54,917 bases of DNA from a virus (IMGVR_UViG_3300042402_002325:1-54917); one strand, 5' to 3'. Counted from the stretch's first letter, positions 1 to 54,917 are shown. A program made the numbers and translations. The notes: generated by a model not told the origin, from the letters alone.

Positions 1-570
1 CCTGAAGAAAACCCATGGACTGAGCCAGATGTAGAAATTAAAGATGAAGTTTTAGCAGAACTTATTCCTGAAAAGGGTACTGGGACAGCAGAAGACTTGT
101 CTGGAGTTATTGCTAACCTTACAAGCAAAGATAATAAGCTAGTTACTCTTTCTGCTGAACAAATTACAGCAGTAAGTCAAACCCTTAAAGCATTGACGCA
201 AGAAGCAAAGGTAGAAGTTGCAGAAGATCTTGGTATCAAACCATCAGAAGTTGCACAAATTGCTGAGCAGATGAAATCTAACCCAGCACTTGCTGAAGCA
301 TTTGTTGAGTTTACTGACAGAGCAGGATCTGCAGGGGATACACCAATGCCATTTACATTAGCAGATGCAGTAACAGAAGTACAAACAGAAGCATTTTTAG
401 CAGATCCAATTGGGGCAGTGCTTGATGTAGATGTAGCAGAATTACTATCTAATTTCTCTGAATTAGGTAGCGATATGACAGATGATCAGAGAGAGAAAGC
501 CCAAGAAGTCATTATTCCAGTAATCATTGTTTCACAGATTGCTAATATGATGATTGGTATGAGGAGGTAA
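1..570 (+). CDS. C-terminal part of a large acidic protein with a C-terminal hydrophobic segment (5'-truncated by window)
   Basis: Frame is open from base 1; ends VIIPVIIVSQIA; packed tightly against the next ORF. Confidence 0.75.
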   Translation, partial: PEENPWTEPDVEIKDEVLAELIPEKGTGTAEDLSGVIANLTSKDNKLVTLSAEQITAVSQTLKALTQEAKVEVAEDLGIKPSEVAQIAEQMKSNPALAEAFVEFTDRAGSAGDTPMPFTLADAVTEVQTEAFLADPIGAVLDVDVAELLSNFSELGSDMTDDQREKAQEVIIPVIIVSQIANMMIGMRR

Positions 571-571
571 T

Positions 572-778
572 ATGAAAATAATCAAAAAAGTTGTGAAGGG
601 ATTCTTCACATGGCTGAAAGACGCTGGAGTTGAAATAATCGCACAAGCTTTTACTCTCCTTGGCTTCTTTATTGCATGGCTAACATTAACAGGATCAGCC
701 AGAGACATTGTTGGGATTGCAGTGCTTGCAACCACAGTTGTATGGCTAATCACAATACCACTACGAAAGGAAAAATAA
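572..778 (+). CDS. small two-TM membrane protein
   Basis: GAGGAGG RBS; two hydrophobic helices. Confidence 0.7.
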   Translation: MKIIKKVVKGFFTWLKDAGVEIIAQAFTLLGFFIAWLTLTGSARDIVGIAVLATTVVWLITIPLRKEK

Positions 779-779
779 A

Positions 780-1067
780 ATGACAACTAGAAAAAAGGTA
801 GTAGAAGCTCCAAAAAAGGAGCACCCACAAAAAGCTTTGACAAATGTTTTGATGCGTATCGTAGCAGTCTTTGCTGCTTCTGGTCTATCAGTACTTGGTG
901 CTGGAGCAGTAGTAGGAATTGATACAATTCAGGCAGTAATGCTTGCAGGTCTATTAGGCGTGGCAACAGTTATTGAAAGACTGGCACGAGCTTTTTTGGA
1001 CGATGGCAAGCTTACTATCGCAGAAATAAATGATGCATTTAAAACTGTAGATAAAAAAGCTAATTAG
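780..1067 (+). CDS. small membrane protein (holin-like)
   Basis: AAGGA RBS; two hydrophobic helices, charged termini. Confidence 0.65.
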   Translation: MTTRKKVVEAPKKEHPQKALTNVLMRIVAVFAASGLSVLGAGAVVGIDTIQAVMLAGLLGVATVIERLARAFLDDGKLTIAEINDAFKTVDKKAN

Positions 1068-1139
1068 TCATATTTTAGGCTAATTGACACTCGTGCCTAC
1101 CTCTGGTATACTGGTAATACAGTAAACTTAGGGGTAGGC

Positions 1140-1658
1140 ATGACTTGTATTGCAGGAATAATGAAGGACGGTAAGGTATACCTTGCTGGAGAACGTGGTG
1201 CCTCTGAGGGTAGCTACATAGTACCAATTGATAAACCAAAGGTATGGAAGTCAGGACCTTATGTTTTTGGTTTTGCAGGAACATTTGATGGACAGATTAT
1301 TCAATACAACTTTGTTCCACCTGCATTAGAGGGCAACCCTGATAAGTTTATGCATGGAAAATTCTTAAAATCACTAAAGGCTTTTTACAGTGAGTGGGAT
1401 ATTGGCGGTAAAGATAGCGAACTATCCCTATTGATTGGAGTAAAAGGAAAGCTGTATGAACATGATGCAGATGGCCTTACATTGGTTTCCTATGACAGAG
1501 ACTTCTGTGCTATAGGATCTGGAGCAGACTTCGCTATGGGTTCTCTTCATGCTACCCAAAATCATAAAGATCCCAAGCGTCGTCTGACTCTGGCACTAAA
1601 TGCAGCGGTTGCATACAGCACATCTTGTATTGGTCCAGTTGACATCATTCAGGGATAA
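1140..1658 (+). CDS. HslV/proteasome-beta-like Ntn protease
   Basis: N-terminal M-T-CIAG (Thr nucleophile), K-V-W, GFAG, AIGSGADFAMG motifs. Confidence 0.8.
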   Translation: MTCIAGIMKDGKVYLAGERGASEGSYIVPIDKPKVWKSGPYVFGFAGTFDGQIIQYNFVPPALEGNPDKFMHGKFLKSLKAFYSEWDIGGKDSELSLLIGVKGKLYEHDADGLTLVSYDRDFCAIGSGADFAMGSLHATQNHKDPKRRLTLALNAAVAYSTSCIGPVDIIQG

Positions 1659-1673
1659 GGGTATACTTATAAT

Positions 1674-1892
1674 ATGAACGAAGAGTTTGAAGAAATATTA
1701 AAAGATATTCAGGCATTGGAGTCTGACTATGATGAATTTGAAATCTGGATGGAAAATGGAATCAAGCGTGGCTGGATAACAGAACCATTTTGTAACACAC
1801 ACGAAGGTGACAGTTACATGACAGATGAAGAAATGCAAGAGTGGGAAGAGGGCGGAGACCCTTGTCAAGTAGTTTTTAAAATCAAACAATAA
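1674..1892 (+). CDS. small acidic hypothetical protein (CNTH...DPC)
   Basis: ORF with -10 TATACT just upstream. Confidence 0.7.
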   Translation: MNEEFEEILKDIQALESDYDEFEIWMENGIKRGWITEPFCNTHEGDSYMTDEEMQEWEEGGDPCQVVFKIKQ

Positions 1893-1917
1893 CAACAAAT
1901 AAAAAAGGGGTAACAAA

Positions 1918-2772
1918 ATGAAGAAACTAGTAATCGTAGCACTATCCGCAGTACTTGCACTAATGGCTGTTGAGCCAGCAAATGCACAAGCAGCACCAAC
2001 AATTGCAATTATTGACTCTGCAGTTGACTCATCAAAGGTTAAAAATATTGTTCATGAAGTATGTTTTACAACAAATGCTTCATGTTTAAATAAAACTAAT
2101 TATCAAGATGGTAAGGGATCAGCAGGTGTTCTAAGATGGACATCAAGCCTGGATCACGGAAATCGTGTCGCTCAAGCTGCACTTTTTGCCAACCCAAATG
2201 TAAAGATTGTATTTATTAGAATCGCTAACGAAGAAGCTAAAATGGATCGTTTGGACAGCATTTCACGTCAACAGGCAATGAACTGGATTGCACTAAATGC
2301 AAAAACATTTGGTATTACTGCAGTTTCAATAAGCGCATCTCTTGGAGTTAATACACAGGCATCTTGCCAAGTATACGGACTAACTACATCTGATATAAAA
2401 AATAAAGCAAAGCAGTCTTCTCTTTACTCTCAGTTTAAATCTTCAGTAGATACCTTGTCTGCAAATGGTGTTTTAGTATTTGCAGCAGCAGGAAACAATG
2501 GTGTTAGTGGTCTTGGATTTCCAGCATGCATTGACACAGTTGTATCTGTAGGAGCTACAAGACTTAGTGGAACAGCTTTTGCAAGCTATAGTAATCGTGG
2601 ACCAAATCTAAAGGCTGTTGCTAGAGGTGATGCACCTGAACTAGGTTCTGGAACTTCTATTGCTACTCCAATTGCTGCTGTCTTTACAGTAACAAACATT
2701 AATGGCAGATCTTTGAGCCAGTTTATGCAAACACTTCCAAATAAAATTGGATATCCACAGTTTAATAACTAA
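1918..2772 (+). CDS. secreted subtilisin-like S8 serine protease
   Basis: Signal peptide; triad motifs AIIDS, HGNRV, GSGTSIATP; oxyanion AAAGNN. Confidence 0.9.
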   Translation: MKKLVIVALSAVLALMAVEPANAQAAPTIAIIDSAVDSSKVKNIVHEVCFTTNASCLNKTNYQDGKGSAGVLRWTSSLDHGNRVAQAALFANPNVKIVFIRIANEEAKMDRLDSISRQQAMNWIALNAKTFGITAVSISASLGVNTQASCQVYGLTTSDIKNKAKQSSLYSQFKSSVDTLSANGVLVFAAAGNNGVSGLGFPACIDTVVSVGATRLSGTAFASYSNRGPNLKAVARGDAPELGSGTSIATPIAAVFTVTNINGRSLSQFMQTLPNKIGYPQFNN

Positions 2773-2783
2773 GTAAAAGGTTT

Positions 2784-2856
2784 TGGTCTGTAGCTCAGTT
2801 GGCAGAGCGGGGCACTGTTAATGCCCATGTCGCAAGTTCAAGTCTTGCCAGACCAG
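2784..2856 (+). tRNA. tRNA-Asn(GTT)
   Basis: Acceptor TGGTCTG/CAGACCA, anticodon arm GGGCA-CTGTTAA-TGCCC, T-loop TTCAAGT; no encoded CCA. Confidence 0.95.
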
Positions 2857-2928
2857 CAAAAGTTTGATATAATATATATGTACTGCCTACGGGGGTACAC
2901 TAACTTATTCGCTTGAAAGGGGAATAAC

Positions 2929-3360
2929 ATGGTAACAAAGTACGCTATGGATCTATTCAATGATCCTTTTTTTATTGGCTTCAATAGGGAGCTAAATCGC
3001 TTAAATAGAGCATATCAAACAAATTCACAATCGTATCCTCCATACAATATTGTAAAACTAGAGGAAGACTCATATCTAGTTTCTATCGCCGTTGCTGGAT
3101 TTTCTAAAGATAACTTAGAGATTACATTAGATGATAGAACATTGTTGGTTAAGGGAGAGATTGAGGATAATACTGATGGAAGAAAAAAGTATCCAGAAGT
3201 TATCCACAATGGAATTGCAGGTCGTAAATTTACACGATCATTTGCACTAGGAGAATATATGGAGATCACTAGTGCTGAGCTAAAGGACGGTATGTTAAGT
3301 TTGCAGGTTGACCGTATCGTTCCAGAAGACAAAAAGCCAAAGACAATCAAAATCAAGTAG
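2929..3360 (+). CDS. small heat shock protein Hsp20/IbpA family
   Basis: YPPYNIVK, IAVAGF, GIAGRKFTRSF, AELKDGML, VPEDKKPKTIKI motifs. Confidence 0.95.
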   Translation: MVTKYAMDLFNDPFFIGFNRELNRLNRAYQTNSQSYPPYNIVKLEEDSYLVSIAVAGFSKDNLEITLDDRTLLVKGEIEDNTDGRKKYPEVIHNGIAGRKFTRSFALGEYMEITSAELKDGMLSLQVDRIVPEDKKPKTIKIK

Positions 3361-3371
3361 TACAATATAGT

Positions 3372-3458
3372 AGTCCCCACACAGGACCTTAGTGATGGAT
3401 TAGTTACCCATTGGATAGAGACCGTGGCGCAAGTCAGGTGAATTGCCTGTGTGGGGCT
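3372..3458 (+). ncRNA. candidate structured ncRNA
   Basis: 11-bp closing stem CCCCACACAGG/CCTGTGTGGGG enclosing two hairpins, one with a GCAA tetraloop; TACAAT 5 nt upstream; T-run downstream. Confidence 0.6.
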
Positions 3459-3482
3459 TTTAATATGTGATATAATCAATTT

Positions 3483-4283
3483 ATGAAATCTATATACGAC
3501 ATCAGTCTTCACTCAGCTGAAGGCGCTCCAAACTTTTTAGAACAATATAAAGGAAAGGTAACTATGGTTGTTAATACAACTGTAGGGTGTGGCAATGCAA
3601 ACCAGCTTGAGCCGTTGCAATGGCTACAAGAAAAATACCAAGATCAAGGATTTGCGATAATTGCTATCCCAACCAATGATTATTGTGGTCCAGGAGTTAC
3701 AAAAGGTAAGTGGGCCAAAGGTATAACATGCGGTCTAGATTCACAACAATATGGACAAGAAGTTTACAATACAACCTTTAATTATTCAGAAATCGTAGGT
3801 TCAAACCCCAACGATCTTGCAAATGAGTATAGCGATCATAAGGGTGATCCATCAGTAAATGGATTAGGACAGCCAGTTGGCGAACCACACGAACTATATA
3901 AAGAAATTGGACAGCAAGCTTTGGAGTTATGGAATGTTGCACAAACAATTCCAGGTGCAATAGGAAAAAATGATTATCTATCTCCGTGGCTAAACATGGG
4001 ATTCTATGGTGGTGCACAAATGAGTGGAAACTTTGAAAAATATTTAATTGATTCAGACGGCTATTTAATGAAACATTTTACATGTACTGCTTTAAATTAT
4101 GATATTGAAAAAACTCTTAAAGAAGCATTAATTGAAGCTGGAACTCCAGCTGAAATGGGTGAAGGAAGAACTCCTGAAGTTTTTGCAGAAGAGTTTGCAG
4201 TTATATCTGAAGAAATAGAAAAAGCATTATCAGGTGAAAAATCATTTTTAAATCCAAATGCAAAAGTATTATCTAGCTTATAA
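3483..4283 (+). CDS. glutathione peroxidase (BtuE/GPx)-family protein with insertions
   Basis: YKGKVTMVVNTTVGCG, IPTNDY, NFEKYLID motifs. Confidence 0.8.
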   Translation: MKSIYDISLHSAEGAPNFLEQYKGKVTMVVNTTVGCGNANQLEPLQWLQEKYQDQGFAIIAIPTNDYCGPGVTKGKWAKGITCGLDSQQYGQEVYNTTFNYSEIVGSNPNDLANEYSDHKGDPSVNGLGQPVGEPHELYKEIGQQALELWNVAQTIPGAIGKNDYLSPWLNMGFYGGAQMSGNFEKYLIDSDGYLMKHFTCTALNYDIEKTLKEALIEAGTPAEMGEGRTPEVFAEEFAVISEEIEKALSGEKSFLNPNAKVLSSL

Positions 4284-4305
4284 AATTTGATATACTGATG
4301 TCAAG

Positions 4306-4581
4306 ATGACTGACAAAAAAATATTAAATTATAACAAGCAACAATTTAAAAAGCAGCTGTCAGAAATAAAAGAAAAATCTGGCTGTGTAGACTGCGGTAT
4401 AAACAATCCAATAGTGTTAGATTTTGATCACCTACAAGATAAAAAATACAACGTATCAAGGATGATTCATGATGGATTTTCTTGGGCAGCCATAAAAAAA
4501 GAGATAGCAAAATGCGAAGTAGTATGTGCTAACTGTCATAGAATCAGAACCCATTATCGTTTGACACACAAAGCCTCCTAA
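4306..4581 (+). CDS. small HNH-type endonuclease-like protein
   Basis: CVDCG...FDHL...CEVVCANCHR. Confidence 0.75.
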   Translation: MTDKKILNYNKQQFKKQLSEIKEKSGCVDCGINNPIVLDFDHLQDKKYNVSRMIHDGFSWAAIKKEIAKCEVVCANCHRIRTHYRLTHKAS

Positions 4582-4615
4582 TGCTATAATAGATAGATAC
4601 CTATAGGAGGGTAAA

Positions 4616-5269
4616 ATGGCAACTAAAGGATCACTAGAAGCAATCATTGATATTGCAAAGAAAGAAGTGGGCACAATTGAAGGCCCAAAGGATAACGAAA
4701 CAAAGTATGGTGCATGGATTAAGGTAAACTTCCAGCCATGGTGCCAATCATTTGTTTCTTGGTGTGCATTTACTGCGGGAGTAAAATCATTTCCAAAGTC
4801 TGCATCAACAGTTCAAGCAGCAGATTGGTTTAAGAAGAATGAGCGTTGGTCAGATGCTCGTAACGATGACCCAACTCCAGGAGACTGGATCTATTTTGAT
4901 TTCCCAGATGATGGTGTAAATCGTATTTCACATGTTGGTCTGTGCATTAAGAACAACGGCGATGGAACAATCCAAGTTATTGAAGGAAATACTTCAGGAA
5001 CTGCAAAGGGAGATCAGCGAAATGGCGGTATGTGTGTAGAGAAGACTCGTGCATATGTAAAGAACAATAAGAAGAAGTTAGTTAATGCTGTAGTTGGTTG
5101 GGGCCGTCCAGTTTATACTGGTGAAGAAAATGCTCCACTACTAAACAAGATTGCAGCTTCGGTTGCACCAACACCTGTTAAGACTACATCTCCAGATGCT
5201 GCAAAGAAGGCTGCAAAGCCTGTTGTTAAGAAGCCATCTGGTGGCGGAAAGTCAAGCCAGGTAAAGTAA
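4616..5269 (+). CDS. CHAP-domain amidase (endolysin)
   Basis: PWCQSFVSW (Cys), HVGL (His), IEGNT; basic low-complexity tail. Confidence 0.9.
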   Translation: MATKGSLEAIIDIAKKEVGTIEGPKDNETKYGAWIKVNFQPWCQSFVSWCAFTAGVKSFPKSASTVQAADWFKKNERWSDARNDDPTPGDWIYFDFPDDGVNRISHVGLCIKNNGDGTIQVIEGNTSGTAKGDQRNGGMCVEKTRAYVKNNKKKLVNAVVGWGRPVYTGEENAPLLNKIAASVAPTPVKTTSPDAAKKAAKPVVKKPSGGGKSSQVK

Positions 5270-5470
5270 ATGGAGTCAACTAAAAAGAGCTCAATTAAAA
5301 CTTTAAGTTGGGAAACATTTCATCTTGTAGTTCTTGCTGGTATTGTATTTTTGTTTACTGGAGAATGGGAATATGCAACTCTAGGTGCACTAATGTATAT
5401 AGCATTTGAAGCTGCAGGATACTTTATACATGAAAGACTTTGGTCAAGGTTTGGAAATAAGATTAAATAA
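5270..5470 (+). CDS. DUF2061-like small membrane protein
   Basis: KKSSIKTLSW...YFIHERLW pattern. Confidence 0.75.
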   Translation: MESTKKSSIKTLSWETFHLVVLAGIVFLFTGEWEYATLGALMYIAFEAAGYFIHERLWSRFGNKIK

Positions 5471-6090
5471 TGATTTCACAAAGTGAACCAAAAATTTACC
5501 CAACATCAATGCCTGGAGCAGGAATTGCTATATACGAAAACGTATGGGAAAATCCTTTACAGTCTATTAAAGATATAGAGATGCTGTGCAGTAATGAAGG
5601 TTCAAACATTAGTTTTGTGAGTTCTGAAGTAATTGAAGACCCTAAAGACGAACAACATAGAAAAACTAAGTATAGAACAAGTAAAGAAATCAGCATATCT
5701 AGACACAAGGATAACAAGTATATTAAAGAGTTTGACGATAAATGTAATGCAGTTATTGATTTGTGCTTAGATTCATATAGACAGCAAATGATGATGGGGC
5801 AGGAACCCTATAATGCTGAGGGTTTTTATTTGTTAAAATACGATGTTGGTGATTATTTTAATTCACATTACGACACTCATCCAACATACAAAAGATCTGT
5901 GTCTGTTTTAATTTATCTCAATGATGATTATGAGGGTGGAGAAATAGAGTTTTTTCATTTTAATACAAAGATCAAACCTAAAGCAGGAACAGTAATCTTG
6001 TTTCCGCCCAACTATCCGTATAGACACATTGCTCATCCAGTTACTAGTGGAACAAAGTATGCAGTAGTAACTTGGTATCACGAAAGGTAG
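5470..6090 (+). CDS. 2OG-Fe(II) oxygenase, prolyl-4-hydroxylase-like
   Basis: HYD...YLNDDYEGGE...H...KY. Confidence 0.9.
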   Translation: MISQSEPKIYPTSMPGAGIAIYENVWENPLQSIKDIEMLCSNEGSNISFVSSEVIEDPKDEQHRKTKYRTSKEISISRHKDNKYIKEFDDKCNAVIDLCLDSYRQQMMMGQEPYNAEGFYLLKYDVGDYFNSHYDTHPTYKRSVSVLIYLNDDYEGGEIEFFHFNTKIKPKAGTVILFPPNYPYRHIAHPVTSGTKYAVVTWYHER

Positions 6091-6093
6091 AAT

Positions 6094-6276
6094 ATGGCTA
6101 TTTATGAATATGATTGTATGCCTTGTGCAAAACGGTACACAAAAGAACGATCTATTAAGGAAAATGATCCTGGATACACTTGTGAGACTTGCAATGCTTC
6201 TCTTGTTCGTGTATACTCTAATGTAGGAGCAGTTTTTAACGGTACTGGATTTTATTCCACTGACAATAGAAAGTAA
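6094..6276 (+). CDS. FmdB-family zinc-ribbon protein
   Basis: MAIYEYDCxxC...CxxC...FNGTGFYSTD. Confidence 0.85.
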   Translation: MAIYEYDCMPCAKRYTKERSIKENDPGYTCETCNASLVRVYSNVGAVFNGTGFYSTDNRK

Positions 6277-6285
6277 GAGTATACT

Positions 6286-6543
6286 ATGACTACAATGATT
6301 AAAGATGAAGCTGTAAAGTTAGACTGGACATTAAAGGCAACAGATCGTTGTGATTCTTGTGCAGCAGAAGCACTAGTTCAAGTAACAGGCATTGAGGGAA
6401 TACTAATGTTTTGTGGGCATCACTATAACAGCATAATGAATAATCCAGATAGTTATAAAAAAATGATGTCTTTTGCAATAACGATACTTGATGAGCGTGA
6501 CAAGCTTATTGAAAACAAAGCAAAAGAAGAGCCACACGCATGA
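6286..6543 (+). CDS. small actinobacterial-type Zn-binding protein
   Basis: ATDRCDSC...LMFCGHH. Confidence 0.7.
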   Translation: MTTMIKDEAVKLDWTLKATDRCDSCAAEALVQVTGIEGILMFCGHHYNSIMNNPDSYKKMMSFAITILDERDKLIENKAKEEPHA

Positions 6544-7301
6544 TCATTCAGATTATTGGACTGCCTGGCTCTGGTAAAACAGAATTAGCAAAAGCACTAA
6601 AAGAACGTATTAACGCTATTCATCTTAATGCAGATGAGGTCCGTGCAACAGTTAACTCAGATCTTGGATTTACATCAGAAGATCGTATTGAGCAAGCAAG
6701 ACGCATGGGAGAGATGGCAAGACTTATTGCTAAGCAAGGTGTTGCTCCAGTCATCGTTGACTTTGTTTGTCCAACAGACCTAACTCGTGTAGCATTTGGC
6801 AAGCCAGACATTTTGGTATTCATGGACACAATCGCAGAGGGTCGCTTTGAAGACACAAATAAAATGTTTGAAAGACCAACAGAGTTTGATGTATCATTTA
6901 TTAGTCACAACTTAGATGCAGAAGCAAAGGCATCTCATATCATTGATAAGTTTAGTCTTCATGACTGGTCTGCACCTACAACTCTTATGCTGGGTAGGTA
7001 TCAGCCTTGGCACGAAGGCCACCACGCCCTTTACAAAGAGGCTGGAAAGAGAACTGACCAAGTACTTCTTGGAGTCCGCAATACCTACAATACAAGTGAG
7101 AAAGATCCACTTAAGTTTGATCAGGTAAAAGAATATATTGCCAAGGATGAATTTATGGATGGCGCATTAGTATTAAGATTACCTAACATTACTAACATTG
7201 TTTATGGTCGTGATGTGGGATATAAAATTGAGCAAGTAGATTTGGGGGCAGACATTCATGCTATATCGGCTACGCAAAAACGTAAAGAGATGGGTATTTA
7301 A
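6540..7301 (+). CDS. adenylylsulfate kinase-like P-loop domain fused to an HxGH nucleotidyltransferase domain
   Basis: GLPGSGKT, DLGFTSEDR; C-terminal LGRYQPWHEGH...ISAT. Confidence 0.8.
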   Translation: MIIQIIGLPGSGKTELAKALKERINAIHLNADEVRATVNSDLGFTSEDRIEQARRMGEMARLIAKQGVAPVIVDFVCPTDLTRVAFGKPDILVFMDTIAEGRFEDTNKMFERPTEFDVSFISHNLDAEAKASHIIDKFSLHDWSAPTTLMLGRYQPWHEGHHALYKEAGKRTDQVLLGVRNTYNTSEKDPLKFDQVKEYIAKDEFMDGALVLRLPNITNIVYGRDVGYKIEQVDLGADIHAISATQKRKEMGI

Positions 7302-7340
7302 AGTTTGGAACATGATTACTAAGGGACCTAAAAATATGGA

Positions 7341-7553
7341 GTGGCCAGCATGAATGTGTCCAAAAAAAGATCAGCAACAAAAGCAATTACATGGCGTATA
7401 ATTGGAACTGCAGATACATTTGTTATTGCCTGGCTTATAACCAAAGAGCCAGTTACAGCAGGTGCAATCGCAAGTTTTGAGGTAGTTACAAAAACAATCC
7501 TTTATTACTTCCATGAGCGTGGCTGGAATAAAGTTAAATGGGGGAGAAAATAA
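7341..7553 (+). CDS. DUF2061-like small membrane protein
   Basis: KRSATKAITWRIIGTADT...YYFHERGW. Confidence 0.8.
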   Translation: MASMNVSKKRSATKAITWRIIGTADTFVIAWLITKEPVTAGAIASFEVVTKTILYYFHERGWNKVKWGRK

Positions 7554-7960
7554 TGTATGAATACTATGTAAGAAAAGTAGAGAACGTAGTAGATGGAGAC
7601 ACTATTGATGTTTTAATTGATTTAGGATTTGACATCCTGTTCTCATCTCGTGTTAGACTAGCTGGTATTGATACCCCTGAGTCTCGCACAAAGGATCTAA
7701 AAGAAAAAGCATTAGGGCTTGAGTCCAAGGAGTATTTAAAAAAGGCTTTAAAGGATGCCAAGTCTGTTGTGATTAAGACTGAGAAAATGGATTCATCTGA
7801 AAAGTATGGTCGCATTTTGGGATGGGTATATATTAATGGAGACACAGCATCTCTTAATGACATGATGATTAATGACGGGTATGCATGGGGATACCTAGGT
7901 GATACCAAGGTAAAAGATTTTGATGCTCTTGCAAAGGCTAGAAAGAAGTCTGGCAAGTGA
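7553..7960 (+). CDS. SNase-like thermonuclease
   Basis: VVDGDTID, RVRLAGIDTPE, KYGRILG; start placed at the TAATG overlap. Confidence 0.9.
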   Translation: MYEYYVRKVENVVDGDTIDVLIDLGFDILFSSRVRLAGIDTPESRTKDLKEKALGLESKEYLKKALKDAKSVVIKTEKMDSSEKYGRILGWVYINGDTASLNDMMINDGYAWGYLGDTKVKDFDALAKARKKSGK

Positions 7961-8208
7961 GTCACGTACTATACTTTACTGCTGAATGGTGTAATCCTTG
8001 TCAGCGTACCAGACCAATAGCAGAAGAGCTAAAAAAAGATGGAGTGATTGATTTTATTTTTGTTGATGCAGATACAGAAATAGATCTACTTAAAAAGTTT
8101 GGTATCAAGTCTGTACCAACCTACGTACTTCTAGAAGATGGCAGAGAAGTAAAACGTATGAATGGTGCAAAGACTCGTCAAGAGTTCCTGGACTTTGTAG
8201 ATGTTTGA
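7957..8208 (+). CDS. thioredoxin
   Basis: FTAEWCNPC active site, SVPT. Confidence 0.9.
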   Translation: MSHVLYFTAEWCNPCQRTRPIAEELKKDGVIDFIFVDADTEIDLLKKFGIKSVPTYVLLEDGREVKRMNGAKTRQEFLDFVDV

Positions 8209-8545
8209 TGATGACTCTATTAGTAAAATAATAGATAACCTTATTCTTGAGGGTGGCATAGAGGTCGCTGGCGTAGACCCTGATACTGGGGAAATGTTAT
8301 ACTCTTTTACTCCAAAGGTCAAAGAAATAATGCCAGAATTGTATCATGACCACCTTAACTTTGTTAATGCTGAGCTTATGGTGCTTTGGGAAAAAGGATA
8401 TGTTGACATAGACTTTCTTCAAGATGACCCTCTAATATCATTAACTAAAAAATCTTATAACCAAGAAGAGGTCGCAAAGCTTTCCAAACAAGAGAAGTGG
8501 TCTCTTCAAGAGCTAAAAAGAGTCGTAAAGCCAAAAGAATTCTGA
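8201..8545 (+). CDS. hypothetical protein
   Basis: ORF overlapping upstream gene in operon. Confidence 0.7.
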   Translation: MFDDDSISKIIDNLILEGGIEVAGVDPDTGEMLYSFTPKVKEIMPELYHDHLNFVNAELMVLWEKGYVDIDFLQDDPLISLTKKSYNQEEVAKLSKQEKWSLQELKRVVKPKEF

Positions 8546-8557
8546 TATAATCGTTAT

Positions 8558-9538
8558 ATGATAAAAGAAGGCGACTTTGTTATGGGCACAACATCTGAGG
8601 GTGTTGTACATGGTGTTGTAGAACACATTATGGTTGAGGGTGGGGTATACGGAGTTCCTGGAACAGAGTATGCAATTCAGTCTATGCCACCAGAAAATCC
8701 AGCAATGGCTGTTAGAATTTATGAAGAAAAAGATGGTAAGTGGGAGCCAACCGCATACAGTATTGGTATGATGTATCAGGATGCAACTATAGTAGATATG
8801 GAAAATCATACAATGGATTCAGAGGTAGAGATGGCTATGTACGACTCATCAATTGGCAAATCTCATTGTTGCCCAGCAGAGGCATCAATTGGCAAAGCAT
8901 ATCAAGGTTGTGGATGCGAAACATGCAAAGAGCTAAATGTTGATTGCCCAGACTGTCCAGTTTGTCAAGATGAGATGAACAAGAAAGCACCATGTTGGGA
9001 TGGATATGTACAACGTGGAATGAAGCCTGGAGAAGGCGGTAGGATGGTTCCTAACTGTGTTCCAGTAGAAAAAGCAGATGACTTATTTGAAGACGATGAC
9101 ACAGTTGAATATGATACAGATACAGTATCAAAAGCAGAAGGTTACTCACCACCTGCTGGTGCAAGATCTGCAGCTCGTAGAGCACTTAAGTTTAAAGAAG
9201 ATGGCAAAGCAACTGGTGCAGGAACTGCAGTTGGTTGGACTCGTGCAGGGCAGTTAGCAAGAGGAGAAACAATATCTCTTAGCACTGTTAAAAGAATGTA
9301 CTCATACTTCTCACGCCATGAAGTAGATAAGAAGGGTAAGGACTGGGGCAACTCAGCAAACCCATCTAACGGATACATCATGTGGCTTGCATGGGGTGGC
9401 GACGCAGGTTACTCATGGTCAAGAAGAATTGCTAACCGTGAAAGAGATAAGTCATTATTTTCTGATTTTGGTAAAGACTATACAAACTCTCAATCATTGA
9501 CACACATATTTAAACCACAAGAAAATGGTAACTATTAA
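8558..9538 (+). CDS. mosaic putative head-associated protein
   Basis: CWDGY..GMK..VPNCVP motif and C-terminal RM-SYF-RH...WGGDAG domain of the kind seen in phage head/portal-associated proteins. Confidence 0.65.
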   Translation: MIKEGDFVMGTTSEGVVHGVVEHIMVEGGVYGVPGTEYAIQSMPPENPAMAVRIYEEKDGKWEPTAYSIGMMYQDATIVDMENHTMDSEVEMAMYDSSIGKSHCCPAEASIGKAYQGCGCETCKELNVDCPDCPVCQDEMNKKAPCWDGYVQRGMKPGEGGRMVPNCVPVEKADDLFEDDDTVEYDTDTVSKAEGYSPPAGARSAARRALKFKEDGKATGAGTAVGWTRAGQLARGETISLSTVKRMYSYFSRHEVDKKGKDWGNSANPSNGYIMWLAWGGDAGYSWSRRIANRERDKSLFSDFGKDYTNSQSLTHIFKPQENGNY

Positions 9539-9672
9539 TGCCAAAGAAGAAGGCTGGATCATTTAATCCAACACAAATTAAAAATGGCAAGATTGTTCGT
9601 TTAAATAAAAACGGTACAATTAAATCTATTATTGATAACTATACTGTTAAGCATCCTAAAAAGGAAAGCTAA
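9538..9672 (+). CDS. 44-aa basic protein (MPKKKAGSFNPTQIKNG...)
   Basis: Fills the gap exactly, with TAATG overlaps at both ends. Confidence 0.65.
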   Translation: MPKKKAGSFNPTQIKNGKIVRLNKNGTIKSIIDNYTVKHPKKES

Positions 9673-10091
9673 TGATTGAGTTATTAGCTATCAGCTTGAC
9701 ATTGATAGCAGCATGCTCTATAATTATAGTAGCGGTAAAAAGGAATAAAAAGCATTTTGCTAAGATAGTATATACACAAAGTGATATACACATGATAGTA
9801 AAACATTTTGTTCCAAAAGATCTTTTTGATGAACCTAAGCGTCCTTCACAGGCTAGAAAGCATTTGAAGAACAATAGCGTTAGGGTTCTTATGATTGAGG
9901 ATCATGCATATTGGGTACATAACAATATGTTTTATGTGGCTGACACTGATGATGGGTTAGTAAATCCAGAGACAGTTAGGCCAGTAGATACAAACAATAT
10001 GTCAAATAGGGATATTGATAAGATGCTATTCATTTTGGATAGTTTAAAGGATGGAAATTCTGATGATAGTAGCGGTGCATGGAACAACTGA
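9672..10091 (+). CDS. membrane-anchored hypothetical protein
   Basis: N-terminal TM helix; operon position. Confidence 0.7.
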   Translation: MIELLAISLTLIAACSIIIVAVKRNKKHFAKIVYTQSDIHMIVKHFVPKDLFDEPKRPSQARKHLKNNSVRVLMIEDHAYWVHNNMFYVADTDDGLVNPETVRPVDTNNMSNRDIDKMLFILDSLKDGNSDDSSGAWNN

Positions 10092-10413
10092 CTTTGATGA
10101 TTATCAAGTCTTTCTTCGTGCGATGGGGGTTGCTCTTTCTGGAATGCAAGATGGAGATAAAGAGTTTGTAGTTTACTCAGCAGGACCTGCTGCTGTTAAC
10201 TCTTTTGTATCTGAGTTTTGTAACCTTTCTGAAAGAGGTATGAAGTCTCGTGGAAGAAAGATTAAATTTGTACAGGTGCCTACTTGGTACATTGAAGAAA
10301 ATATTAAAAGTGTAAACTATCTTGCTTTTCTTAGCAAGCCTAAGCAGCCTGTATCAAAACTTGTTGCAACTGCTGAAAAAAATAATGTTGAAGTTGGAAT
10401 TTTCCGATACTAA
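10051..10413 (+). CDS. hypothetical protein, possibly YspA/SLOG-like fold
   Basis: IVAVHGTTDFDDY N-terminus resembles SLOG proteins; start may be 10063. Confidence 0.55.
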   Translation: MEILMIVAVHGTTDFDDYQVFLRAMGVALSGMQDGDKEFVVYSAGPAAVNSFVSEFCNLSERGMKSRGRKIKFVQVPTWYIEENIKSVNYLAFLSKPKQPVSKLVATAEKNNVEVGIFRY

Positions 10414-10424
10414 AAGGGGTAAAG

Positions 10425-10634
10425 ATGATAGTAAATAATTTAGAAACAATGGAAAAAATTGTAGCCAAGAACTACAATCTTCATTGGAATGGCTGGACAG
10501 TTGTTGAAACAAAACAGTCTGATATGGCTAAAACAGCAATTAATGGAATCTATCGTAATGGTAAGTGGTTTTTAGCTAAGAACTTTGTACCTGATCGTAA
10601 TGGGTGGGATATTCCAAATAGATATAAGGTATAA
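10425..10634 (+). CDS. hypothetical protein
   Basis: GGGG RBS; operon position. Confidence 0.7.
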   Translation: MIVNNLETMEKIVAKNYNLHWNGWTVVETKQSDMAKTAINGIYRNGKWFLAKNFVPDRNGWDIPNRYKV

Positions 10635-10636
10635 AT

Positions 10637-10924
10637 ATGAAACAACACTTATGGAAAGATGAAGGACGTTGTTTTGATTCAGATACCAATTTATTTTTTG
10701 ACAAATATGAAGAAGATGAATCTCTAAGACCAAAAATAGATTCTTTATGCCAATCTTGCCCAGTTCAAAGAACATGCTTTGCTAATGGTATATCTGGAAA
10801 AGAGTGGGGTGTTTGGGGCGGTATATATCTAGAAAATGGAGAAATATCTAGAGAGTTTAGCAGACATAGGAGCAAGGAGAAGTGGGGTGAAATGTGGAAA
10901 AATCTAACAATGGAAAAGAAGTAA
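10637..10924 (+). CDS. whiB: WhiB-family Fe-S transcription factor
   Basis: C...LFF...CQSCPVQRTC...WGVWGG. Confidence 0.9.
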   Translation: MKQHLWKDEGRCFDSDTNLFFDKYEEDESLRPKIDSLCQSCPVQRTCFANGISGKEWGVWGGIYLENGEISREFSRHRSKEKWGEMWKNLTMEKK

Positions 10925-11199
10925 CCAGCTTTGAATCAATATGCTCAATACTTGGAGACCTTTGGATGGACTACAAGTCAGACAAATATTTTAAAGATTT
11001 TATTGAGTACAACGATATTGGTCTGCCAATTGCATTTTTAGTTGACAACGAACTTGTAGAGCCAAGTAAGCTTGCAACTCAGTATGTTTATGAGACATGG
11101 GACATATTTCTTGCAGCATTAGAAATAAAAGAAGATATTGGCTGGCAGTCACTTGAAGAAGTGTTTAACTTTGTAGATGATGAAAAAAAGGATTTCTAA
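10894..11199 (+). CDS. hypothetical protein
   Basis: Operon ORF. Confidence 0.65.
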   Translation: MEKSNNGKEVTSFESICSILGDLWMDYKSDKYFKDFIEYNDIGLPIAFLVDNELVEPSKLATQYVYETWDIFLAALEIKEDIGWQSLEEVFNFVDDEKKDF

Positions 11200-11429
11200 T
11201 GTATACAGATTCAATGCGTAGAGCCTTTCATTCTATCGTTGCACCTAAAGGCTTTGCTGTTAATTTAATAGACAATGAACACTTTCTTACCATTAAGCTT
11301 AATGAGTATGATTTTATTCCAATGACTCATGACGAAAAAATAAAAGCTTTACAGTATGTAGTTCAGTTAAAAAGTGCGCTAGAGATGGAAGGCGCAATTG
11401 TTTTAGTATCTAGGGAAGCGGTAAAATAA
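11199..11429 (+). CDS. hypothetical protein
   Basis: TAATG coupling to upstream gene. Confidence 0.7.
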   Translation: MYTDSMRRAFHSIVAPKGFAVNLIDNEHFLTIKLNEYDFIPMTHDEKIKALQYVVQLKSALEMEGAIVLVSREAVK

Positions 11430-11840
11430 ATGGATCTATTCATGGTTATATCTGGAGCAATTATTTTTATTGTCTCATCAATTGCAATTTATATGACTCT
11501 AAAGGTTATTACTTTAACACAAAGAGTTAAGATGTTGGCTATATCTTTAGTAAAAGTTGAAGATGTATTTAATAGTACCAAACAGGAAGAATCTCAAAGC
11601 GATGTTCATAAAGAAAACTTTATTAAATTTTTATCTGATTCTCGTGATTGGGCATATGAATATATTGAGGATGTTCAGTCTGGTCTTAAAAAGTTTGTTA
11701 ATGAAATTGAGCCAGAGATTGCATACTTTGATGAATATGGGTTAGTAGGAGATGCTTATCCACACTATCACTCAATGAAAAAAATATCACAAGAGTATAA
11801 AGAATTAAAAAAGCTATTGCCAGAGGATGAATCTTCTTGA
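11430..11840 (+). CDS. membrane-anchored hypothetical protein
   Basis: N-terminal TM helix; abuts upstream gene. Confidence 0.7.
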   Translation: MDLFMVISGAIIFIVSSIAIYMTLKVITLTQRVKMLAISLVKVEDVFNSTKQEESQSDVHKENFIKFLSDSRDWAYEYIEDVQSGLKKFVNEIEPEIAYFDEYGLVGDAYPHYHSMKKISQEYKELKKLLPEDESS

Positions 11841-12595
11841 ACATATACTGGTTTCAAAGACAAGATAAGTTTGACTTTAAAAGTTTATCTGAGGTTTTAG
11901 AAAAGTCTGGATTTACTGGAATTCTTTTTGCTTGGTCCTCATTTGGTGAAGACTACTTTACACATATTGCAAACAAGATAGATCCACAAACAAAAATAAA
12001 GTATATGGTTGCTATAAGACCATATACAGTATCTCCTCAGTATTTGTCTAGAACCTACAGATCAATGAATAATATATCAGAGAACAGAATTCTTGTTAAC
12101 TTCGTATCTGGTTGGGTATATGATGAGGAAAAAAAAGTTGGTGGAATTTTAAACAGCGTTAATGATATGTCATCAAGCATAGATAGATCATCCTACCTAA
12201 TAGAGTATATAAAAACTTTAAATGAGGTAAAAAAAATACTGCCTGATTTTTATATATCAGTAACAAATGAGTTTGTTTTTAATGCTTCTGCAAACAATAA
12301 ATGTATAATCCCTTATTCTTGGTACAAGATAAATAAATTTAATCTAGAACCAACTAGATCAATGATACATATTTCTCCAATAATTAGAGAAAGTCAAGAA
12401 GAGATAGATAGCATTGACAAGTCTGGGTGGCCACAAGATATAGAATTTTTTACAAAAAGCCAATTCAAAGAGTTCTTTTATGGCTTAGAAAGAAAGAATT
12501 TTGATGGTATTTTGATATCTAATAATCTAAGTCAGCATGAAACAAACAACATTGTAAATATTATTAAGGAAATTACTGAAGAAAGTATGAGATAA
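11837..12595 (+). CDS. luciferase-like (LLM/SsuD-like) flavin monooxygenase-like protein
   Basis: E.SGF.GIL...KYMVAIRPYTVSPQYL...RILVNFVSG. Confidence 0.65.
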   Translation: MNIYWFQRQDKFDFKSLSEVLEKSGFTGILFAWSSFGEDYFTHIANKIDPQTKIKYMVAIRPYTVSPQYLSRTYRSMNNISENRILVNFVSGWVYDEEKKVGGILNSVNDMSSSIDRSSYLIEYIKTLNEVKKILPDFYISVTNEFVFNASANNKCIIPYSWYKINKFNLEPTRSMIHISPIIRESQEEIDSIDKSGWPQDIEFFTKSQFKEFFYGLERKNFDGILISNNLSQHETNNIVNIIKEITEESMR

Positions 12596-12601
12596 TAAAG
12601 T

Positions 12602-13483
12602 ATGGAGTTTTATTATTTTGGTGGCAACTTTGATGGCGGACAGATATCAAGGTTAGAAAAAAACAATTTTGCAGGAGTTATGTTTACATACGACTCTACA
12701 CAGGGAGATATGTTTGTTAGAGTTGCCAAGGACATTAAGCTAGAAGAAAACATAAAGTATTTAATAGCTATTAGACCTTACACAATTTCTCCTCAATATC
12801 TTTGCATGATAAATCAATCAATCAATGAAATAGACAGCGGTAGATTGCAAATAAACTTGATATCTGGATATATAAAAGATCATGAATTAGAGTTTGGTGG
12901 GATTATTGGAAACGTAAATGACTCATCAAGTAGAATTGAAAGATCAAACTACATGATTGACTATGTTAATTCTTTAAATACAATGCCAGGTAATTCAGAA
13001 AATAATCTAGATTTTTATGTTTCAACTACAAACGAATACATGTTTGATGTAGTTAAAAAGAATAGTAATAAAATAATATTGCCATATAGGGATTATAGAA
13101 ATGGATTCTGGACAATCATAAATGAACATGGTGGTCAGTCCTTAAGTGATGTTTCTTTTGATTTAAGTGGTATGAATGTTATGGTAGCCCTCACTCCGAT
13201 AATAAGAAAAACACAAGAAGATCTAAACTCTTTAAAAGATTATGCATTAAGGCCAGTGTGGAAAAAGGGAGAAAAATCAGCAGAAGTTACTGATGTTGGA
13301 TACTTTACCTATGAACAATTTGATGATTTAGTTGTTGAGCTTGAAAGTAAAGGAATTAATCAGCTGTTAATTAACGGTTGGCCTATGGAAGAAAGAGAAA
13401 TAATTATTAAATTTATTAAAGAATACACAGAATTGAAGGGGTATAAAAATAAACCTTCATTAGAAAACAACCTAGGAGAATAA
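12602..13483 (+). CDS. luciferase-like (LLM/SsuD-like) protein, paralog
   Basis: KYLIAIRPYTISPQYL...GRLQINLISG. Confidence 0.65.
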   Translation: MEFYYFGGNFDGGQISRLEKNNFAGVMFTYDSTQGDMFVRVAKDIKLEENIKYLIAIRPYTISPQYLCMINQSINEIDSGRLQINLISGYIKDHELEFGGIIGNVNDSSSRIERSNYMIDYVNSLNTMPGNSENNLDFYVSTTNEYMFDVVKKNSNKIILPYRDYRNGFWTIINEHGGQSLSDVSFDLSGMNVMVALTPIIRKTQEDLNSLKDYALRPVWKKGEKSAEVTDVGYFTYEQFDDLVVELESKGINQLLINGWPMEEREIIIKFIKEYTELKGYKNKPSLENNLGE

Positions 13484-13484
13484 A

Positions 13485-13784
13485 ATGAATACAGAACAAC
13501 TAAAGGCACTGCTATCTTCATATGGAAGATCAGTACTTGCATCAGGTCTTGCCCTATACATGGCAGGAGTTACAGATCCAAAGGATCTATGGACAGCACT
13601 TGTTGCTGCAATTGCACCAGTTGCAATTAGAGCACTTAACCCTAATGACAAGGCGTTTGGTATCTTGCCAGATGCTAAGGACGTAGAGAAGGCTTTAAAG
13701 TCTGCTAAGGCACCTGCAAAGAAGACTGCCAAAGCACCTGCCAAGAAGTCATCTGGTAGCGGTAAGAATAATCAAGTAGCATAA
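13485..13784 (+). CDS. putative holin
   Basis: Two TM helices, RALNP.D..FG motif, basic tail; AGGAG RBS. Confidence 0.6.
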   Translation: MNTEQLKALLSSYGRSVLASGLALYMAGVTDPKDLWTALVAAIAPVAIRALNPNDKAFGILPDAKDVEKALKSAKAPAKKTAKAPAKKSSGSGKNNQVA

Positions 13785-13793
13785 AGTATAATA

Positions 13794-13829
13794 GGCAGGG
13801 GGTCAGACTAATACTCTGGCCCCTTTGCC
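13794..13829 (+). other. GC-rich intergenic hairpin
   Basis: GGCAGGGGGTCAGA / TCTGGCCCCTTTGCC; no U-tail. Confidence 0.5.
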
Positions 13830-13847
13830 GTGATCATAAAGGAATAT

Positions 13848-14534
13848 ATGTCAAAGACAGCGTTAATTATGTGTACTTATATTAGGTTTGAGAACCTAAA
13901 GACTACCTTTGACTGTATCAGAAAACAAACAAACCAAGACTTTGATTTTTACATAGTTGATAATTCTAATAGAAATGAAAAATTGTTAGGTTATATTAAA
14001 AAATTTGGTAAAGGAGTTGATGTAACTGTACATAACTACCAGAATGAATTTAAACAATTTGCCAGATTCTTAATGGCAAGAGAGTTAGCTCAACAAGGAT
14101 ATGAAAAGATAATCTTTATTGATGATGATGAGATTATTCCGAATACATTTATACAGGAATGTCATGATCAATATGAAGAAAATTCTGTTAAAACATTTTG
14201 GGCTCATTTTGTAGATAAAGTATATAATAATAAGATAAAGTTAGAAAATAATGAAATAGGAAATTATGCAGGAACAGGTGGATTAATATGTCATTCAAGC
14301 TTATTTCTTAATGATGACTTTTTTGATTGTCCTGAGCAGTACTGGATTATTGATGATCTTTGGCTATCGTTTTACATATTAACAAACACAGAGCTTCAAA
14401 TTAAAAATCTTAAAACAAATATACACTTTATAAAAGACAACAAGGCAACTTTTATGACTCTTGGTAATTTAAAGCAAAAGTTCTGTGATGAGTTTATTCT
14501 TCCAGTCTCTAAGTCTTTAGGTTTAAAGATTTAA
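13848..14534 (+). CDS. GT-A fold glycosyltransferase (GT2-like)
   Basis: IMCTY.R, IVDN, IFIDDD, DDLWLS. Confidence 0.8.
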   Translation: MSKTALIMCTYIRFENLKTTFDCIRKQTNQDFDFYIVDNSNRNEKLLGYIKKFGKGVDVTVHNYQNEFKQFARFLMARELAQQGYEKIIFIDDDEIIPNTFIQECHDQYEENSVKTFWAHFVDKVYNNKIKLENNEIGNYAGTGGLICHSSLFLNDDFFDCPEQYWIIDDLWLSFYILTNTELQIKNLKTNIHFIKDNKATFMTLGNLKQKFCDEFILPVSKSLGLKI

Positions 14535-15557
14535 CAAGTCTTTATATTTTTCATATAAAGCATTATTAGAAAAATTATTAAATCCAATATCAAAAGCATT
14601 AGACTTAGCGGTAGATATATCACTATCATAATAATGATCAATTAAACTAGCAAGCATCTTGGCATCACCTTCATAAATATCAAGCATTGTACGAGTCATT
14701 AGCCTATCAGTCTTTACAGAATCCACCAGCCATTCTTTTGGAAGTATGCTGTTGTTAGGAGATATGTTGGTCATAAAAACGGGTAGAGAGCTTAATAGAG
14801 CCTCATTCATAGGCAAACATAGTCCAGCATATCTTCTAGGCAGAACCATAGCGTCATAGCCCTCGTAAAGGCTCTCCCTGGTATCTGGACTAGAGGTATC
14901 AATGGTTAGTCTTGGATCATCACATTTTATTTCTAGTGGGGTTTGACTTTTAATTACCAGCTCATAATCAGCGTTAGAATAATTAAGCATCTCAATAACC
15001 GTATTGGTTCCATTCCTATCTTTTACTGCTGCCTTGCCACCAATATGTAATATCTTTTTGTGTGTTTTGGACATATTAATATTTTTTGCATTTGAAAATA
15101 AATCAACACTTGTTGGAGGTGGAAGGTGTATTATCTTTGCGCTGTCGCTAAATTTATTTACAACATCTTCAAAGTTCCATGTGCTAGGCGAAACCAGTAT
15201 GTCTGGTAGTTCAAGGTCTGGGTTTACTAAATAGTCTAAGAATTCATAGTTGTATTGAAGAATGGTTTTAACTTTTCTTTTTTTTGCTATAGAAACAAAT
15301 GAATTATTATAAAAAATTTCACAGCTAATTACCACATCCAAGCCATCCAAAAACTCATAAACTTCTTCTTTAGATGCCATCCCATGACTCGTTGTTAAAA
15401 CATTGTAGCCAGAGTACCATTCTGGGTGTTGTTTGTTTTCATTAAAATGTGATGAGTCAATAAGTAAAATCTTATTAGGATTAAGCATCTTAACTAATTC
15501 TCTAGTTTGATTACCCAATCCAGTGTTATCAGATCTTGCGATTATTCCTAATCTCAC
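14523..15557 (-). CDS. GT-B fold glycosyltransferase (GT4-like)
   Basis: TGLG, LVSPS, PRRYAGLCLPMNEAL..LPV. Confidence 0.8.
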   Translation of the reverse strand: MRLGIIARSDNTGLGNQTRELVKMLNPNKILLIDSSHFNENKQHPEWYSGYNVLTTSHGMASKEEVYEFLDGLDVVISCEIFYNNSFVSIAKKRKVKTILQYNYEFLDYLVNPDLELPDILVSPSTWNFEDVVNKFSDSAKIIHLPPPTSVDLFSNAKNINMSKTHKKILHIGGKAAVKDRNGTNTVIEMLNYSNADYELVIKSQTPLEIKCDDPRLTIDTSSPDTRESLYEGYDAMVLPRRYAGLCLPMNEALLSSLPVFMTNISPNNSILPKEWLVDSVKTDRLMTRTMLDIYEGDAKMLASLIDHYYDSDISTAKSNAFDIGFNNFSNNALYEKYKDLLNL

Positions 15558-16219
15558 AAGTCCATCTCTCTATATAACTGTCTTAATCCTTTTAGTGTTC
15601 CAATGTCCATATACTTACCACCAGGTTTGACTGCTCTAATGTTTCTGCCATCTAATATCCAGTCCTTTATTTGTTTGCCAGGGTGATCCAGTGTTGGATC
15701 TAAATATCTAATCATATTTTTTCTAAACAACATTGTCCCCCACATATCTGGGTAATCACAGTTATCTACTTTATCTTCAGAACCAATTACTTTATCTCCA
15801 GAAAGCAAGACCTGTCCAACACGACCTTTTATATCATCGCTGCATTCCCAAACACCTAAAACTAAATCAGCATTTGTTTGCTTCATCATTTCTTTATAAA
15901 TATTTACTTGGGCATTCAATATATAGGTATCTGGCATTCCAATTAGAACGGTATCATTTTGTTCGCCAATCATAAACTTGACGGCATCTGACATTGTTGA
16001 CGGTTCACGAACAATTAGTTTAACATTCATATCCATATTTTGTATAATAGGAACCCATTCAGCCCTAGTTGATATACGAACTTCATCACATACTTCTAGC
16101 ATTTGTTCTACATGCCACTGAAGCAATGATCTTTCATCAGAGATAGGCAAACAAAACTTTGGTATACCACCAATTCTAGATGCTTTTCCAGATGCTGGCA
16201 AAATCCCTATTATAGACAT
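15554..16219 (-). CDS. sugar-1-phosphate nucleotidyltransferase (RmlA-like)
   Basis: GILPASGKASRI..IPKFCLP; YMDIGT. Confidence 0.8.
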   Translation of the reverse strand: MSIIGILPASGKASRIGGIPKFCLPISDERSLLQWHVEQMLEVCDEVRISTRAEWVPIIQNMDMNVKLIVREPSTMSDAVKFMIGEQNDTVLIGMPDTYILNAQVNIYKEMMKQTNADLVLGVWECSDDIKGRVGQVLLSGDKVIGSEDKVDNCDYPDMWGTMLFRKNMIRYLDPTLDHPGKQIKDWILDGRNIRAVKPGGKYMDIGTLKGLRQLYREMDL

Positions 16220-17007
16220 TATTTTAAACCATACTTTTTCTTTAATGTTGCTATATCATTTACTGGCCAATAGTCTAAAGATTTTGTAGGATCGTTAAAT
16301 GGGTACTTATATTCTCCCCAACCTTCTCTTGTCCTATCCCCGCCCCACTTGGCCTTAAAGTAATCGTGAAGAGGTTCAATATTAATTCTTAGTCCGTCTA
16401 TTGTTGCACCGCCGTCTATTTGACATGTTACATCAACTTCTGCAGCAGGTGCGTTTATTCTCATTACATAACTTATAGGTGAATTAGGGTGTACAAACTG
16501 ACTACGCCAAGAAACTGCAACATCTGAATCAGGATTATCTATCACTTGTTCTTCAAGGATTCTGCACCTTTGATCCCAATCACAATCATCAAAATTATAT
16601 GGATAAAAATTTTCATCAAAATATCCAATTGCTTCAACTAATTTTTTGTTTATTCCAGCTAAATGCCATCCGTGTTGTGTCCTAAACATTAAACCATTAA
16701 AGCCATTAAGCATGTCAACTATATGAGAAAAGGGTTGATTAAACAACATTGAAGATGAAACAAAAAAGGTCCAGTCGTGATTCTTTTTTAACCCTATATT
16801 CCATGCTCTAGATAAACCAATATTTTCTGACTGATACTCTACTTGAAACCCATACTTCTTTTCAAATACTTCACACTCTCTATTACCACTATTATCTATA
16901 AGCAAAACATTTTTATCTCGTATAGATTCCATGCAGTTATATATTCTTTCTGTTACTCTATACACAGGGATACAAATTAAATAATCAATCTTAGTATCTG
17001 TTTGCAT
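16219..17007 (-). CDS. GT2-like glycosyltransferase
   Basis: ICIPVY, LIDNS, NIGLSRAWN, GYFDENFYP..FDDCD. Confidence 0.75.
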   Translation of the reverse strand: MQTDTKIDYLICIPVYRVTERIYNCMESIRDKNVLLIDNSGNRECEVFEKKYGFQVEYQSENIGLSRAWNIGLKKNHDWTFFVSSSMLFNQPFSHIVDMLNGFNGLMFRTQHGWHLAGINKKLVEAIGYFDENFYPYNFDDCDWDQRCRILEEQVIDNPDSDVAVSWRSQFVHPNSPISYVMRINAPAAEVDVTCQIDGGATIDGLRINIEPLHDYFKAKWGGDRTREGWGEYKYPFNDPTKSLDYWPVNDIATLKKKYGLK

Positions 17008-17686
17008 AAACGTATCCTCCTCTTTCAGGACTTCCTAAAATATCAATACCAAATTGTTTTGCAAGTTTTTCAATCATTTTTCCAAATCTTCCGTCAAAAG
17101 ACTTATCAAACTCAAGAACTATTCTATTGATCTTTGCTAAAGTTTCGTCTGGAGTATTTATAATAAGGTCAAACTCAGCACCTTCAATGTCAATCTTCAT
17201 AACATCAACCTCTTCAATATTATATTTTAAGAATAAAGACTCTAGTGTTATTGCTAAAACATCTGACTTATCTTCTTCTAGATCTACAATACTACTATTT
17301 CCACCACGATTGCTAATTGAAACCATTTCTTCTTTATGCCATATAGCGTTATTAATTACCACAATGCTTTCAGTAGGATTGTTTTGTATATTTTTGTTAA
17401 GAAGATGCAGATTGTTTGCCTGTGGCTCTACAGCATATACTTTAATTTTTTCAGAGTCGCTCCTATTTTTATTAAAATTATCTACAAAAATACTAACAGC
17501 TCCAATGTTTGCACCAACATCAACAAAAACACCAGCACCATTAAACTGTCCTTGATGTATTCTATAAACATTTTCTATCCATGTTTCGTTAACTACCTTA
17601 AAATCAAGGTTATGATCATAGCTGGGATCTTCTGCGCTTTCTCTTATTTCAAAGGTATAGTTGTCATGAGTTAATATAGATGTCAC
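16991..17686 (-). CDS. FkbM-family methyltransferase
   Basis: VDVGANIG, AVEP, KIDIEGAE; GTG start after GAGGAG. Confidence 0.9.
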   Translation of the reverse strand: MTSILTHDNYTFEIRESAEDPSYDHNLDFKVVNETWIENVYRIHQGQFNGAGVFVDVGANIGAVSIFVDNFNKNRSDSEKIKVYAVEPQANNLHLLNKNIQNNPTESIVVINNAIWHKEEMVSISNRGGNSSIVDLEEDKSDVLAITLESLFLKYNIEEVDVMKIDIEGAEFDLIINTPDETLAKINRIVLEFDKSFDGRFGKMIEKLAKQFGIDILGSPERGGYVYANRY

Positions 17687-18627
17687 AGTCCTAGCTCCTC
17701 TAGTATTTGTTGCCACCTATGTTTATATGTATAGTTATTCTTAACAAACTTGTGTCCTGCTAATCTAATCTTTTCACGTTCATCATCGTGTTTAATGTAA
17801 TAATCAATTAACTCTTGAAGTTGTTGAAAGTTTCCATACTCATAAAAAACAACATGCTCTTTATCTTTAAATTCATTTTCTAAACCATTAATATATGGAT
17901 GAATCAAGAATCCACCACGACCCAAAGTCTCATATATTCTGTCTGACCAGTAGTCAGGATATTTAAAGTCAATGCATAAGGTATCACCAACAACTACTTT
18001 GGTAGACCAGTAAAGCTTATTAAGGTTTATACCACGCACTGACTTAACTCCGCCATTACCGTAGTGTTCAAACCTATTACCGTACGAAGTGTCTAACCAA
18101 TCAATTAATTTTGAACGGTATGGCCATTCATCATGATACTTTTTGCTGCCAACAAATATAACATCGTGTTTTTTGGTAACGTCTCTAATAATACATTCAG
18201 GACCAAATACACCAGCAGGTAAGTAATGTCCTTTAACTTTGGTGTTTTGATTAAACCATTCAGACATTTTTTTATCAACAGTAAAGAAATGATCAATCAT
18301 TTTATATACAGGAAATGACTCTAGGTCTTTTTCTCTTTTAAGGCCAAACCATAGATCAAGGTGATATGTCATGCTTGTAATATTTAAATCTTTTAATGTC
18401 TCAAGCAGCTTTTCCATTGTTATTTTACCTGGTGTATTCCATCCATGCGTATGTATCCAAATAAATAAATCACTCTTTATACACTCAGATAAAATGTCTT
18501 CTGCTTTAGCATCAGACTCTTGCATTCTAATAACTCTGTGTCCTAAGCTTTCTAGTGAGTTTGCGTGATGAGACTCACTTGTGTAGTCAACACGGAAATT
18601 ACCCAAAAAAACTATATTTAACACCAT
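17683..18627 (-). CDS. CgeB-like GT-B glycosyltransferase
   Basis: DVIFVGS, SDRIYE..G.GGFL, R.KI..AG..V...TY..R. Confidence 0.8.
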   Translation of the reverse strand: MVLNIVFLGNFRVDYTSESHHANSLESLGHRVIRMQESDAKAEDILSECIKSDLFIWIHTHGWNTPGKITMEKLLETLKDLNITSMTYHLDLWFGLKREKDLESFPVYKMIDHFFTVDKKMSEWFNQNTKVKGHYLPAGVFGPECIIRDVTKKHDVIFVGSKKYHDEWPYRSKLIDWLDTSYGNRFEHYGNGGVKSVRGINLNKLYWSTKVVVGDTLCIDFKYPDYWSDRIYETLGRGGFLIHPYINGLENEFKDKEHVVFYEYGNFQQLQELIDYYIKHDDEREKIRLAGHKFVKNNYTYKHRWQQILEELGL

Positions 18628-18686
18628 GTCTCCTTTGTTTTAAGCCCAATTCTATTATACACCATGGAGTCTGGTATACTAGTTTT

Positions 18687-19256
18687 ATGAATACTATAGA
18701 ACACCATGAGGGTATCTATGAAATAAAAAACTTTATAGATAAAGATACAATAGATTTTTTATTGTCCAAGATAAATGTCAAAGACAACGAAGGCTGGCAT
18801 ACAGAAAGTCTTGGAAATAATGTTTTTTTTAGCTATGACGAAGACTTTGTATCTTGTGTTAATAAAATCAATAACAGTATAGTGGAATGTTTTAAAAATA
18901 TTTATGACTCTACTGGAATACAAAATATTAGAAGGCTAAAATCTGGAGAGTTTATGAACGCTCACTTTGATTCTGGAATGCCACCAAAAAAGACTAATCC
19001 AAGAGAAGATGATTTTACAGAATATGGTGCAGGAAATTATATTGTTTTTGGAATAGTCTTATACTTAAATGATGAATTTAAAGGTGGAGAAACATTTTAT
19101 CGTGATATAGACTTAAAAATAAAACCAACTGTTGGTTCTTTAATAATTCACAAATCAAACATATTGCATGAAGTATTAGAGATAAAAGATGGTGAAAGAT
19201 ATTCTATATCTTCATTTATAAAAGGAAACGAAGACACATCTTTTATTTTTAAATAA
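18687..19256 (+). CDS. 2OG-Fe(II) oxygenase
   Basis: HFD...YLNDEFKGGE...HEV...GERY; leaderless start after TGGTATACT. Confidence 0.9.
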   Translation: MNTIEHHEGIYEIKNFIDKDTIDFLLSKINVKDNEGWHTESLGNNVFFSYDEDFVSCVNKINNSIVECFKNIYDSTGIQNIRRLKSGEFMNAHFDSGMPPKKTNPREDDFTEYGAGNYIVFGIVLYLNDEFKGGETFYRDIDLKIKPTVGSLIIHKSNILHEVLEIKDGERYSISSFIKGNEDTSFIFK

Positions 19257-19917
19257 AATTACCCTTCCATGTTTCTCCAGTTATGCTAAGATATTCAGAA
19301 GCATTCATACCTAGAGATTTATCAATCCAAAGGTCTTCATTAAATCCTCCTGCTACAAGTTCATATCCATAGGCAAACAATATCTCTCTTTGCATGTCTC
19401 TTACTTTGGAAATTCTTAAGTCGTGATTGTAACAGTGCTCTATGCTTATTGTGTTGAATCTATACCTTGATAGAGGTAAGTTAATTAAAGCCAATAGGTT
19501 AGCAAAATCTGGTGTTTTATCTATATCAATTTGCAAAAAATCTATTTGTTTAGGAAATGAGTTATCTTCAAAGTACTTATCCCAATTAAAGGATATTGCG
19601 TCAGCAAACACGCATTCGTTAGATCTATTTTTGTTATATTCTTTTGCTGCATCCTCAATTATGTCTATGCCAACACCTTTCCAATTAAAATATTTTTCTA
19701 ACATATATGTGTTGTTGTTTTGTTTCCAATGGCTTGATCCTATTTCTACATAGTATCCACCTTCTTTGTCATTGTTAAACCTTAAAGCAAATGCAGCATG
19801 CACTGTAGATTCTGGTATGTTTAAGTACAAATCTTCAACAGTAAAAATTCTTACATCTACATTCTTGTTTTGAATATAATCAAACATTGGTATAGTTTTA
19901 ATAGGTTCTAGGTTCAT
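19249..19917 (-). CDS. FkbM-like methyltransferase
   Basis: YVEIGS...NNTYMLE..NWKG, IDFLQIDID. Confidence 0.75.
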   Translation of the reverse strand: MNLEPIKTIPMFDYIQNKNVDVRIFTVEDLYLNIPESTVHAAFALRFNNDKEGGYYVEIGSSHWKQNNNTYMLEKYFNWKGVGIDIIEDAAKEYNKNRSNECVFADAISFNWDKYFEDNSFPKQIDFLQIDIDKTPDFANLLALINLPLSRYRFNTISIEHCYNHDLRISKVRDMQREILFAYGYELVAGGFNEDLWIDKSLGMNASEYLSITGETWKGNFI

Positions 19918-19940
19918 ACTAATCATTGTACCACTTACAG

Positions 19941-20012
19941 CGCCCCTAGAAGGATTTGAACCTCCGACCTAACGGGTAGAAACCGTCCGCTCTTCCGCTG
20001 AGCTATAAAGGC
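19941..20012 (-). tRNA. tRNA-Arg(TCT)
   Basis: GCCTTTA/TAGGGGC acceptor; GACGG-TTTCTAC-CCGTT; TTCAAAT. Confidence 0.9.
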
Positions 20013-20016
20013 TTTG

Positions 20017-20090
20017 TACATCTGGTAGGACTTGAACCTACGGCTCTCTGCATATAAGGCAGGTACTCTAACCAACTGAGTTACAGATGT
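20017..20090 (-). tRNA. tRNA-Ile(TAT)
   Basis: ACATCTG/CAGATGT acceptor; anticodon loop CTTATAT; TTCAAGT; discriminator A. Confidence 0.9.
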
Positions 20091-20096
20091 TTGTTG

Positions 20097-20123
20097 TGGG
20101 CAGTTTTAGTCATACCCAGGACT
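20097..20123 (-). ncRNA. mini-pseudoknot repeat, copy 1
   Basis: AGTC-CTGGGTAT-GACT-AAAAC-TGCCCA between the ahpD stop and tRNA-Ile. Confidence 0.65.
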
Positions 20124-20127
20124 TTTG

Positions 20128-20640
20128 CTAAGCTGAAAGTATCTTTGCTAATGCATTAACTGTTGCTGCAATTCTTCCGATATCACGCAACTGTTCAACT
20201 GTATAGCCTTCTTCTTTCAATGTTTCATAGTGTGCTTTAACACAGAAATGACACTTACCAACAATAGAAGAAGCAAGAGAGTATGCCTCAAACTTTGCCT
20301 TTGTTGTACCACCATGAGATGCAATTGCATTCATACGAAGTTGTGCTGGTAGTCCAGTAAGATTAGCATCATCTGCCATTTCTAAATATGGATACCAAAC
20401 ATTGTTTTGTGCCATGATTGCCCCTGCAGTTAATGCAGCATTTCTTTCTACCTCGTCAGTTGCACTTGCTGTAATGAAAGCAACAAGCTTACCATTGCCA
20501 GTTGAAAAAGCAGCTGCAAGAGCAAGATATGTAGCATGCTCAGAATCAATAGATGACCTATTAATCACTGCATCAAGATTTAACTTAATGTCTTTTGCAT
20601 ACTCTGGAAGGTTTTCCTTAAGCTGATCAACCCAAGACAT
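20128..20640 (-). CDS. ahpD: alkyl hydroperoxide reductase AhpD
   Basis: LPEYAKDIKLNL, MAQNNVWY, GKCHFCVKAH. Confidence 0.9.
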   Translation of the reverse strand: MSWVDQLKENLPEYAKDIKLNLDAVINRSSIDSEHATYLALAAAFSTGNGKLVAFITASATDEVERNAALTAGAIMAQNNVWYPYLEMADDANLTGLPAQLRMNAIASHGGTTKAKFEAYSLASSIVGKCHFCVKAHYETLKEEGYTVEQLRDIGRIAATVNALAKILSA

Positions 20641-21176
20641 TATAGAGTCTCTCCTCCAAGAGGTCTATTGCATGCACAAAGCTCTCCTGTTTGTAGTGCA
20701 TCAAGCACACGAAGAGCTTCATCTGCATTACGACCAACATCAAGATTATTTACTGTAATGTGTTGAATAGTGTTTTCTGGATCAACAATAAATGTTGCAC
20801 GATATGTAACACCAGATGAATGATGGATACCAAGATCTCCAGCTAACTGATGTGCTGTGTCTGCAAATGCCCATGAGTTTGTCTTTTTTAGATCATCATG
20901 TGCGTTACGCCATGCAACCTTACAGAACTCATTGTCAACTGAACCAGTCATAAGAACTGCATCACGATCATTAAAATCATTTACAAGTGCATCATATGCA
21001 ACAATTTCTGTTGGGCATACGAACGTAAAGTCCTTTGGATAAAACACAATGATCTTCCATTTGCCTGGAAAAGAATCTTGCGTTAGTACTTCAAATGAGG
21101 AATCGTCATACGTCAATGCCCCAGGCTTAACTCCAGTAACGGCAAAGTTACCAAGCTTTTCTCCTATAGTTTTCAT
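20640..21176 (-). CDS. ahpC: peroxiredoxin AhpC (actinobacterial type)
   Basis: FYPKDFTFVCPTE; LDALQTGELCACN. Confidence 0.95.
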   Translation of the reverse strand: MKTIGEKLGNFAVTGVKPGALTYDDSSFEVLTQDSFPGKWKIIVFYPKDFTFVCPTEIVAYDALVNDFNDRDAVLMTGSVDNEFCKVAWRNAHDDLKKTNSWAFADTAHQLAGDLGIHHSSGVTYRATFIVDPENTIQHITVNNLDVGRNADEALRVLDALQTGELCACNRPLGGETL

Positions 21177-21215
21177 TTATTCTCCTTATATAAGTAGATC
21201 ATTTTATAGATCTCG

Positions 21216-21289
21216 TGCACCAGGTAGGACTTGAACCTACGACGACCAAATTATGAGTTTGGGGCTCTAACCAACTGAGCTACTGGAGC
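21216..21289 (-). tRNA. tRNA with CAT anticodon (Ile2 or elongator Met)
   Basis: GCTCCAG/CTGGTGC acceptor with one mismatch; CCAAA-CTCATAA-TTTGG; lacks the initiator GGG/CCC. Confidence 0.85.
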
Positions 21290-21492
21290 TAATACCACTA
21301 TTCTTTTTCTTGCTTAATTCCAACAGTCATTACTAGGTACGATATAAAGTATCCCAATAAAAAAGACGGTACTGTTAAAAGTATTGCTAGCATACATAAT
21401 GACATTAGTTAATCCTATCTAAATCTTCAAGACTATTAATACCATAAAGATTAATCATTTCTTCAACAGTAAACTCTAAGTCAAACTCTTCT

Positions 21493-21702
21493 TCAGTATC
21501 CACCTGTGCACTCATTTCTTGTATGATATAAACGAATCTTTGTCATTATTTTGCGGGACGGAGCAAAAAGGTCATCTTTACAAGTTAAACACTTATAAGA
21601 CCATTCACCAGTAAAGAAGTCATGAACATAACCCTTAGCGTTAGCATACTTCTTGGCTACGAAGGTTTGAAAAGGATCTGGTATATCGTAATGTTTAAGC
21701 AT
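21493..21702 (-). CDS. small Zn-finger-like hypothetical protein
   Basis: CLTC...H..NEC; start after GGAGG. Confidence 0.65.
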   Translation of the reverse strand: MLKHYDIPDPFQTFVAKKYANAKGYVHDFFTGEWSYKCLTCKDDLFAPSRKIMTKIRLYHTRNECTGGY

Positions 21703-21925
21703 CTCGCCTCCAATGCAGATATGATCTAATATAAACAGCACCATAGGCAACTGCTGCAAAGATAAATCCGTATTGGTCTGTGACTAAGGCATAGGCTATC
21801 CACAGGCACTCATTGAACAATAGTACGAACCATCCCCACAGAGTTTTTCTTCCAACAAAGTAAATACCAGATACACCAATACAAGCAAGTACCCAGTGTG
21901 CATATTCAGCAATCCATTCAATCAT
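21695..21925 (-). CDS. PnuC-like small membrane protein
   Basis: Three TM helices; GW...NECLWIAYA...QYG pattern. Confidence 0.6.
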   Translation of the reverse strand: MIEWIAEYAHWVLACIGVSGIYFVGRKTLWGWFVLLFNECLWIAYALVTDQYGFIFAAVAYGAVYIRSYLHWRRDA

Positions 21926-21939
21926 ATATTCAGTATACC

Positions 21940-22089
21940 CTAAGACCGTGTATCAGTCAAGTGCTCTCCCCTTGCAACCTTAGCTGCAAGAATACGCATA
22001 CCAAGGGCATTTGTAACAGAGTCTTCAATTGGAATAGACTCAATAGCTCTTGCAATTTCTTCTCTTAACATCATATAATCTAGGCTCAT
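21940..22089 (-). CDS. 49-aa hypothetical protein (MSLDYMMLREEIARAIE...)
   Basis: Manually read ORF with -10 TATACT upstream. Confidence 0.55.
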   Translation of the reverse strand: MSLDYMMLREEIARAIESIPIEDSVTNALGMRILAAKVARGEHLTDTRS

Positions 22090-22124
22090 ATACCAAGTAT
22101 ACACTCTATATAATATGATGTCAA

Positions 22125-22153
22125 GTATAACATTAGGTGAACACTTGGTTAAA
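22125..22153. promoter_or_regulatory. putative PhoP/RegX3 PHO box upstream of pstS
   Basis: Three units at 11-nt period, on - strand TTTAACC, GTTCACC, GTTATAC. Confidence 0.5.
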
Positions 22154-22202
22154 TGAGCCTATTATCTGTCAAAATATAGTTTATTTACTATATACTCTTA
22201 TT

Positions 22203-23327
22203 ATGAGACTTAAGCTTATCGCAATAGCAGTCGTTGCTGCTTTATCTATTTCTACCCCAGCCTTTGCAACAGAAAATATTGTTGGCAATGGAGCATCATT
22301 TCCATCAAACCTGATTGACGAATGCAGATCATCTTATGCCAAGTCCACAGGCAATCTTGTTACATACTCAGCAAACGGATCTGGTGCTGGAAAGACTTCA
22401 TCTGATAAAGGCATTGGAGATTTCTGGTTTTCAGACTCAGCACACACTGCATCAACAAAGAAGCCATCTGTAATACACATCCCAGTTGTTGCAGCACCTA
22501 TTGCGGTTATGCATAACCTTCCAGGAAACAGACAGTTATATTTGTCATCAACTACAGTCGCTAAAATTTTTGCGGGGGATATAACAATGTGGAATGACCC
22601 TGCTATTAGGGCTGATAACAACAGAAAGATTCAAGAAGTTATCTATAGAAAAGATAGGTCTGGCAATTTAGTTAAAGATAAGTCTGGTAATCCAGTAGTT
22701 CTAAGAACAACAAGCAAGAGTATTGTTTATACTTTACCAAACCAAAAGATCAAGGTTGTTTACAGGCTAGACAGTTCTGGAACAACTAATAACTTTGTTA
22801 GATTTATGAAGGCAAACTCACCAGAAATTTGGACAAAGGCAGTATCTGATTCATTCTCTACATCATTTCCAAAGAGCATTAATGACATTGGAAACATGGG
22901 AAGAATTGTTGGAGCAAACCAATCACAGGGAGTTGCAACACTTGCATCAAAGACTAAGTATTCTATTACATATGCAGAGGTATCATTTGCTAAGTTCTTT
23001 AAACTAAAGGTGGCGAACATAGGAAATGCATCAGGAAACTTTGTTGCACCAGATAGTGCAAATGTATCAGCGTTCTTGGGTGAGGCATCAATTGACTCAA
23101 ACAACATACTTACCTACGACTATGCCACCAAAGAGCCTGGAGCCTATCCTCTAGGGATTGTATCCTACCTTCTAGCAGATACAGCAGGCAAGAACAAAGC
23201 ATCTGTAAAGGAATGGGCAAAGTATTTGGTTAGTGCAGAGTGTGTTAATGCTAAGCCAGAACTAGGGTTTACTTTGCTAACAGGAAAGTTCTTAGAGTTT
23301 GTAAACAAACAGATCAATCGTCTGTAG
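22203..23327 (+). CDS. pstS: phosphate-binding protein PstS
   Basis: Signal peptide; GNGASFP, GSGAG, KIFAG.IT.WNDPAI, R.DSSGTT.NF, AYP. Confidence 0.9.
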   Translation: MRLKLIAIAVVAALSISTPAFATENIVGNGASFPSNLIDECRSSYAKSTGNLVTYSANGSGAGKTSSDKGIGDFWFSDSAHTASTKKPSVIHIPVVAAPIAVMHNLPGNRQLYLSSTTVAKIFAGDITMWNDPAIRADNNRKIQEVIYRKDRSGNLVKDKSGNPVVLRTTSKSIVYTLPNQKIKVVYRLDSSGTTNNFVRFMKANSPEIWTKAVSDSFSTSFPKSINDIGNMGRIVGANQSQGVATLASKTKYSITYAEVSFAKFFKLKVANIGNASGNFVAPDSANVSAFLGEASIDSNNILTYDYATKEPGAYPLGIVSYLLADTAGKNKASVKEWAKYLVSAECVNAKPELGFTLLTGKFLEFVNKQINRL

Positions 23328-23595
23328 TGTTATGCCACTTGCTTGTATCAACAGTATAGTATGTACCCCAACGCTCATATGGTTTATTAAATATAACCCA
23401 TATCTTGCTATGGAATTTAAAACGGTACCCATATCTACCCTGCTCATCTAAATCAAAAGCCTTAAGTAAACTCCTAGTAGCAATAGAACTACAGGCGTTA
23501 CTGAACCATCTAAGAGGAAGTATCTTTGTCTTTTCTGTCTTGGTTATCTTGTTGAGGAACCCATCTGAGTTTGCCATCTTTATACTCTCTTTCAT
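23314..23595 (-). CDS. hypothetical protein (start uncertain)
   Basis: ORF in the - strand gene run. Confidence 0.6.
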   Translation of the reverse strand: MKESIKMANSDGFLNKITKTEKTKILPLRWFSNACSSIATRSLLKAFDLDEQGRYGYRFKFHSKIWVIFNKPYERWGTYYTVDTSKWHNTTDD

Positions 23596-23678
23596 ATCCC
23601 AAAGCTTTCCAGTCCATCTGCATAATACGTGGTTCTTTCATATAGTAAGTATACTATATTGCCATCAAAAAGTAAAGT

Positions 23679-24380
23679 CTATTTATTACATATAATTTTA
23701 ATAAATTTGCCACCGTTATTTTTATAGTATTTGCGGGCATTTATAGATATGGAGGTTAGCAAATCTCTTGCTTCTTTGTCATCTATATTTTTAAAGTTTT
23801 CAATGTCTTCTTCACAAGACATAATAACCTTCTTGGTTATGTCTAACGAAACAACATTTTTAAATTTATCAGTATTGTTCAAAAAATATCTAATTACATG
23901 GTTGTTGTCAAGATAAGAGAATGTACCTCCTGGAGATAAAACCCTATATACCTCATTAAAAAATAAATTTGGATTCTCATAACAATGTGAAGATTCTACG
24001 CTTGTTACAATATCAAATTGATTTTCTAAATAATCTAATTTTTCTGCATCAGAAACTTTATATTCTACATCAATGCTATTGTTATTAATGCAATATTCTA
24101 TGTGATTTACATTAAGATCACAGGCATATATTTTTTTTAAATCAAGATGTTTTCTGTATACTTCAACACCCCCACCTCTTCCACAACCTATGTCTAGCAA
24201 AGTCTTGTCCTTTGTTTCTATTGTTTCAAGTGCATTTATATATAGGCTGGCTTGGTTTTTTAAAAAATCATTATTTAAAAATGGATAAGATGGCGAGTAT
24301 CCATGATTCATAAAGGTTATTTTAGACCTTACAAATAAATCATTTAGTTTATTATAGGTTTCTTGTTGATTAGATAGCAT
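23679..24380 (-). CDS. class I SAM-dependent methyltransferase
   Basis: FMNHGY, LDIGCGRGGG, VESSHCY, RVLSPGG. Confidence 0.9.
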   Translation of the reverse strand: MLSNQQETYNKLNDLFVRSKITFMNHGYSPSYPFLNNDFLKNQASLYINALETIETKDKTLLDIGCGRGGGVEVYRKHLDLKKIYACDLNVNHIEYCINNNSIDVEYKVSDAEKLDYLENQFDIVTSVESSHCYENPNLFFNEVYRVLSPGGTFSYLDNNHVIRYFLNNTDKFKNVVSLDITKKVIMSCEEDIENFKNIDDKEARDLLTSISINARKYYKNNGGKFIKIICNK

Positions 24381-24406
24381 AAATAAAGTATATCAGATAT
24401 ACAAGG

Positions 24407-24640
24407 CTATTGCTTGCCCTTGATTTTTACCCAAGTGCCAATATTTCCACTGCTAACCTTTGATCGTAATATTTCTGCAAAGCTTGTTCCTATTTCAGAA
24501 CCTATATATTCTTCCCCTGTTTCAAGATCAGTTAGTTTCCATTTTTCTGGAGCCTTAGTATGTATAACTAATTCAACTGGCTTATCAAATGATTCTACTT
24601 CTGATCCATCCTTAAGTATTCTTTTGTTTATTTTTCCCAT
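24407..24640 (-). CDS. hypothetical protein
   Basis: HTKAPEKWKLTDLETGEEYIG. Confidence 0.7.
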   Translation of the reverse strand: MGKINKRILKDGSEVESFDKPVELVIHTKAPEKWKLTDLETGEEYIGSEIGTSFAEILRSKVSSGNIGTWVKIKGKQ

Positions 24641-25290
24641 TGCTGCTCTCTTATTCTATCTATACTCCACTGACCCACTACTTGAAAGTTTTGAGATTTT
24701 TTTGATTCATAGTATTCTTTATTTTTTTCACGTCTCTTGTATGCTTGTTCCTTAAGTTCAAGGTTATTTGCAATAGTTTGAGATATGCCATCTGGGGAGT
24801 AAACAGGAAAATTTTTATTATAAAAAGATAAATCTGTGTGTATTTCTTTTGCTATTAAATATCTTTGATAGTAGTCGTCGTCTTCGCATTGGTATGGATA
24901 GTAGTTTTCATCAAATAAACCAATCTTTCTAATAAAATCTTCACCAATTGAAAAACAGCTCCATCCTTCTTCTGAGCAATTAATTGCTGATTCACTACTG
25001 TGACTATATGCTAACTCTAGTGCACCCTTTGCAAATACTATGTCTGCAGAAGAAAAGAACCAAAACTTTTCATTAGGGTAAAGCTTTATAGTTAAGTTCC
25101 AAGATGCAGCCAAACCAAGGTTAAAGGGCAGGTTAAGAACTCTTATATTTAAGTCATGTCTTTTAGGTCTGTACTTTTGTTCACCATTATTTATTATTAA
25201 TATTTCTTTTATTGGAAAGTCTATGGACTCTAATGCTTTATCTAATAGTTCGTATTTATTTAAAACTGGTATTGCTAAAACTGGTATCAT
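24628..25290 (-). CDS. GT2-like glycosyltransferase
   Basis: AIPVLN, NLGLAASWN, GLFDENYYP..EDDDY. Confidence 0.8.
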   Translation of the reverse strand: MIPVLAIPVLNKYELLDKALESIDFPIKEILIINNGEQKYRPKRHDLNIRVLNLPFNLGLAASWNLTIKLYPNEKFWFFSSADIVFAKGALELAYSHSSESAINCSEEGWSCFSIGEDFIRKIGLFDENYYPYQCEDDDYYQRYLIAKEIHTDLSFYNKNFPVYSPDGISQTIANNLELKEQAYKRREKNKEYYESKKSQNFQVVGQWSIDRIREQQWEK

Positions 25291-25415
25291 TACGACACAA
25301 GACCCATAGATAGGTGATCTAAACAGACATCTGCCACTACATAGTCAGAGTGATCTACGACTACATCGTAATGCGTTGCGTCCTTTTCACAAAAAAAGCA
25401 TCTGGTTTTCTTCAT
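25290..25415 (-). CDS. 41-aa Zn-ribbon-like protein (MKKTRCFFCEK...VCLDH)
   Basis: Manually read; TAATG coupling to the next gene. Confidence 0.6.
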   Translation of the reverse strand: MKKTRCFFCEKDATHYDVVVDHSDYVVADVCLDHLSMGLVS

Positions 25416-25467
25416 ATATATATCATACCACAGACGAATATGATATAATGAATAATAAGGGGGCGGT

Positions 25468-26076
25468 ATGTTTTTTATTTATGATGATGACTTTTTAACA
25501 GAGGAAGAAATTCAGGCTGTGGAGACTAGGTTTTGGCACAGCAATATACCTTTTAGATTTGTAAAAAATGCTTCCCCAGTAGTCAAAGATAATACAGGTG
25601 TTGTTGACATAAAGATTCAAGATGTATCTTTTTTTACTGTTGAGGTTAGTCAAGATCAGCCAGAATCAAAGATATTTTTTGATATAATTAAAAAATTTAC
25701 AGAAAAACATGGTATTGAGTTTGAAGGATTTAGAAGGGTTAAGCTCAATATTATGACACCAACAGTTGAAAGATCACAAAAGACTTTGTATCCACATATA
25801 GATTATAACGAACCACACTATATTTTCTTATACTACCCTAGCGATTCTGATGGAGACACCATAATCTATAATGAAACCTACTCAGGTAATTTTGTTAAAG
25901 AGGCTACAATTAGCAAAAGAATTACACCAAAACGTGGAGCAGCATTTATTGTAGATGGTAGACACTTTCACTCAATTACAACCCCTTCGGAGCATGCTTT
26001 TCGTGGAGTAATAAATTCCAATTTAACAATAAATAGTTGGGATGCTTTAAAGTTCGGCGGCGACATAGAGGTATAA
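25468..26076 (+). CDS. 2OG-Fe(II) oxygenase-like protein (phage type)
   Basis: PHID...LYY.SDSDGDT...PKRG...DGRHFH...R. Confidence 0.75.
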   Translation: MFFIYDDDFLTEEEIQAVETRFWHSNIPFRFVKNASPVVKDNTGVVDIKIQDVSFFTVEVSQDQPESKIFFDIIKKFTEKHGIEFEGFRRVKLNIMTPTVERSQKTLYPHIDYNEPHYIFLYYPSDSDGDTIIYNETYSGNFVKEATISKRITPKRGAAFIVDGRHFHSITTPSEHAFRGVINSNLTINSWDALKFGGDIEV

Positions 26077-26101
26077 AACCATCTCATGCTCCAAAGGAGC
26101 A

Positions 26102-26668
26102 CTATTGGTTATCATCCTGCATTGGCGATGTACCCAATATGGTGGCATTCTTAATAACATTACATCTTCCGTGAGAAGGTCTGACATTTTCAATAGTATC
26201 TGCACCACCCCTAGATATAGGATGAACATGGTCTATATGTAAACCCTTTTCCCAGCCAGGATCACCACATTTTCTGGGGGAATTCAAATCAATATCTTCA
26301 TTACATATATGACATATAGCCCCATAAAGATCTAAAACATCTTGGTCTGTGTAGTATCCATAGTCAACACCTACTTTTCTAGCCCTAGTTCTTCTGCTTT
26401 GATAAGTGTATTGGTGTTTCTTTCTACTAATCTTTCTTAAACTATTTATAGTGTCTTTTCTAATGATGCGTTCATTTCTCCAATAAGCTCTTTCAGCATC
26501 AGTACATGGCTGGCATGGCTCTTGCTTCATGTCTCGTCTGTGCCAGTCATAGCCAGAGCGTGTACCATGTGCTGGTTCTTGCTTATGCCTTAGAGACACA
26601 CCAAATCCTTCCATCTGACATGGTTTGATGAGTTTCCCAGAACAGTGGATCTTTGTATGACAAACCAC
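26102..26668 (-). CDS. HNH endonuclease with N-terminal HGT-x-GY...PC-x-x-C module (start uncertain)
   Basis: CHIC...IDHVHPISRGG...NVRPSH..CN..K. Confidence 0.85.
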   Translation of the reverse strand: MVCHTKIHCSGKLIKPCQMEGFGVSLRHKQEPAHGTRSGYDWHRRDMKQEPCQPCTDAERAYWRNERIIRKDTINSLRKISRKKHQYTYQSRRTRARKVGVDYGYYTDQDVLDLYGAICHICNEDIDLNSPRKCGDPGWEKGLHIDHVHPISRGGADTIENVRPSHGRCNVIKNATILGTSPMQDDNQ

Positions 26669-26693
26669 ATTTTTGGCATTCGTTTTTCTTCAT
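26583..26693 (-). CDS. 36-aa Cys-containing protein (MKKNECQKCG...)
   Basis: Manually read short ORF. Confidence 0.45.
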   Translation of the reverse strand: MKKNECQKCGLSYKDPLFWETHQTMSDGRIWCVSKA

Positions 26694-26739
26694 ATACTTA
26701 TTGTCTCAGAAAAAGCTAGATAAGTCAAGCAAAACCAGA

Positions 26740-27531
26740 TCATCCATATTTTTTATTATATTGTTTAACAAAGTCAATTATCTTATATTTTTCATGATCA
26801 TGGTCAGCCTTGAATTTACCATGTGTAAAAAGAACGATGTCATTTATTCCAGATTCTTTAAGATTGTTTATGGTTAAGTTTAGCTCATCTGTTGTTGTAA
26901 ACATGATGTCCTGGGGTATCCTGTCTAAACCTTTTAAGTAAGATAAGAATTCTTCATCATCTTCAATAACTGGGCATATTGATACAATTCTTGGCTTGCT
27001 CATTTGCCTAAAACCATCAAACTTTTTGTATGGCTCAAAGCCAACTATATTATAGTCTGCATGCTGCTCAACCAAGGAGAATACTTCCTCTGTCATTCCA
27101 GTTATACATAGCTTGGTTTTGACTCCTCTTTTATCACAAAAGTCATTGAATATAGGTAGGTACTTAGCCATATACTCTTTCCTGTCTTTAAAAGACCTTT
27201 CAAACTCTTCTGGGAACATTGACCCACCAAGGGCTAGCTCCTTTTCTATAATAAAACCTGCAACAAAGTTGATCCAAACTCTGTCTGGCTGGATATCATT
27301 GAGAGACTTAATTATCATGGCCAGGTACTGTGGAGATACAGTATGAGGCCTTACTCCAACAATATACTTTAGCTTTTGGTTAATATCCAGAGCCCTTGCT
27401 ATCTTTATAAAATGACTATTTGAACCAACACCATAGGGTATTAGCATTGCATAAAACCCAGCATCCTCTAACTCTTTTGAGATAACATCTGTAGGGGCAG
27501 TTTCTACTTGATCAAAGAAATAAAAGTTCAT
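26740..27531 (-). CDS. luciferase-like (LLM/SsuD-like) protein, third paralog
   Basis: EDAGF...KYIVGVRPHTVSPQYL...RVWINFVAG; leaderless start. Confidence 0.65.
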   Translation of the reverse strand: MNFYFFDQVETAPTDVISKELEDAGFYAMLIPYGVGSNSHFIKIARALDINQKLKYIVGVRPHTVSPQYLAMIIKSLNDIQPDRVWINFVAGFIIEKELALGGSMFPEEFERSFKDRKEYMAKYLPIFNDFCDKRGVKTKLCITGMTEEVFSLVEQHADYNIVGFEPYKKFDGFRQMSKPRIVSICPVIEDDEEFLSYLKGLDRIPQDIMFTTTDELNLTINNLKESGINDIVLFTHGKFKADHDHEKYKIIDFVKQYNKKYG

Positions 27532-27643
27532 GCTTTCATTATACATCACTTAAAATTTCGGGGAACTTAAAAGAGGCATCGTAATCCCTATAGTAAATAA
27601 CCCCTATATACCTTATAGCCAGATAGGATGATATACTAAGCCT

Positions 27644-27964
27644 GTGGAGAATATAAACAATATACCTGGAATATGCGAGAAAGAGTGCAGTTGTTGTCCA
27701 AATAGACCACCAGTAAAGCCAACTCCTGCTACATGTACAGGCAGTGGATCAATAGGGCATGAGGAGTGGGAGTATGAAGCAGTAGGCTTTTCTCCATGTG
27801 CAAAGTATGTAGCCCATGCACGAAGTAACCCCTGTGATTTTATTAATAATATGCCTGTTGTAGAGGTTTCTAAAGATCCTCATAAATGTGAATGTGCTAC
27901 AAGCTTTTGTCCATGTGGTGAGTTTTTATCACATTTAATCTCTGAGCCATGCACTGCTAAATAG
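27644..27964 (+). CDS. Cys-rich hypothetical protein
   Basis: TGATATACT 6 nt before GTG; many Cys. Confidence 0.5.
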   Translation: MENINNIPGICEKECSCCPNRPPVKPTPATCTGSGSIGHEEWEYEAVGFSPCAKYVAHARSNPCDFINNMPVVEVSKDPHKCECATSFCPCGEFLSHLISEPCTAK

Positions 27965-27983
27965 CCAAAAGAGTGTACCGTTT

Positions 27984-28640
27984 TTAAAAATACGATAGGT
28001 TGTATTTATCAACAAAATCTGTATACTTGATATCTTGACCACAGTTGTCAATGAGGAAGTCTGCAGTAAACCCTGTTTTAAACTCTTGAGTATGCCAAGC
28101 TGAAGTAAACTCATAAGATACTTTATTGGACTTCTCAACTTCATCAATAAACCAATCAAATGTATGCTTTTCGTAGATAGGTACCGCCTTCTTATAAGCA
28201 TCAATTGCATACTGCTCACCAGCTTTTATTATATTTTTCATTATTTCTGATTTTGGTTTGACAGCGTAATTAGCATTGTTTGTGCCCCATCCCCCATTAT
28301 GACTAGATGGGACAACTAATATATCACAGTCTTTTACGCCTTGTAATAAGTAATCAAGAGGTTTTACACATACAGAATCCATGTCTGCGTACACTCCTCC
28401 ATGCTCATAGGTAACTATGTATCTCCATATGTCTGATTGTGTGACTGGCTCTTGTATCAGATAGGACTGCGATAAAATATCATATGACTTGATTGACTCT
28501 AATCTTTCATGATGATTTAAGTACCTATAATCCCATCCAGGGTTAAGGTTTTTCCAGGTTTGTGCTGTCTGCTTAAGATGGATAGGCAGTTCGTCAAATT
28601 CATAGTTATGTGTTTGCCATATGATCTTTGGTACCTGCAT
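27984..28640 (-). CDS. GT32/OCH1-like DXD glycosyltransferase
   Basis: PKIIWQT, LNPGW, DIWRY...GGVYADMD. Confidence 0.9.
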   Translation of the reverse strand: MQVPKIIWQTHNYEFDELPIHLKQTAQTWKNLNPGWDYRYLNHHERLESIKSYDILSQSYLIQEPVTQSDIWRYIVTYEHGGVYADMDSVCVKPLDYLLQGVKDCDILVVPSSHNGGWGTNNANYAVKPKSEIMKNIIKAGEQYAIDAYKKAVPIYEKHTFDWFIDEVEKSNKVSYEFTSAWHTQEFKTGFTADFLIDNCGQDIKYTDFVDKYNLSYF

Positions 28641-28660
28641 TGTTTCAGTATATCAGAGAG

Positions 28661-28714
28661 TTATCCACATGTCAATAGGCTAAAAATACCATAGTTATCC
28701 ACAAGTTATCCACA
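28661..28714 (+). promoter_or_regulatory. three perfect DnaA boxes
   Basis: TTATCCACA at 28661, 28695, 28706. Confidence 0.75.
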
Positions 28715-28833
28715 TATAAATCTTACTGATATTTTTTATATATGGTTTACATCTGTCTGGAATATGTCTACTGGGTTATTGAGCTCTTATACAGATGGGG
28801 CCGTAATGTCAACGGCTTTAAAACCTCCCATAC

Positions 28834-29419
28834 CAAACCTTCAAACCTTACATATGGCCTGCATTATATACCCAAACCTCACATTTGTCAAGTATCAAAC
28901 CTTACAAACCTTATATAAAACCATATACAAAATCGTCCGAAATGTCCAATAATATTATATAAAGGTTTGATAATATTTAAAAATATATCAAAAACCAGGA
29001 GAAAAGGTTTGATATCGTAATGTCTTATATACTATAGGGATTTAGAGTGGTAGTTGTTCTTGTATATACCGTCCCGCAGAATGAGTGACAGGATTATTAG
29101 TCACGTTTTGGGCGGGGGACTTAGGAAAGAAAGCTTTAAGAGTTATAACACTATACAACATACCACATATAGCACCAAAGTCTTGATTAAAGATTTCTCC
29201 ATCAGAAGGTTGATCATGGCGATGAGAGCTTTGATTATACATATTAGCAAAATGTCTTGGACTCATAAAACCATTATAACATGGTTTGACAAATAAGGTT
29301 TGATAGGCTAGAATAGGAGATTTTTTTTGGTCGTTCTTAATGTCAAATTAGGAGAAAATTTTTGAGCTGTCGTAATGTCAAAAAATGGGAAAGAAAAGGT
29401 TTGATCGTAATAAGGTTTG
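28834..29419. repeat. inverted array of CAAACCT/AGGTTTG heptamers
   Basis: CAAACCT at 28834, 28842, 28873, 28896, 28905; AGGTTTG at 28963, 29005, 29296, 29397, 29413. Confidence 0.7.
29042..29266 (-). CDS. hypothetical protein
   Basis: TGTTATAAT 6 nt before ATG (leaderless). Confidence 0.5.
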   Translation of the reverse strand: MSPRHFANMYNQSSHRHDQPSDGEIFNQDFGAICGMLYSVITLKAFFPKSPAQNVTNNPVTHSAGRYIQEQLPL

Positions 29420-29484
29420 AAGAAGTGGTTTGACCACCTCGGGCACAACGGCAGGCTTTTGTCAAGCCCACCGCTGCAGCATTT

Positions 29485-29697
29485 CTAGAATAGTTTGTAG
29501 TTGTTGTAGTGATTGTATTGCTCTTGCTTAGTTGCTTCCGCTGAGTCTGCAATAGTAATTAAACGATTGTAGATTACGTTGGGAGATGATTGGGCAAGAT
29601 GATGTCCCACTAAGTCAAGGTCAAGGCGTAGGTCTGCCAAAACATTGGATAGTTGCATGGCTATCTTTTCTTCTTTGGTTATTAGTTTTCGTCTCAT
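29485..29697 (-). CDS. hypothetical protein
   Basis: GGGAG RBS. Confidence 0.7.
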   Translation of the reverse strand: MRRKLITKEEKIAMQLSNVLADLRLDLDLVGHHLAQSSPNVIYNRLITIADSAEATKQEQYNHYNNYKLF

Positions 29698-29721
29698 AGT
29701 TCTCCCTCAGTTCATTGTATC

Positions 29722-29765
29722 AAAAATAAGGGGGGAGCGCAACCCACCACAAATCGCACTCCCCC
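29722..29765 (-). terminator. intrinsic terminator
   Basis: GGGGGAGTGC...GCGCTCCCCC followed by CTTATTTTT. Confidence 0.6.
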
Positions 29766-29780
29766 GTTGCAGCGTCTGCT

Positions 29781-30149
29781 TTATACCGCTGCGTGCTCAG
29801 GTAAATATGCTTGGATAAAGTTATCCCATTTGACGGGCACGGAATCAGTAACAGTTTTATTAACAAAGTCAATAACCACAGTCTGCTCCCCCAGGTCATA
29901 GTTAGTTCCACGGATTGAATAGATTCCAAAACCCGTTTCATCTAGAATGCTATCTTGCATAAGATAACTAATAATCATTCTGGTCCCATATGATGAATCA
30001 TTCCAGCGGGGCTTGGCATGTTCTAAAGCTTTAGCAATGTCAACTTCCCATCCGTCCTGGCCCCAGTGACTGTAAAGTACAACAGATGATGTTGGCTCTC
30101 CTACTGCAGGCTCAGCGTCTTTGAATACAAAGTTAATCCGTGCTCCCAT
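29781..30149 (-). CDS. phage hypothetical protein (LYSHWG)
   Basis: GGAGG RBS; TAATG coupling. Confidence 0.75.
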   Translation of the reverse strand: MGARINFVFKDAEPAVGEPTSSVVLYSHWGQDGWEVDIAKALEHAKPRWNDSSYGTRMIISYLMQDSILDETGFGIYSIRGTNYDLGEQTVVIDFVNKTVTDSVPVKWDNFIQAYLPEHAAV

Positions 30150-30346
30150 TACTTTTCCTCCCAATCAAATGACATCATGTCAAGGATTAGTTCTGACAGA
30201 GTATCAATTTTGGTTTGTAGTGTAATCATTGCTGTTAGTTCTTCTGGTGTGTCTGCAACCTCATCAAGTGGAATAAGTTCACATTCCAGTTCATCAATGA
30301 TGGCTTCAATAAAGTTAACAACTTCTAGTAGTGACTCTTTGTGCAT
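30149..30346 (-). CDS. small acidic protein
   Basis: AAGGA RBS. Confidence 0.65.
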   Translation of the reverse strand: MHKESLLEVVNFIEAIIDELECELIPLDEVADTPEELTAMITLQTKIDTLSELILDMMSFDWEEK

Positions 30347-30407
30347 TCTTGTTCCTTATCTGTAGTGTGTTCTTCAATTGTATCAAATAACGTTAACTGT
30401 GTCCAGT

Positions 30408-30638
30408 TCATTCGTCGTCTCCAAGTTCTTCTATGCATGCCGTGCAAAATTCGCCTTCAGGGTCCTGCTTAGGGGCTTCTTGACAGTTATCACAGTCTTG
30501 ATCATCAGTCTCAGTCTCTGCTTGTACCCTGACCCATTCGCATAGTTCACCCTCGTGTACATCTGCAGTAAAATCGCTAATGGCTTTAAACCATCCTTCA
30601 TCAACAGCAAGTTCAATAAGATAAGTAGTCTTAGGCAT
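30408..30638 (-). CDS. small acidic protein with two CxxC motifs
   Basis: Start MPKTTY after GAGGA. Confidence 0.6.
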   Translation of the reverse strand: MPKTTYLIELAVDEGWFKAISDFTADVHEGELCEWVRVQAETETDDQDCDNCQEAPKQDPEGEFCTACIEELGDDE

Positions 30639-31326
30639 GTTGGTCCTCATATCTAGTTTGGTGTACTTCACACATGTCATTGCTCCAGCCACATAGAGGG
30701 CATGGATAGTCTCCACAGTCATCACAACCAGTGATTTCATTATCTAGGTAGGTACCGTCGCAATTACGGCACATGTTGTCATACTGTGACTCTGAGATAA
30801 CTTTACCACGAAGCAGTTCACATTCGCCACCCCAGCCAGTCTCTTCTTCATATGACAATGTAAATAATAAATCAGGGTACTGTTCAGAAAGAGTACACAA
30901 TGCACTCATAGGACGAGACCAAGCAGTCTCAAAGTTATAGTAGACAACATGGTTCTCACCATTGACTGTATCTTCCATATATGTATCAGGATTAGTCTCA
31001 AGAGATGAGACGGCTACATCCCACTTAGTTCCCCAGTTGCGAACATTCCAATCGTACCAATGGTCTGACTTAAACTTCATGGCCTCTTCAAAGTTATCAT
31101 TCTTAGGTTGAGGACCGTCGTATGCTTCCATGTCAGTTGGTTTAATTATATTCCAGAATGCAAATACAGGGTTTGGATATGTTACCTGTTGCTTTTCCAT
31201 TTGCTGTGTCTTTACATTCCATTGGTCATGGACACGAACGAATGGTGAATTCATCTGCTCCATTAACTTCTTTACAGAGTCAGGGCTACCCTCAATGGTA
31301 AGTCCGTTATATACCCAGTTTGGCAT
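30631..31326 (-). CDS. DUF1281/YubB-like ferredoxin-fold protein
   Basis: MPNW.N, WYDWNVRNWGTKWD, FETAWSRP. Confidence 0.8.
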   Translation of the reverse strand: MPNWVYNGLTIEGSPDSVKKLMEQMNSPFVRVHDQWNVKTQQMEKQQVTYPNPVFAFWNIIKPTDMEAYDGPQPKNDNFEEAMKFKSDHWYDWNVRNWGTKWDVAVSSLETNPDTYMEDTVNGENHVVYYNFETAWSRPMSALCTLSEQYPDLLFTLSYEEETGWGGECELLRGKVISESQYDNMCRNCDGTYLDNEITGCDDCGDYPCPLCGWSNDMCEVHQTRYEDQHA

Positions 31327-31603
31327 GGTGGTCTCTTTCTATTTGTTGGCGGTCAATACTTAAATTATACGTCAAGGCATACAGTTCTGTCAAGGCTTCT
31401 AGGTACCCCTCAGCATAGGTGCGCTCCATACTATCCATGGCCTCACCTGAATAATCTTCTTGCTCCTGTGCTTCTTGCAACCGTACTTCTGCGTCTACCA
31501 TGGCTACCTTAAGATGACCATGTATTAAATCTATTAGTGGTATAGAGATATCCTCTAAAGCTTTTTCCAAATGCGGCGGTATGAAAGGATAATCTTTACT
31601 CAC
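31307..31603 (-). CDS. hypothetical protein
   Basis: Operon ORF. Confidence 0.65.
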   Translation of the reverse strand: MSKDYPFIPPHLEKALEDISIPLIDLIHGHLKVAMVDAEVRLQEAQEQEDYSGEAMDSMERTYAEGYLEALTELYALTYNLSIDRQQIERDHHAKLGI

Positions 31604-31772
31604 TAATTAACTCCAATACATAATCGTATGCGTCTAGTGCTCCTAGGTAGTAGTCATCTGACTCCCAATGAAATCCCTCTCCAGGCTCATCACCTTGTAG
31701 GGCTTGTTCCATGTCTTGCTCAATACTTATCTTGTGAATCTTTAGATACTCGCTTAGTGTGTTCATGTCCAT
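31596..31772 (-). CDS. 58-aa acidic protein
   Basis: Manually read; fills the gap between annotated ORFs. Confidence 0.6.
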   Translation of the reverse strand: MDMNTLSEYLKIHKISIEQDMEQALQGDEPGEGFHWESDDYYLGALDAYDYVLELISE

Positions 31773-31775
31773 ATA

Positions 31776-32015
31776 TTAATTATAGGGGTTGGTGTTGATT
31801 TTTACAAGTTGTGTGGGTGTGACCTTAATCACAGGTTCATAGTCAGGGGTTGGATCTTCATCCACATGGGTAACAGTGGCATCAAACTTGTTTAATAAGA
31901 TTACATGTGATGTGGCATGGCAAATACAGGCGGGATCAATTTGAGGCTCAACAGATGCAGTAATCTCTATAAGAGCATCGCAGTCAGTACATAGATAAGT
32001 AAACTTAGTCCACAT
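31776..32015 (-). CDS. small Zn-ribbon protein
   Basis: CTDC...CIC. Confidence 0.65.
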   Translation of the reverse strand: MWTKFTYLCTDCDALIEITASVEPQIDPACICHATSHVILLNKFDATVTHVDEDPTPDYEPVIKVTPTQLVKINTNPYN

Positions 32016-32173
32016 TAGTCAAAGTACCCTTCTGCCCATAAGCCATTCATAAACTCTGTTACTTTAAATAAGTTATCATGTAGCCATGGGTCATCATCAG
32101 GATTAACAGTAGTTAAAGCAGAATGCACAGCGCTAATCATTTCATCTATATCTTCTTTACAATAACCTAGCAT
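32015..32173 (-). CDS. 52-aa protein (MLGY...GLWAEGYFD)
   Basis: Manually read; coupled to genes on both sides. Confidence 0.65.
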   Translation of the reverse strand: MLGYCKEDIDEMISAVHSALTTVNPDDDPWLHDNLFKVTEFMNGLWAEGYFD

Positions 32174-32334
32174 CATTCCTCATCCCACCAGTATTTGACA
32201 ATTGTATTCAAGGTAGTGTGGATGTTACAATCACAATCCCCACCATTCATGTTTTCCATGTATTCAAGATGTTGTTCGTTGTCCATGTACATCTCATTGA
32301 CTAGTTCATCAATCGTTCTCATTGTTTGGGTCAT
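32173..32334 (-). CDS. small hypothetical protein
   Basis: Leaderless start after TGTAAAAT. Confidence 0.6.
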   Translation of the reverse strand: MTQTMRTIDELVNEMYMDNEQHLEYMENMNGGDCDCNIHTTLNTIVKYWWDEE

Positions 32335-32455
32335 GATATTAATTTTACAGGAATCTGCGAAAAAAAGCAAGTCCTCTTAATTAAATTTTCTGAGATTAAT
32401 TATATAGCTTCTTAAAATGTCCGTTTTGTCCAAATTGCCTCGGCCCAAATTCTTG

Positions 32456-32529
32456 CGATCTGTATGGGACTTGAACCCACGACCTCTACCGTGACAGGGT
32501 AGCGCTCTAACCAACTGAGCTAACAGACC
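32456..32529 (-). tRNA. tRNA-Asp(GTC)
   Basis: GGTCTGT/ACAGATC acceptor; CTACC-CTGTCAC-GGTAG; TTCAAGT. Confidence 0.95.
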
Positions 32530-32531
32530 AT

Positions 32532-32558
32532 TGAGCAGTTTTACATCATGCTCAGGAT
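32532..32558 (-). ncRNA. mini-pseudoknot repeat, copy 2
   Basis: ATC-CTGAGCAT-GAT-GTAAAAC-TGCTCA, 2 nt 5' of tRNA-Asp. Confidence 0.65.
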
Positions 32559-32564
32559 TTTTTA

Positions 32565-33581
32565 TTATGCTAGTTGCATAACATTCTGCACAACTTTTAG
32601 CAAACGATTTTTTTCTGCGTTGATAGCAGGGTCAAATCCGCTTGCGCTTGCAAGGATAGATTCGTTAGAACCACCACGAGCAGAACGATACCAATCTAAA
32701 CGCTCTGTTAGTGCATTGAAAGCACCCCATGCGTTACCAGCAATCATTCCGTTAAACTCGCCTGTGTAGATGTCATTGATAACATCAACCTTGTTTTCCC
32801 ACTTCTTTAGTGCGCCCTTAGTGTCCTTGTCAGGCTGAGGGTATGCAGCAAGAATGATGTCGTTGAATTGCTTAGCATTGACTTCCTTCTCAATCATTGC
32901 CTTAGCCATGATGTCAAATGAATCCATGTAAGAGTTAGCCATACCTAGTGTCTGGCGTGCAATAGCAACCTTACCAGATGCGGTCTGAGTGTGGCGAATC
33001 TTGAAAGATTGCTTGACACCATTCTTGATTTTCTTTTGATTAAGTGCAAGATTGAGAGTGTTAGCGCACACAACACGAACAGGTGTAATGCTTGCTTGAA
33101 TAGCGATTGAGCCATCATGTGATGTGTTGATAAGTAAATAAGTCTTTACCTTATCTGCAACGCCGTTAGGGTCTAGAACAGTTTCACGCTCTAGTGCTAA
33201 TGCACCAAATACAACACGTCCACCCTTGATTGAGCCAGCGGTTTCCCATCGTCCGCCACCATCTAGAATGTTATCACCAAATGAGAATAAATCTTCATTC
33301 TGCATAACATGGTAGCGCTCACCTACGACACCAAGAATGTCTGTCTGTGAATTGTCTGTTGGGTTAGTACGCAAAACGTACTGATAGTTTTTGTCGCTTG
33401 TTAAATGTGATGGAGTTTCCAAATCTTCCAGACGAACATTCCAGCCGTTGAGGTTAGCAGCCTCTAACATTTGTGCTGTATTTTTTTCTTCTGTGAATAC
33501 GGTACCCAATCCATGCCAAGCAGGTTCACGGAAAGATGCGAATGATGTTTTTCCGTTTTGTGTTTCTAGGTCATGTGCCAT
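32565..33581 (-). CDS. DUF932/TIGR03299-family phage/plasmid protein
   Basis: MAH...EPAWHGLG, ETAGS.KGG, SHDGS, TPVRVVCANTL, IRHT. Confidence 0.9.
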   Translation of the reverse strand: MAHDLETQNGKTSFASFREPAWHGLGTVFTEEKNTAQMLEAANLNGWNVRLEDLETPSHLTSDKNYQYVLRTNPTDNSQTDILGVVGERYHVMQNEDLFSFGDNILDGGGRWETAGSIKGGRVVFGALALERETVLDPNGVADKVKTYLLINTSHDGSIAIQASITPVRVVCANTLNLALNQKKIKNGVKQSFKIRHTQTASGKVAIARQTLGMANSYMDSFDIMAKAMIEKEVNAKQFNDIILAAYPQPDKDTKGALKKWENKVDVINDIYTGEFNGMIAGNAWGAFNALTERLDWYRSARGGSNESILASASGFDPAINAEKNRLLKVVQNVMQLA

Positions 33582-33757
33582 GAGTTTTCTTCTTTCTGTT
33601 GTTGTTAATACAATCATACACGAATGGGCTGACAAATGCAAATCTATATAGTTAAAAATGGGAGAAAATGGACATTTTTTTAATGTGTCGTAAATCATAG
33701 TGTGATGTGGATCACAGGGCCCGAGCTGAATTTTTATGCAACGGCATGAATAAAAGG

Positions 33758-33785
33758 TGAGCAGTTTTAAAACGTGCTCAGGTTT
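33758..33785 (-). ncRNA. mini-pseudoknot repeat, copy 3
   Basis: AAAC-CTGAGCAC-GTTT-TAAAAC-TGCTCA. Confidence 0.65.
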
Positions 33786-33801
33786 ATTAGTAGACCCCCT
33801 A

Positions 33802-34218
33802 CTAAATATCTATGCGGTCCACACTGGATGATAGGTACGCAACGCCTTCAGGATATGATACAGAATCAAAATCAATGTCATGAATTAAATTCTGTGCACT
33901 CTCTTCATCACGTGCATTAACTGTAACTGAATACATTACTGTAACTTCAAGTTCAAATTCTTTTGTTAACTCAAAGCCACAGATGCTAGCAATCTCTTCT
34001 GCATCTGATTCTGTAATTTGTGCATTGTCAAGCGCTTCTAAGGTCCACTCTTGCATTTCATTACGCATACGGTTACGCTCTGCAGCCTCACCATATGAGC
34101 GCTGAGTTACTGTTTGAATGTGTGATTCAAGATTAGCAATACGCTCTTTGTTTGATACTAATTGTGACTCAAGAAATTCTCTTGTCATGTAGTGTGTGTC
34201 TGTTTTTAGTTGGTCCAT
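33802..34218 (-). CDS. hypothetical protein
   Basis: Start MDQLK downstream of a promoter and AGAAAGCAGG. Confidence 0.75.
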   Translation of the reverse strand: MDQLKTDTHYMTREFLESQLVSNKERIANLESHIQTVTQRSYGEAAERNRMRNEMQEWTLEALDNAQITESDAEEIASICGFELTKEFELEVTVMYSVTVNARDEESAQNLIHDIDFDSVSYPEGVAYLSSSVDRIDI

Positions 34219-34304
34219 TGGGGGCCTGCTTTCTGTTAGTTTGTTTAGTTTAATTGTACAGGTGCCCACTGACAAATGTCAAGCTTGATCCAGCACCCTT
34301 GCGG

Positions 34305-34332
34305 GAAGCAGTTTAGCGACATACTTAGGTCG
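34305..34332 (-). ncRNA. mini-pseudoknot repeat, copy 4
   Basis: CGAC-CTAAGTAT-GTCG-CTAAAC-TGCTTC. Confidence 0.6.
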
Positions 34333-34382
34333 TTTCCACTCTATTTATTTATACACGCATTTCTGTGGTCGTGTTGATTTAT

Positions 34383-34808
34383 TTAGAGATAACGAGCAAT
34401 CGCATTGTATGTAGAAGTATTGACTACTTCCTCATCTGTCATCTTGAGAATACGAATTGCGTTCTCAATTTCCTGCTTCTGCTCTAAGTAGTTATGACGA
34501 CCAATTTGCTCAAAGTCACGCTCAGGCTCTTTTGGTAGGTCTGCCTCTGATGTTGTTAAATCAAAGTCAATGTTGAGTGTGTTGTTCCAAGAACGATAGT
34601 TTGTTCTAACATTTTCTGCTTTCTTGATGTTAGAAATAGCATAAGCAAAGATTTCCTTGCGCCACTTTTCCATAGCCTTGTTATACTTTGCTTCGTTTGC
34701 TTCTTGTGAGGTGTAAGACTTTTCTAGTTCTGCTAGACGAACTTCTAGTGCCTTGATTACCTTTGGTGTTGCGATTTTTACTGAGATGGATTTCCCGTTT
34801 CTTGCCAT
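34383..34808 (-). CDS. hypothetical protein
   Basis: Own promoter; helical ORF. Confidence 0.8.
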   Translation of the reverse strand: MARNGKSISVKIATPKVIKALEVRLAELEKSYTSQEANEAKYNKAMEKWRKEIFAYAISNIKKAENVRTNYRSWNNTLNIDFDLTTSEADLPKEPERDFEQIGRHNYLEQKQEIENAIRILKMTDEEVVNTSTYNAIARYL

Positions 34809-34872
34809 GTGTTTTCTCTTTTCTTTTGGTGGTTTATTTATAGTATAGGGGGTAGGTCTGACATTTTTAGTG

Positions 34873-34899
34873 TGAGCAGTTTAGAGTCATGCTCAGGAC
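34873..34899 (-). ncRNA. mini-pseudoknot repeat, copy 5
   Basis: GTC-CTGAGCAT-GAC-TCTAAAC-TGCTCA. Confidence 0.65.
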
Positions 34900-34913
34900 A
34901 TAGAACTAACTAA

Positions 34914-35081
34914 TTACGCATTAGCCTTCCATGTTGTCCAGCGTGTGTTGCCATTTACATCTAACTTCACACGAACTGTGTCCTTTGCAGTAGGTGAGAT
35001 TTCAAGAATTGTTCCTGTTACCTTTGACTTCTGAGATGTGTAGAGGTCGCCTACCTTGTATGTGTTTGTTGCTACTGTCAT
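34914..35081 (-). CDS. small SH3/KOW-like protein
   Basis: YKVGD...VTGTI...VRVKL; AGGAG RBS. Confidence 0.7.
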   Translation of the reverse strand: MTVATNTYKVGDLYTSQKSKVTGTILEISPTAKDTVRVKLDVNGNTRWTTWKANA

Positions 35082-35270
35082 TTTGTTTCTCCTTTTTAGT
35101 TTGTTGTATGTATTAAGTATAACATTTCCTACTGACATTTTTCAACTCCATTTCTTGTATTTCTCACTATTTGAGACGCTTGCGGGTGTGATTTATGTCA
35201 CATTATTGGTTGATTAGCAAGACTAACAACCCTATTAGTGATAGGATAACTAGACTTTCCATTTATCTCC

Positions 35271-35993
35271 TCATTTCTTACTTGACGAGAATACTATGTC
35301 ACTCTTAGAGTATACACACAATGAGCAAGAAACGCAAGCGCTTCCATTTGTTGAGATTAGGGGAATGGCTTTCTTATTCTCAGGACACTTAGCCCCTACC
35401 TTACCAATCATCTCTTTCATGTCTGCCTGTCCTACTAAGAAATTCTTAGCAAGGTAGGCAAGCTTTATGCCATGATCTTTTTTCAGGGTAACACCAATAG
35501 ACTTATTCTCACTATCCGTAGAATAGTATAAAGAAAGATTAGCAATGTCCTTTAGCATTACCGCTGCGCTCTTCACACGTGTGTATACCCAAAATTGAAT
35601 ATCAGGATTATTAAGGATGACATGCTTCCATGCGAACGTATAAGTATCATTAAAGAAATCGCCGTCCCAGTGAATACGAAATAGCATAGGCGCTTCACGC
35701 TTTACACAATCAGCCTTAAAGTCTTTAATCATCTCTTCAAGCAATGCTTCAATGGTGTCATGGTCTGCGTCTTTGACTAACTCCCAATTGTGCAATAAGT
35801 TTTTCTTTACTGTTGGGAAGACTTTTTCCAATTTGCCAGCATAACAAACACTCTCGCATACGCTAGTCGCTCCAGGACATGAATAGTTTTTCCCTGCGGG
35901 TAATCCGAATGTGTTAGCGATACTTGCTTGTTTTCCATTAGGGGTGACGGCATTTGCTACTTTCCTATCTTTGCTTCTGAGTAATTTTGTCAT
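35271..35993 (-). CDS. mycobacteriophage Gp88-like protein
   Basis: FGLPAG..SCPGA...C...CYA, FRIHWDGDF, FWVYTR, C..C..C. Confidence 0.85.
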   Translation of the reverse strand: MTKLLRSKDRKVANAVTPNGKQASIANTFGLPAGKNYSCPGATSVCESVCYAGKLEKVFPTVKKNLLHNWELVKDADHDTIEALLEEMIKDFKADCVKREAPMLFRIHWDGDFFNDTYTFAWKHVILNNPDIQFWVYTRVKSAAVMLKDIANLSLYYSTDSENKSIGVTLKKDHGIKLAYLAKNFLVGQADMKEMIGKVGAKCPENKKAIPLISTNGSACVSCSLCVYSKSDIVFSSSKK

Positions 35994-36215
35994 GGTGGCT
36001 ACTCGCTTTCTTTCTTTAATTTTAGCATAAGGGACTGACATTTTTTTCTATTGTATTTCTTTTTATTTGGGACAGCGGAGGCTGCATTAGAACGACGTAA
36101 TTCCATTAATCGTCTTAATTCCTCAGCATTTTTCTTCATGTAATAATCTTACCAGAAATGGGAGAAAATATCAACTTACGTAATTGTGGCGTAGATCACA
36201 GGGCCTCGGCCCCTT

Positions 36216-36449
36216 TTAGTCTAAGTAGACGTACCAATCAACTTCTTCATCAAATGCAAACTGAACAACTTCTGATTCACCAAAATCATTTGTGATTTCA
36301 ATGTCATAGTTATCTCCTGTTGAATCGCATTCAATAAAAGTTACTTCAACGATTTCATCATTGTAACTGATTAGATCGCCAATCTGCAATGCATCAACTT
36401 TCAATGCATCAGCTTTTACAAGTTCCATGTCATTTATTGTAGCACTCAT
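36216..36449 (-). CDS. small acidic protein
   Basis: Operon ORF. Confidence 0.65.
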   Translation of the reverse strand: MSATINDMELVKADALKVDALQIGDLISYNDEIVEVTFIECDSTGDNYDIEITNDFGESEVVQFAFDEEVDWYVYLD

Positions 36450-36770
36450 TTATTCTAACCCCAATCCTAATTCAAATCCCAAGTCTTCATCATAGTCTTC
36501 AATGTTTTCTGGCAACCATGCGTGCAGGTGGTGTTGCTCAATGATAGCCCAAACTGGTGCAGCAGTTAAGCCCTTGTAAGAAATACCATCTGGCATTTCA
36601 ATAGTCTCGTCCCACTTATCCTCATGAGCAAAGTCAATAGCCTGTATGCATACTGGCACCATGCTTAGCGGTACTGGTGGATAGTGATTACCCTGTAGGT
36701 GATAACCAATAGCCTGTTCAAGGCTTATGTCAATGTTTTCTGCTAAGTCTGTTGCGAAATTGCTTCCCAT
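36450..36770 (-). CDS. hypothetical protein (HLQGNHYPPVP)
   Basis: Operon ORF with TAATG coupling. Confidence 0.75.
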   Translation of the reverse strand: MGSNFATDLAENIDISLEQAIGYHLQGNHYPPVPLSMVPVCIQAIDFAHEDKWDETIEMPDGISYKGLTAAPVWAIIEQHHLHAWLPENIEDYDEDLGFELGLGLE

Positions 36771-36985
36771 TATCGTGTTACCACCAATCCTGTTGTGTAA
36801 AGAGTTTTTGTGTGCATCTTGCCACTAGGTTCTGACAAGTTAATTGTTGCGTATTCTTTTGCATCTCCACTATCAACAAATTGCTGAAAAGTTTCAACGG
36901 CAGTTAGAGCATCACTATAACGACCAATCCAAACAGGTGTAGGTGCAGAGTCATAGGTAGCGGTGACAGAGTATAGGTATTCCAT
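36770..36985 (-). CDS. hypothetical protein
   Basis: GGAG RBS; coupled. Confidence 0.7.
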   Translation of the reverse strand: MEYLYSVTATYDSAPTPVWIGRYSDALTAVETFQQFVDSGDAKEYATINLSEPSGKMHTKTLYTTGLVVTR

Positions 36986-37161
36986 TATGCGTTCTCCAAT
37001 GTGTATTCGTTCATTTCATTACTAGCGTACCATGTGGTGTATTCATTGTAAAGCATGACACCCTTGTCACACTCACAAAAATCTGTATCGTATTCGCCAT
37101 GACCATTACCCCAAAAGAGTACGCCCTCATCATAGCAATCCATGCAATCCCAAGTGTTCAT
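36985..37161 (-). CDS. 58-aa CxxC...CxC protein
   Basis: Manually read; fills the operon gap. Confidence 0.6.
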   Translation of the reverse strand: MNTWDCMDCYDEGVLFWGNGHGEYDTDFCECDKGVMLYNEYTTWYASNEMNEYTLENA

Positions 37162-37163
37162 TA

Positions 37164-37373
37164 TTAGTCTCCAATCTTTACTGCAAGTATGCGGTATGTA
37201 TCTTTTAGATTAAGTGGTGCTGAGTAGTGGGGGCGAACCTGAACAAGATAACTTTCGCAATCTTGATACCATACATCAGACTTTTCTGCTGAGATAATTT
37301 CTCCCGTAAGTGTGCGGGACTTATAAGTTTTTCCTACAAGTAGGTTTTCTATTGTATAGACATTTGCTGACAT
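37164..37373 (-). CDS. hypothetical protein
   Basis: GAGG RBS; own promoter. Confidence 0.7.
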   Translation of the reverse strand: MSANVYTIENLLVGKTYKSRTLTGEIISAEKSDVWYQDCESYLVQVRPHYSAPLNLKDTYRILAVKIGD

Positions 37374-37514
37374 GAGCAACCTCTTTCTTTTTGTTTAATT
37401 ACTTTATTACTCTGTAATCCTATCATGGGTGTCTGACAAAAAACTAATTACTAGCGAGTAGTCTTAAATAGTGAGACGCTCAAAAAATGTGAGAAAAATC
37501 ACAACCACGTAAAG

Positions 37515-37538
37515 TTATCCACAACAGCCTGTGGAAAA
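37515..37538. promoter_or_regulatory. inverted DnaA-box pair
   Basis: TTATCCACA at 37515 and TGTGGAAAA at 37530. Confidence 0.55.
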
Positions 37539-37566
37539 CCTGTCGGGCAGCTTTTTTGAAAAAGAT

Positions 37567-37595
37567 CAAGCAGTTTTAAAACTTGCTTAGGTTTT
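37567..37595 (-). ncRNA. mini-pseudoknot repeat, copy 6
   Basis: AAAAC-CTAAGCAA-GTTTT-AAAAC-TGCTTG. Confidence 0.6.
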
Positions 37596-37600
37596 TTATT

Positions 37601-37825
37601 TTACAAGTTAGGATTGTATCTTGTTGATTGTTGCATGTGTGCAAACACATCTCGTTCATCTACCATGCAAGCAGAATAAAATTTATCCTCATCAAATCTT
37701 GGATTGTCAGAAGCAAACCATTCGCTAAATTCAAAAACTAAATCTTGAAAATCTAGTGAGTCAATTTTATTGATAAACTTATTTAGAATGCTTGCAGTTT
37801 CTACATAGTCTTTGCGTGTCATCAT
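37601..37825 (-). CDS. hypothetical protein (MTRKDY...DNPRFD..KF..AC)
   Basis: Operon ORF with a phage small-protein motif. Confidence 0.75.
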   Translation of the reverse strand: MMTRKDYVETASILNKFINKIDSLDFQDLVFEFSEWFASDNPRFDEDKFYSACMVDERDVFAHMQQSTRYNPNL

Positions 37826-38028
37826 TATTGGACCACCTTTAGAATTGCGTATGAACCGCCTGCGTTAATTTCATCAAGGATAGGTCCTAACTTTGGAGCG
37901 ATTAACTCTTTTAGCATTGACTCAAGCATTTGTATGCGTAGTGTTTCAGGTAGTGCACTCATTGTTGCAGTTACAGGGTGGCCCTCTTGAAATTCAGTTA
38001 CGAATTTTAGGTTGTGTTCAATTTTCAT
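37825..38028 (-). CDS. hypothetical protein
   Basis: Operon ORF. Confidence 0.7.
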   Translation of the reverse strand: MKIEHNLKFVTEFQEGHPVTATMSALPETLRIQMLESMLKELIAPKLGPILDEINAGGSYAILKVVQ

Positions 38029-38048
38029 TTATTAGTTTTCCTATTCTT

Positions 38049-38246
38049 TTAGTTTGAGTTAGTAAGTGTACGAGTGCCACGAAGTGTGCCACTAATTCCA
38101 AGAGTATCGCAAGCGATTTTAACAGATACGCCAACAGGTAATTGTGTTGGGTATTGTGATACGAATTGAGCAACAGCACCACGAGAGGCGAGGTTGATTT
38201 TTTTAGTAGAACCATTAAAGGTTTCTAGTGTTACAGTGTAAGTCAT
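38049..38246 (-). CDS. hypothetical protein
   Basis: GAAAGGA RBS; own promoter. Confidence 0.7.
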   Translation of the reverse strand: MTYTVTLETFNGSTKKINLASRGAVAQFVSQYPTQLPVGVSVKIACDTLGISGTLRGTRTLTNSN

Positions 38247-38507
38247 TGAGTGACTTCCTTTCGTTTAATTGATAAGACTATCCTATCAGGGGGGTCTGAC
38301 AAATCTTGACATTTATTCGCTAGGCTCATTGTGATTTGTATCACACTTATTTGCTAGGCTCACTGCCTGATTTATCTTTATTTAATTGTATAAGTAGAAT
38401 ACTACACTACAAAAGCCAAAAAGTCAAGACGACACGCCGTAAATTGGAGAAATAATCGTGTGACCTTAAACACATTATTCCTGAGAGTCAACTGAGAAGC
38501 CCCGAGC

Positions 38508-38544
38508 AAAAAATCGCAGCTTTTTATTTCTGCGATCTTTTTTA
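38508..38544. terminator. probable bidirectional terminator
   Basis: AAAAAATCGCAG / CTGCGATCTTTTTT. Confidence 0.55.
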
Positions 38545-38605
38545 TTAACTATGAATTGCAATTACAAAAGCAAAACAAGTTATTGCGATTAGAATAACTA
38601 ACAAT

Positions 38606-38749
38606 TTATTCTCCTAACAATTCTAAAATCATTTGCAAATCTTTTTCATTTAGCAAAACTTGAGAAGCACCCCAAAGCCATGCAAGATAATTATCTCCGT
38701 GCTTTTCTTTTGCAAGAGTAGCAATGTCTTTTGTTAAAACTTCGTTCAT
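38606..38749 (-). CDS. 47-aa protein
   Basis: Manually read; AAGGAG RBS; TAATG coupling. Confidence 0.6.
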   Translation of the reverse strand: MNEVLTKDIATLAKEKHGDNYLAWLWGASQVLLNEKDLQMILELLGE

Positions 38750-38913
38750 TAGTTATTCTCCTTGTATAAAAAGTCCCAAGCCTCACGGCATAACACAATT
38801 GATTTGCAATTGTCACAACAGATAACCCCATGAGGGTTAAGGTCTAAGTCATAGACATCAACCATTGTAGATGTAGCACCGCATACTGATGCTAAAGGTA
38901 AAAAAGTACTCAT
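38749..38913 (-). CDS. 54-aa Cys-rich protein
   Basis: Manually read; TAATG coupling. Confidence 0.6.
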   Translation of the reverse strand: MSTFLPLASVCGATSTMVDVYDLDLNPHGVICCDNCKSIVLCREAWDFLYKENN

Positions 38914-39059
38914 TAGTTTTCTTCTTTCTCTAAAAGGTATTGATTATTAAGAGGGCGACTATTGCTAGAGAACATAGCCTCTATGCTAGCCTTATTTTTT
39001 TCTAATTGAGCAAGTCTTTTTTCTTGTTGCTCTTTAAGTATTCTGTTATAAGTATCCAT
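38913..39059 (-). CDS. 48-aa protein (MDTYNRILKEQQ...)
   Basis: Manually read; GGGAG RBS. Confidence 0.6.
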   Translation of the reverse strand: MDTYNRILKEQQEKRLAQLEKNKASIEAMFSSNSRPLNNQYLLEKEEN

Positions 39060-39064
39060 TACGA

Positions 39065-39289
39065 TTACTCCCAACTTCTAGTTGTAGCGAACACCTGACG
39101 ATTGCTAGGTGTGTAGTTTTCTAACTCTGTTAGAGAAACTTCTAGGATAGTACCTCTTTGAGATACTAGGTCTAAGTACTCATTAGCGTATACTTCGCTA
39201 GGTACTGTTAGAGAAACATTACCAAACTCTTTTGATAGAGGGTAGTTAGGATTAGAGTTATACTCTACTTTGTATTTTAGTGAAAACAT
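39065..39289 (-). CDS. hypothetical protein
   Basis: AAAGGA RBS; first gene of the leftward arm. Confidence 0.7.
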   Translation of the reverse strand: MFSLKYKVEYNSNPNYPLSKEFGNVSLTVPSEVYANEYLDLVSQRGTILEVSLTELENYTPSNRQVFATTRSWE

Positions 39290-39424
39290 TTTGTTTTCCT
39301 TTCTTAGTTAAAACCTTTTTAACTTTCTTTATACTAGTAAGTATAACAGAGGGGTCTGACAAATTGGGGGGTGCAAAACGGACATTTAGGACATTGTGAC
39401 GTAGAACACATGTGACGTACATCA

Positions 39425-39445
39425 TGTGGATAAACCTGTGGATAA
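39425..39445 (-). promoter_or_regulatory. two perfect DnaA boxes at the divergence point
   Basis: TGTGGATAA at 39425 and 39437. Confidence 0.65.
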
Positions 39446-39558
39446 CTGCCCGAGGCGGTGTGGGCTAAATCACATGCGACACGCCGTGTTTGGACTTGCA
39501 TTTGTCAGGGTAGTGTGATAGTATTCTACTATACAAACTAAAGAAAGGTGTTCATCAA

Positions 39559-39732
39559 ATGGATACACTAAACAGAGTAAGAGCAGAACAACAAGCACGC
39601 TATGCGGTAGCCCATGAGAAGGCTATGGCTAAGTCCCCTTGGATTAGAGAGAGCGTGCAGGCATACCGCAACGCTACACCAGAGCAGATTGCTGAGGTAG
39701 AAGCCTACCGCAAGCGTATGCTTGGCTGGTAG
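39559..39732 (+). CDS. 57-aa protein (MDTLNRVRAEQQ...)
   Basis: AGAAAGGTG RBS after the promoter. Confidence 0.7.
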   Translation: MDTLNRVRAEQQARYAVAHEKAMAKSPWIRESVQAYRNATPEQIAEVEAYRKRMLGW

Positions 39733-39824
39733 TGTGACCAACACCACACGCTAAAAGCTTGACTTTTGTCCCTATCCCTACTAGTATTATCACTATCAAC
39801 AAACTACAGAAAGAAGAACAGACA

Positions 39825-39992
39825 ATGACAATCACATACTCAATTTGGCAAGGCTCTAAACTACTAAGCATTGACAACATCGCACATGAGGTCAAGGCTA
39901 TTGACCACCTCATCGCATCACTAAACGATAGCGAACTAGGCAAGGTCAAGAAGTTCACCGCTAACATTCAAAAGATTGAGGCAGGTAAGTAA
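39825..39992 (+). CDS. 55-aa protein
   Basis: TTGACT...TAGTAT promoter upstream. Confidence 0.65.
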   Translation: MTITYSIWQGSKLLSIDNIAHEVKAIDHLIASLNDSELGKVKKFTANIQKIEAGK

Positions 39993-39995
39993 GCA

Positions 39996-40139
39996 ATGAC
40001 TATTGAACTCAACGAATACGGATTCATGCTTGACATGGGTGACTTTATCTATCTATCACTATCATGGGCAATGTTATTGACTAGCGCAGTTATTATTGCA
40101 GGGTATAAGTTCTATACAGTACGAAAGGCTACTAAATGA
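39996..40139 (+). CDS. 47-aa single-TM protein
   Basis: Manually read. Confidence 0.55.
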   Translation: MTIELNEYGFMLDMGDFIYLSLSWAMLLTSAVIIAGYKFYTVRKATK

Positions 40140-40237
40140 CATCAGCACTTTACGCACACACATGCGAGACATGTGGAGACACAGGCATCATTCTATTTGA
40201 TGGCAACACCACACGCATAGACCCTTGCAAGTGTTAG
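40136..40237 (+). CDS. 33-aa Zn-ribbon peptide (CETCGDTG...PCKC)
   Basis: ATGA overlap with upstream gene. Confidence 0.55.
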   Translation: MTSALYAHTCETCGDTGIILFDGNTTRIDPCKC

Positions 40238-40256
40238 AGGGCGTACCAGTACCAAG

Positions 40257-40293
40257 ATGGTGGGCATACAGTAGTGTGCTCACTATTTTTTTT
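40257..40293 (+). terminator. intrinsic terminator
   Basis: TGGTGGGCATAC-AGTA-GTGTGCTCACTA followed by T8. Confidence 0.75.
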
Positions 40294-40391
40294 GTTATTT
40301 TTTTCTTTATACGTGTATCATACACAACTACAAAATATTCAGATTTTTGGGAAAATGAAAATATATTCAGATTAGTGGTATAATCGTACCT

Positions 40392-41003
40392 ATGACTATA
40401 TACGTAGATGGCTTTGAAAGATCTGGAAATACATTTTTGGGTGAGGCAATGGGATGGACACTTGAAACAGAGCTTTGGACTCTTCGCTCACACAAAATAT
40501 CTAACCTACAAGAAAAGCTACCAGAGCACATATTTGTAGTCCCAGTTAGAGATGCTCTACCTACTTTGGTTTCTGCCAAGGTATACAGAGATTATATCTG
40601 GGCTAATAACCTACAAGTAAATGATCGCACAGGAGACCCTGCAGAGCTTGTACAAAGACTTACAGAATACGTTGACTACCTATTGACTGACGAAGATGTC
40701 TTTATTGCTCCATTTGATAAGTTTACATCAGACCACAATGCTGTGATTGATACATTTGTAGCAAAGTATCCAGACTTTGATGTAGCCAACAGATACTCTG
40801 AAGAAGAAATAGTTGAAAAGTCACCTTTGACAGAAGAGCAAAAGCAAGACCCATTTGTTGGTAATTTTAAAAGAGCTGGTGCTGATGAAGAAAAGGCAGC
40901 TGCTGAAAATATATTTTTAACTACATACGCATCAGAGATAGAAAGTATTCAGAATAAAATTAATACTCTTTATCAAAGATATGAAAACTATAACAAGATA
41001 TAG
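40392..41003 (+). CDS. sulfotransferase-like protein
   Basis: GFERSGNTFL (5'-PSB-like loop), SH, VRD...S. Confidence 0.55.
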   Translation: MTIYVDGFERSGNTFLGEAMGWTLETELWTLRSHKISNLQEKLPEHIFVVPVRDALPTLVSAKVYRDYIWANNLQVNDRTGDPAELVQRLTEYVDYLLTDEDVFIAPFDKFTSDHNAVIDTFVAKYPDFDVANRYSEEEIVEKSPLTEEQKQDPFVGNFKRAGADEEKAAAENIFLTTYASEIESIQNKINTLYQRYENYNKI

Positions 41004-41017
41004 GATACAATAAGAAT

Positions 41018-41104
41018 ATGACTGAAGATACATACGATGGACCATTGTGTTGTGCTGCATGCACATGCACTGCTTCACATAGCTCAAAGCCTAAAGACGA
41101 ATAA
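41018..41104 (+). CDS. 28-aa Cys-rich peptide
   Basis: TACAAT 6 nt before ATG; CCAACTC. Confidence 0.4.
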   Translation: MTEDTYDGPLCCAACTCTASHSSKPKDE

Positions 41105-41129
41105 TCTTAATATTTTAAAGGGGTAAACA

Positions 41130-41312
41130 ATGTCAATACTAGACAATCTTGAAGCCTATCTTGATTTTCTTGATCAAGAACCAGAAAACCTGTCTACAAA
41201 AATTTTTTCAGAAACGGTATGCATAAATTGCTCCGAAAAGGAATCTACCCATATGCCTAATACAGACAATATGGGCAGAGACAAGTTTTGGGAAAACTTA
41301 GAAATTATTTAG
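41130..41312 (+). CDS. hypothetical protein
   Basis: AGGGG RBS. Confidence 0.5.
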   Translation: MSILDNLEAYLDFLDQEPENLSTKIFSETVCINCSEKESTHMPNTDNMGRDKFWENLEII

Positions 41313-41512
41313 TCTTCAGTTTTTTCTAGTTCCCACATGCGTATATCAACAAAGCCGTATAGAGACTCGTACGCAGTTTTTTCTTCTTCTGCTTCAACGA
41401 TAATCCTAACACTTTCTTCAACGTTTAATCCTGGGCTGTAATCTTTTTGAGCATTTTCTTTGTAAGTCTCTTCTATTACGCTCAGTATAGGCTTATAGTA
41501 ATGCTTAGGCAA
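41309..41512 (-). CDS. hypothetical protein
   Basis: AGGAGG upstream of TTG. Confidence 0.55.
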   Translation of the reverse strand: MPKHYYKPILSVIEETYKENAQKDYSPGLNVEESVRIIVEAEEEKTAYESLYGFVDIRMWELEKTED

Positions 41513-41702
41513 TTATGTTCGCCTCCTTTAGCTTATCGTATACATTTGCTAGCATAAAGGCTAGAGATTGCTGGCTTTGCTCAATCTTTTCCTCAACTTC
41601 TTGTGCATTCATTCCATTTTGCAAACAAATGTTTCTGTTGTCTTCATTAAGGCTGTTTAGCATAAGGACAACTGTTTCTGTCTTTTTTTGTTCTTCAGTC
41701 AT
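41505..41702 (-). CDS. hypothetical protein
   Basis: Operon ORF. Confidence 0.65.
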   Translation of the reverse strand: MTEEQKKTETVVLMLNSLNEDNRNICLQNGMNAQEVEEKIEQSQQSLAFMLANVYDKLKEANIIA

Positions 41703-41706
41703 TTTA

Positions 41707-41904
41707 TCACCATTTCTCTATTGGACATTTTGCTTGTTCTAATTTAGTTTTGAGCTTCATAAAACAACCACACTTCATACAAGTCTGATTGCCTTTACGA
41801 AAGAACTCACACGTTTTACATATTGATAAACGGTATTGCTCAAGCTCTTCAGGACTTCTAGGAGAACCATTAATAAGATCCCAAGGACGAACCTCTTTGC
41901 TCAT
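41707..41904 (-). CDS. small Cys-rich protein (DUF6171-like)
   Basis: RLSICKTC...CMKCGCFM..K....CP..KW. Confidence 0.7.
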   Translation of the reverse strand: MSKEVRPWDLINGSPRSPEELEQYRLSICKTCEFFRKGNQTCMKCGCFMKLKTKLEQAKCPIEKW

Positions 41905-42506
41905 AATATCTCCAATTTTGTCGGTATACCAATGATATCACAAGAAACTGTAGTCCACAACTGATGAGACATAGTAGGACGTATAGTAGCAGACATTCCT
42001 GGTATATCCATTACATATTTATAGCCTTTGCCATGCTTAGATTCTTTTCTTGACCAATGCTCAAAACCATAATCAAGGTTTATTGCTTCAAAGACAAATA
42101 GATGATATGTCTTAGGATCAATTTTTGACGGGATAGAGGACCAATCCTGGTCTGCTTTGGCTAAACACACATAGTAATCAGCATGAGTAGATGCAACAGA
42201 CTCTACCATCTTCTCTAATGTCTCGTGTTTGCCAAGCCTAGACCCAGATATAACCAATGTAGCCTTCTCTGGGTCATATCTTCCTGACTTGACACTTATA
42301 CTATGCCCAGTATCTAAAGTCATGTCTATACTGATGCTATGGCTTCTATCAGGCTTCCAATCATTTGGCATACCGTTTTCATTTAGGACATCGGAAACTA
42401 GTTCTTCTAAAAATTCAGATGTACAAGGTAAACGATATACAGAATGATGGATTGCCAATTTAGATAGCAAGCCACCAATTAAAACATTTCTAAGTTCATC
42501 AAGCAT
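41901..42506 (-). CDS. putative PD-(D/E)XK nuclease-fold protein
   Basis: E...SID...ISVKS arrangement. Confidence 0.5.
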   Translation of the reverse strand: MLDELRNVLIGGLLSKLAIHHSVYRLPCTSEFLEELVSDVLNENGMPNDWKPDRSHSISIDMTLDTGHSISVKSGRYDPEKATLVISGSRLGKHETLEKMVESVASTHADYYVCLAKADQDWSSIPSKIDPKTYHLFVFEAINLDYGFEHWSRKESKHGKGYKYVMDIPGMSATIRPTMSHQLWTTVSCDIIGIPTKLEIL

Positions 42507-42694
42507 AGTAAACCCAGTGTATCAGACATGTTGGGATTGTGTCAATCCATGTGTGTCTGTGTAATGGTTTGATATCTCTATTTCGGCGACGACTTTAATA
42601 CAATTCATTTACTGGCGAAACTTAAAGGCAGCACTTTATTTTTTTGTATCTACCCGCCGAACTTTATCTTAAATAATGATATAATTATCTTATT

Positions 42695-42961
42695 ATGACA
42701 ATTCAAGATTGGGCTTCGTTGATTGTAGCAATTCTTACAATTGTCTCATCATTCGGTTTAGCTGTAAGATGGCTTGTAAAGCATTACCTAAGCGAGCTTA
42801 AGCCGAATTCTGGATCAAGCTTAAGAGACCAGGTTAATAGACTAGAGGCTGCTTTAGACGAGCAAAGAATAGATTCTATTGAATCTAGAAATCGCCAAGA
42901 ATCAAAGCTTGACGAGATGTATAGAATCTTGATTAAACATATTGCCAATACTGACAAATAA
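42695..42961 (+). CDS. TM plus coiled-coil protein
   Basis: N-terminal TM, ELKPNSGSSLRD, coiled coil. Confidence 0.75.
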   Translation: MTIQDWASLIVAILTIVSSFGLAVRWLVKHYLSELKPNSGSSLRDQVNRLEAALDEQRIDSIESRNRQESKLDEMYRILIKHIANTDK

Positions 42962-42978
42962 TATATCTATAATATATT

Positions 42979-43674
42979 ATGATTCCAAAAATAATATGGC
43001 AGACACATGAGCCTGAATATTTAGATCTTAAAAATAATCAATTAAACGTAATACATACTTGGAAAAATCTTAATCCTGATTGGGAGCATAAATATGTTAG
43101 CTCAAAATCTAGGGAAAAGGACATAGAGTCATTTGACAGCTTTTTGTATGAGTGCTATAAGGCTTCTAGCGGGGTAAATCAAGCAGACATATGGAGACTT
43201 GTCACTATCTATAACAATGGTGGGTTTTATGCTGATATGGACTCTATATGCCTAATGACTTTAGATGATTTGCTTTTAAATGATTATAATAACCAAGAAA
43301 TGATATGTACACCACCAGGATATCAAACAGATAGCTACGAGAATTGTTCTAATAATTCAAATTTTGCTGCAGTTAAAAATAGCACCATTATAAAATCAAT
43401 GCTAGATAAAATAATATTAGAGTATAAAAAAGAAAAAATAATGCTTGAAGCAAAAGGTTCTTCTTTAAATTCTCTTGTTGATGGCTACCCGTGTTGGCAA
43501 ATTTTTTGTGATATTTGCAGTATCAACAAAGATAAAATACTTTTCAATAAAGACTATGTAAAACACTGCCACGACTTTAAAGATAAATTTGAGGAAGATA
43601 TTGTGGTATTGTATAAAGGTCAAAAGATAAAATATTCAACTTTGTCTATAAGTAATAATTGGAATATATATTAA
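42979..43674 (+). CDS. GT32/OCH1-like DXD glycosyltransferase
   Basis: IPKIIWQT, DIWRL...GGFYADMD. Confidence 0.9.
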   Translation: MIPKIIWQTHEPEYLDLKNNQLNVIHTWKNLNPDWEHKYVSSKSREKDIESFDSFLYECYKASSGVNQADIWRLVTIYNNGGFYADMDSICLMTLDDLLLNDYNNQEMICTPPGYQTDSYENCSNNSNFAAVKNSTIIKSMLDKIILEYKKEKIMLEAKGSSLNSLVDGYPCWQIFCDICSINKDKILFNKDYVKHCHDFKDKFEEDIVVLYKGQKIKYSTLSISNNWNIY

Positions 43675-43898
43675 CTATATAATATCTTTTAAAAACCCTT
43701 ATACAGTATATTCTTTTCTTTATATATTTTAAGTATACACTATCCTTATTCTGGCTATTGTGTATAAAACGGACATTTGGTATATTTATCATTATAACTT
43801 TTTTGTAACAATTTCAAATACCCTGGCTTTATAAAATTTTTATGTCTAAAATGTCCAATTTGTATATATTTAAATAAATAATGTTATACTTTAAGTCT

Positions 43899-43952
43899 GC
43901 TAGTACTCAGATTCTAACCCACCCCACTGCGTCTGAGTACTAGCTTTATTTT
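43899..43952 (+). ncRNA. candidate small hairpin RNA/terminator
   Basis: 13-bp perfect stem GCTAGTACTCAGA/TCTGAGTACTAGC, C-rich loop, TGTTATACT upstream, T-rich tail. Confidence 0.5.
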
Positions 43953-43969
43953 ATGGTATAATCAATCAT

Positions 43970-44371
43970 ATGTGCACCCCAGCAATAGAAAAATTAGGAG
44001 CAACTCCAGCTCACATACAGTGGACAGTTGTTCGTGGAGATTCATCAAGCCTAGCTGTTCAATTTCTTGAAGATGATGAATCCACTGGCTGGGACATAGA
44101 GGATTGGGACTTTGCAGCAACTGCCTATGACGTATCTGGTGATTTTCTTGATGAGCTAGCAGTCAATATCTCTGGTCATACCGTAACAATTTTTGCATCA
44201 GCAGATCTTACAAAAAACTGGGGAACAAAATATACTTCAATAGTATCTGAATTACCATTTGACCTACAGGCAACCATACCCGCTGGAGAAGATGATATAG
44301 AACCAACTGTTTGGACTCCAGTACTTGGAACAATTTGTGTTCTGGGTGACATAACCCCTGGAGGTTTATAA
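43970..44371 (+). CDS. putative virion structural/adaptor protein
   Basis: Acidic beta-rich ORF (VRGD...FDLQ...TPVLGTI); leaderless start. Confidence 0.6.
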   Translation: MCTPAIEKLGATPAHIQWTVVRGDSSSLAVQFLEDDESTGWDIEDWDFAATAYDVSGDFLDELAVNISGHTVTIFASADLTKNWGTKYTSIVSELPFDLQATIPAGEDDIEPTVWTPVLGTICVLGDITPGGL

Positions 44372-44466
44372 TGCCAGTCATTAAAGTTGAGACATCTCAA
44401 ACAAACCTTCCACCAGTTATAAAAATTGGAAAAAAGGTTTTTAAGGTAAAGAAATAAAATCAGTCC

Positions 44467-45186
44467 ATGTCAACTAGCATGGATTTTCCAGGTAAGTCTA
44501 AAAAATATTCAGATAATGTAAACAACTCTTATCAACTTGAGCAGTCAGTTTCTTTTATAGCTGTACCTGGACCACAAGGAGAGCAGGGCCCAAAGGGTGA
44601 TAAAGGCGATTCTGGACCAGAAGGTAAACAAGGACCACAGGGAGAGCCTGGAAAACCTGGTAAAGATGGAAAAAACGGTAGGGATGGAATAGCAGGAGAA
44701 AGCAGCTTGTCTCCATCAGGTCAAAGAACTGGTTGGGCTCTTTATACAAATAAAGATCAAAAAGATATTACTCTTGGTGCAACAAAAGGAAATGATGGCT
44801 GGGTTAGCTTTAGCTTTGATTGTAGGGGCAAGAACAATGAACTTTATTTACCCGAAAATAACGTTTCGTTATATAATTCACAATCACAAAAAATCAACCT
44901 TAAAGCACTAAAGGTGGGATCAATTGTAACAGTACGTTATGATATTATTCTAACTACCCTTACCAACAACACTGAGGTTTGGTTTAGAACCTATATACCA
45001 GAGTCTGATTTTTGGCCTACTACCTTTGCTGGAAACCTAAAATATCAGTTCTCATACGACATGTCACTAGAGCACACCTTTTTTATAGAAAATGACATGG
45101 TTAGAAACTATGGTGGGTTGCCACAAATATTGACAGATAATGATGCTTCAATGGTTGCCAAATCTATTTATATATCTGTTAGGTAA
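44467..45186 (+). CDS. collagen-like protein with C-terminal globular domain
   Basis: About 15 Gly-X-Y triplets (GPQGEQGPKGDKG...). Confidence 0.85.
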   Translation: MSTSMDFPGKSKKYSDNVNNSYQLEQSVSFIAVPGPQGEQGPKGDKGDSGPEGKQGPQGEPGKPGKDGKNGRDGIAGESSLSPSGQRTGWALYTNKDQKDITLGATKGNDGWVSFSFDCRGKNNELYLPENNVSLYNSQSQKINLKALKVGSIVTVRYDIILTTLTNNTEVWFRTYIPESDFWPTTFAGNLKYQFSYDMSLEHTFFIENDMVRNYGGLPQILTDNDASMVAKSIYISVR

Positions 45187-45226
45187 AATATCAAAAACTG
45201 TATAATCTTATGGTACAATTACTGCT

Positions 45227-46303
45227 ATGAGTCCTAAAAAGCCTGGTGTCGTAGAAGCGCAAAGTAAGTCAGCACCACTACCACCAACCATTGGGACCGC
45301 TACAGATGTTGGCGGAAATCTAGCTTACAATGCTGGACAAGTATCAGTAACTTTTACAGCACCAACATTTAATGGTAAGCTTCCAATAACTACCTATACA
45401 GTTACTTCATCACCTGGTGGATTTACTAACACAGGATCATCTTCACCAATTGTTGTTGCAGGATTAAATACAGCACCTTCATCCTCTTACACATTTACTG
45501 TTACCGCAACAAATGCAGCAGGAACTTCATCTGCATCAGCTGCATCAAACGCAGTTGCACCAACATCAGTGCCACAAGCTCCAACAATTGGAACAGCATC
45601 TGGAGGAACTTCTGGAGTTGTCTCTGTTCCATTTACAGCTAACAATAATGGAAATAAATCAGTAACAATATTTACAGCAACATCAACTTCTGGGCGTACA
45701 GCAACAAGCGCATCATCTCCTATTGCATTTACAGAAGTAGCAGCAGGAACTTATACATATACTGTTACCGCAACAAATGCAAATGGAACATCTCTTGCAT
45801 CTGCAGCGTCTAATCCTGTTGTTTCTACTTTTGGTCCATTCTTTCCTCCATTCTTTCCATTCTTCCCTCCATTTTTTCCTCCGTTCTTCCCACCATTCTT
45901 TCCACCATTCTTCCCACCGTTCTTCCCACCATTTTTCCCACCGTTCTTCCCATTCTTCCCTCCTTTCTTCCCTCCTTTCTTCCCACCATTCTTCCCGCCA
46001 TTCTTCCCTCCATTCTTCCCGTTCTTCCCTCCTTTCTTCCCACCGTTCTTCCCTCCATTCTTTCCGTTCTTCCCTCCTTTCTTCCCACCTTTCTTCCCTC
46101 CATTCTTCCCATTCTTCCCTCCTTTCTTCCCATTCTTCCCACCGTTCTTCCCATTCTTCCCACCGTTCTTCCCGTTCTTCCCGTTCTTCCCATCATTTGC
46201 ACCACTACCTCCATTCTTCCCACCGTTCTTCCCGTTCTTCCCAGGATTCGTTGGACCGTTCTTCCCAGGATTCGGATCACCAGGTGGAGGATTCTTCGTC
46301 TAA
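45227..46303 (+). CDS. two fibronectin type III domains plus a Pro/Phe-repeat tail
   Basis: Two FN3 repeats (YTFTVTATN.AG.S..S..SN); residues 204-322 contain only P and F. Confidence 0.9.
   Translation: MSPKKPGVVEAQSKSAPLPPTIGTATDVGGNLAYNAGQVSVTFTAPTFNGKLPITTYTVTSSPGGFTNTGSSSPIVVAGLNTAPSSSYTFTVTATNAAGTSSASAASNAVAPTSVPQAPTIGTASGGTSGVVSVPFTANNNGNKSVTIFTATSTSGRTATSASSPIAFTEVAAGTYTYTVTATNANGTSLASAASNPVVSTFGPFFPPFFPFFPPFFPPFFPPFFPPFFPPFFPPFFPPFFPFFPPFFPPFFPPFFPPFFPPFFPFFPPFFPPFFPPFFPFFPPFFPPFFPPFFPFFPPFFPFFPPFFPFFPPFFPFFPFFPSFAPLPPFFPPFFPFFPGFVGPFFPGFGSPGGGFFV
45836..46192 (+). repeat. coding tandem repeat of PPFF/PFF units
   Basis: CCN-CCN-TTC-TTC units with varied Pro codons. Confidence 0.95.
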
Positions 46304-46315
46304 GAGATAAAAATT

Positions 46316-46358
46316 CCCTAGTGTTTGTTTAAATAAAACATTCATTAGGGTTTTTTTT
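46316..46358 (+). terminator. intrinsic terminator
   Basis: CCCTAGTG...CATTAGGG followed by T8. Confidence 0.7.
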
Positions 46359-46419
46359 GTTAAAAAAGTTTTACTTGAATTATGGTATACTTAAATTAAA
46401 TTATTGGGGGGTATATTTA

Positions 46420-47133
46420 ATGTATGAACAAGATGAAAATAAAAATCCTTGGTTTACTAAAGACAGGTCAGAAACTGTTTCTAATCGTGTAGCAGAAAGA
46501 TTTTTAGATAATGGAATCTCTGTTGAAAATTTAGCTTTAGGTCTACACATGTATAAAAATACATTTTCTTTAGATGATGCTAACAGATACATTAACACTT
46601 TAGAGTCAAACCTTGGAAATGATAAAGTTTATAATTGGTCAGATGCTACAGTTACAAATTCTCCAAACCCAATTAAAAAAGCAAGAGACTGCGTTGATTT
46701 TAAGTACAAGCAAGAAAATTTAGGACCACGAAATAGCGACAATGAGCATCTACTAGATCTACATGAAGAGATATATCAAAAACTAAAATACTGTATAGAT
46801 GACTATGCTAAATACTGGGGAATAAGTGTAGTGTATTATGAGGCATTTAACTTTGTAAAATATGAAGGTGTAGGAACACACTTTAATATTCATGCTGATC
46901 ACGGTCCAGCATATAATTGCACCGTTTCTGCTGTAATATATATAAATGATGACTATGTTGGAGGAGATCTAAAGTTTCCAAGATTAGACAACTTAGTCTA
47001 TAAACCAAAAGTTGGAGACATTGCAATTTTTCCATCTAACTACATATACGAGCATGCCTCTCTGCCTATGGAGTCAGGAACAAAATATTGTGTTGTTGTT
47101 ATGACAGATATAAATGAACTAGGGCACAAGTAA
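46420..47133 (+). CDS. 2OG-Fe(II) oxygenase, P4H-like
   Basis: HADH...YINDDYVGG...HAS...KY; start after GGGGG. Confidence 0.9.
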   Translation: MYEQDENKNPWFTKDRSETVSNRVAERFLDNGISVENLALGLHMYKNTFSLDDANRYINTLESNLGNDKVYNWSDATVTNSPNPIKKARDCVDFKYKQENLGPRNSDNEHLLDLHEEIYQKLKYCIDDYAKYWGISVVYYEAFNFVKYEGVGTHFNIHADHGPAYNCTVSAVIYINDDYVGGDLKFPRLDNLVYKPKVGDIAIFPSNYIYEHASLPMESGTKYCVVVMTDINELGHK

Positions 47134-47138
47134 AATCT

Positions 47139-47909
47139 ATGAATTCACAAAATGTAGTTTTTAGATCTTTTAGGCCATGGCTAAACAAAGATAGCAAGTC
47201 TGTTCCTTCACCAACACAGGATACGATTCCAGAATGGTATAAAAAAGCAGATAGATTTGCAAAAAAAGTTAATGGTGAATACTACGAAGCATCAGCACAA
47301 GTTTGCCCTTTTCCAAAAGAAGGTACAACCAGCGATTATGGAAAAATTCCAACATGGAAAGCTTGCCCAGCAATTATGGATGCTTTTTCAACAGGCTATG
47401 TTTTAAAAACTCCATGTGATATTACTTTTTTTAAAAATGCGTATGGAATAATAGACGTTAAAATTGATGATCAAAAACACAAAGATTTTTGTACGCAAAG
47501 ATCAGAAATGGCACAATTTGAACAACCAAAGGGCTATCATAAAACTCATTTTGCCTGGTTTTCTGATTGGGGATTACAGTTACCAGATGGATATAGTGCT
47601 CTATTCATGCAACCAATGAATAGGTTTGATTTACCTTTTTTAAATACTACAGGGGTTGTTGATAGTGATAAAGTTCATCAGCTTGGAACTTTTCCATTTT
47701 TTTTAATTAAGGATTGGGAAGGAACTATTCCAGCAGGAACACCGTATATGCAGATATTGCCATTTAAAAGAGAAAACTGGGATCATCAGTTAGAAATATT
47801 AGACTCAGAAACAATATACAAAGAAAGAACCGAAAATGTAAAACTTTTCCGCCAACCAGACGGCGGTATTTATAAAAATAAAGTTTGGTCTAGAAGAGAA
47901 TACAAATAA
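47139..47909 (+). CDS. DUF6065-like beta-clip protein
   Basis: PEWY, K.CPA..DA...GY, P.GYS.LF.QP.N, GVVDSD, AGTP.MQ..PFKR. Confidence 0.65.
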   Translation: MNSQNVVFRSFRPWLNKDSKSVPSPTQDTIPEWYKKADRFAKKVNGEYYEASAQVCPFPKEGTTSDYGKIPTWKACPAIMDAFSTGYVLKTPCDITFFKNAYGIIDVKIDDQKHKDFCTQRSEMAQFEQPKGYHKTHFAWFSDWGLQLPDGYSALFMQPMNRFDLPFLNTTGVVDSDKVHQLGTFPFFLIKDWEGTIPAGTPYMQILPFKRENWDHQLEILDSETIYKERTENVKLFRQPDGGIYKNKVWSRREYK

Positions 47910-47920
47910 AAGGGGTAATA

Positions 47921-48577
47921 ATGAAAACTTGGACAGATAAGATAGACTACGGCAATGGAATCATTTGCTATAAAAATGTAATAAAGGATGAAATTAAAGT
48001 AATTGAAAGAATTGAGGCAAACTTAAAGCCAGAAGGTGACACAACTGGCTATCACTGGTATCCAGCATATGTTGGCTATAAGCAATTAATGCCAGAGTAT
48101 AGAGATTGCAATGACTTTAAGTTTAAAAAAACAGACATTGAAAACGACACTAGCGAAACATCATTAAACCTTCAATCTTTATGGCAAGATGTTTATGATG
48201 CACAGTTTCCAGCAGTTGAAGATTATAGACAACAGTTTAACATTATGAATTTAAAGTACTGGGAAGCATTTAACTTCATTAAATATGGTCCAGGACAACA
48301 CTTTCAAGAGCATCATGATCATGGGTTTTCTTATAACTGTACAGTATCTTTAGTTGCATATGTTAACGATGACTATGATGGCGGAGAGCTGTACTTTAGA
48401 CTACAGAACCTTACAGTTAAGCCAGAAGCTGGAGATCTTTTTATTTTCCCTTCAAACTTTATGTATCCTCATAGAGCTATGCCAGTACATGCTGGTACAA
48501 AATACTCTATCGTAACTATGCTTGATTATAACAAAAAGTTCCATACACCAGAAATGTATGTTGCAGAGGAAGAATAA
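47921..48577 (+). CDS. 2OG-Fe(II) oxygenase, P4H-like
   Basis: HHDH...YVNDDYDGGE...HRA...KY. Confidence 0.9.
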   Translation: MKTWTDKIDYGNGIICYKNVIKDEIKVIERIEANLKPEGDTTGYHWYPAYVGYKQLMPEYRDCNDFKFKKTDIENDTSETSLNLQSLWQDVYDAQFPAVEDYRQQFNIMNLKYWEAFNFIKYGPGQHFQEHHDHGFSYNCTVSLVAYVNDDYDGGELYFRLQNLTVKPEAGDLFIFPSNFMYPHRAMPVHAGTKYSIVTMLDYNKKFHTPEMYVAEEE

Positions 48578-49305
48578 TGTTAAATATATCTGTTGAAAGA
48601 TCTTTAGATTCAAAGATTATAATCTCTCCAATGTCAATAAAACGAGATTGGATGGATGTGACTCCAGAAAAACATGCTTATAGGTGTTTTCCAGTTACAC
48701 AGGCAAATATGATTGGTTGGAATCTTTCATGTACAGATGATATTGTTTTTATTTGGAATGGAATTAATGACACAAGCTCTGATAACGTTACTATTTTGCA
48801 AGGATCAGATATAACCTATACTGGCAGAGGTCAATCTACTGTAAGCTTCCACACAGGACTAACTTTTAGAACTGAAAAAGATGTTAGTATGTTTACTATT
48901 AATCCAGTAAACTATTTTAATGAAGATTTTGAAACAATGTCTTCCTTAATAAGCACTTCATGGCTAGATACTGCATTTCCTTTAGCAATTAAAGCAAGGT
49001 CAGCTAATAAAGAAATAACAATAAAAGCTGGAACCCCTTTGGCCACTATAGTTCCAGTTTCTTTATCTGCTATGGATAATAGCGTTATTGAAATTTTTGA
49101 CTATTCAGATCCAGATCGTAAAAGACAGATGGCACATCAATCATATGGTGAAGCTGCACAAGAAATTAATAAATCAGGTAAGTGGACTGATTGGTATAGG
49201 GACGCAATAAATGAAAAAGGTGAGAGTGTTGGCTCTCATGAAACCAAGGTTTTGCGTCTTTCTGTTAAGGACAACACAAAAGAAAAAGGAAATGGTATAA
49301 TCTAA
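48577..49305 (+). CDS. DUF6065-family protein
   Basis: RDWMD...HAYRCFP...AN..GW...WNG. Confidence 0.75.
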   Translation: MLNISVERSLDSKIIISPMSIKRDWMDVTPEKHAYRCFPVTQANMIGWNLSCTDDIVFIWNGINDTSSDNVTILQGSDITYTGRGQSTVSFHTGLTFRTEKDVSMFTINPVNYFNEDFETMSSLISTSWLDTAFPLAIKARSANKEITIKAGTPLATIVPVSLSAMDNSVIEIFDYSDPDRKRQMAHQSYGEAAQEINKSGKWTDWYRDAINEKGESVGSHETKVLRLSVKDNTKEKGNGII

Positions 49306-49307
49306 TT

Positions 49308-49982
49308 ATGGACAATATAAACGCTTCTGTTGTAGTTAGAAAGCCTTCATTAACACCTTCTGGTTGGTTTGGCAGTGGAAAAGAAATGATTGTAGAGCTT
49401 GAAAATTTTATGACTCAAGAAGAAATGGACTTTTTAGAAAAGGCTGCAAAGTCTTTAACAATTTGGGATGTTACAGAAAGCCATGTCAATGAAAACGGAA
49501 CAGTTGTTTATGACTCAGAGTACTGGAAAGATAGGGTTGCAACACAACCAAGCTTAGACAAAAATGACCCAAAAATATCACCAGTTATTGCGGGATTATT
49601 TCAAAGACTTAAGCCAATTGTAGAAGAATTTTATAAAGTTAAAGTAACTCCAACTGGAACTACTATTGTTAAATGGCTTCCAGGACAATTTCAAAAACCT
49701 CATGCTGACAAAGAGTTGCATGAAGGGCCAGATGCTGGATTGCCAAATGATTTTCCAAACTACGATCTTTCAAGCCTTTTCTATTTAAACGAAGATTACG
49801 AAGGTGGCGAATTATATTTCCCAAACCAAGGAGTTCAGTTTAAGCCAAAGAAAGGTGCTGCTTACTTTTTTCCAGGTGACATGAATTACATTCACGGAGT
49901 AACAGAGATTAAAAGTGGACTTAGGTTTACTTGCCCATTTTTTTGGGAAATTACAGAGCACACAGGGGACAGGAAACCGTAA
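49308..49982 (+). CDS. 2OG-Fe(II) oxygenase
   Basis: HADKE...YLNEDYEGGE...HGV...R. Confidence 0.9.
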   Translation: MDNINASVVVRKPSLTPSGWFGSGKEMIVELENFMTQEEMDFLEKAAKSLTIWDVTESHVNENGTVVYDSEYWKDRVATQPSLDKNDPKISPVIAGLFQRLKPIVEEFYKVKVTPTGTTIVKWLPGQFQKPHADKELHEGPDAGLPNDFPNYDLSSLFYLNEDYEGGELYFPNQGVQFKPKKGAAYFFPGDMNYIHGVTEIKSGLRFTCPFFWEITEHTGDRKP

Positions 49983-50855
49983 ATGGAAAAACAAAACCTT
50001 GAGCCAATAGAGATTTATCCCAATATTCTTGTCTATAAAAACATGTTTAGGGATATTCAGAAGTCTTACAAAATTTTAACAGACTCATTGGTAGAGTCAG
50101 AAGATAGACTTTTTAGTCCATGGACCAAGTGGTCTCATTTTGGAGAATATTTAAGTCCAATATTCCCTTCTTTTAATCAGATGATGCCTTATGCCAATAT
50201 AAAAGAGCTTCAGCCAACAACAATAACTCAAAAAGAACAACAAGACTTTTTTATAGAAATGCTAGACAACTTTTTTCTAGTTACAGAAGACTATATTAAC
50301 AGAAATAACATAGAGGTAGACAAAGATGCAATCTCTATAGATGAACAAGGATATACAACTCCAACATGGCAATGGTCAGGTGGATCAATAGGAAAATATC
50401 ACGTAAGCGATAGTAATCAAAAAGTTGGAATGAACTATCATTCAGACTATACTAGAGAGCAAAGAGATGCTCCAGGATATAAGTTTGTAATCACCTGTAC
50501 AATTTATTTTAATGATGATTATGAAGGCGGAGAAGTTGACTTTGTAATGGGAGACAAACTTGTAAAATATAAGCCAGAAGCAGGAGATATGTTGGTGTTT
50601 CCATCAGGCCACCCAGACTATTTAACAGAAGATGGAAAGCCTTATCTTCATGGTGTAATGCCAGCTTATAATAAAAATAAATTTTTAGCAAGAATGTACT
50701 GGCAAAAATATGAAAAAGGATCCGACGAGTGGTATGAAAAAGAAAAACAATTTGGTAAAGAGGTTTGGGCAGAAATGCAACCCGAATTACACAAACAGTT
50801 TAGACTAGATCATCCACAAAGAGACGTTATAGAAAATGGAGTAAGATTACAATGA
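49983..50855 (+). CDS. 2OG-Fe(II) oxygenase
   Basis: HSD...YFNDDYEGGE...HGV. Confidence 0.9.
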   Translation: MEKQNLEPIEIYPNILVYKNMFRDIQKSYKILTDSLVESEDRLFSPWTKWSHFGEYLSPIFPSFNQMMPYANIKELQPTTITQKEQQDFFIEMLDNFFLVTEDYINRNNIEVDKDAISIDEQGYTTPTWQWSGGSIGKYHVSDSNQKVGMNYHSDYTREQRDAPGYKFVITCTIYFNDDYEGGEVDFVMGDKLVKYKPEAGDMLVFPSGHPDYLTEDGKPYLHGVMPAYNKNKFLARMYWQKYEKGSDEWYEKEKQFGKEVWAEMQPELHKQFRLDHPQRDVIENGVRLQ

Positions 50856-51598
50856 ATCTAAATAATAAAACTAGAATAACAAAAGATATCGTTATCTATG
50901 AAGATTTTATTACTAGTGAAGAGTGTAAAAAAATGATTCAAGCCCTAGATGCTCAAGCAGATAACGGAGCGCTTTCTTGGATGCCTATATCATTCTATGA
51001 ATCATACTCTTCTGTTCTACCACAAGATAATGATCAAGAAGTACTTGATGCTGGATTGCCTCCAACTATTTTTTCAGACATTGAAGCAAAAATGCCAGAG
51101 GCAATAGCATCAGTTCATGATCTTGATCCAAAAACAATTTCTAAAATTGGATACCACACCCAAAAATGGGAGCCAGGAGCATATGCAAGAATTCATTCAG
51201 ACAATACTGATGAACACGGAAACTCTGGAGCATTTACAAGAAGCAGATATGCAGGATTCTTATATTTAAACGATGATTTTACAGGTGGGCTTTTGAGGTT
51301 CCCAGATCAGAACATAGAGATTCAACCAAAAGTTGGAATGCTTGCTGTTTTTGACGGGGGATTTAATAATATGCACGAAGTATCTTTAATAGAAAGTGGA
51401 GTAAGATATACAATTGGATCTTTTTGGGATGATAGAGAAGAAGATGCTTATCCTCAAGAAGTTAGAGATGCTTGGGCAGAAGAAATGAAAGAAACCAGAG
51501 CCAAGCAAGAAATTGAAAGAGCAGAATGGCAAGAACTTCTAAAGCAGGGCTGGAAGCTTGATAAAGACGGAAACAAATATAAGGCAGAAGAATTATAA
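50852..51598 (+). CDS. 2OG-Fe(II) oxygenase
   Basis: HSDN...YLNDDFTGG...HEV...RY. Confidence 0.9.
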   Translation: MNLNNKTRITKDIVIYEDFITSEECKKMIQALDAQADNGALSWMPISFYESYSSVLPQDNDQEVLDAGLPPTIFSDIEAKMPEAIASVHDLDPKTISKIGYHTQKWEPGAYARIHSDNTDEHGNSGAFTRSRYAGFLYLNDDFTGGLLRFPDQNIEIQPKVGMLAVFDGGFNNMHEVSLIESGVRYTIGSFWDDREEDAYPQEVRDAWAEEMKETRAKQEIERAEWQELLKQGWKLDKDGNKYKAEEL

Positions 51599-51600
51599 AA

Positions 51601-52260
51601 ATGGCTAATTTTTTAGAAAAAGAATTAAAGGAAAATAACTTTAATGTAAAAGAAATAGTACCTGACCTTTTATTAATTGAAGACTATTTACACAAAGAGG
51701 AGCTAGACTACATCCTTGATCTTATAAACAAAACACCAGAGGATGATTGGTATATTGAGTATTTGTCTAATTTAAAAAGATTTTGTTTAGAAAAGTTTGG
51801 AAGAAGCGATGTTGATAATCTGGTTGCTGAAGGAAAATTTGAAATAACACAGGGCTGGGAAGATAAAAACTTAAACATATCTTCAGATCCAATATATAAA
51901 ACAATATATACTAGACTTGACAAACTTGTTTTAGAAGCAGATAATTCTTTAAATTTAAGCGGTTTTGCAACTATACAAAGAATGCAAACAGGAGTTGAGC
52001 TAAAATCACATACAGATCAACATACAGATCCATCAATCAAGTATGCTGCTATTTTATATCTAAATGATGACTATGTAAACGGAGAGCTTTTCTTTAAAAA
52101 TAAAGATATTTCTTTAAGACCAAAACCAGGATCGCTTTTAATTTTTCCAGGAAATGAAGAGTTTGAGCACGGAGTTAAACATGTTGGAGAAGGTCCAATA
52201 AGGTATGTTTTGGTTGGTTTTATTAAGATAACAGATTTTTATGAAAATAATAAATACTAA
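51601..52260 (+). CDS. 2OG-Fe(II) oxygenase
   Basis: HTD...YLNDDYVNGE...HGV...RY. Confidence 0.9.
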   Translation: MANFLEKELKENNFNVKEIVPDLLLIEDYLHKEELDYILDLINKTPEDDWYIEYLSNLKRFCLEKFGRSDVDNLVAEGKFEITQGWEDKNLNISSDPIYKTIYTRLDKLVLEADNSLNLSGFATIQRMQTGVELKSHTDQHTDPSIKYAAILYLNDDYVNGELFFKNKDISLRPKPGSLLIFPGNEEFEHGVKHVGEGPIRYVLVGFIKITDFYENNKY

Positions 52261-52269
52261 GGAGAAAAG

Positions 52270-53013
52270 ATGAATGTAGAAAAGCTAGACCCAAAGGTTT
52301 ATTACTATACAGATGCAATAGAGAATTTTGAAACCTTTCAAAAAACACTTAAAGATCTTGACGAACTTGGCACACCAGAAGACTCAGAGGTTAATCTTTG
52401 GAATAGCTGGACATCATCTAACGATAAAACTTTTATATATGGAGAAACCAAAACATTTGACTTAAATCAAATAAGCAGAATAGATGGTGAAGTAGCTGAA
52501 AAAAGCAAATACGTATATGATGCAATAATGAAAACTCTATATGATGTATGTAAAGACTACGCATCCTCTCTTGGTGATTTTGATGAACCTAGACTGTTCC
52601 CAACTTTTAATATTAAAAAATACAATACTGGTATGGCCATGGGCGCACACTTTGATCAGTTAGACGGTGATCAAACATTAAGATATTCTTTGGTGATGTA
52701 CTTAAACGATGACTGTGAAGGTGGAGAAATATCATTCCAGCTAAAAGACTATGACGGAGGATGGAATAGCTCAGAAGGATGGGTTAGCGGTGCCCCTCAT
52801 GTAGACCTAGACTATGATGTTGCTGTTGCCAACAAAGCAATAGATTTTGGAGTAAAGCCTAAAGCAAATAGCGTAATTATATTTCCAGCATATGCACCAT
52901 ACTTTCATACAGCGCATACCGTAAAGTCTGGTGTAAAGTACATGGTTCCTGGACACTGGATACATAACCACATGGACATGTATCCTCAAAAATCTAACAT
53001 GGGAGTAATGTAA
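52270..53013 (+). CDS. 2OG-Fe(II) oxygenase
   Basis: HFD...YLNDDCEGGE...HTAH..KSG.KY. Confidence 0.9.
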   Translation: MNVEKLDPKVYYYTDAIENFETFQKTLKDLDELGTPEDSEVNLWNSWTSSNDKTFIYGETKTFDLNQISRIDGEVAEKSKYVYDAIMKTLYDVCKDYASSLGDFDEPRLFPTFNIKKYNTGMAMGAHFDQLDGDQTLRYSLVMYLNDDCEGGEISFQLKDYDGGWNSSEGWVSGAPHVDLDYDVAVANKAIDFGVKPKANSVIIFPAYAPYFHTAHTVKSGVKYMVPGHWIHNHMDMYPQKSNMGVM

Positions 53014-53717
53014 TGCAAAGAGAAATACTTGAAGAAAACATATATTATTATAAAAATGCAATCCCAGATCCAAAAAAGTTTATAGAGATCATTGAGTCCA
53101 CTGAGAATGAAGACTTTGGAACTTCTTTAACTAAGTGGAATGAGTGGACAGCCTGTAGTGGAGAAATGTATCTATATGGTTCTCAAAAAACTATTGAGCC
53201 ATCTGATTTTGAAAAAACGGCAGATAAAGATAGCAACCCTGTTAGTTATATATATAACACAATTACTGACTTATTTTACAATGTCTGTAAAGACTATGCA
53301 GTATCAAAAGGAGACATGGAGGAGCCAATGATTCTTCCAGCTTTTGACATTAAAAAGTACAGCGCTGGAACTTTTATGGGTGCACACTTTGACCAACAAG
53401 AAGGCGACACTAGACTTAGATACTCCTTAGTTATTTATTTAAATGATGATTATGAGGGTGGAGAGTTGTCCTTTACAATAGAATCTCCAGATGCTCCAAT
53501 TATTCAGGGTAAGCCAGAAGAAGACTATGATGTATCAAAAGACTCAGATAGAATAACAATAGGAATTAAACCAGAGGCTGGAAGCGTAATTATATTCCCA
53601 TCCTCTCCTCCTTATCATCATACAGCACACCTTGTAAAAAGTGGTTTTAAGTACATGATCCCTATGCACTGGTATAACGATTTATCTGGCGGTACACAGC
53701 CTACGGACAATAGATGA
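53013..53717 (+). CDS. 2OG-Fe(II) oxygenase, close paralog of the upstream gene
   Basis: MGAHFDQ...RYSLV.YLNDD.EGGE...HTAH.VKSG.KYM. Confidence 0.9.
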   Translation: MQREILEENIYYYKNAIPDPKKFIEIIESTENEDFGTSLTKWNEWTACSGEMYLYGSQKTIEPSDFEKTADKDSNPVSYIYNTITDLFYNVCKDYAVSKGDMEEPMILPAFDIKKYSAGTFMGAHFDQQEGDTRLRYSLVIYLNDDYEGGELSFTIESPDAPIIQGKPEEDYDVSKDSDRITIGIKPEAGSVIIFPSSPPYHHTAHLVKSGFKYMIPMHWYNDLSGGTQPTDNR

Positions 53718-54382
53718 AAACAGCTATAGTAACGGGGGCTAGCAAGGGCGTTGGCTATGCTACAGTAAAACTTCTTTCTGAGAGTGGCTACAAGGTAATA
53801 GCTGTCTCTAGAAACCTTTCTAAGGTCAATGAGCTTGTATCAGATAATGTTGAAACATATAAGATGGATATTACAAATCCTAATGAAATTAAAGCATTTT
53901 TTGAAAAATATAAAGACATTACACTTGATCTTTTAGTAAACAACGCAGGCGGTGGATCAGGTCCAACAATGCTTATTAATGAAACAATGGATAACTTTAG
54001 AATAGCATACGAAATAAATGTATCTGGACCAATGTATCTATCTCAGCTTTTTGTTCCATGTATGCAAAGGTCTGATTCTCCAACAATAATATTTGTCAGC
54101 TCTTTAGGAGGAAAAGTTCCATATCGCAGCGGTGGAAATTATATTAATGCCAAAAGAGGCATGATGGCTTTAGTTGATACAATGAGGCTAGAGTTCCCTG
54201 CATACGGAATTAAGGTTACTGAAATATGCCCAGGAACAATTGACACACAAGTAGAAAAACGTGACATAGCATTAACTGCTGAAGATCTTGCGGAGTCTAT
54301 TAGATGGGTTTCAGAGTTGCCAAGCCATTTTAATATAAATCATATTGAAATGAATCATATTAGCAGTAGTAAGTTTGGGTAA
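53714..54382 (+). CDS. short-chain dehydrogenase/reductase (YdfG-like)
   Basis: TGASKGVG, NNAG, YINAK, VTEICPG. Confidence 0.9.
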   Translation: MKTAIVTGASKGVGYATVKLLSESGYKVIAVSRNLSKVNELVSDNVETYKMDITNPNEIKAFFEKYKDITLDLLVNNAGGGSGPTMLINETMDNFRIAYEINVSGPMYLSQLFVPCMQRSDSPTIIFVSSLGGKVPYRSGGNYINAKRGMMALVDTMRLEFPAYGIKVTEICPGTIDTQVEKRDIALTAEDLAESIRWVSELPSHFNINHIEMNHISSSKFG

Positions 54383-54384
54383 AC

Positions 54385-54917
54385 TTAGGCAGGAAACTTG
54401 GACATCCAGAACTTAGTTCTTGGAGTCATACCTTTCCAAGCAGACCAATTCTTTCCACCGTTACTCATATGATATGCAACCTGTGCATTAATAACAGGAT
54501 TTAAAAGCTCACTATTAAAGTTTATTCCAAACTTGTCCTGACGACCTTCTTTTAACATTCCAAGCATATTAATTTGGAATATTCCATAAGAGTTATCACC
54601 AGTCTTTACATTGCCATTAAAAGCCAGTGGTCGTCCGTTAGACTCCTTCTTGGCTACAGCCCAAGCCTTCACCAAGCCTTGGCCACGAAAACCAACGGCA
54701 TATAGCAATTCCTTTAGTTGACGATCTGTAAGACTAACAGCATCTTGATATTTATGTAGAACATCTAGGTTCTTTTTTACTGCTACCAAACTTTTAGGCT
54801 TAGAAACCAAAAAAACCGCCTTGGCGGTTGAAGGTTCAGCTATAGCTGGTTTACTCAGATTATTTTCAGTACTTAAAGCATTAGCTGCATTACTTAGTGG
54901 TGCAATTAGCCCCAGTG
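54385..54917 (-). CDS. secreted lysozyme-like/SLT transglycosylase (5'-truncated by window)
   Basis: AVAKKES (catalytic E), YGIFQIN, W..W; frame stays open to the window end with signal-peptide-like LGLIAPLSNAANA. Confidence 0.85.
   Translation of the reverse strand, partial: LGLIAPLSNAANALSTENNLSKPAIAEPSTAKAVFLVSKPKSLVAVKKNLDVLHKYQDAVSLTDRQLKELLYAVGFRGQGLVKAWAVAKKESNGRPLAFNGNVKTGDNSYGIFQINMLGMLKEGRQDKFGINFNSELLNPVINAQVAYHMSNGGKNWSAWKGMTPRTKFWMSKFPA

What the first reader, a model, noticed from the sequence alone, without database searches (positions are those of the whole stretch)
20097..37595. Six-copy 27-nt covarying H-type pseudoknot 3' of genes, twice abutting tRNA 5' ends
Seen on the - (sense) strand: AGTC-CTGGGTAT-GACT-AAAAC-TGCCCA (20097), ATC-CTGAGCAT-GAT-GTAAAAC-TGCTCA (32532), AAAC-CTGAGCAC-GTTT-TAAAAC-TGCTCA (33758), CGAC-CTAAGTAT-GTCG-CTAAAC-TGCTTC (34305), GTC-CTGAGCAT-GAC-TCTAAAC-TGCTCA (34873), AAAAC-CTAAGCAA-GTTTT-AAAAC-TGCTTG (37567). 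Stem 1 covaries (GTC/GAC, ATC/GAT, AAC/GTT, GAC/GTC). The 8-nt loop covaries with the 3' segment (GAG/CTC, GGG/CCC, AAG/CTT). CCT and AAACTGC are invariant. All copies lie about 4-50 nt after a stop codon, and two end 2 and 6 nt before tRNAs. Inference: an RNA-level element (nuclease block, processing or antitermination signal, or protein/ligand-binding aptamer). The topology recalls preQ1-I but the sequence differs.
Basis: partly seen in the sequence, partly recalled or inferred. Interest (0 to 1): 0.85.

Follow-up and report, generated by a model that had tools for sequence, protein, structure and literature searches.

The report
Widespread tiny pseudoknot after phage genes
A 27-base RNA pseudoknot with an almost invariant core sits just after the stop codons of six genes in this lake phage, recurs in hundreds of other phage and bacterial mobile-element sequences, and matches no catalogued RNA family, so it looks like an undescribed, broadly used RNA module.

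Summary
Six copies lie on the minus strand at the stated places. A covariance model scores them 33.8-47.7 bits, and the next-best hit scores 12.8. Two copies end 2 and 6 nt before tRNA genes.

Stem 1 (3-4 bp) and stem 2 (5 bp) both covary, although an A.C at the outer stem 2 pair is tolerated.

No Rfam 15 family matches.

The motif is co-oriented with the upstream ORF. The gap from stop codon to motif has a sharp minimum of 8 nt. About 5-15% of copies in each set are followed within 1-13 nt by a tRNA 5' end. A few are followed by a hammerhead-like cleavage site, and seven directly abut DUF2800 RNA.

Upstream genes are typical phage or mobile-element accessory genes: DUF932, HSP20, ArdA, SSB.

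Best reading (about 0.3): a compact 3'-UTR "punctuation" pseudoknot that stays folded beside the terminating ribosome and guards the 3' end of the upstream cistron after downstream cleavage. Ribozyme or processing site, factor or ligand binding, and termination-linked roles remain open.

The parts
20097..20123 (-). Copy 1. S1 AGUC/GACU, L1 CU, S2 GGGUA/UGCCC (one U.G), L3 AAAAC. Starts 4 nt after the stop codon of a CMD-domain ORF (20128-20640) and ends 6 nt before tRNA-Ile(UAU) at 20016-20090.
   Evidence: 33.8 bits
32532..32558 (-). Copy 2. S1 AUC/GAU, S2 GAGCA/UGCUC. Starts 6 nt after the stop codon of the DUF932 ORF (32565-33698) and ends 2 nt before tRNA-Asp(GUC) at 32455-32529.
   Evidence: 47.7 bits
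33758..33785 (-). Copy 3. S1 AAAC/GUUU, S2 GAGCA/UGCUC. Starts 16 nt after the stop codon of the 157-aa ORF. Followed by a CRP-like palindrome (33701-33716) and the DUF932 start codon at 33698.
   Evidence: (46.0 bits)
34305..34332 (-). Copy 4. S1 CGAC/GUCG, S2 AAGUA/UGCUU (one U.G). Starts 50 nt after the stop codon of the 141-aa ORF, with TATAAATA just upstream. A near-consensus sigma-70-type promoter (34282-34253) follows directly.
   Evidence: (35.7 bits)
34873..34899 (-). Copy 5. S1 GUC/GAC, S2 GAGCA/UGCUC. Starts 14 nt after the stop codon of a 74-aa ORF. TATAAATA lies about 35 nt downstream.
   Evidence: 44.7 bits
37567..37595 (-). Copy 6. S1 AAAAC/GUUUU, S2 AAGCA/UGCUU. Starts 5 nt after the stop codon of a 74-aa ORF (37601-37825). 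Followed by a region with DnaA boxes and a CRP-like palindrome (37488-37538).
   Evidence: (38.3 bits)
32455..32529 (-). tRNA-Asp(GUC). Its RNase P cleavage site would leave copy 2 with a 2-nt 3' tail.
20016..20090 (-). tRNA-Ile(UAU). Its RNase P cleavage site would leave copy 1 with a 6-nt 3' tail.

Best explanation
The element is a self-contained 27-28-nt H-type RNA pseudoknot. Its layout is S1 (3-4 bp, closed by an invariant C-G), L1 (CU), S2 (GAGCA/UGCUC type, 5 bp), a 1-nt junction, and L3 (6-7 nt ending in AAAC). It is carried in the 3' untranslated tail of individual cistrons in phage and mobile-element accessory or early gene cassettes.

Proposed mechanism (inferred, not shown): it is transcribed with the upstream gene and sits as close to the stop codon as the terminating ribosome allows without melting it. 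The transcript is then cut just downstream, by RNase P at an abutting tRNA, by a hammerhead, or by host endonucleases in the G-poor linker. After the cut, the pseudoknot is the 3'-terminal structure of the upstream mRNA and blocks 3'-to-5' exonucleases, preserving the stop codon and the message. The invariant junction nucleotides would be what lets so small a fold, presumably with base triples as in other compact pseudoknots, be stable.

Shown here: the sequence motif, both helices by covariation, strand and orientation, the spacing floor, the downstream partners, and the breadth of distribution.

Inferred: the triple-helix fold, the cleavage events, and the exonuclease block.
For: Structure:
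- 306 of 315 unique instances have at least 3 contiguous S1 pairs.
- On 150 sequences, 96.1% of cells pair against 81.3% in shuffles (0 of 500 shuffles reach it). S1 pairs 2-4 carry 52-74 double changes each.
- An all-against-all column scan finds only the S1 pairs standing out (0.99 observed against 0.47-0.50 expected).
- In 107 copies not selected on S2, the outer pair is G-C 82, A-U 12, G.U 11, A.C 1, U.U 1 (Fisher p 7e-9). The next pair is A-U 94, G-C 11, G.U 2 (p 2.5e-13).

3'-UTR position:
- A same-strand ORF of at least 100 codons ends within 60 nt 5' of the motif in 152 of 278 instances, against 22 of 278 for the mirrored arrangement.
- In 254 of 313 instances with an upstream ORF, the stop-to-CCT distance is 8 nt in 45 and 9 nt in 33, with only 6 between 0 and 7.
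- This replicated in an independently seeded set: 166 of 219 instances have an upstream ORF, with 45 at 8 nt, 24 at 9 nt and 4 between 0 and 7.
- That leaves 5-6 nt between stop codon and S1, about the length of mRNA a ribosome holds downstream of its A site (recalled knowledge).

Cleavage sites just downstream:
- A tRNA 5' end lies 2-13 nt after the motif in 29 of 190 viral instances and 1-9 nt after it in 10 of 219.
- Hammerhead-like cores place their predicted cleavage site 5-12 nt after the motif in L142, L202, L002 and twice in L405.
- In L142 an Rfam-scored hammerhead also lies upstream of the ORF.

Other context:
- In the window, copies 3-6 are followed by promoter-like elements, so they lie at ends of expression units.
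- Both flanks are G-poor. The 3' flank has 2-11% G over 6 nt and the 5' flank 9-15% at positions -6 to -3, which fits an insulated fold.
Against: - No RNA 5' or 3' ends were observed. The only RNA-library data were assembled contigs.
- Nested-fold energies are small, -3.4 to -8.3 kcal/mol. The fold would be a weak barrier unless tertiary contacts add much.
- Twelve invariant positions across many phyla is more conservation than a simple roadblock needs. It is typical of ribozymes, aptamers or specific protein sites.
- In about 25 bacterial loci a 17-26-aa ORF ends on or a few nt before the UGA inside the motif, so there the ribosome must melt the pseudoknot. Several of these loci show a terminator-like hairpin with a T run 20-40 nt downstream, read by eye, which would already protect the 3' end.
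- Only about 5-15% of copies have a recognisable cleavage site right after them.
- 97 of 313 copies are followed by a ribosome-binding site and ORF within 60 nt, so a role for the downstream gene is not excluded.
- In the second set, 10 of 219 copies do follow a tRNA within 200 nt.
Confidence: 0.3

Rival explanations
1. Processing signal. The pseudoknot is either a very small self-cleaving ribozyme or a specific substrate or guide for a universal RNase such as RNase P. It would cut polycistronic phage or mobile-element transcripts at cistron borders and define the 5' end of what follows.
For: It occupies the same genomic niche as bacterial hammerheads, which flank single genes or short gene blocks in prophages, ardA included (PMC3088659, passages read). 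In the window it separates four consecutive genes. Upstream genes include ArdA, SSB, Ant, DUF932 and minor head proteins.

Core conservation is at ribozyme level (12 invariant columns).

Structured RNAs begin right after it: DUF2800 RNA at the very next base in 7 loci, and tRNAs 1-13 nt downstream.

Its 5' half has the hairpin, A-rich linker and loop pseudoknot layout of the pistol ribozyme (recalled).
Against: At 27 nt, with no conserved nucleotide at any candidate scissile site (the 3' flank is variable), it would be far smaller than any known natural ribozyme.

It lacks the P2 and P3 helices of pistol and matches no Rfam ribozyme model.

Hammerhead-like cores directly after it would be redundant if it cut itself.

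A tRNA-like ACCA tail follows only 25 of 312 copies.
Confidence: 0.2
2. Binding site for a conserved host factor (ribosome, RNA polymerase, an RNA chaperone or an RNase) or for a small ligand. An aptamer-like module that tunes the fate of the transcript.
For: The invariant nucleotides cluster at the helical junction (C-G of S1; CU; G-C, Y-G and A-U of S2; AAAC). The junction base and both helix ends vary. The topology is that of the smallest riboswitch aptamers. Presence in many phyla, with a single copy in each of 5 sampled bacterial genomes and no shared neighbouring gene, points to a universal partner rather than a dedicated encoded one.
Against: No expression platform. It lies after genes, not before a coherent gene set: upstream genes are diverse and downstream features range from tRNAs to promoters. 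The junction is a single variable nucleotide, leaving no obvious ligand-recognition loop.
Confidence: 0.15
3. A translation-termination-linked element. Placed at the ribosome's mRNA entrance when the stop codon is in the A site, it would modulate termination, recycling or re-initiation. For example, it could uncouple neighbouring cistrons or keep post-termination ribosomes out of tRNA and structured-RNA sequence.
For: The spacing has a sharp onset, with 5-6 nt between stop codon and S1 in the modal class of two independent sets. That is the geometry of recoding pseudoknots (recalled). A second discrete class has the stop codon at a fixed place inside the motif: 17 of 254 at -5, where the UGA of CCUGAGCA ends a conserved 20-aa ORF.
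Against: About half of copies lie further from the stop, up to 80 nt. There is no slippery site and no conserved extension frame. The three stop codons are used in ordinary proportions (TAA 158, TAG 49, TGA 47). Genome compaction combined with 'do not overlap the ribosome footprint' explains the floor equally well.
Confidence: 0.12
4. A transcription pause, termination or attenuation signal at the end of expression units.
For: In the window, copies 3-6 precede promoter-like sequences. The simple terminator scan listed only 7 minus-strand candidates in 19.9-39.8 kb, none at an end of these units. Some copies are followed by a T run.
Against: tRNAs start 1-13 nt after the motif with no room for a promoter, so transcription must read through. 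The 3' flank is not a U tract (T 25-39% per position) and the helices are weak. The terminator scan does not flag any copy.
Confidence: 0.08
5. A DNA-level element: a recombination hot spot or cassette border (like the promoter and stem-loop cassettes of T4-type phages, or attC or REP), or a promoter or single-strand hairpin site.
For: In related lake and wastewater phage contigs, joints start or end at motif or tRNA borders, for example 32529 to 33752 (skipping the DUF932 gene between copies 2 and 3) and 32558 to 37678. The motif flanks single genes in series. AAACT could serve as a weak -10 element, and downstream RNAs start just after the motif.
Against: Compensatory changes in two interleaved helices and frequent U.G pairs on the sense strand (15 of 150 at one pair) are not expected of a duplex protein site or promoter. 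There is no conserved -35 region; the 5' flank is unconserved. The strong orientation bias follows transcription. Recombination between repeated copies can be a by-product.
Confidence: 0.07

Closest known systems
Compact luteovirus-type H-type pseudoknots (e.g. beet western yellows virus frameshift signal); recalled knowledge
   Same: About 28 nt. Short S1 and S2, 1-2-nt L1 containing C, one extruded junction base, A-rich L3. Lies 5-6 nt downstream of the codon in the ribosomal A site.
   Different: Here the upstream codon is a stop codon, not a slippery heptamer. There is no overlapping reading frame. The sequence is unrelated. It is found in DNA phages and bacterial mobile elements, several copies per phage genome.
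preQ1-I riboswitch aptamer (RF00522)
   Same: Very small H-type pseudoknot whose A-rich 3' tail follows stem 1.
   Different: No match to the Rfam model. The loop is fully used by S2, leaving a 1-nt variable junction. It lies after genes rather than in 5' UTRs of queuosine genes.
Gene-flanking self-cleaving ribozymes of prophages (hammerhead, twister, pistol)
   Same: Same niche: repeated between single genes of phage or prophage accessory regions, ardA neighbourhoods included (PMC3088659, passages). Sometimes directly adjacent to hammerhead-like cores. The 5' half resembles the hairpin, A-rich linker and pseudoknot part of pistol (recalled).
   Different: Half the size or less. No catalytic-core match. 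Cleavage not tested.
Promoter-early/stem-loop cassettes of T4-type phages, and REP or attC repeats (recalled)
   Same: Short repeated elements at the borders of single accessory genes. Breakpoints among relatives coincide with them.
   Different: Those are lineage-specific and mostly simple hairpins acting partly as DNA. This one has an invariant core shared across phyla and a covarying pseudoknot on the RNA strand.
MALAT1-type 3'-end triple helix made by RNase P cleavage at a tRNA-like structure (recalled; functional analogy only)
   Same: An A-rich structured element immediately upstream of an RNase P site that would become the protected 3' end.
   Different: Eukaryotic nuclear RNA with a different architecture. 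The protection here is only inferred.

Membership tests
preQ1-I riboswitch | Scores against the Rfam covariance model | tested here: not met
   No hit at gathering score or at E<=10 on 18 kb or 1.2 kb.
preQ1-I riboswitch | Lies in the 5' UTR of queuosine or preQ1 transport and synthesis genes | tested here: not met
   The motif follows ORFs. Neighbouring genes are DUF932, HSP20, CMD-domain, ArdA, SSB and others.
preQ1-I riboswitch | H-type pseudoknot with an A-rich tail after stem 1 | tested here: met
   Both helices are supported by covariation and L3 ends in an invariant AAAC.
-1 frameshift-stimulating pseudoknot | Slippery heptamer 5-9 nt upstream, inside an ORF with an overlapping -1 frame | tested here: not met
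   The codon 5-6 nt upstream is the stop codon in the modal class. tRNAs, promoters or new ORFs follow. A slippery-site scan as such was not run.
Self-cleaving ribozyme classes in Rfam (hammerhead, twister, twister-sister, pistol, hatchet, HDV-like) | Match to a class model or catalytic core | tested here: not met
   No hit over the motif.
Self-cleaving ribozyme (any, including a new class) | Site-specific self-scission | not testable with these tools
   Needs in-vitro transcription and cleavage assays.
Intrinsic (Rho-independent) terminator | G+C-rich hairpin immediately followed by a U tract | tested here: not met
   No copy is flagged by the terminator scan. The 3' flank is T 25-39% per position. 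Nested folds are -3.4 to -8.3 kcal/mol. tRNAs abut two copies.
tRNA-like structure / RNase P minihelix | 3' NCCA after the stacked helices | tested here: not met
   ACCA follows 25 of 312 copies, mostly in one phage group.
REP/attC/PeSL-type cassette-border repeats | Repeated in the same orientation in consecutive intergenic regions, with breakpoints between relatives at the repeat | tested here: inconclusive
   The serial arrangement is met. Joints at motif borders are seen in contigs of relatives. But RNA-type covariation and cross-phylum conservation do not fit a purely DNA element.
Drum RNA (Weinberg 2017) | Followed by a Rho-independent terminator and associated with one protein family on either strand | tested here: not met
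   Description read in PMC5737381 (passages). No Rfam hit. My recollection that Drum precedes ribozymes and tRNAs was wrong.

The most novel reading that the evidence does not exclude
This is a new class of functional RNA with an active role rather than a passive structure. The boldest reading the data allow is one of two things. It could be the smallest natural self-cleaving or RNase-P-directing 'punctuation' ribozyme or substrate. Or it could be a universal exoribonuclease-resistant 3' cap (a bacterial counterpart of viral nuclease-resistant RNAs) that phages and conjugative or integrative elements use across many bacterial phyla to express each accessory or anti-defence gene as its own stable message.
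Probability: 0.3. Interest if true: 0.9.

Novelty: new variant of a known kind. Interest (0 to 1): 0.75.

Why it matters
Few RNA motifs this small (27 nt) show 12 invariant positions and two covarying helices in sequences from Saccharibacteria, Actinomycetes, Chloroflexi, Firmicutes, Bacteroidota, Proteobacteria and many phage contigs. Those that do have usually turned out to be ribozymes or riboswitches.

The motif marks the borders of single accessory genes in phages and mobile elements, including ArdA, SSB, DUF932 and HSP20. That is the same niche as the still unexplained bacterial hammerheads and twisters. Working out what it does could therefore explain how such cassettes are expressed or exchanged on entering a new host.

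It would also give a very compact, portable part for insulating or stabilising cistrons.

The spacing floor after stop codons is a natural measure of how close a structure can sit to a terminating ribosome.

Tried and rejected
- **DNA similarity to named phages.** Megablast and blastn of 30-38 kb gave only tRNA-sized matches. Protein searches gave distant actinophage and Xylella-phage relatives only.
- **Marine cyanophage S-BM3.** No true copy in 169 kb, only 1-mismatch chance hits. Not all T4-like cyanophages carry the motif.
- **Purely structural scan without sequence.** Uninformative: 582 and 692 hits against 510-596 in shuffles.
- **Drum RNA.** My recollection did not fit the paper's description.
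- **Promoter readings** (sigma-70 -10 at AAACT, sigma-54, N4-type hairpin promoter). Rejected for lack of a conserved -35 region or correct spacing, and because two interleaved helices covary.
- **tRNA-like ACCA tail.** Only 25 of 312 copies.
- **A third helix enclosing the motif.** None found.
- **RNA evidence.** One search for sequencing runs found 20 DNA runs from lake or freshwater metagenomes holding at least 0.33 of the sampled words, and 4 RNA-labelled runs with small shares. Laying those 4 gave contigs only, three of them probably DNA. No transcript starts, ends or strand could be read.
- **Rfam on 35 motif-bearing loci**. Besides tRNAs and one tmRNA-like hit, only DUF2800 RNA (7 loci) and one hammerhead were found. 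The regex-found hammerhead-like cores in L002 and L202 did not reach gathering score.
- **Literature.** Full-text searches for the motif strings, for cyanophage early promoters, for leading-region or DUF932 RNA motifs and for phage structured-RNA surveys found no description. A 2023 catalogue of about 10,000 unnamed phage RNA candidates (PMC10690425, passages) may contain it in supplements I could not open. PMC4509812 is not held.
- **The 20-aa peptide family.** No NCBIfam match for the 10 peptides tested.
- **The search of earlier findings.** Closed.

Full report
**What the window is.** The 54.9-kb window is the whole record held for this genome, with 36% G+C. Its genes look like a fragment of a large tailed phage: endolysin, tail-fibre-like protein, several 2OG-Fe(II) oxygenase-like proteins, a PstS-like protein, peroxiredoxin, glycosyltransferases and methyltransferases, and five tRNAs. 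No named phage is close at the DNA level. Near-identical sequence is held by 20 DNA runs from lake or freshwater metagenomes.

**The observation.** Six copies of the composite motif lie on the minus strand at the coordinates given. A covariance model run without filters gives these six at 33.8-47.7 bits and nothing else above 12.8 bits. The heptamer alone is at chance level. Copy 2 ends 2 nt before tRNA-Asp and copy 1 ends 6 nt before tRNA-Ile. Each copy starts 4-50 nt after a stop codon. Four consecutive genes (74 aa, 141 aa, 157 aa, DUF932) are each followed by a copy.

**It is not private to this phage.**
- The same variant with one more fixed base returned 118 loci, again at the limit, in bacterial genomes and MAGs. 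These are labelled Saccharibacteria, Anaerolineae, Actinomycetes, Desulfobulbaceae, Omnitrophota, Lactobacillaceae, Nocardia, Segatella and others.
- From the pattern's information content I would expect only a handful of chance matches in collections of this size (my estimate).
- Five large viral records hold 1-5 copies each, 15 in all, against 1 hit for the reversed control pattern.
- Five bacterial genomes hold one convincing copy each.
- A marine Synechococcus myovirus has none.

**Structure: stem 1 and layout.**
- Of 315 unique instances, 306 have at least three contiguous stem 1 pairs beginning with an invariant C-G. Pairs 2 and 3 use all four Watson-Crick types.
- The spacer between the two conserved blocks is 7 nt in 312 of 315 instances.
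- On a 150-sequence alignment deliberately enriched for stem 2 variants, the pseudoknot gives 96.1% paired cells against 81.3% in shuffles (0 of 500 as high). It has 199 doubly changed cells against 65, and collapses when partners are slid by 1-3 columns.
- An unbiased scan of all column pairs, including 20 nt of flank on each side, picks out only stem 1: 0.99, 0.99 and 0.72 paired against 0.41-0.50 expected. There is no enclosing helix.

**Structure: stem 2.** The fetch patterns fixed its sequence, so I used 107 copies that were not the seed of their own locus.
- The outer pair is G-C 82, A-U 12, G.U 11, A.C 1, U.U 1.
- The next pair is A-U 94, G-C 11, G.U 2.
- Against this, a direct scan for the uncompensated variant found 88 viral loci with A opposite C at the outer pair, and 89 of those 90 copies have stem 1 intact.
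- So the outer pair is preferred but not obligatory.
- The base opposite the first loop U varies, so L1 is CU and stem 2 is five pairs.
- Nested folding alone gives only -3.4 to -8.3 kcal/mol. If the element is stable, tertiary contacts must contribute. That is an inference.

**Known families.** Rfam 15 gives only the five tRNAs at gathering score. It gives nothing at the motif at E<=10 on 18 kb or on 1.2 kb. My recollection of the Drum motif was wrong when checked against the paper (passages). Full-text searches for the motif strings and for related topics found no description.

**Context upstream.**
- The motif is co-oriented with an upstream ORF. An ORF of at least 100 codons ends within 60 nt 5' of it in 152 of 278 instances, against 22 of 278 for the mirrored arrangement.
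- In 254 of 313 instances with an upstream ORF, the distance from stop codon to CCT is 8 nt in 45 and 9 nt in 33, then tails off. Only 6 cases fall at 0-7 nt. A separate class of 17 has the UGA of the motif itself as the stop codon.
- An independently seeded set of 219 instances reproduces the floor: 45 at 8 nt, 24 at 9 nt, 4 at 7 nt, 1 inside the motif.
- Subtracting stem 1 leaves 5-6 nt. That is about the length of mRNA between the A site and the ribosome's entrance (recalled), and is also the classical spacing of recoding pseudoknots.
- Upstream genes are diverse. Of 128 viral ones, 30 are DUF932 and 9 HSP20. Of 68 bacterial ones, hits include DUF3768 (4), DUF7249 (3), DUF932 (2), DUF2958 (2), ArdA, Ant, SSB and phage head proteins. 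This is the typical cargo of phages and conjugative or integrative elements.

**Context downstream.**
- In set 1, 29 of 190 viral copies are followed by a tRNA 5' end at 2-13 nt (21 of them tRNA-Asp), and none is preceded by a tRNA within 200 nt.
- In set 2, 10 of 219 have a tRNA at 1-9 nt, of seven identities, and 10 do follow a tRNA within 200 nt.
- Of 313 instances, 30 precede a tRNA, 97 precede a ribosome-binding site plus ORF within 60 nt, 181 precede something else and 5 lie at contig ends.
- The start codon is never closer than 12 nt.
- In 7 loci the DUF2800 RNA (RF02960) begins at the base after the motif.
- Five hammerhead-like cores lie directly after the motif, with the predicted cleavage site 5-12 nt downstream. 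These are regex-level calls and did not reach Rfam's gathering score where tested. In L142 a scored hammerhead also lies upstream of the 60-aa ORF.
- Both flanks are G-poor.
- In the window, copies 3-6 are followed by promoter-like elements: CRP-like palindromes, a near-consensus sigma-70 promoter, and TATAAATA.

**Reading.** The strand, the position after stop codons, the ribosome-sized floor and the recurrent cleavage sites just downstream fit best with a 3'-UTR module that remains folded while the upstream ORF is translated. It would become the 3' terminus of that message after RNase P, ribozyme or endonuclease cutting, shielding it from 3' exonucleases. I give this about 0.3.

The main objections are these. 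No ends were observed. Computed stability is modest. Conservation exceeds what a roadblock needs. And there is a class of small bacterial ORFs that terminate inside the motif, several followed by what look by eye like ordinary terminators.

The same facts, and the shared niche with gene-flanking hammerheads (PMC3088659, passages), keep alive a processing or ribozyme role (0.2). Also open are a factor- or ligand-binding role (0.15), a termination-linked role (0.12), transcription pausing or termination (0.08) and a DNA-level cassette-border role (0.07). For the last, contigs of related phages show joints exactly at motif or tRNA borders, which may simply reflect recombination between repeated copies.

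**Verdict.** This is a real, strongly supported and widely distributed pseudoknot RNA motif, absent from Rfam 15 and from the literature I could search. Its function is unproven.

Noticed in passing
window 28661-28714, 37515-37538, 39425-39445 (and 3200, 11756): There are nine perfect DnaA boxes (TTATCCACA), clustered in three intergenic spots. With one mismatch allowed there are 33 matches against 20.6 expected (0 of 100 shuffles as high). This may be a replication origin or DnaA-controlled early promoters. The same boxes recur after motif copies in related viral loci.
   Followed up: partly
window 31818-39748 (e.g. 33701-33716, 35187-35202, 37488-37503, 38330-38345): CRP-type palindromes TGTGA-N6-TCACA occur 11 times: 5 perfect and 6 with one mismatch, against 3.0 expected. 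Ten of the eleven lie between 31.8 and 39.7 kb, several just upstream of minus-strand small genes. This looks like a shared operator or promoter element of the early-type gene block.
   Followed up: no
window 34253-34282 (-) and TATAAATA near 34340 and 34835: A near-consensus sigma-70 promoter (TTGACA-18-TACAAT) lies directly after motif copy 4 and is conserved in relatives. T4-late-like TATAAATA boxes lie next to copies 4 and 5.
   Followed up: no
window 44467-54382 (+): A run of twelve consecutive ORFs of 218-358 aa. Of the six I scanned, four hit 2OG-Fe(II) oxygenase families, one is collagen or tail-fibre-like and one has no hit. This may be a paralogous array.
   Followed up: partly
L148, L155, L157, L162, L166, L197, L200, L213, L214, L222, L232, L239 and others (bacterial MAG loci): A conserved ORF, 20 aa in most members (MKRFxIPRxAHCS[D/E]GCxxxS), has a ribosome-binding site in most members and ends on the UGA inside the motif. 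A second 17-18-aa family (MRWMFPHATHCS[A/T]CGS..) ends just before the motif. Several look by eye to be followed by an intrinsic terminator. Neighbouring genes are unrelated. The 10 members of the first family that I tested have no NCBIfam match.
   Followed up: partly
L015, L158, L172, L208, L211, L231, L238: DUF2800 RNA (RF02960, 121-160 bits) starts at the base immediately after the motif in all seven loci. The Rfam model may be missing a conserved 5' pseudoknot partner.
   Followed up: no
window 32529-33752, 32558-37678, 20089-21214 and others: Contigs of related phages in wastewater and estuary runs join across these points. They skip the DUF932 gene, or 5.1 kb, or the genes between two tRNAs. 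Gene cassettes appear to be gained and lost at motif and tRNA borders.
   Followed up: no
L001 1680-2185; L102, L105 after the motif: Sequence after some motif copies looks tRNA-like (T-arm-like GGTTCGATTC), but ARAGORN did not call a tRNA there. In L001 a tmRNA-model hit (61 bits) and two tRNAs lie 250-800 nt downstream.
   Followed up: no
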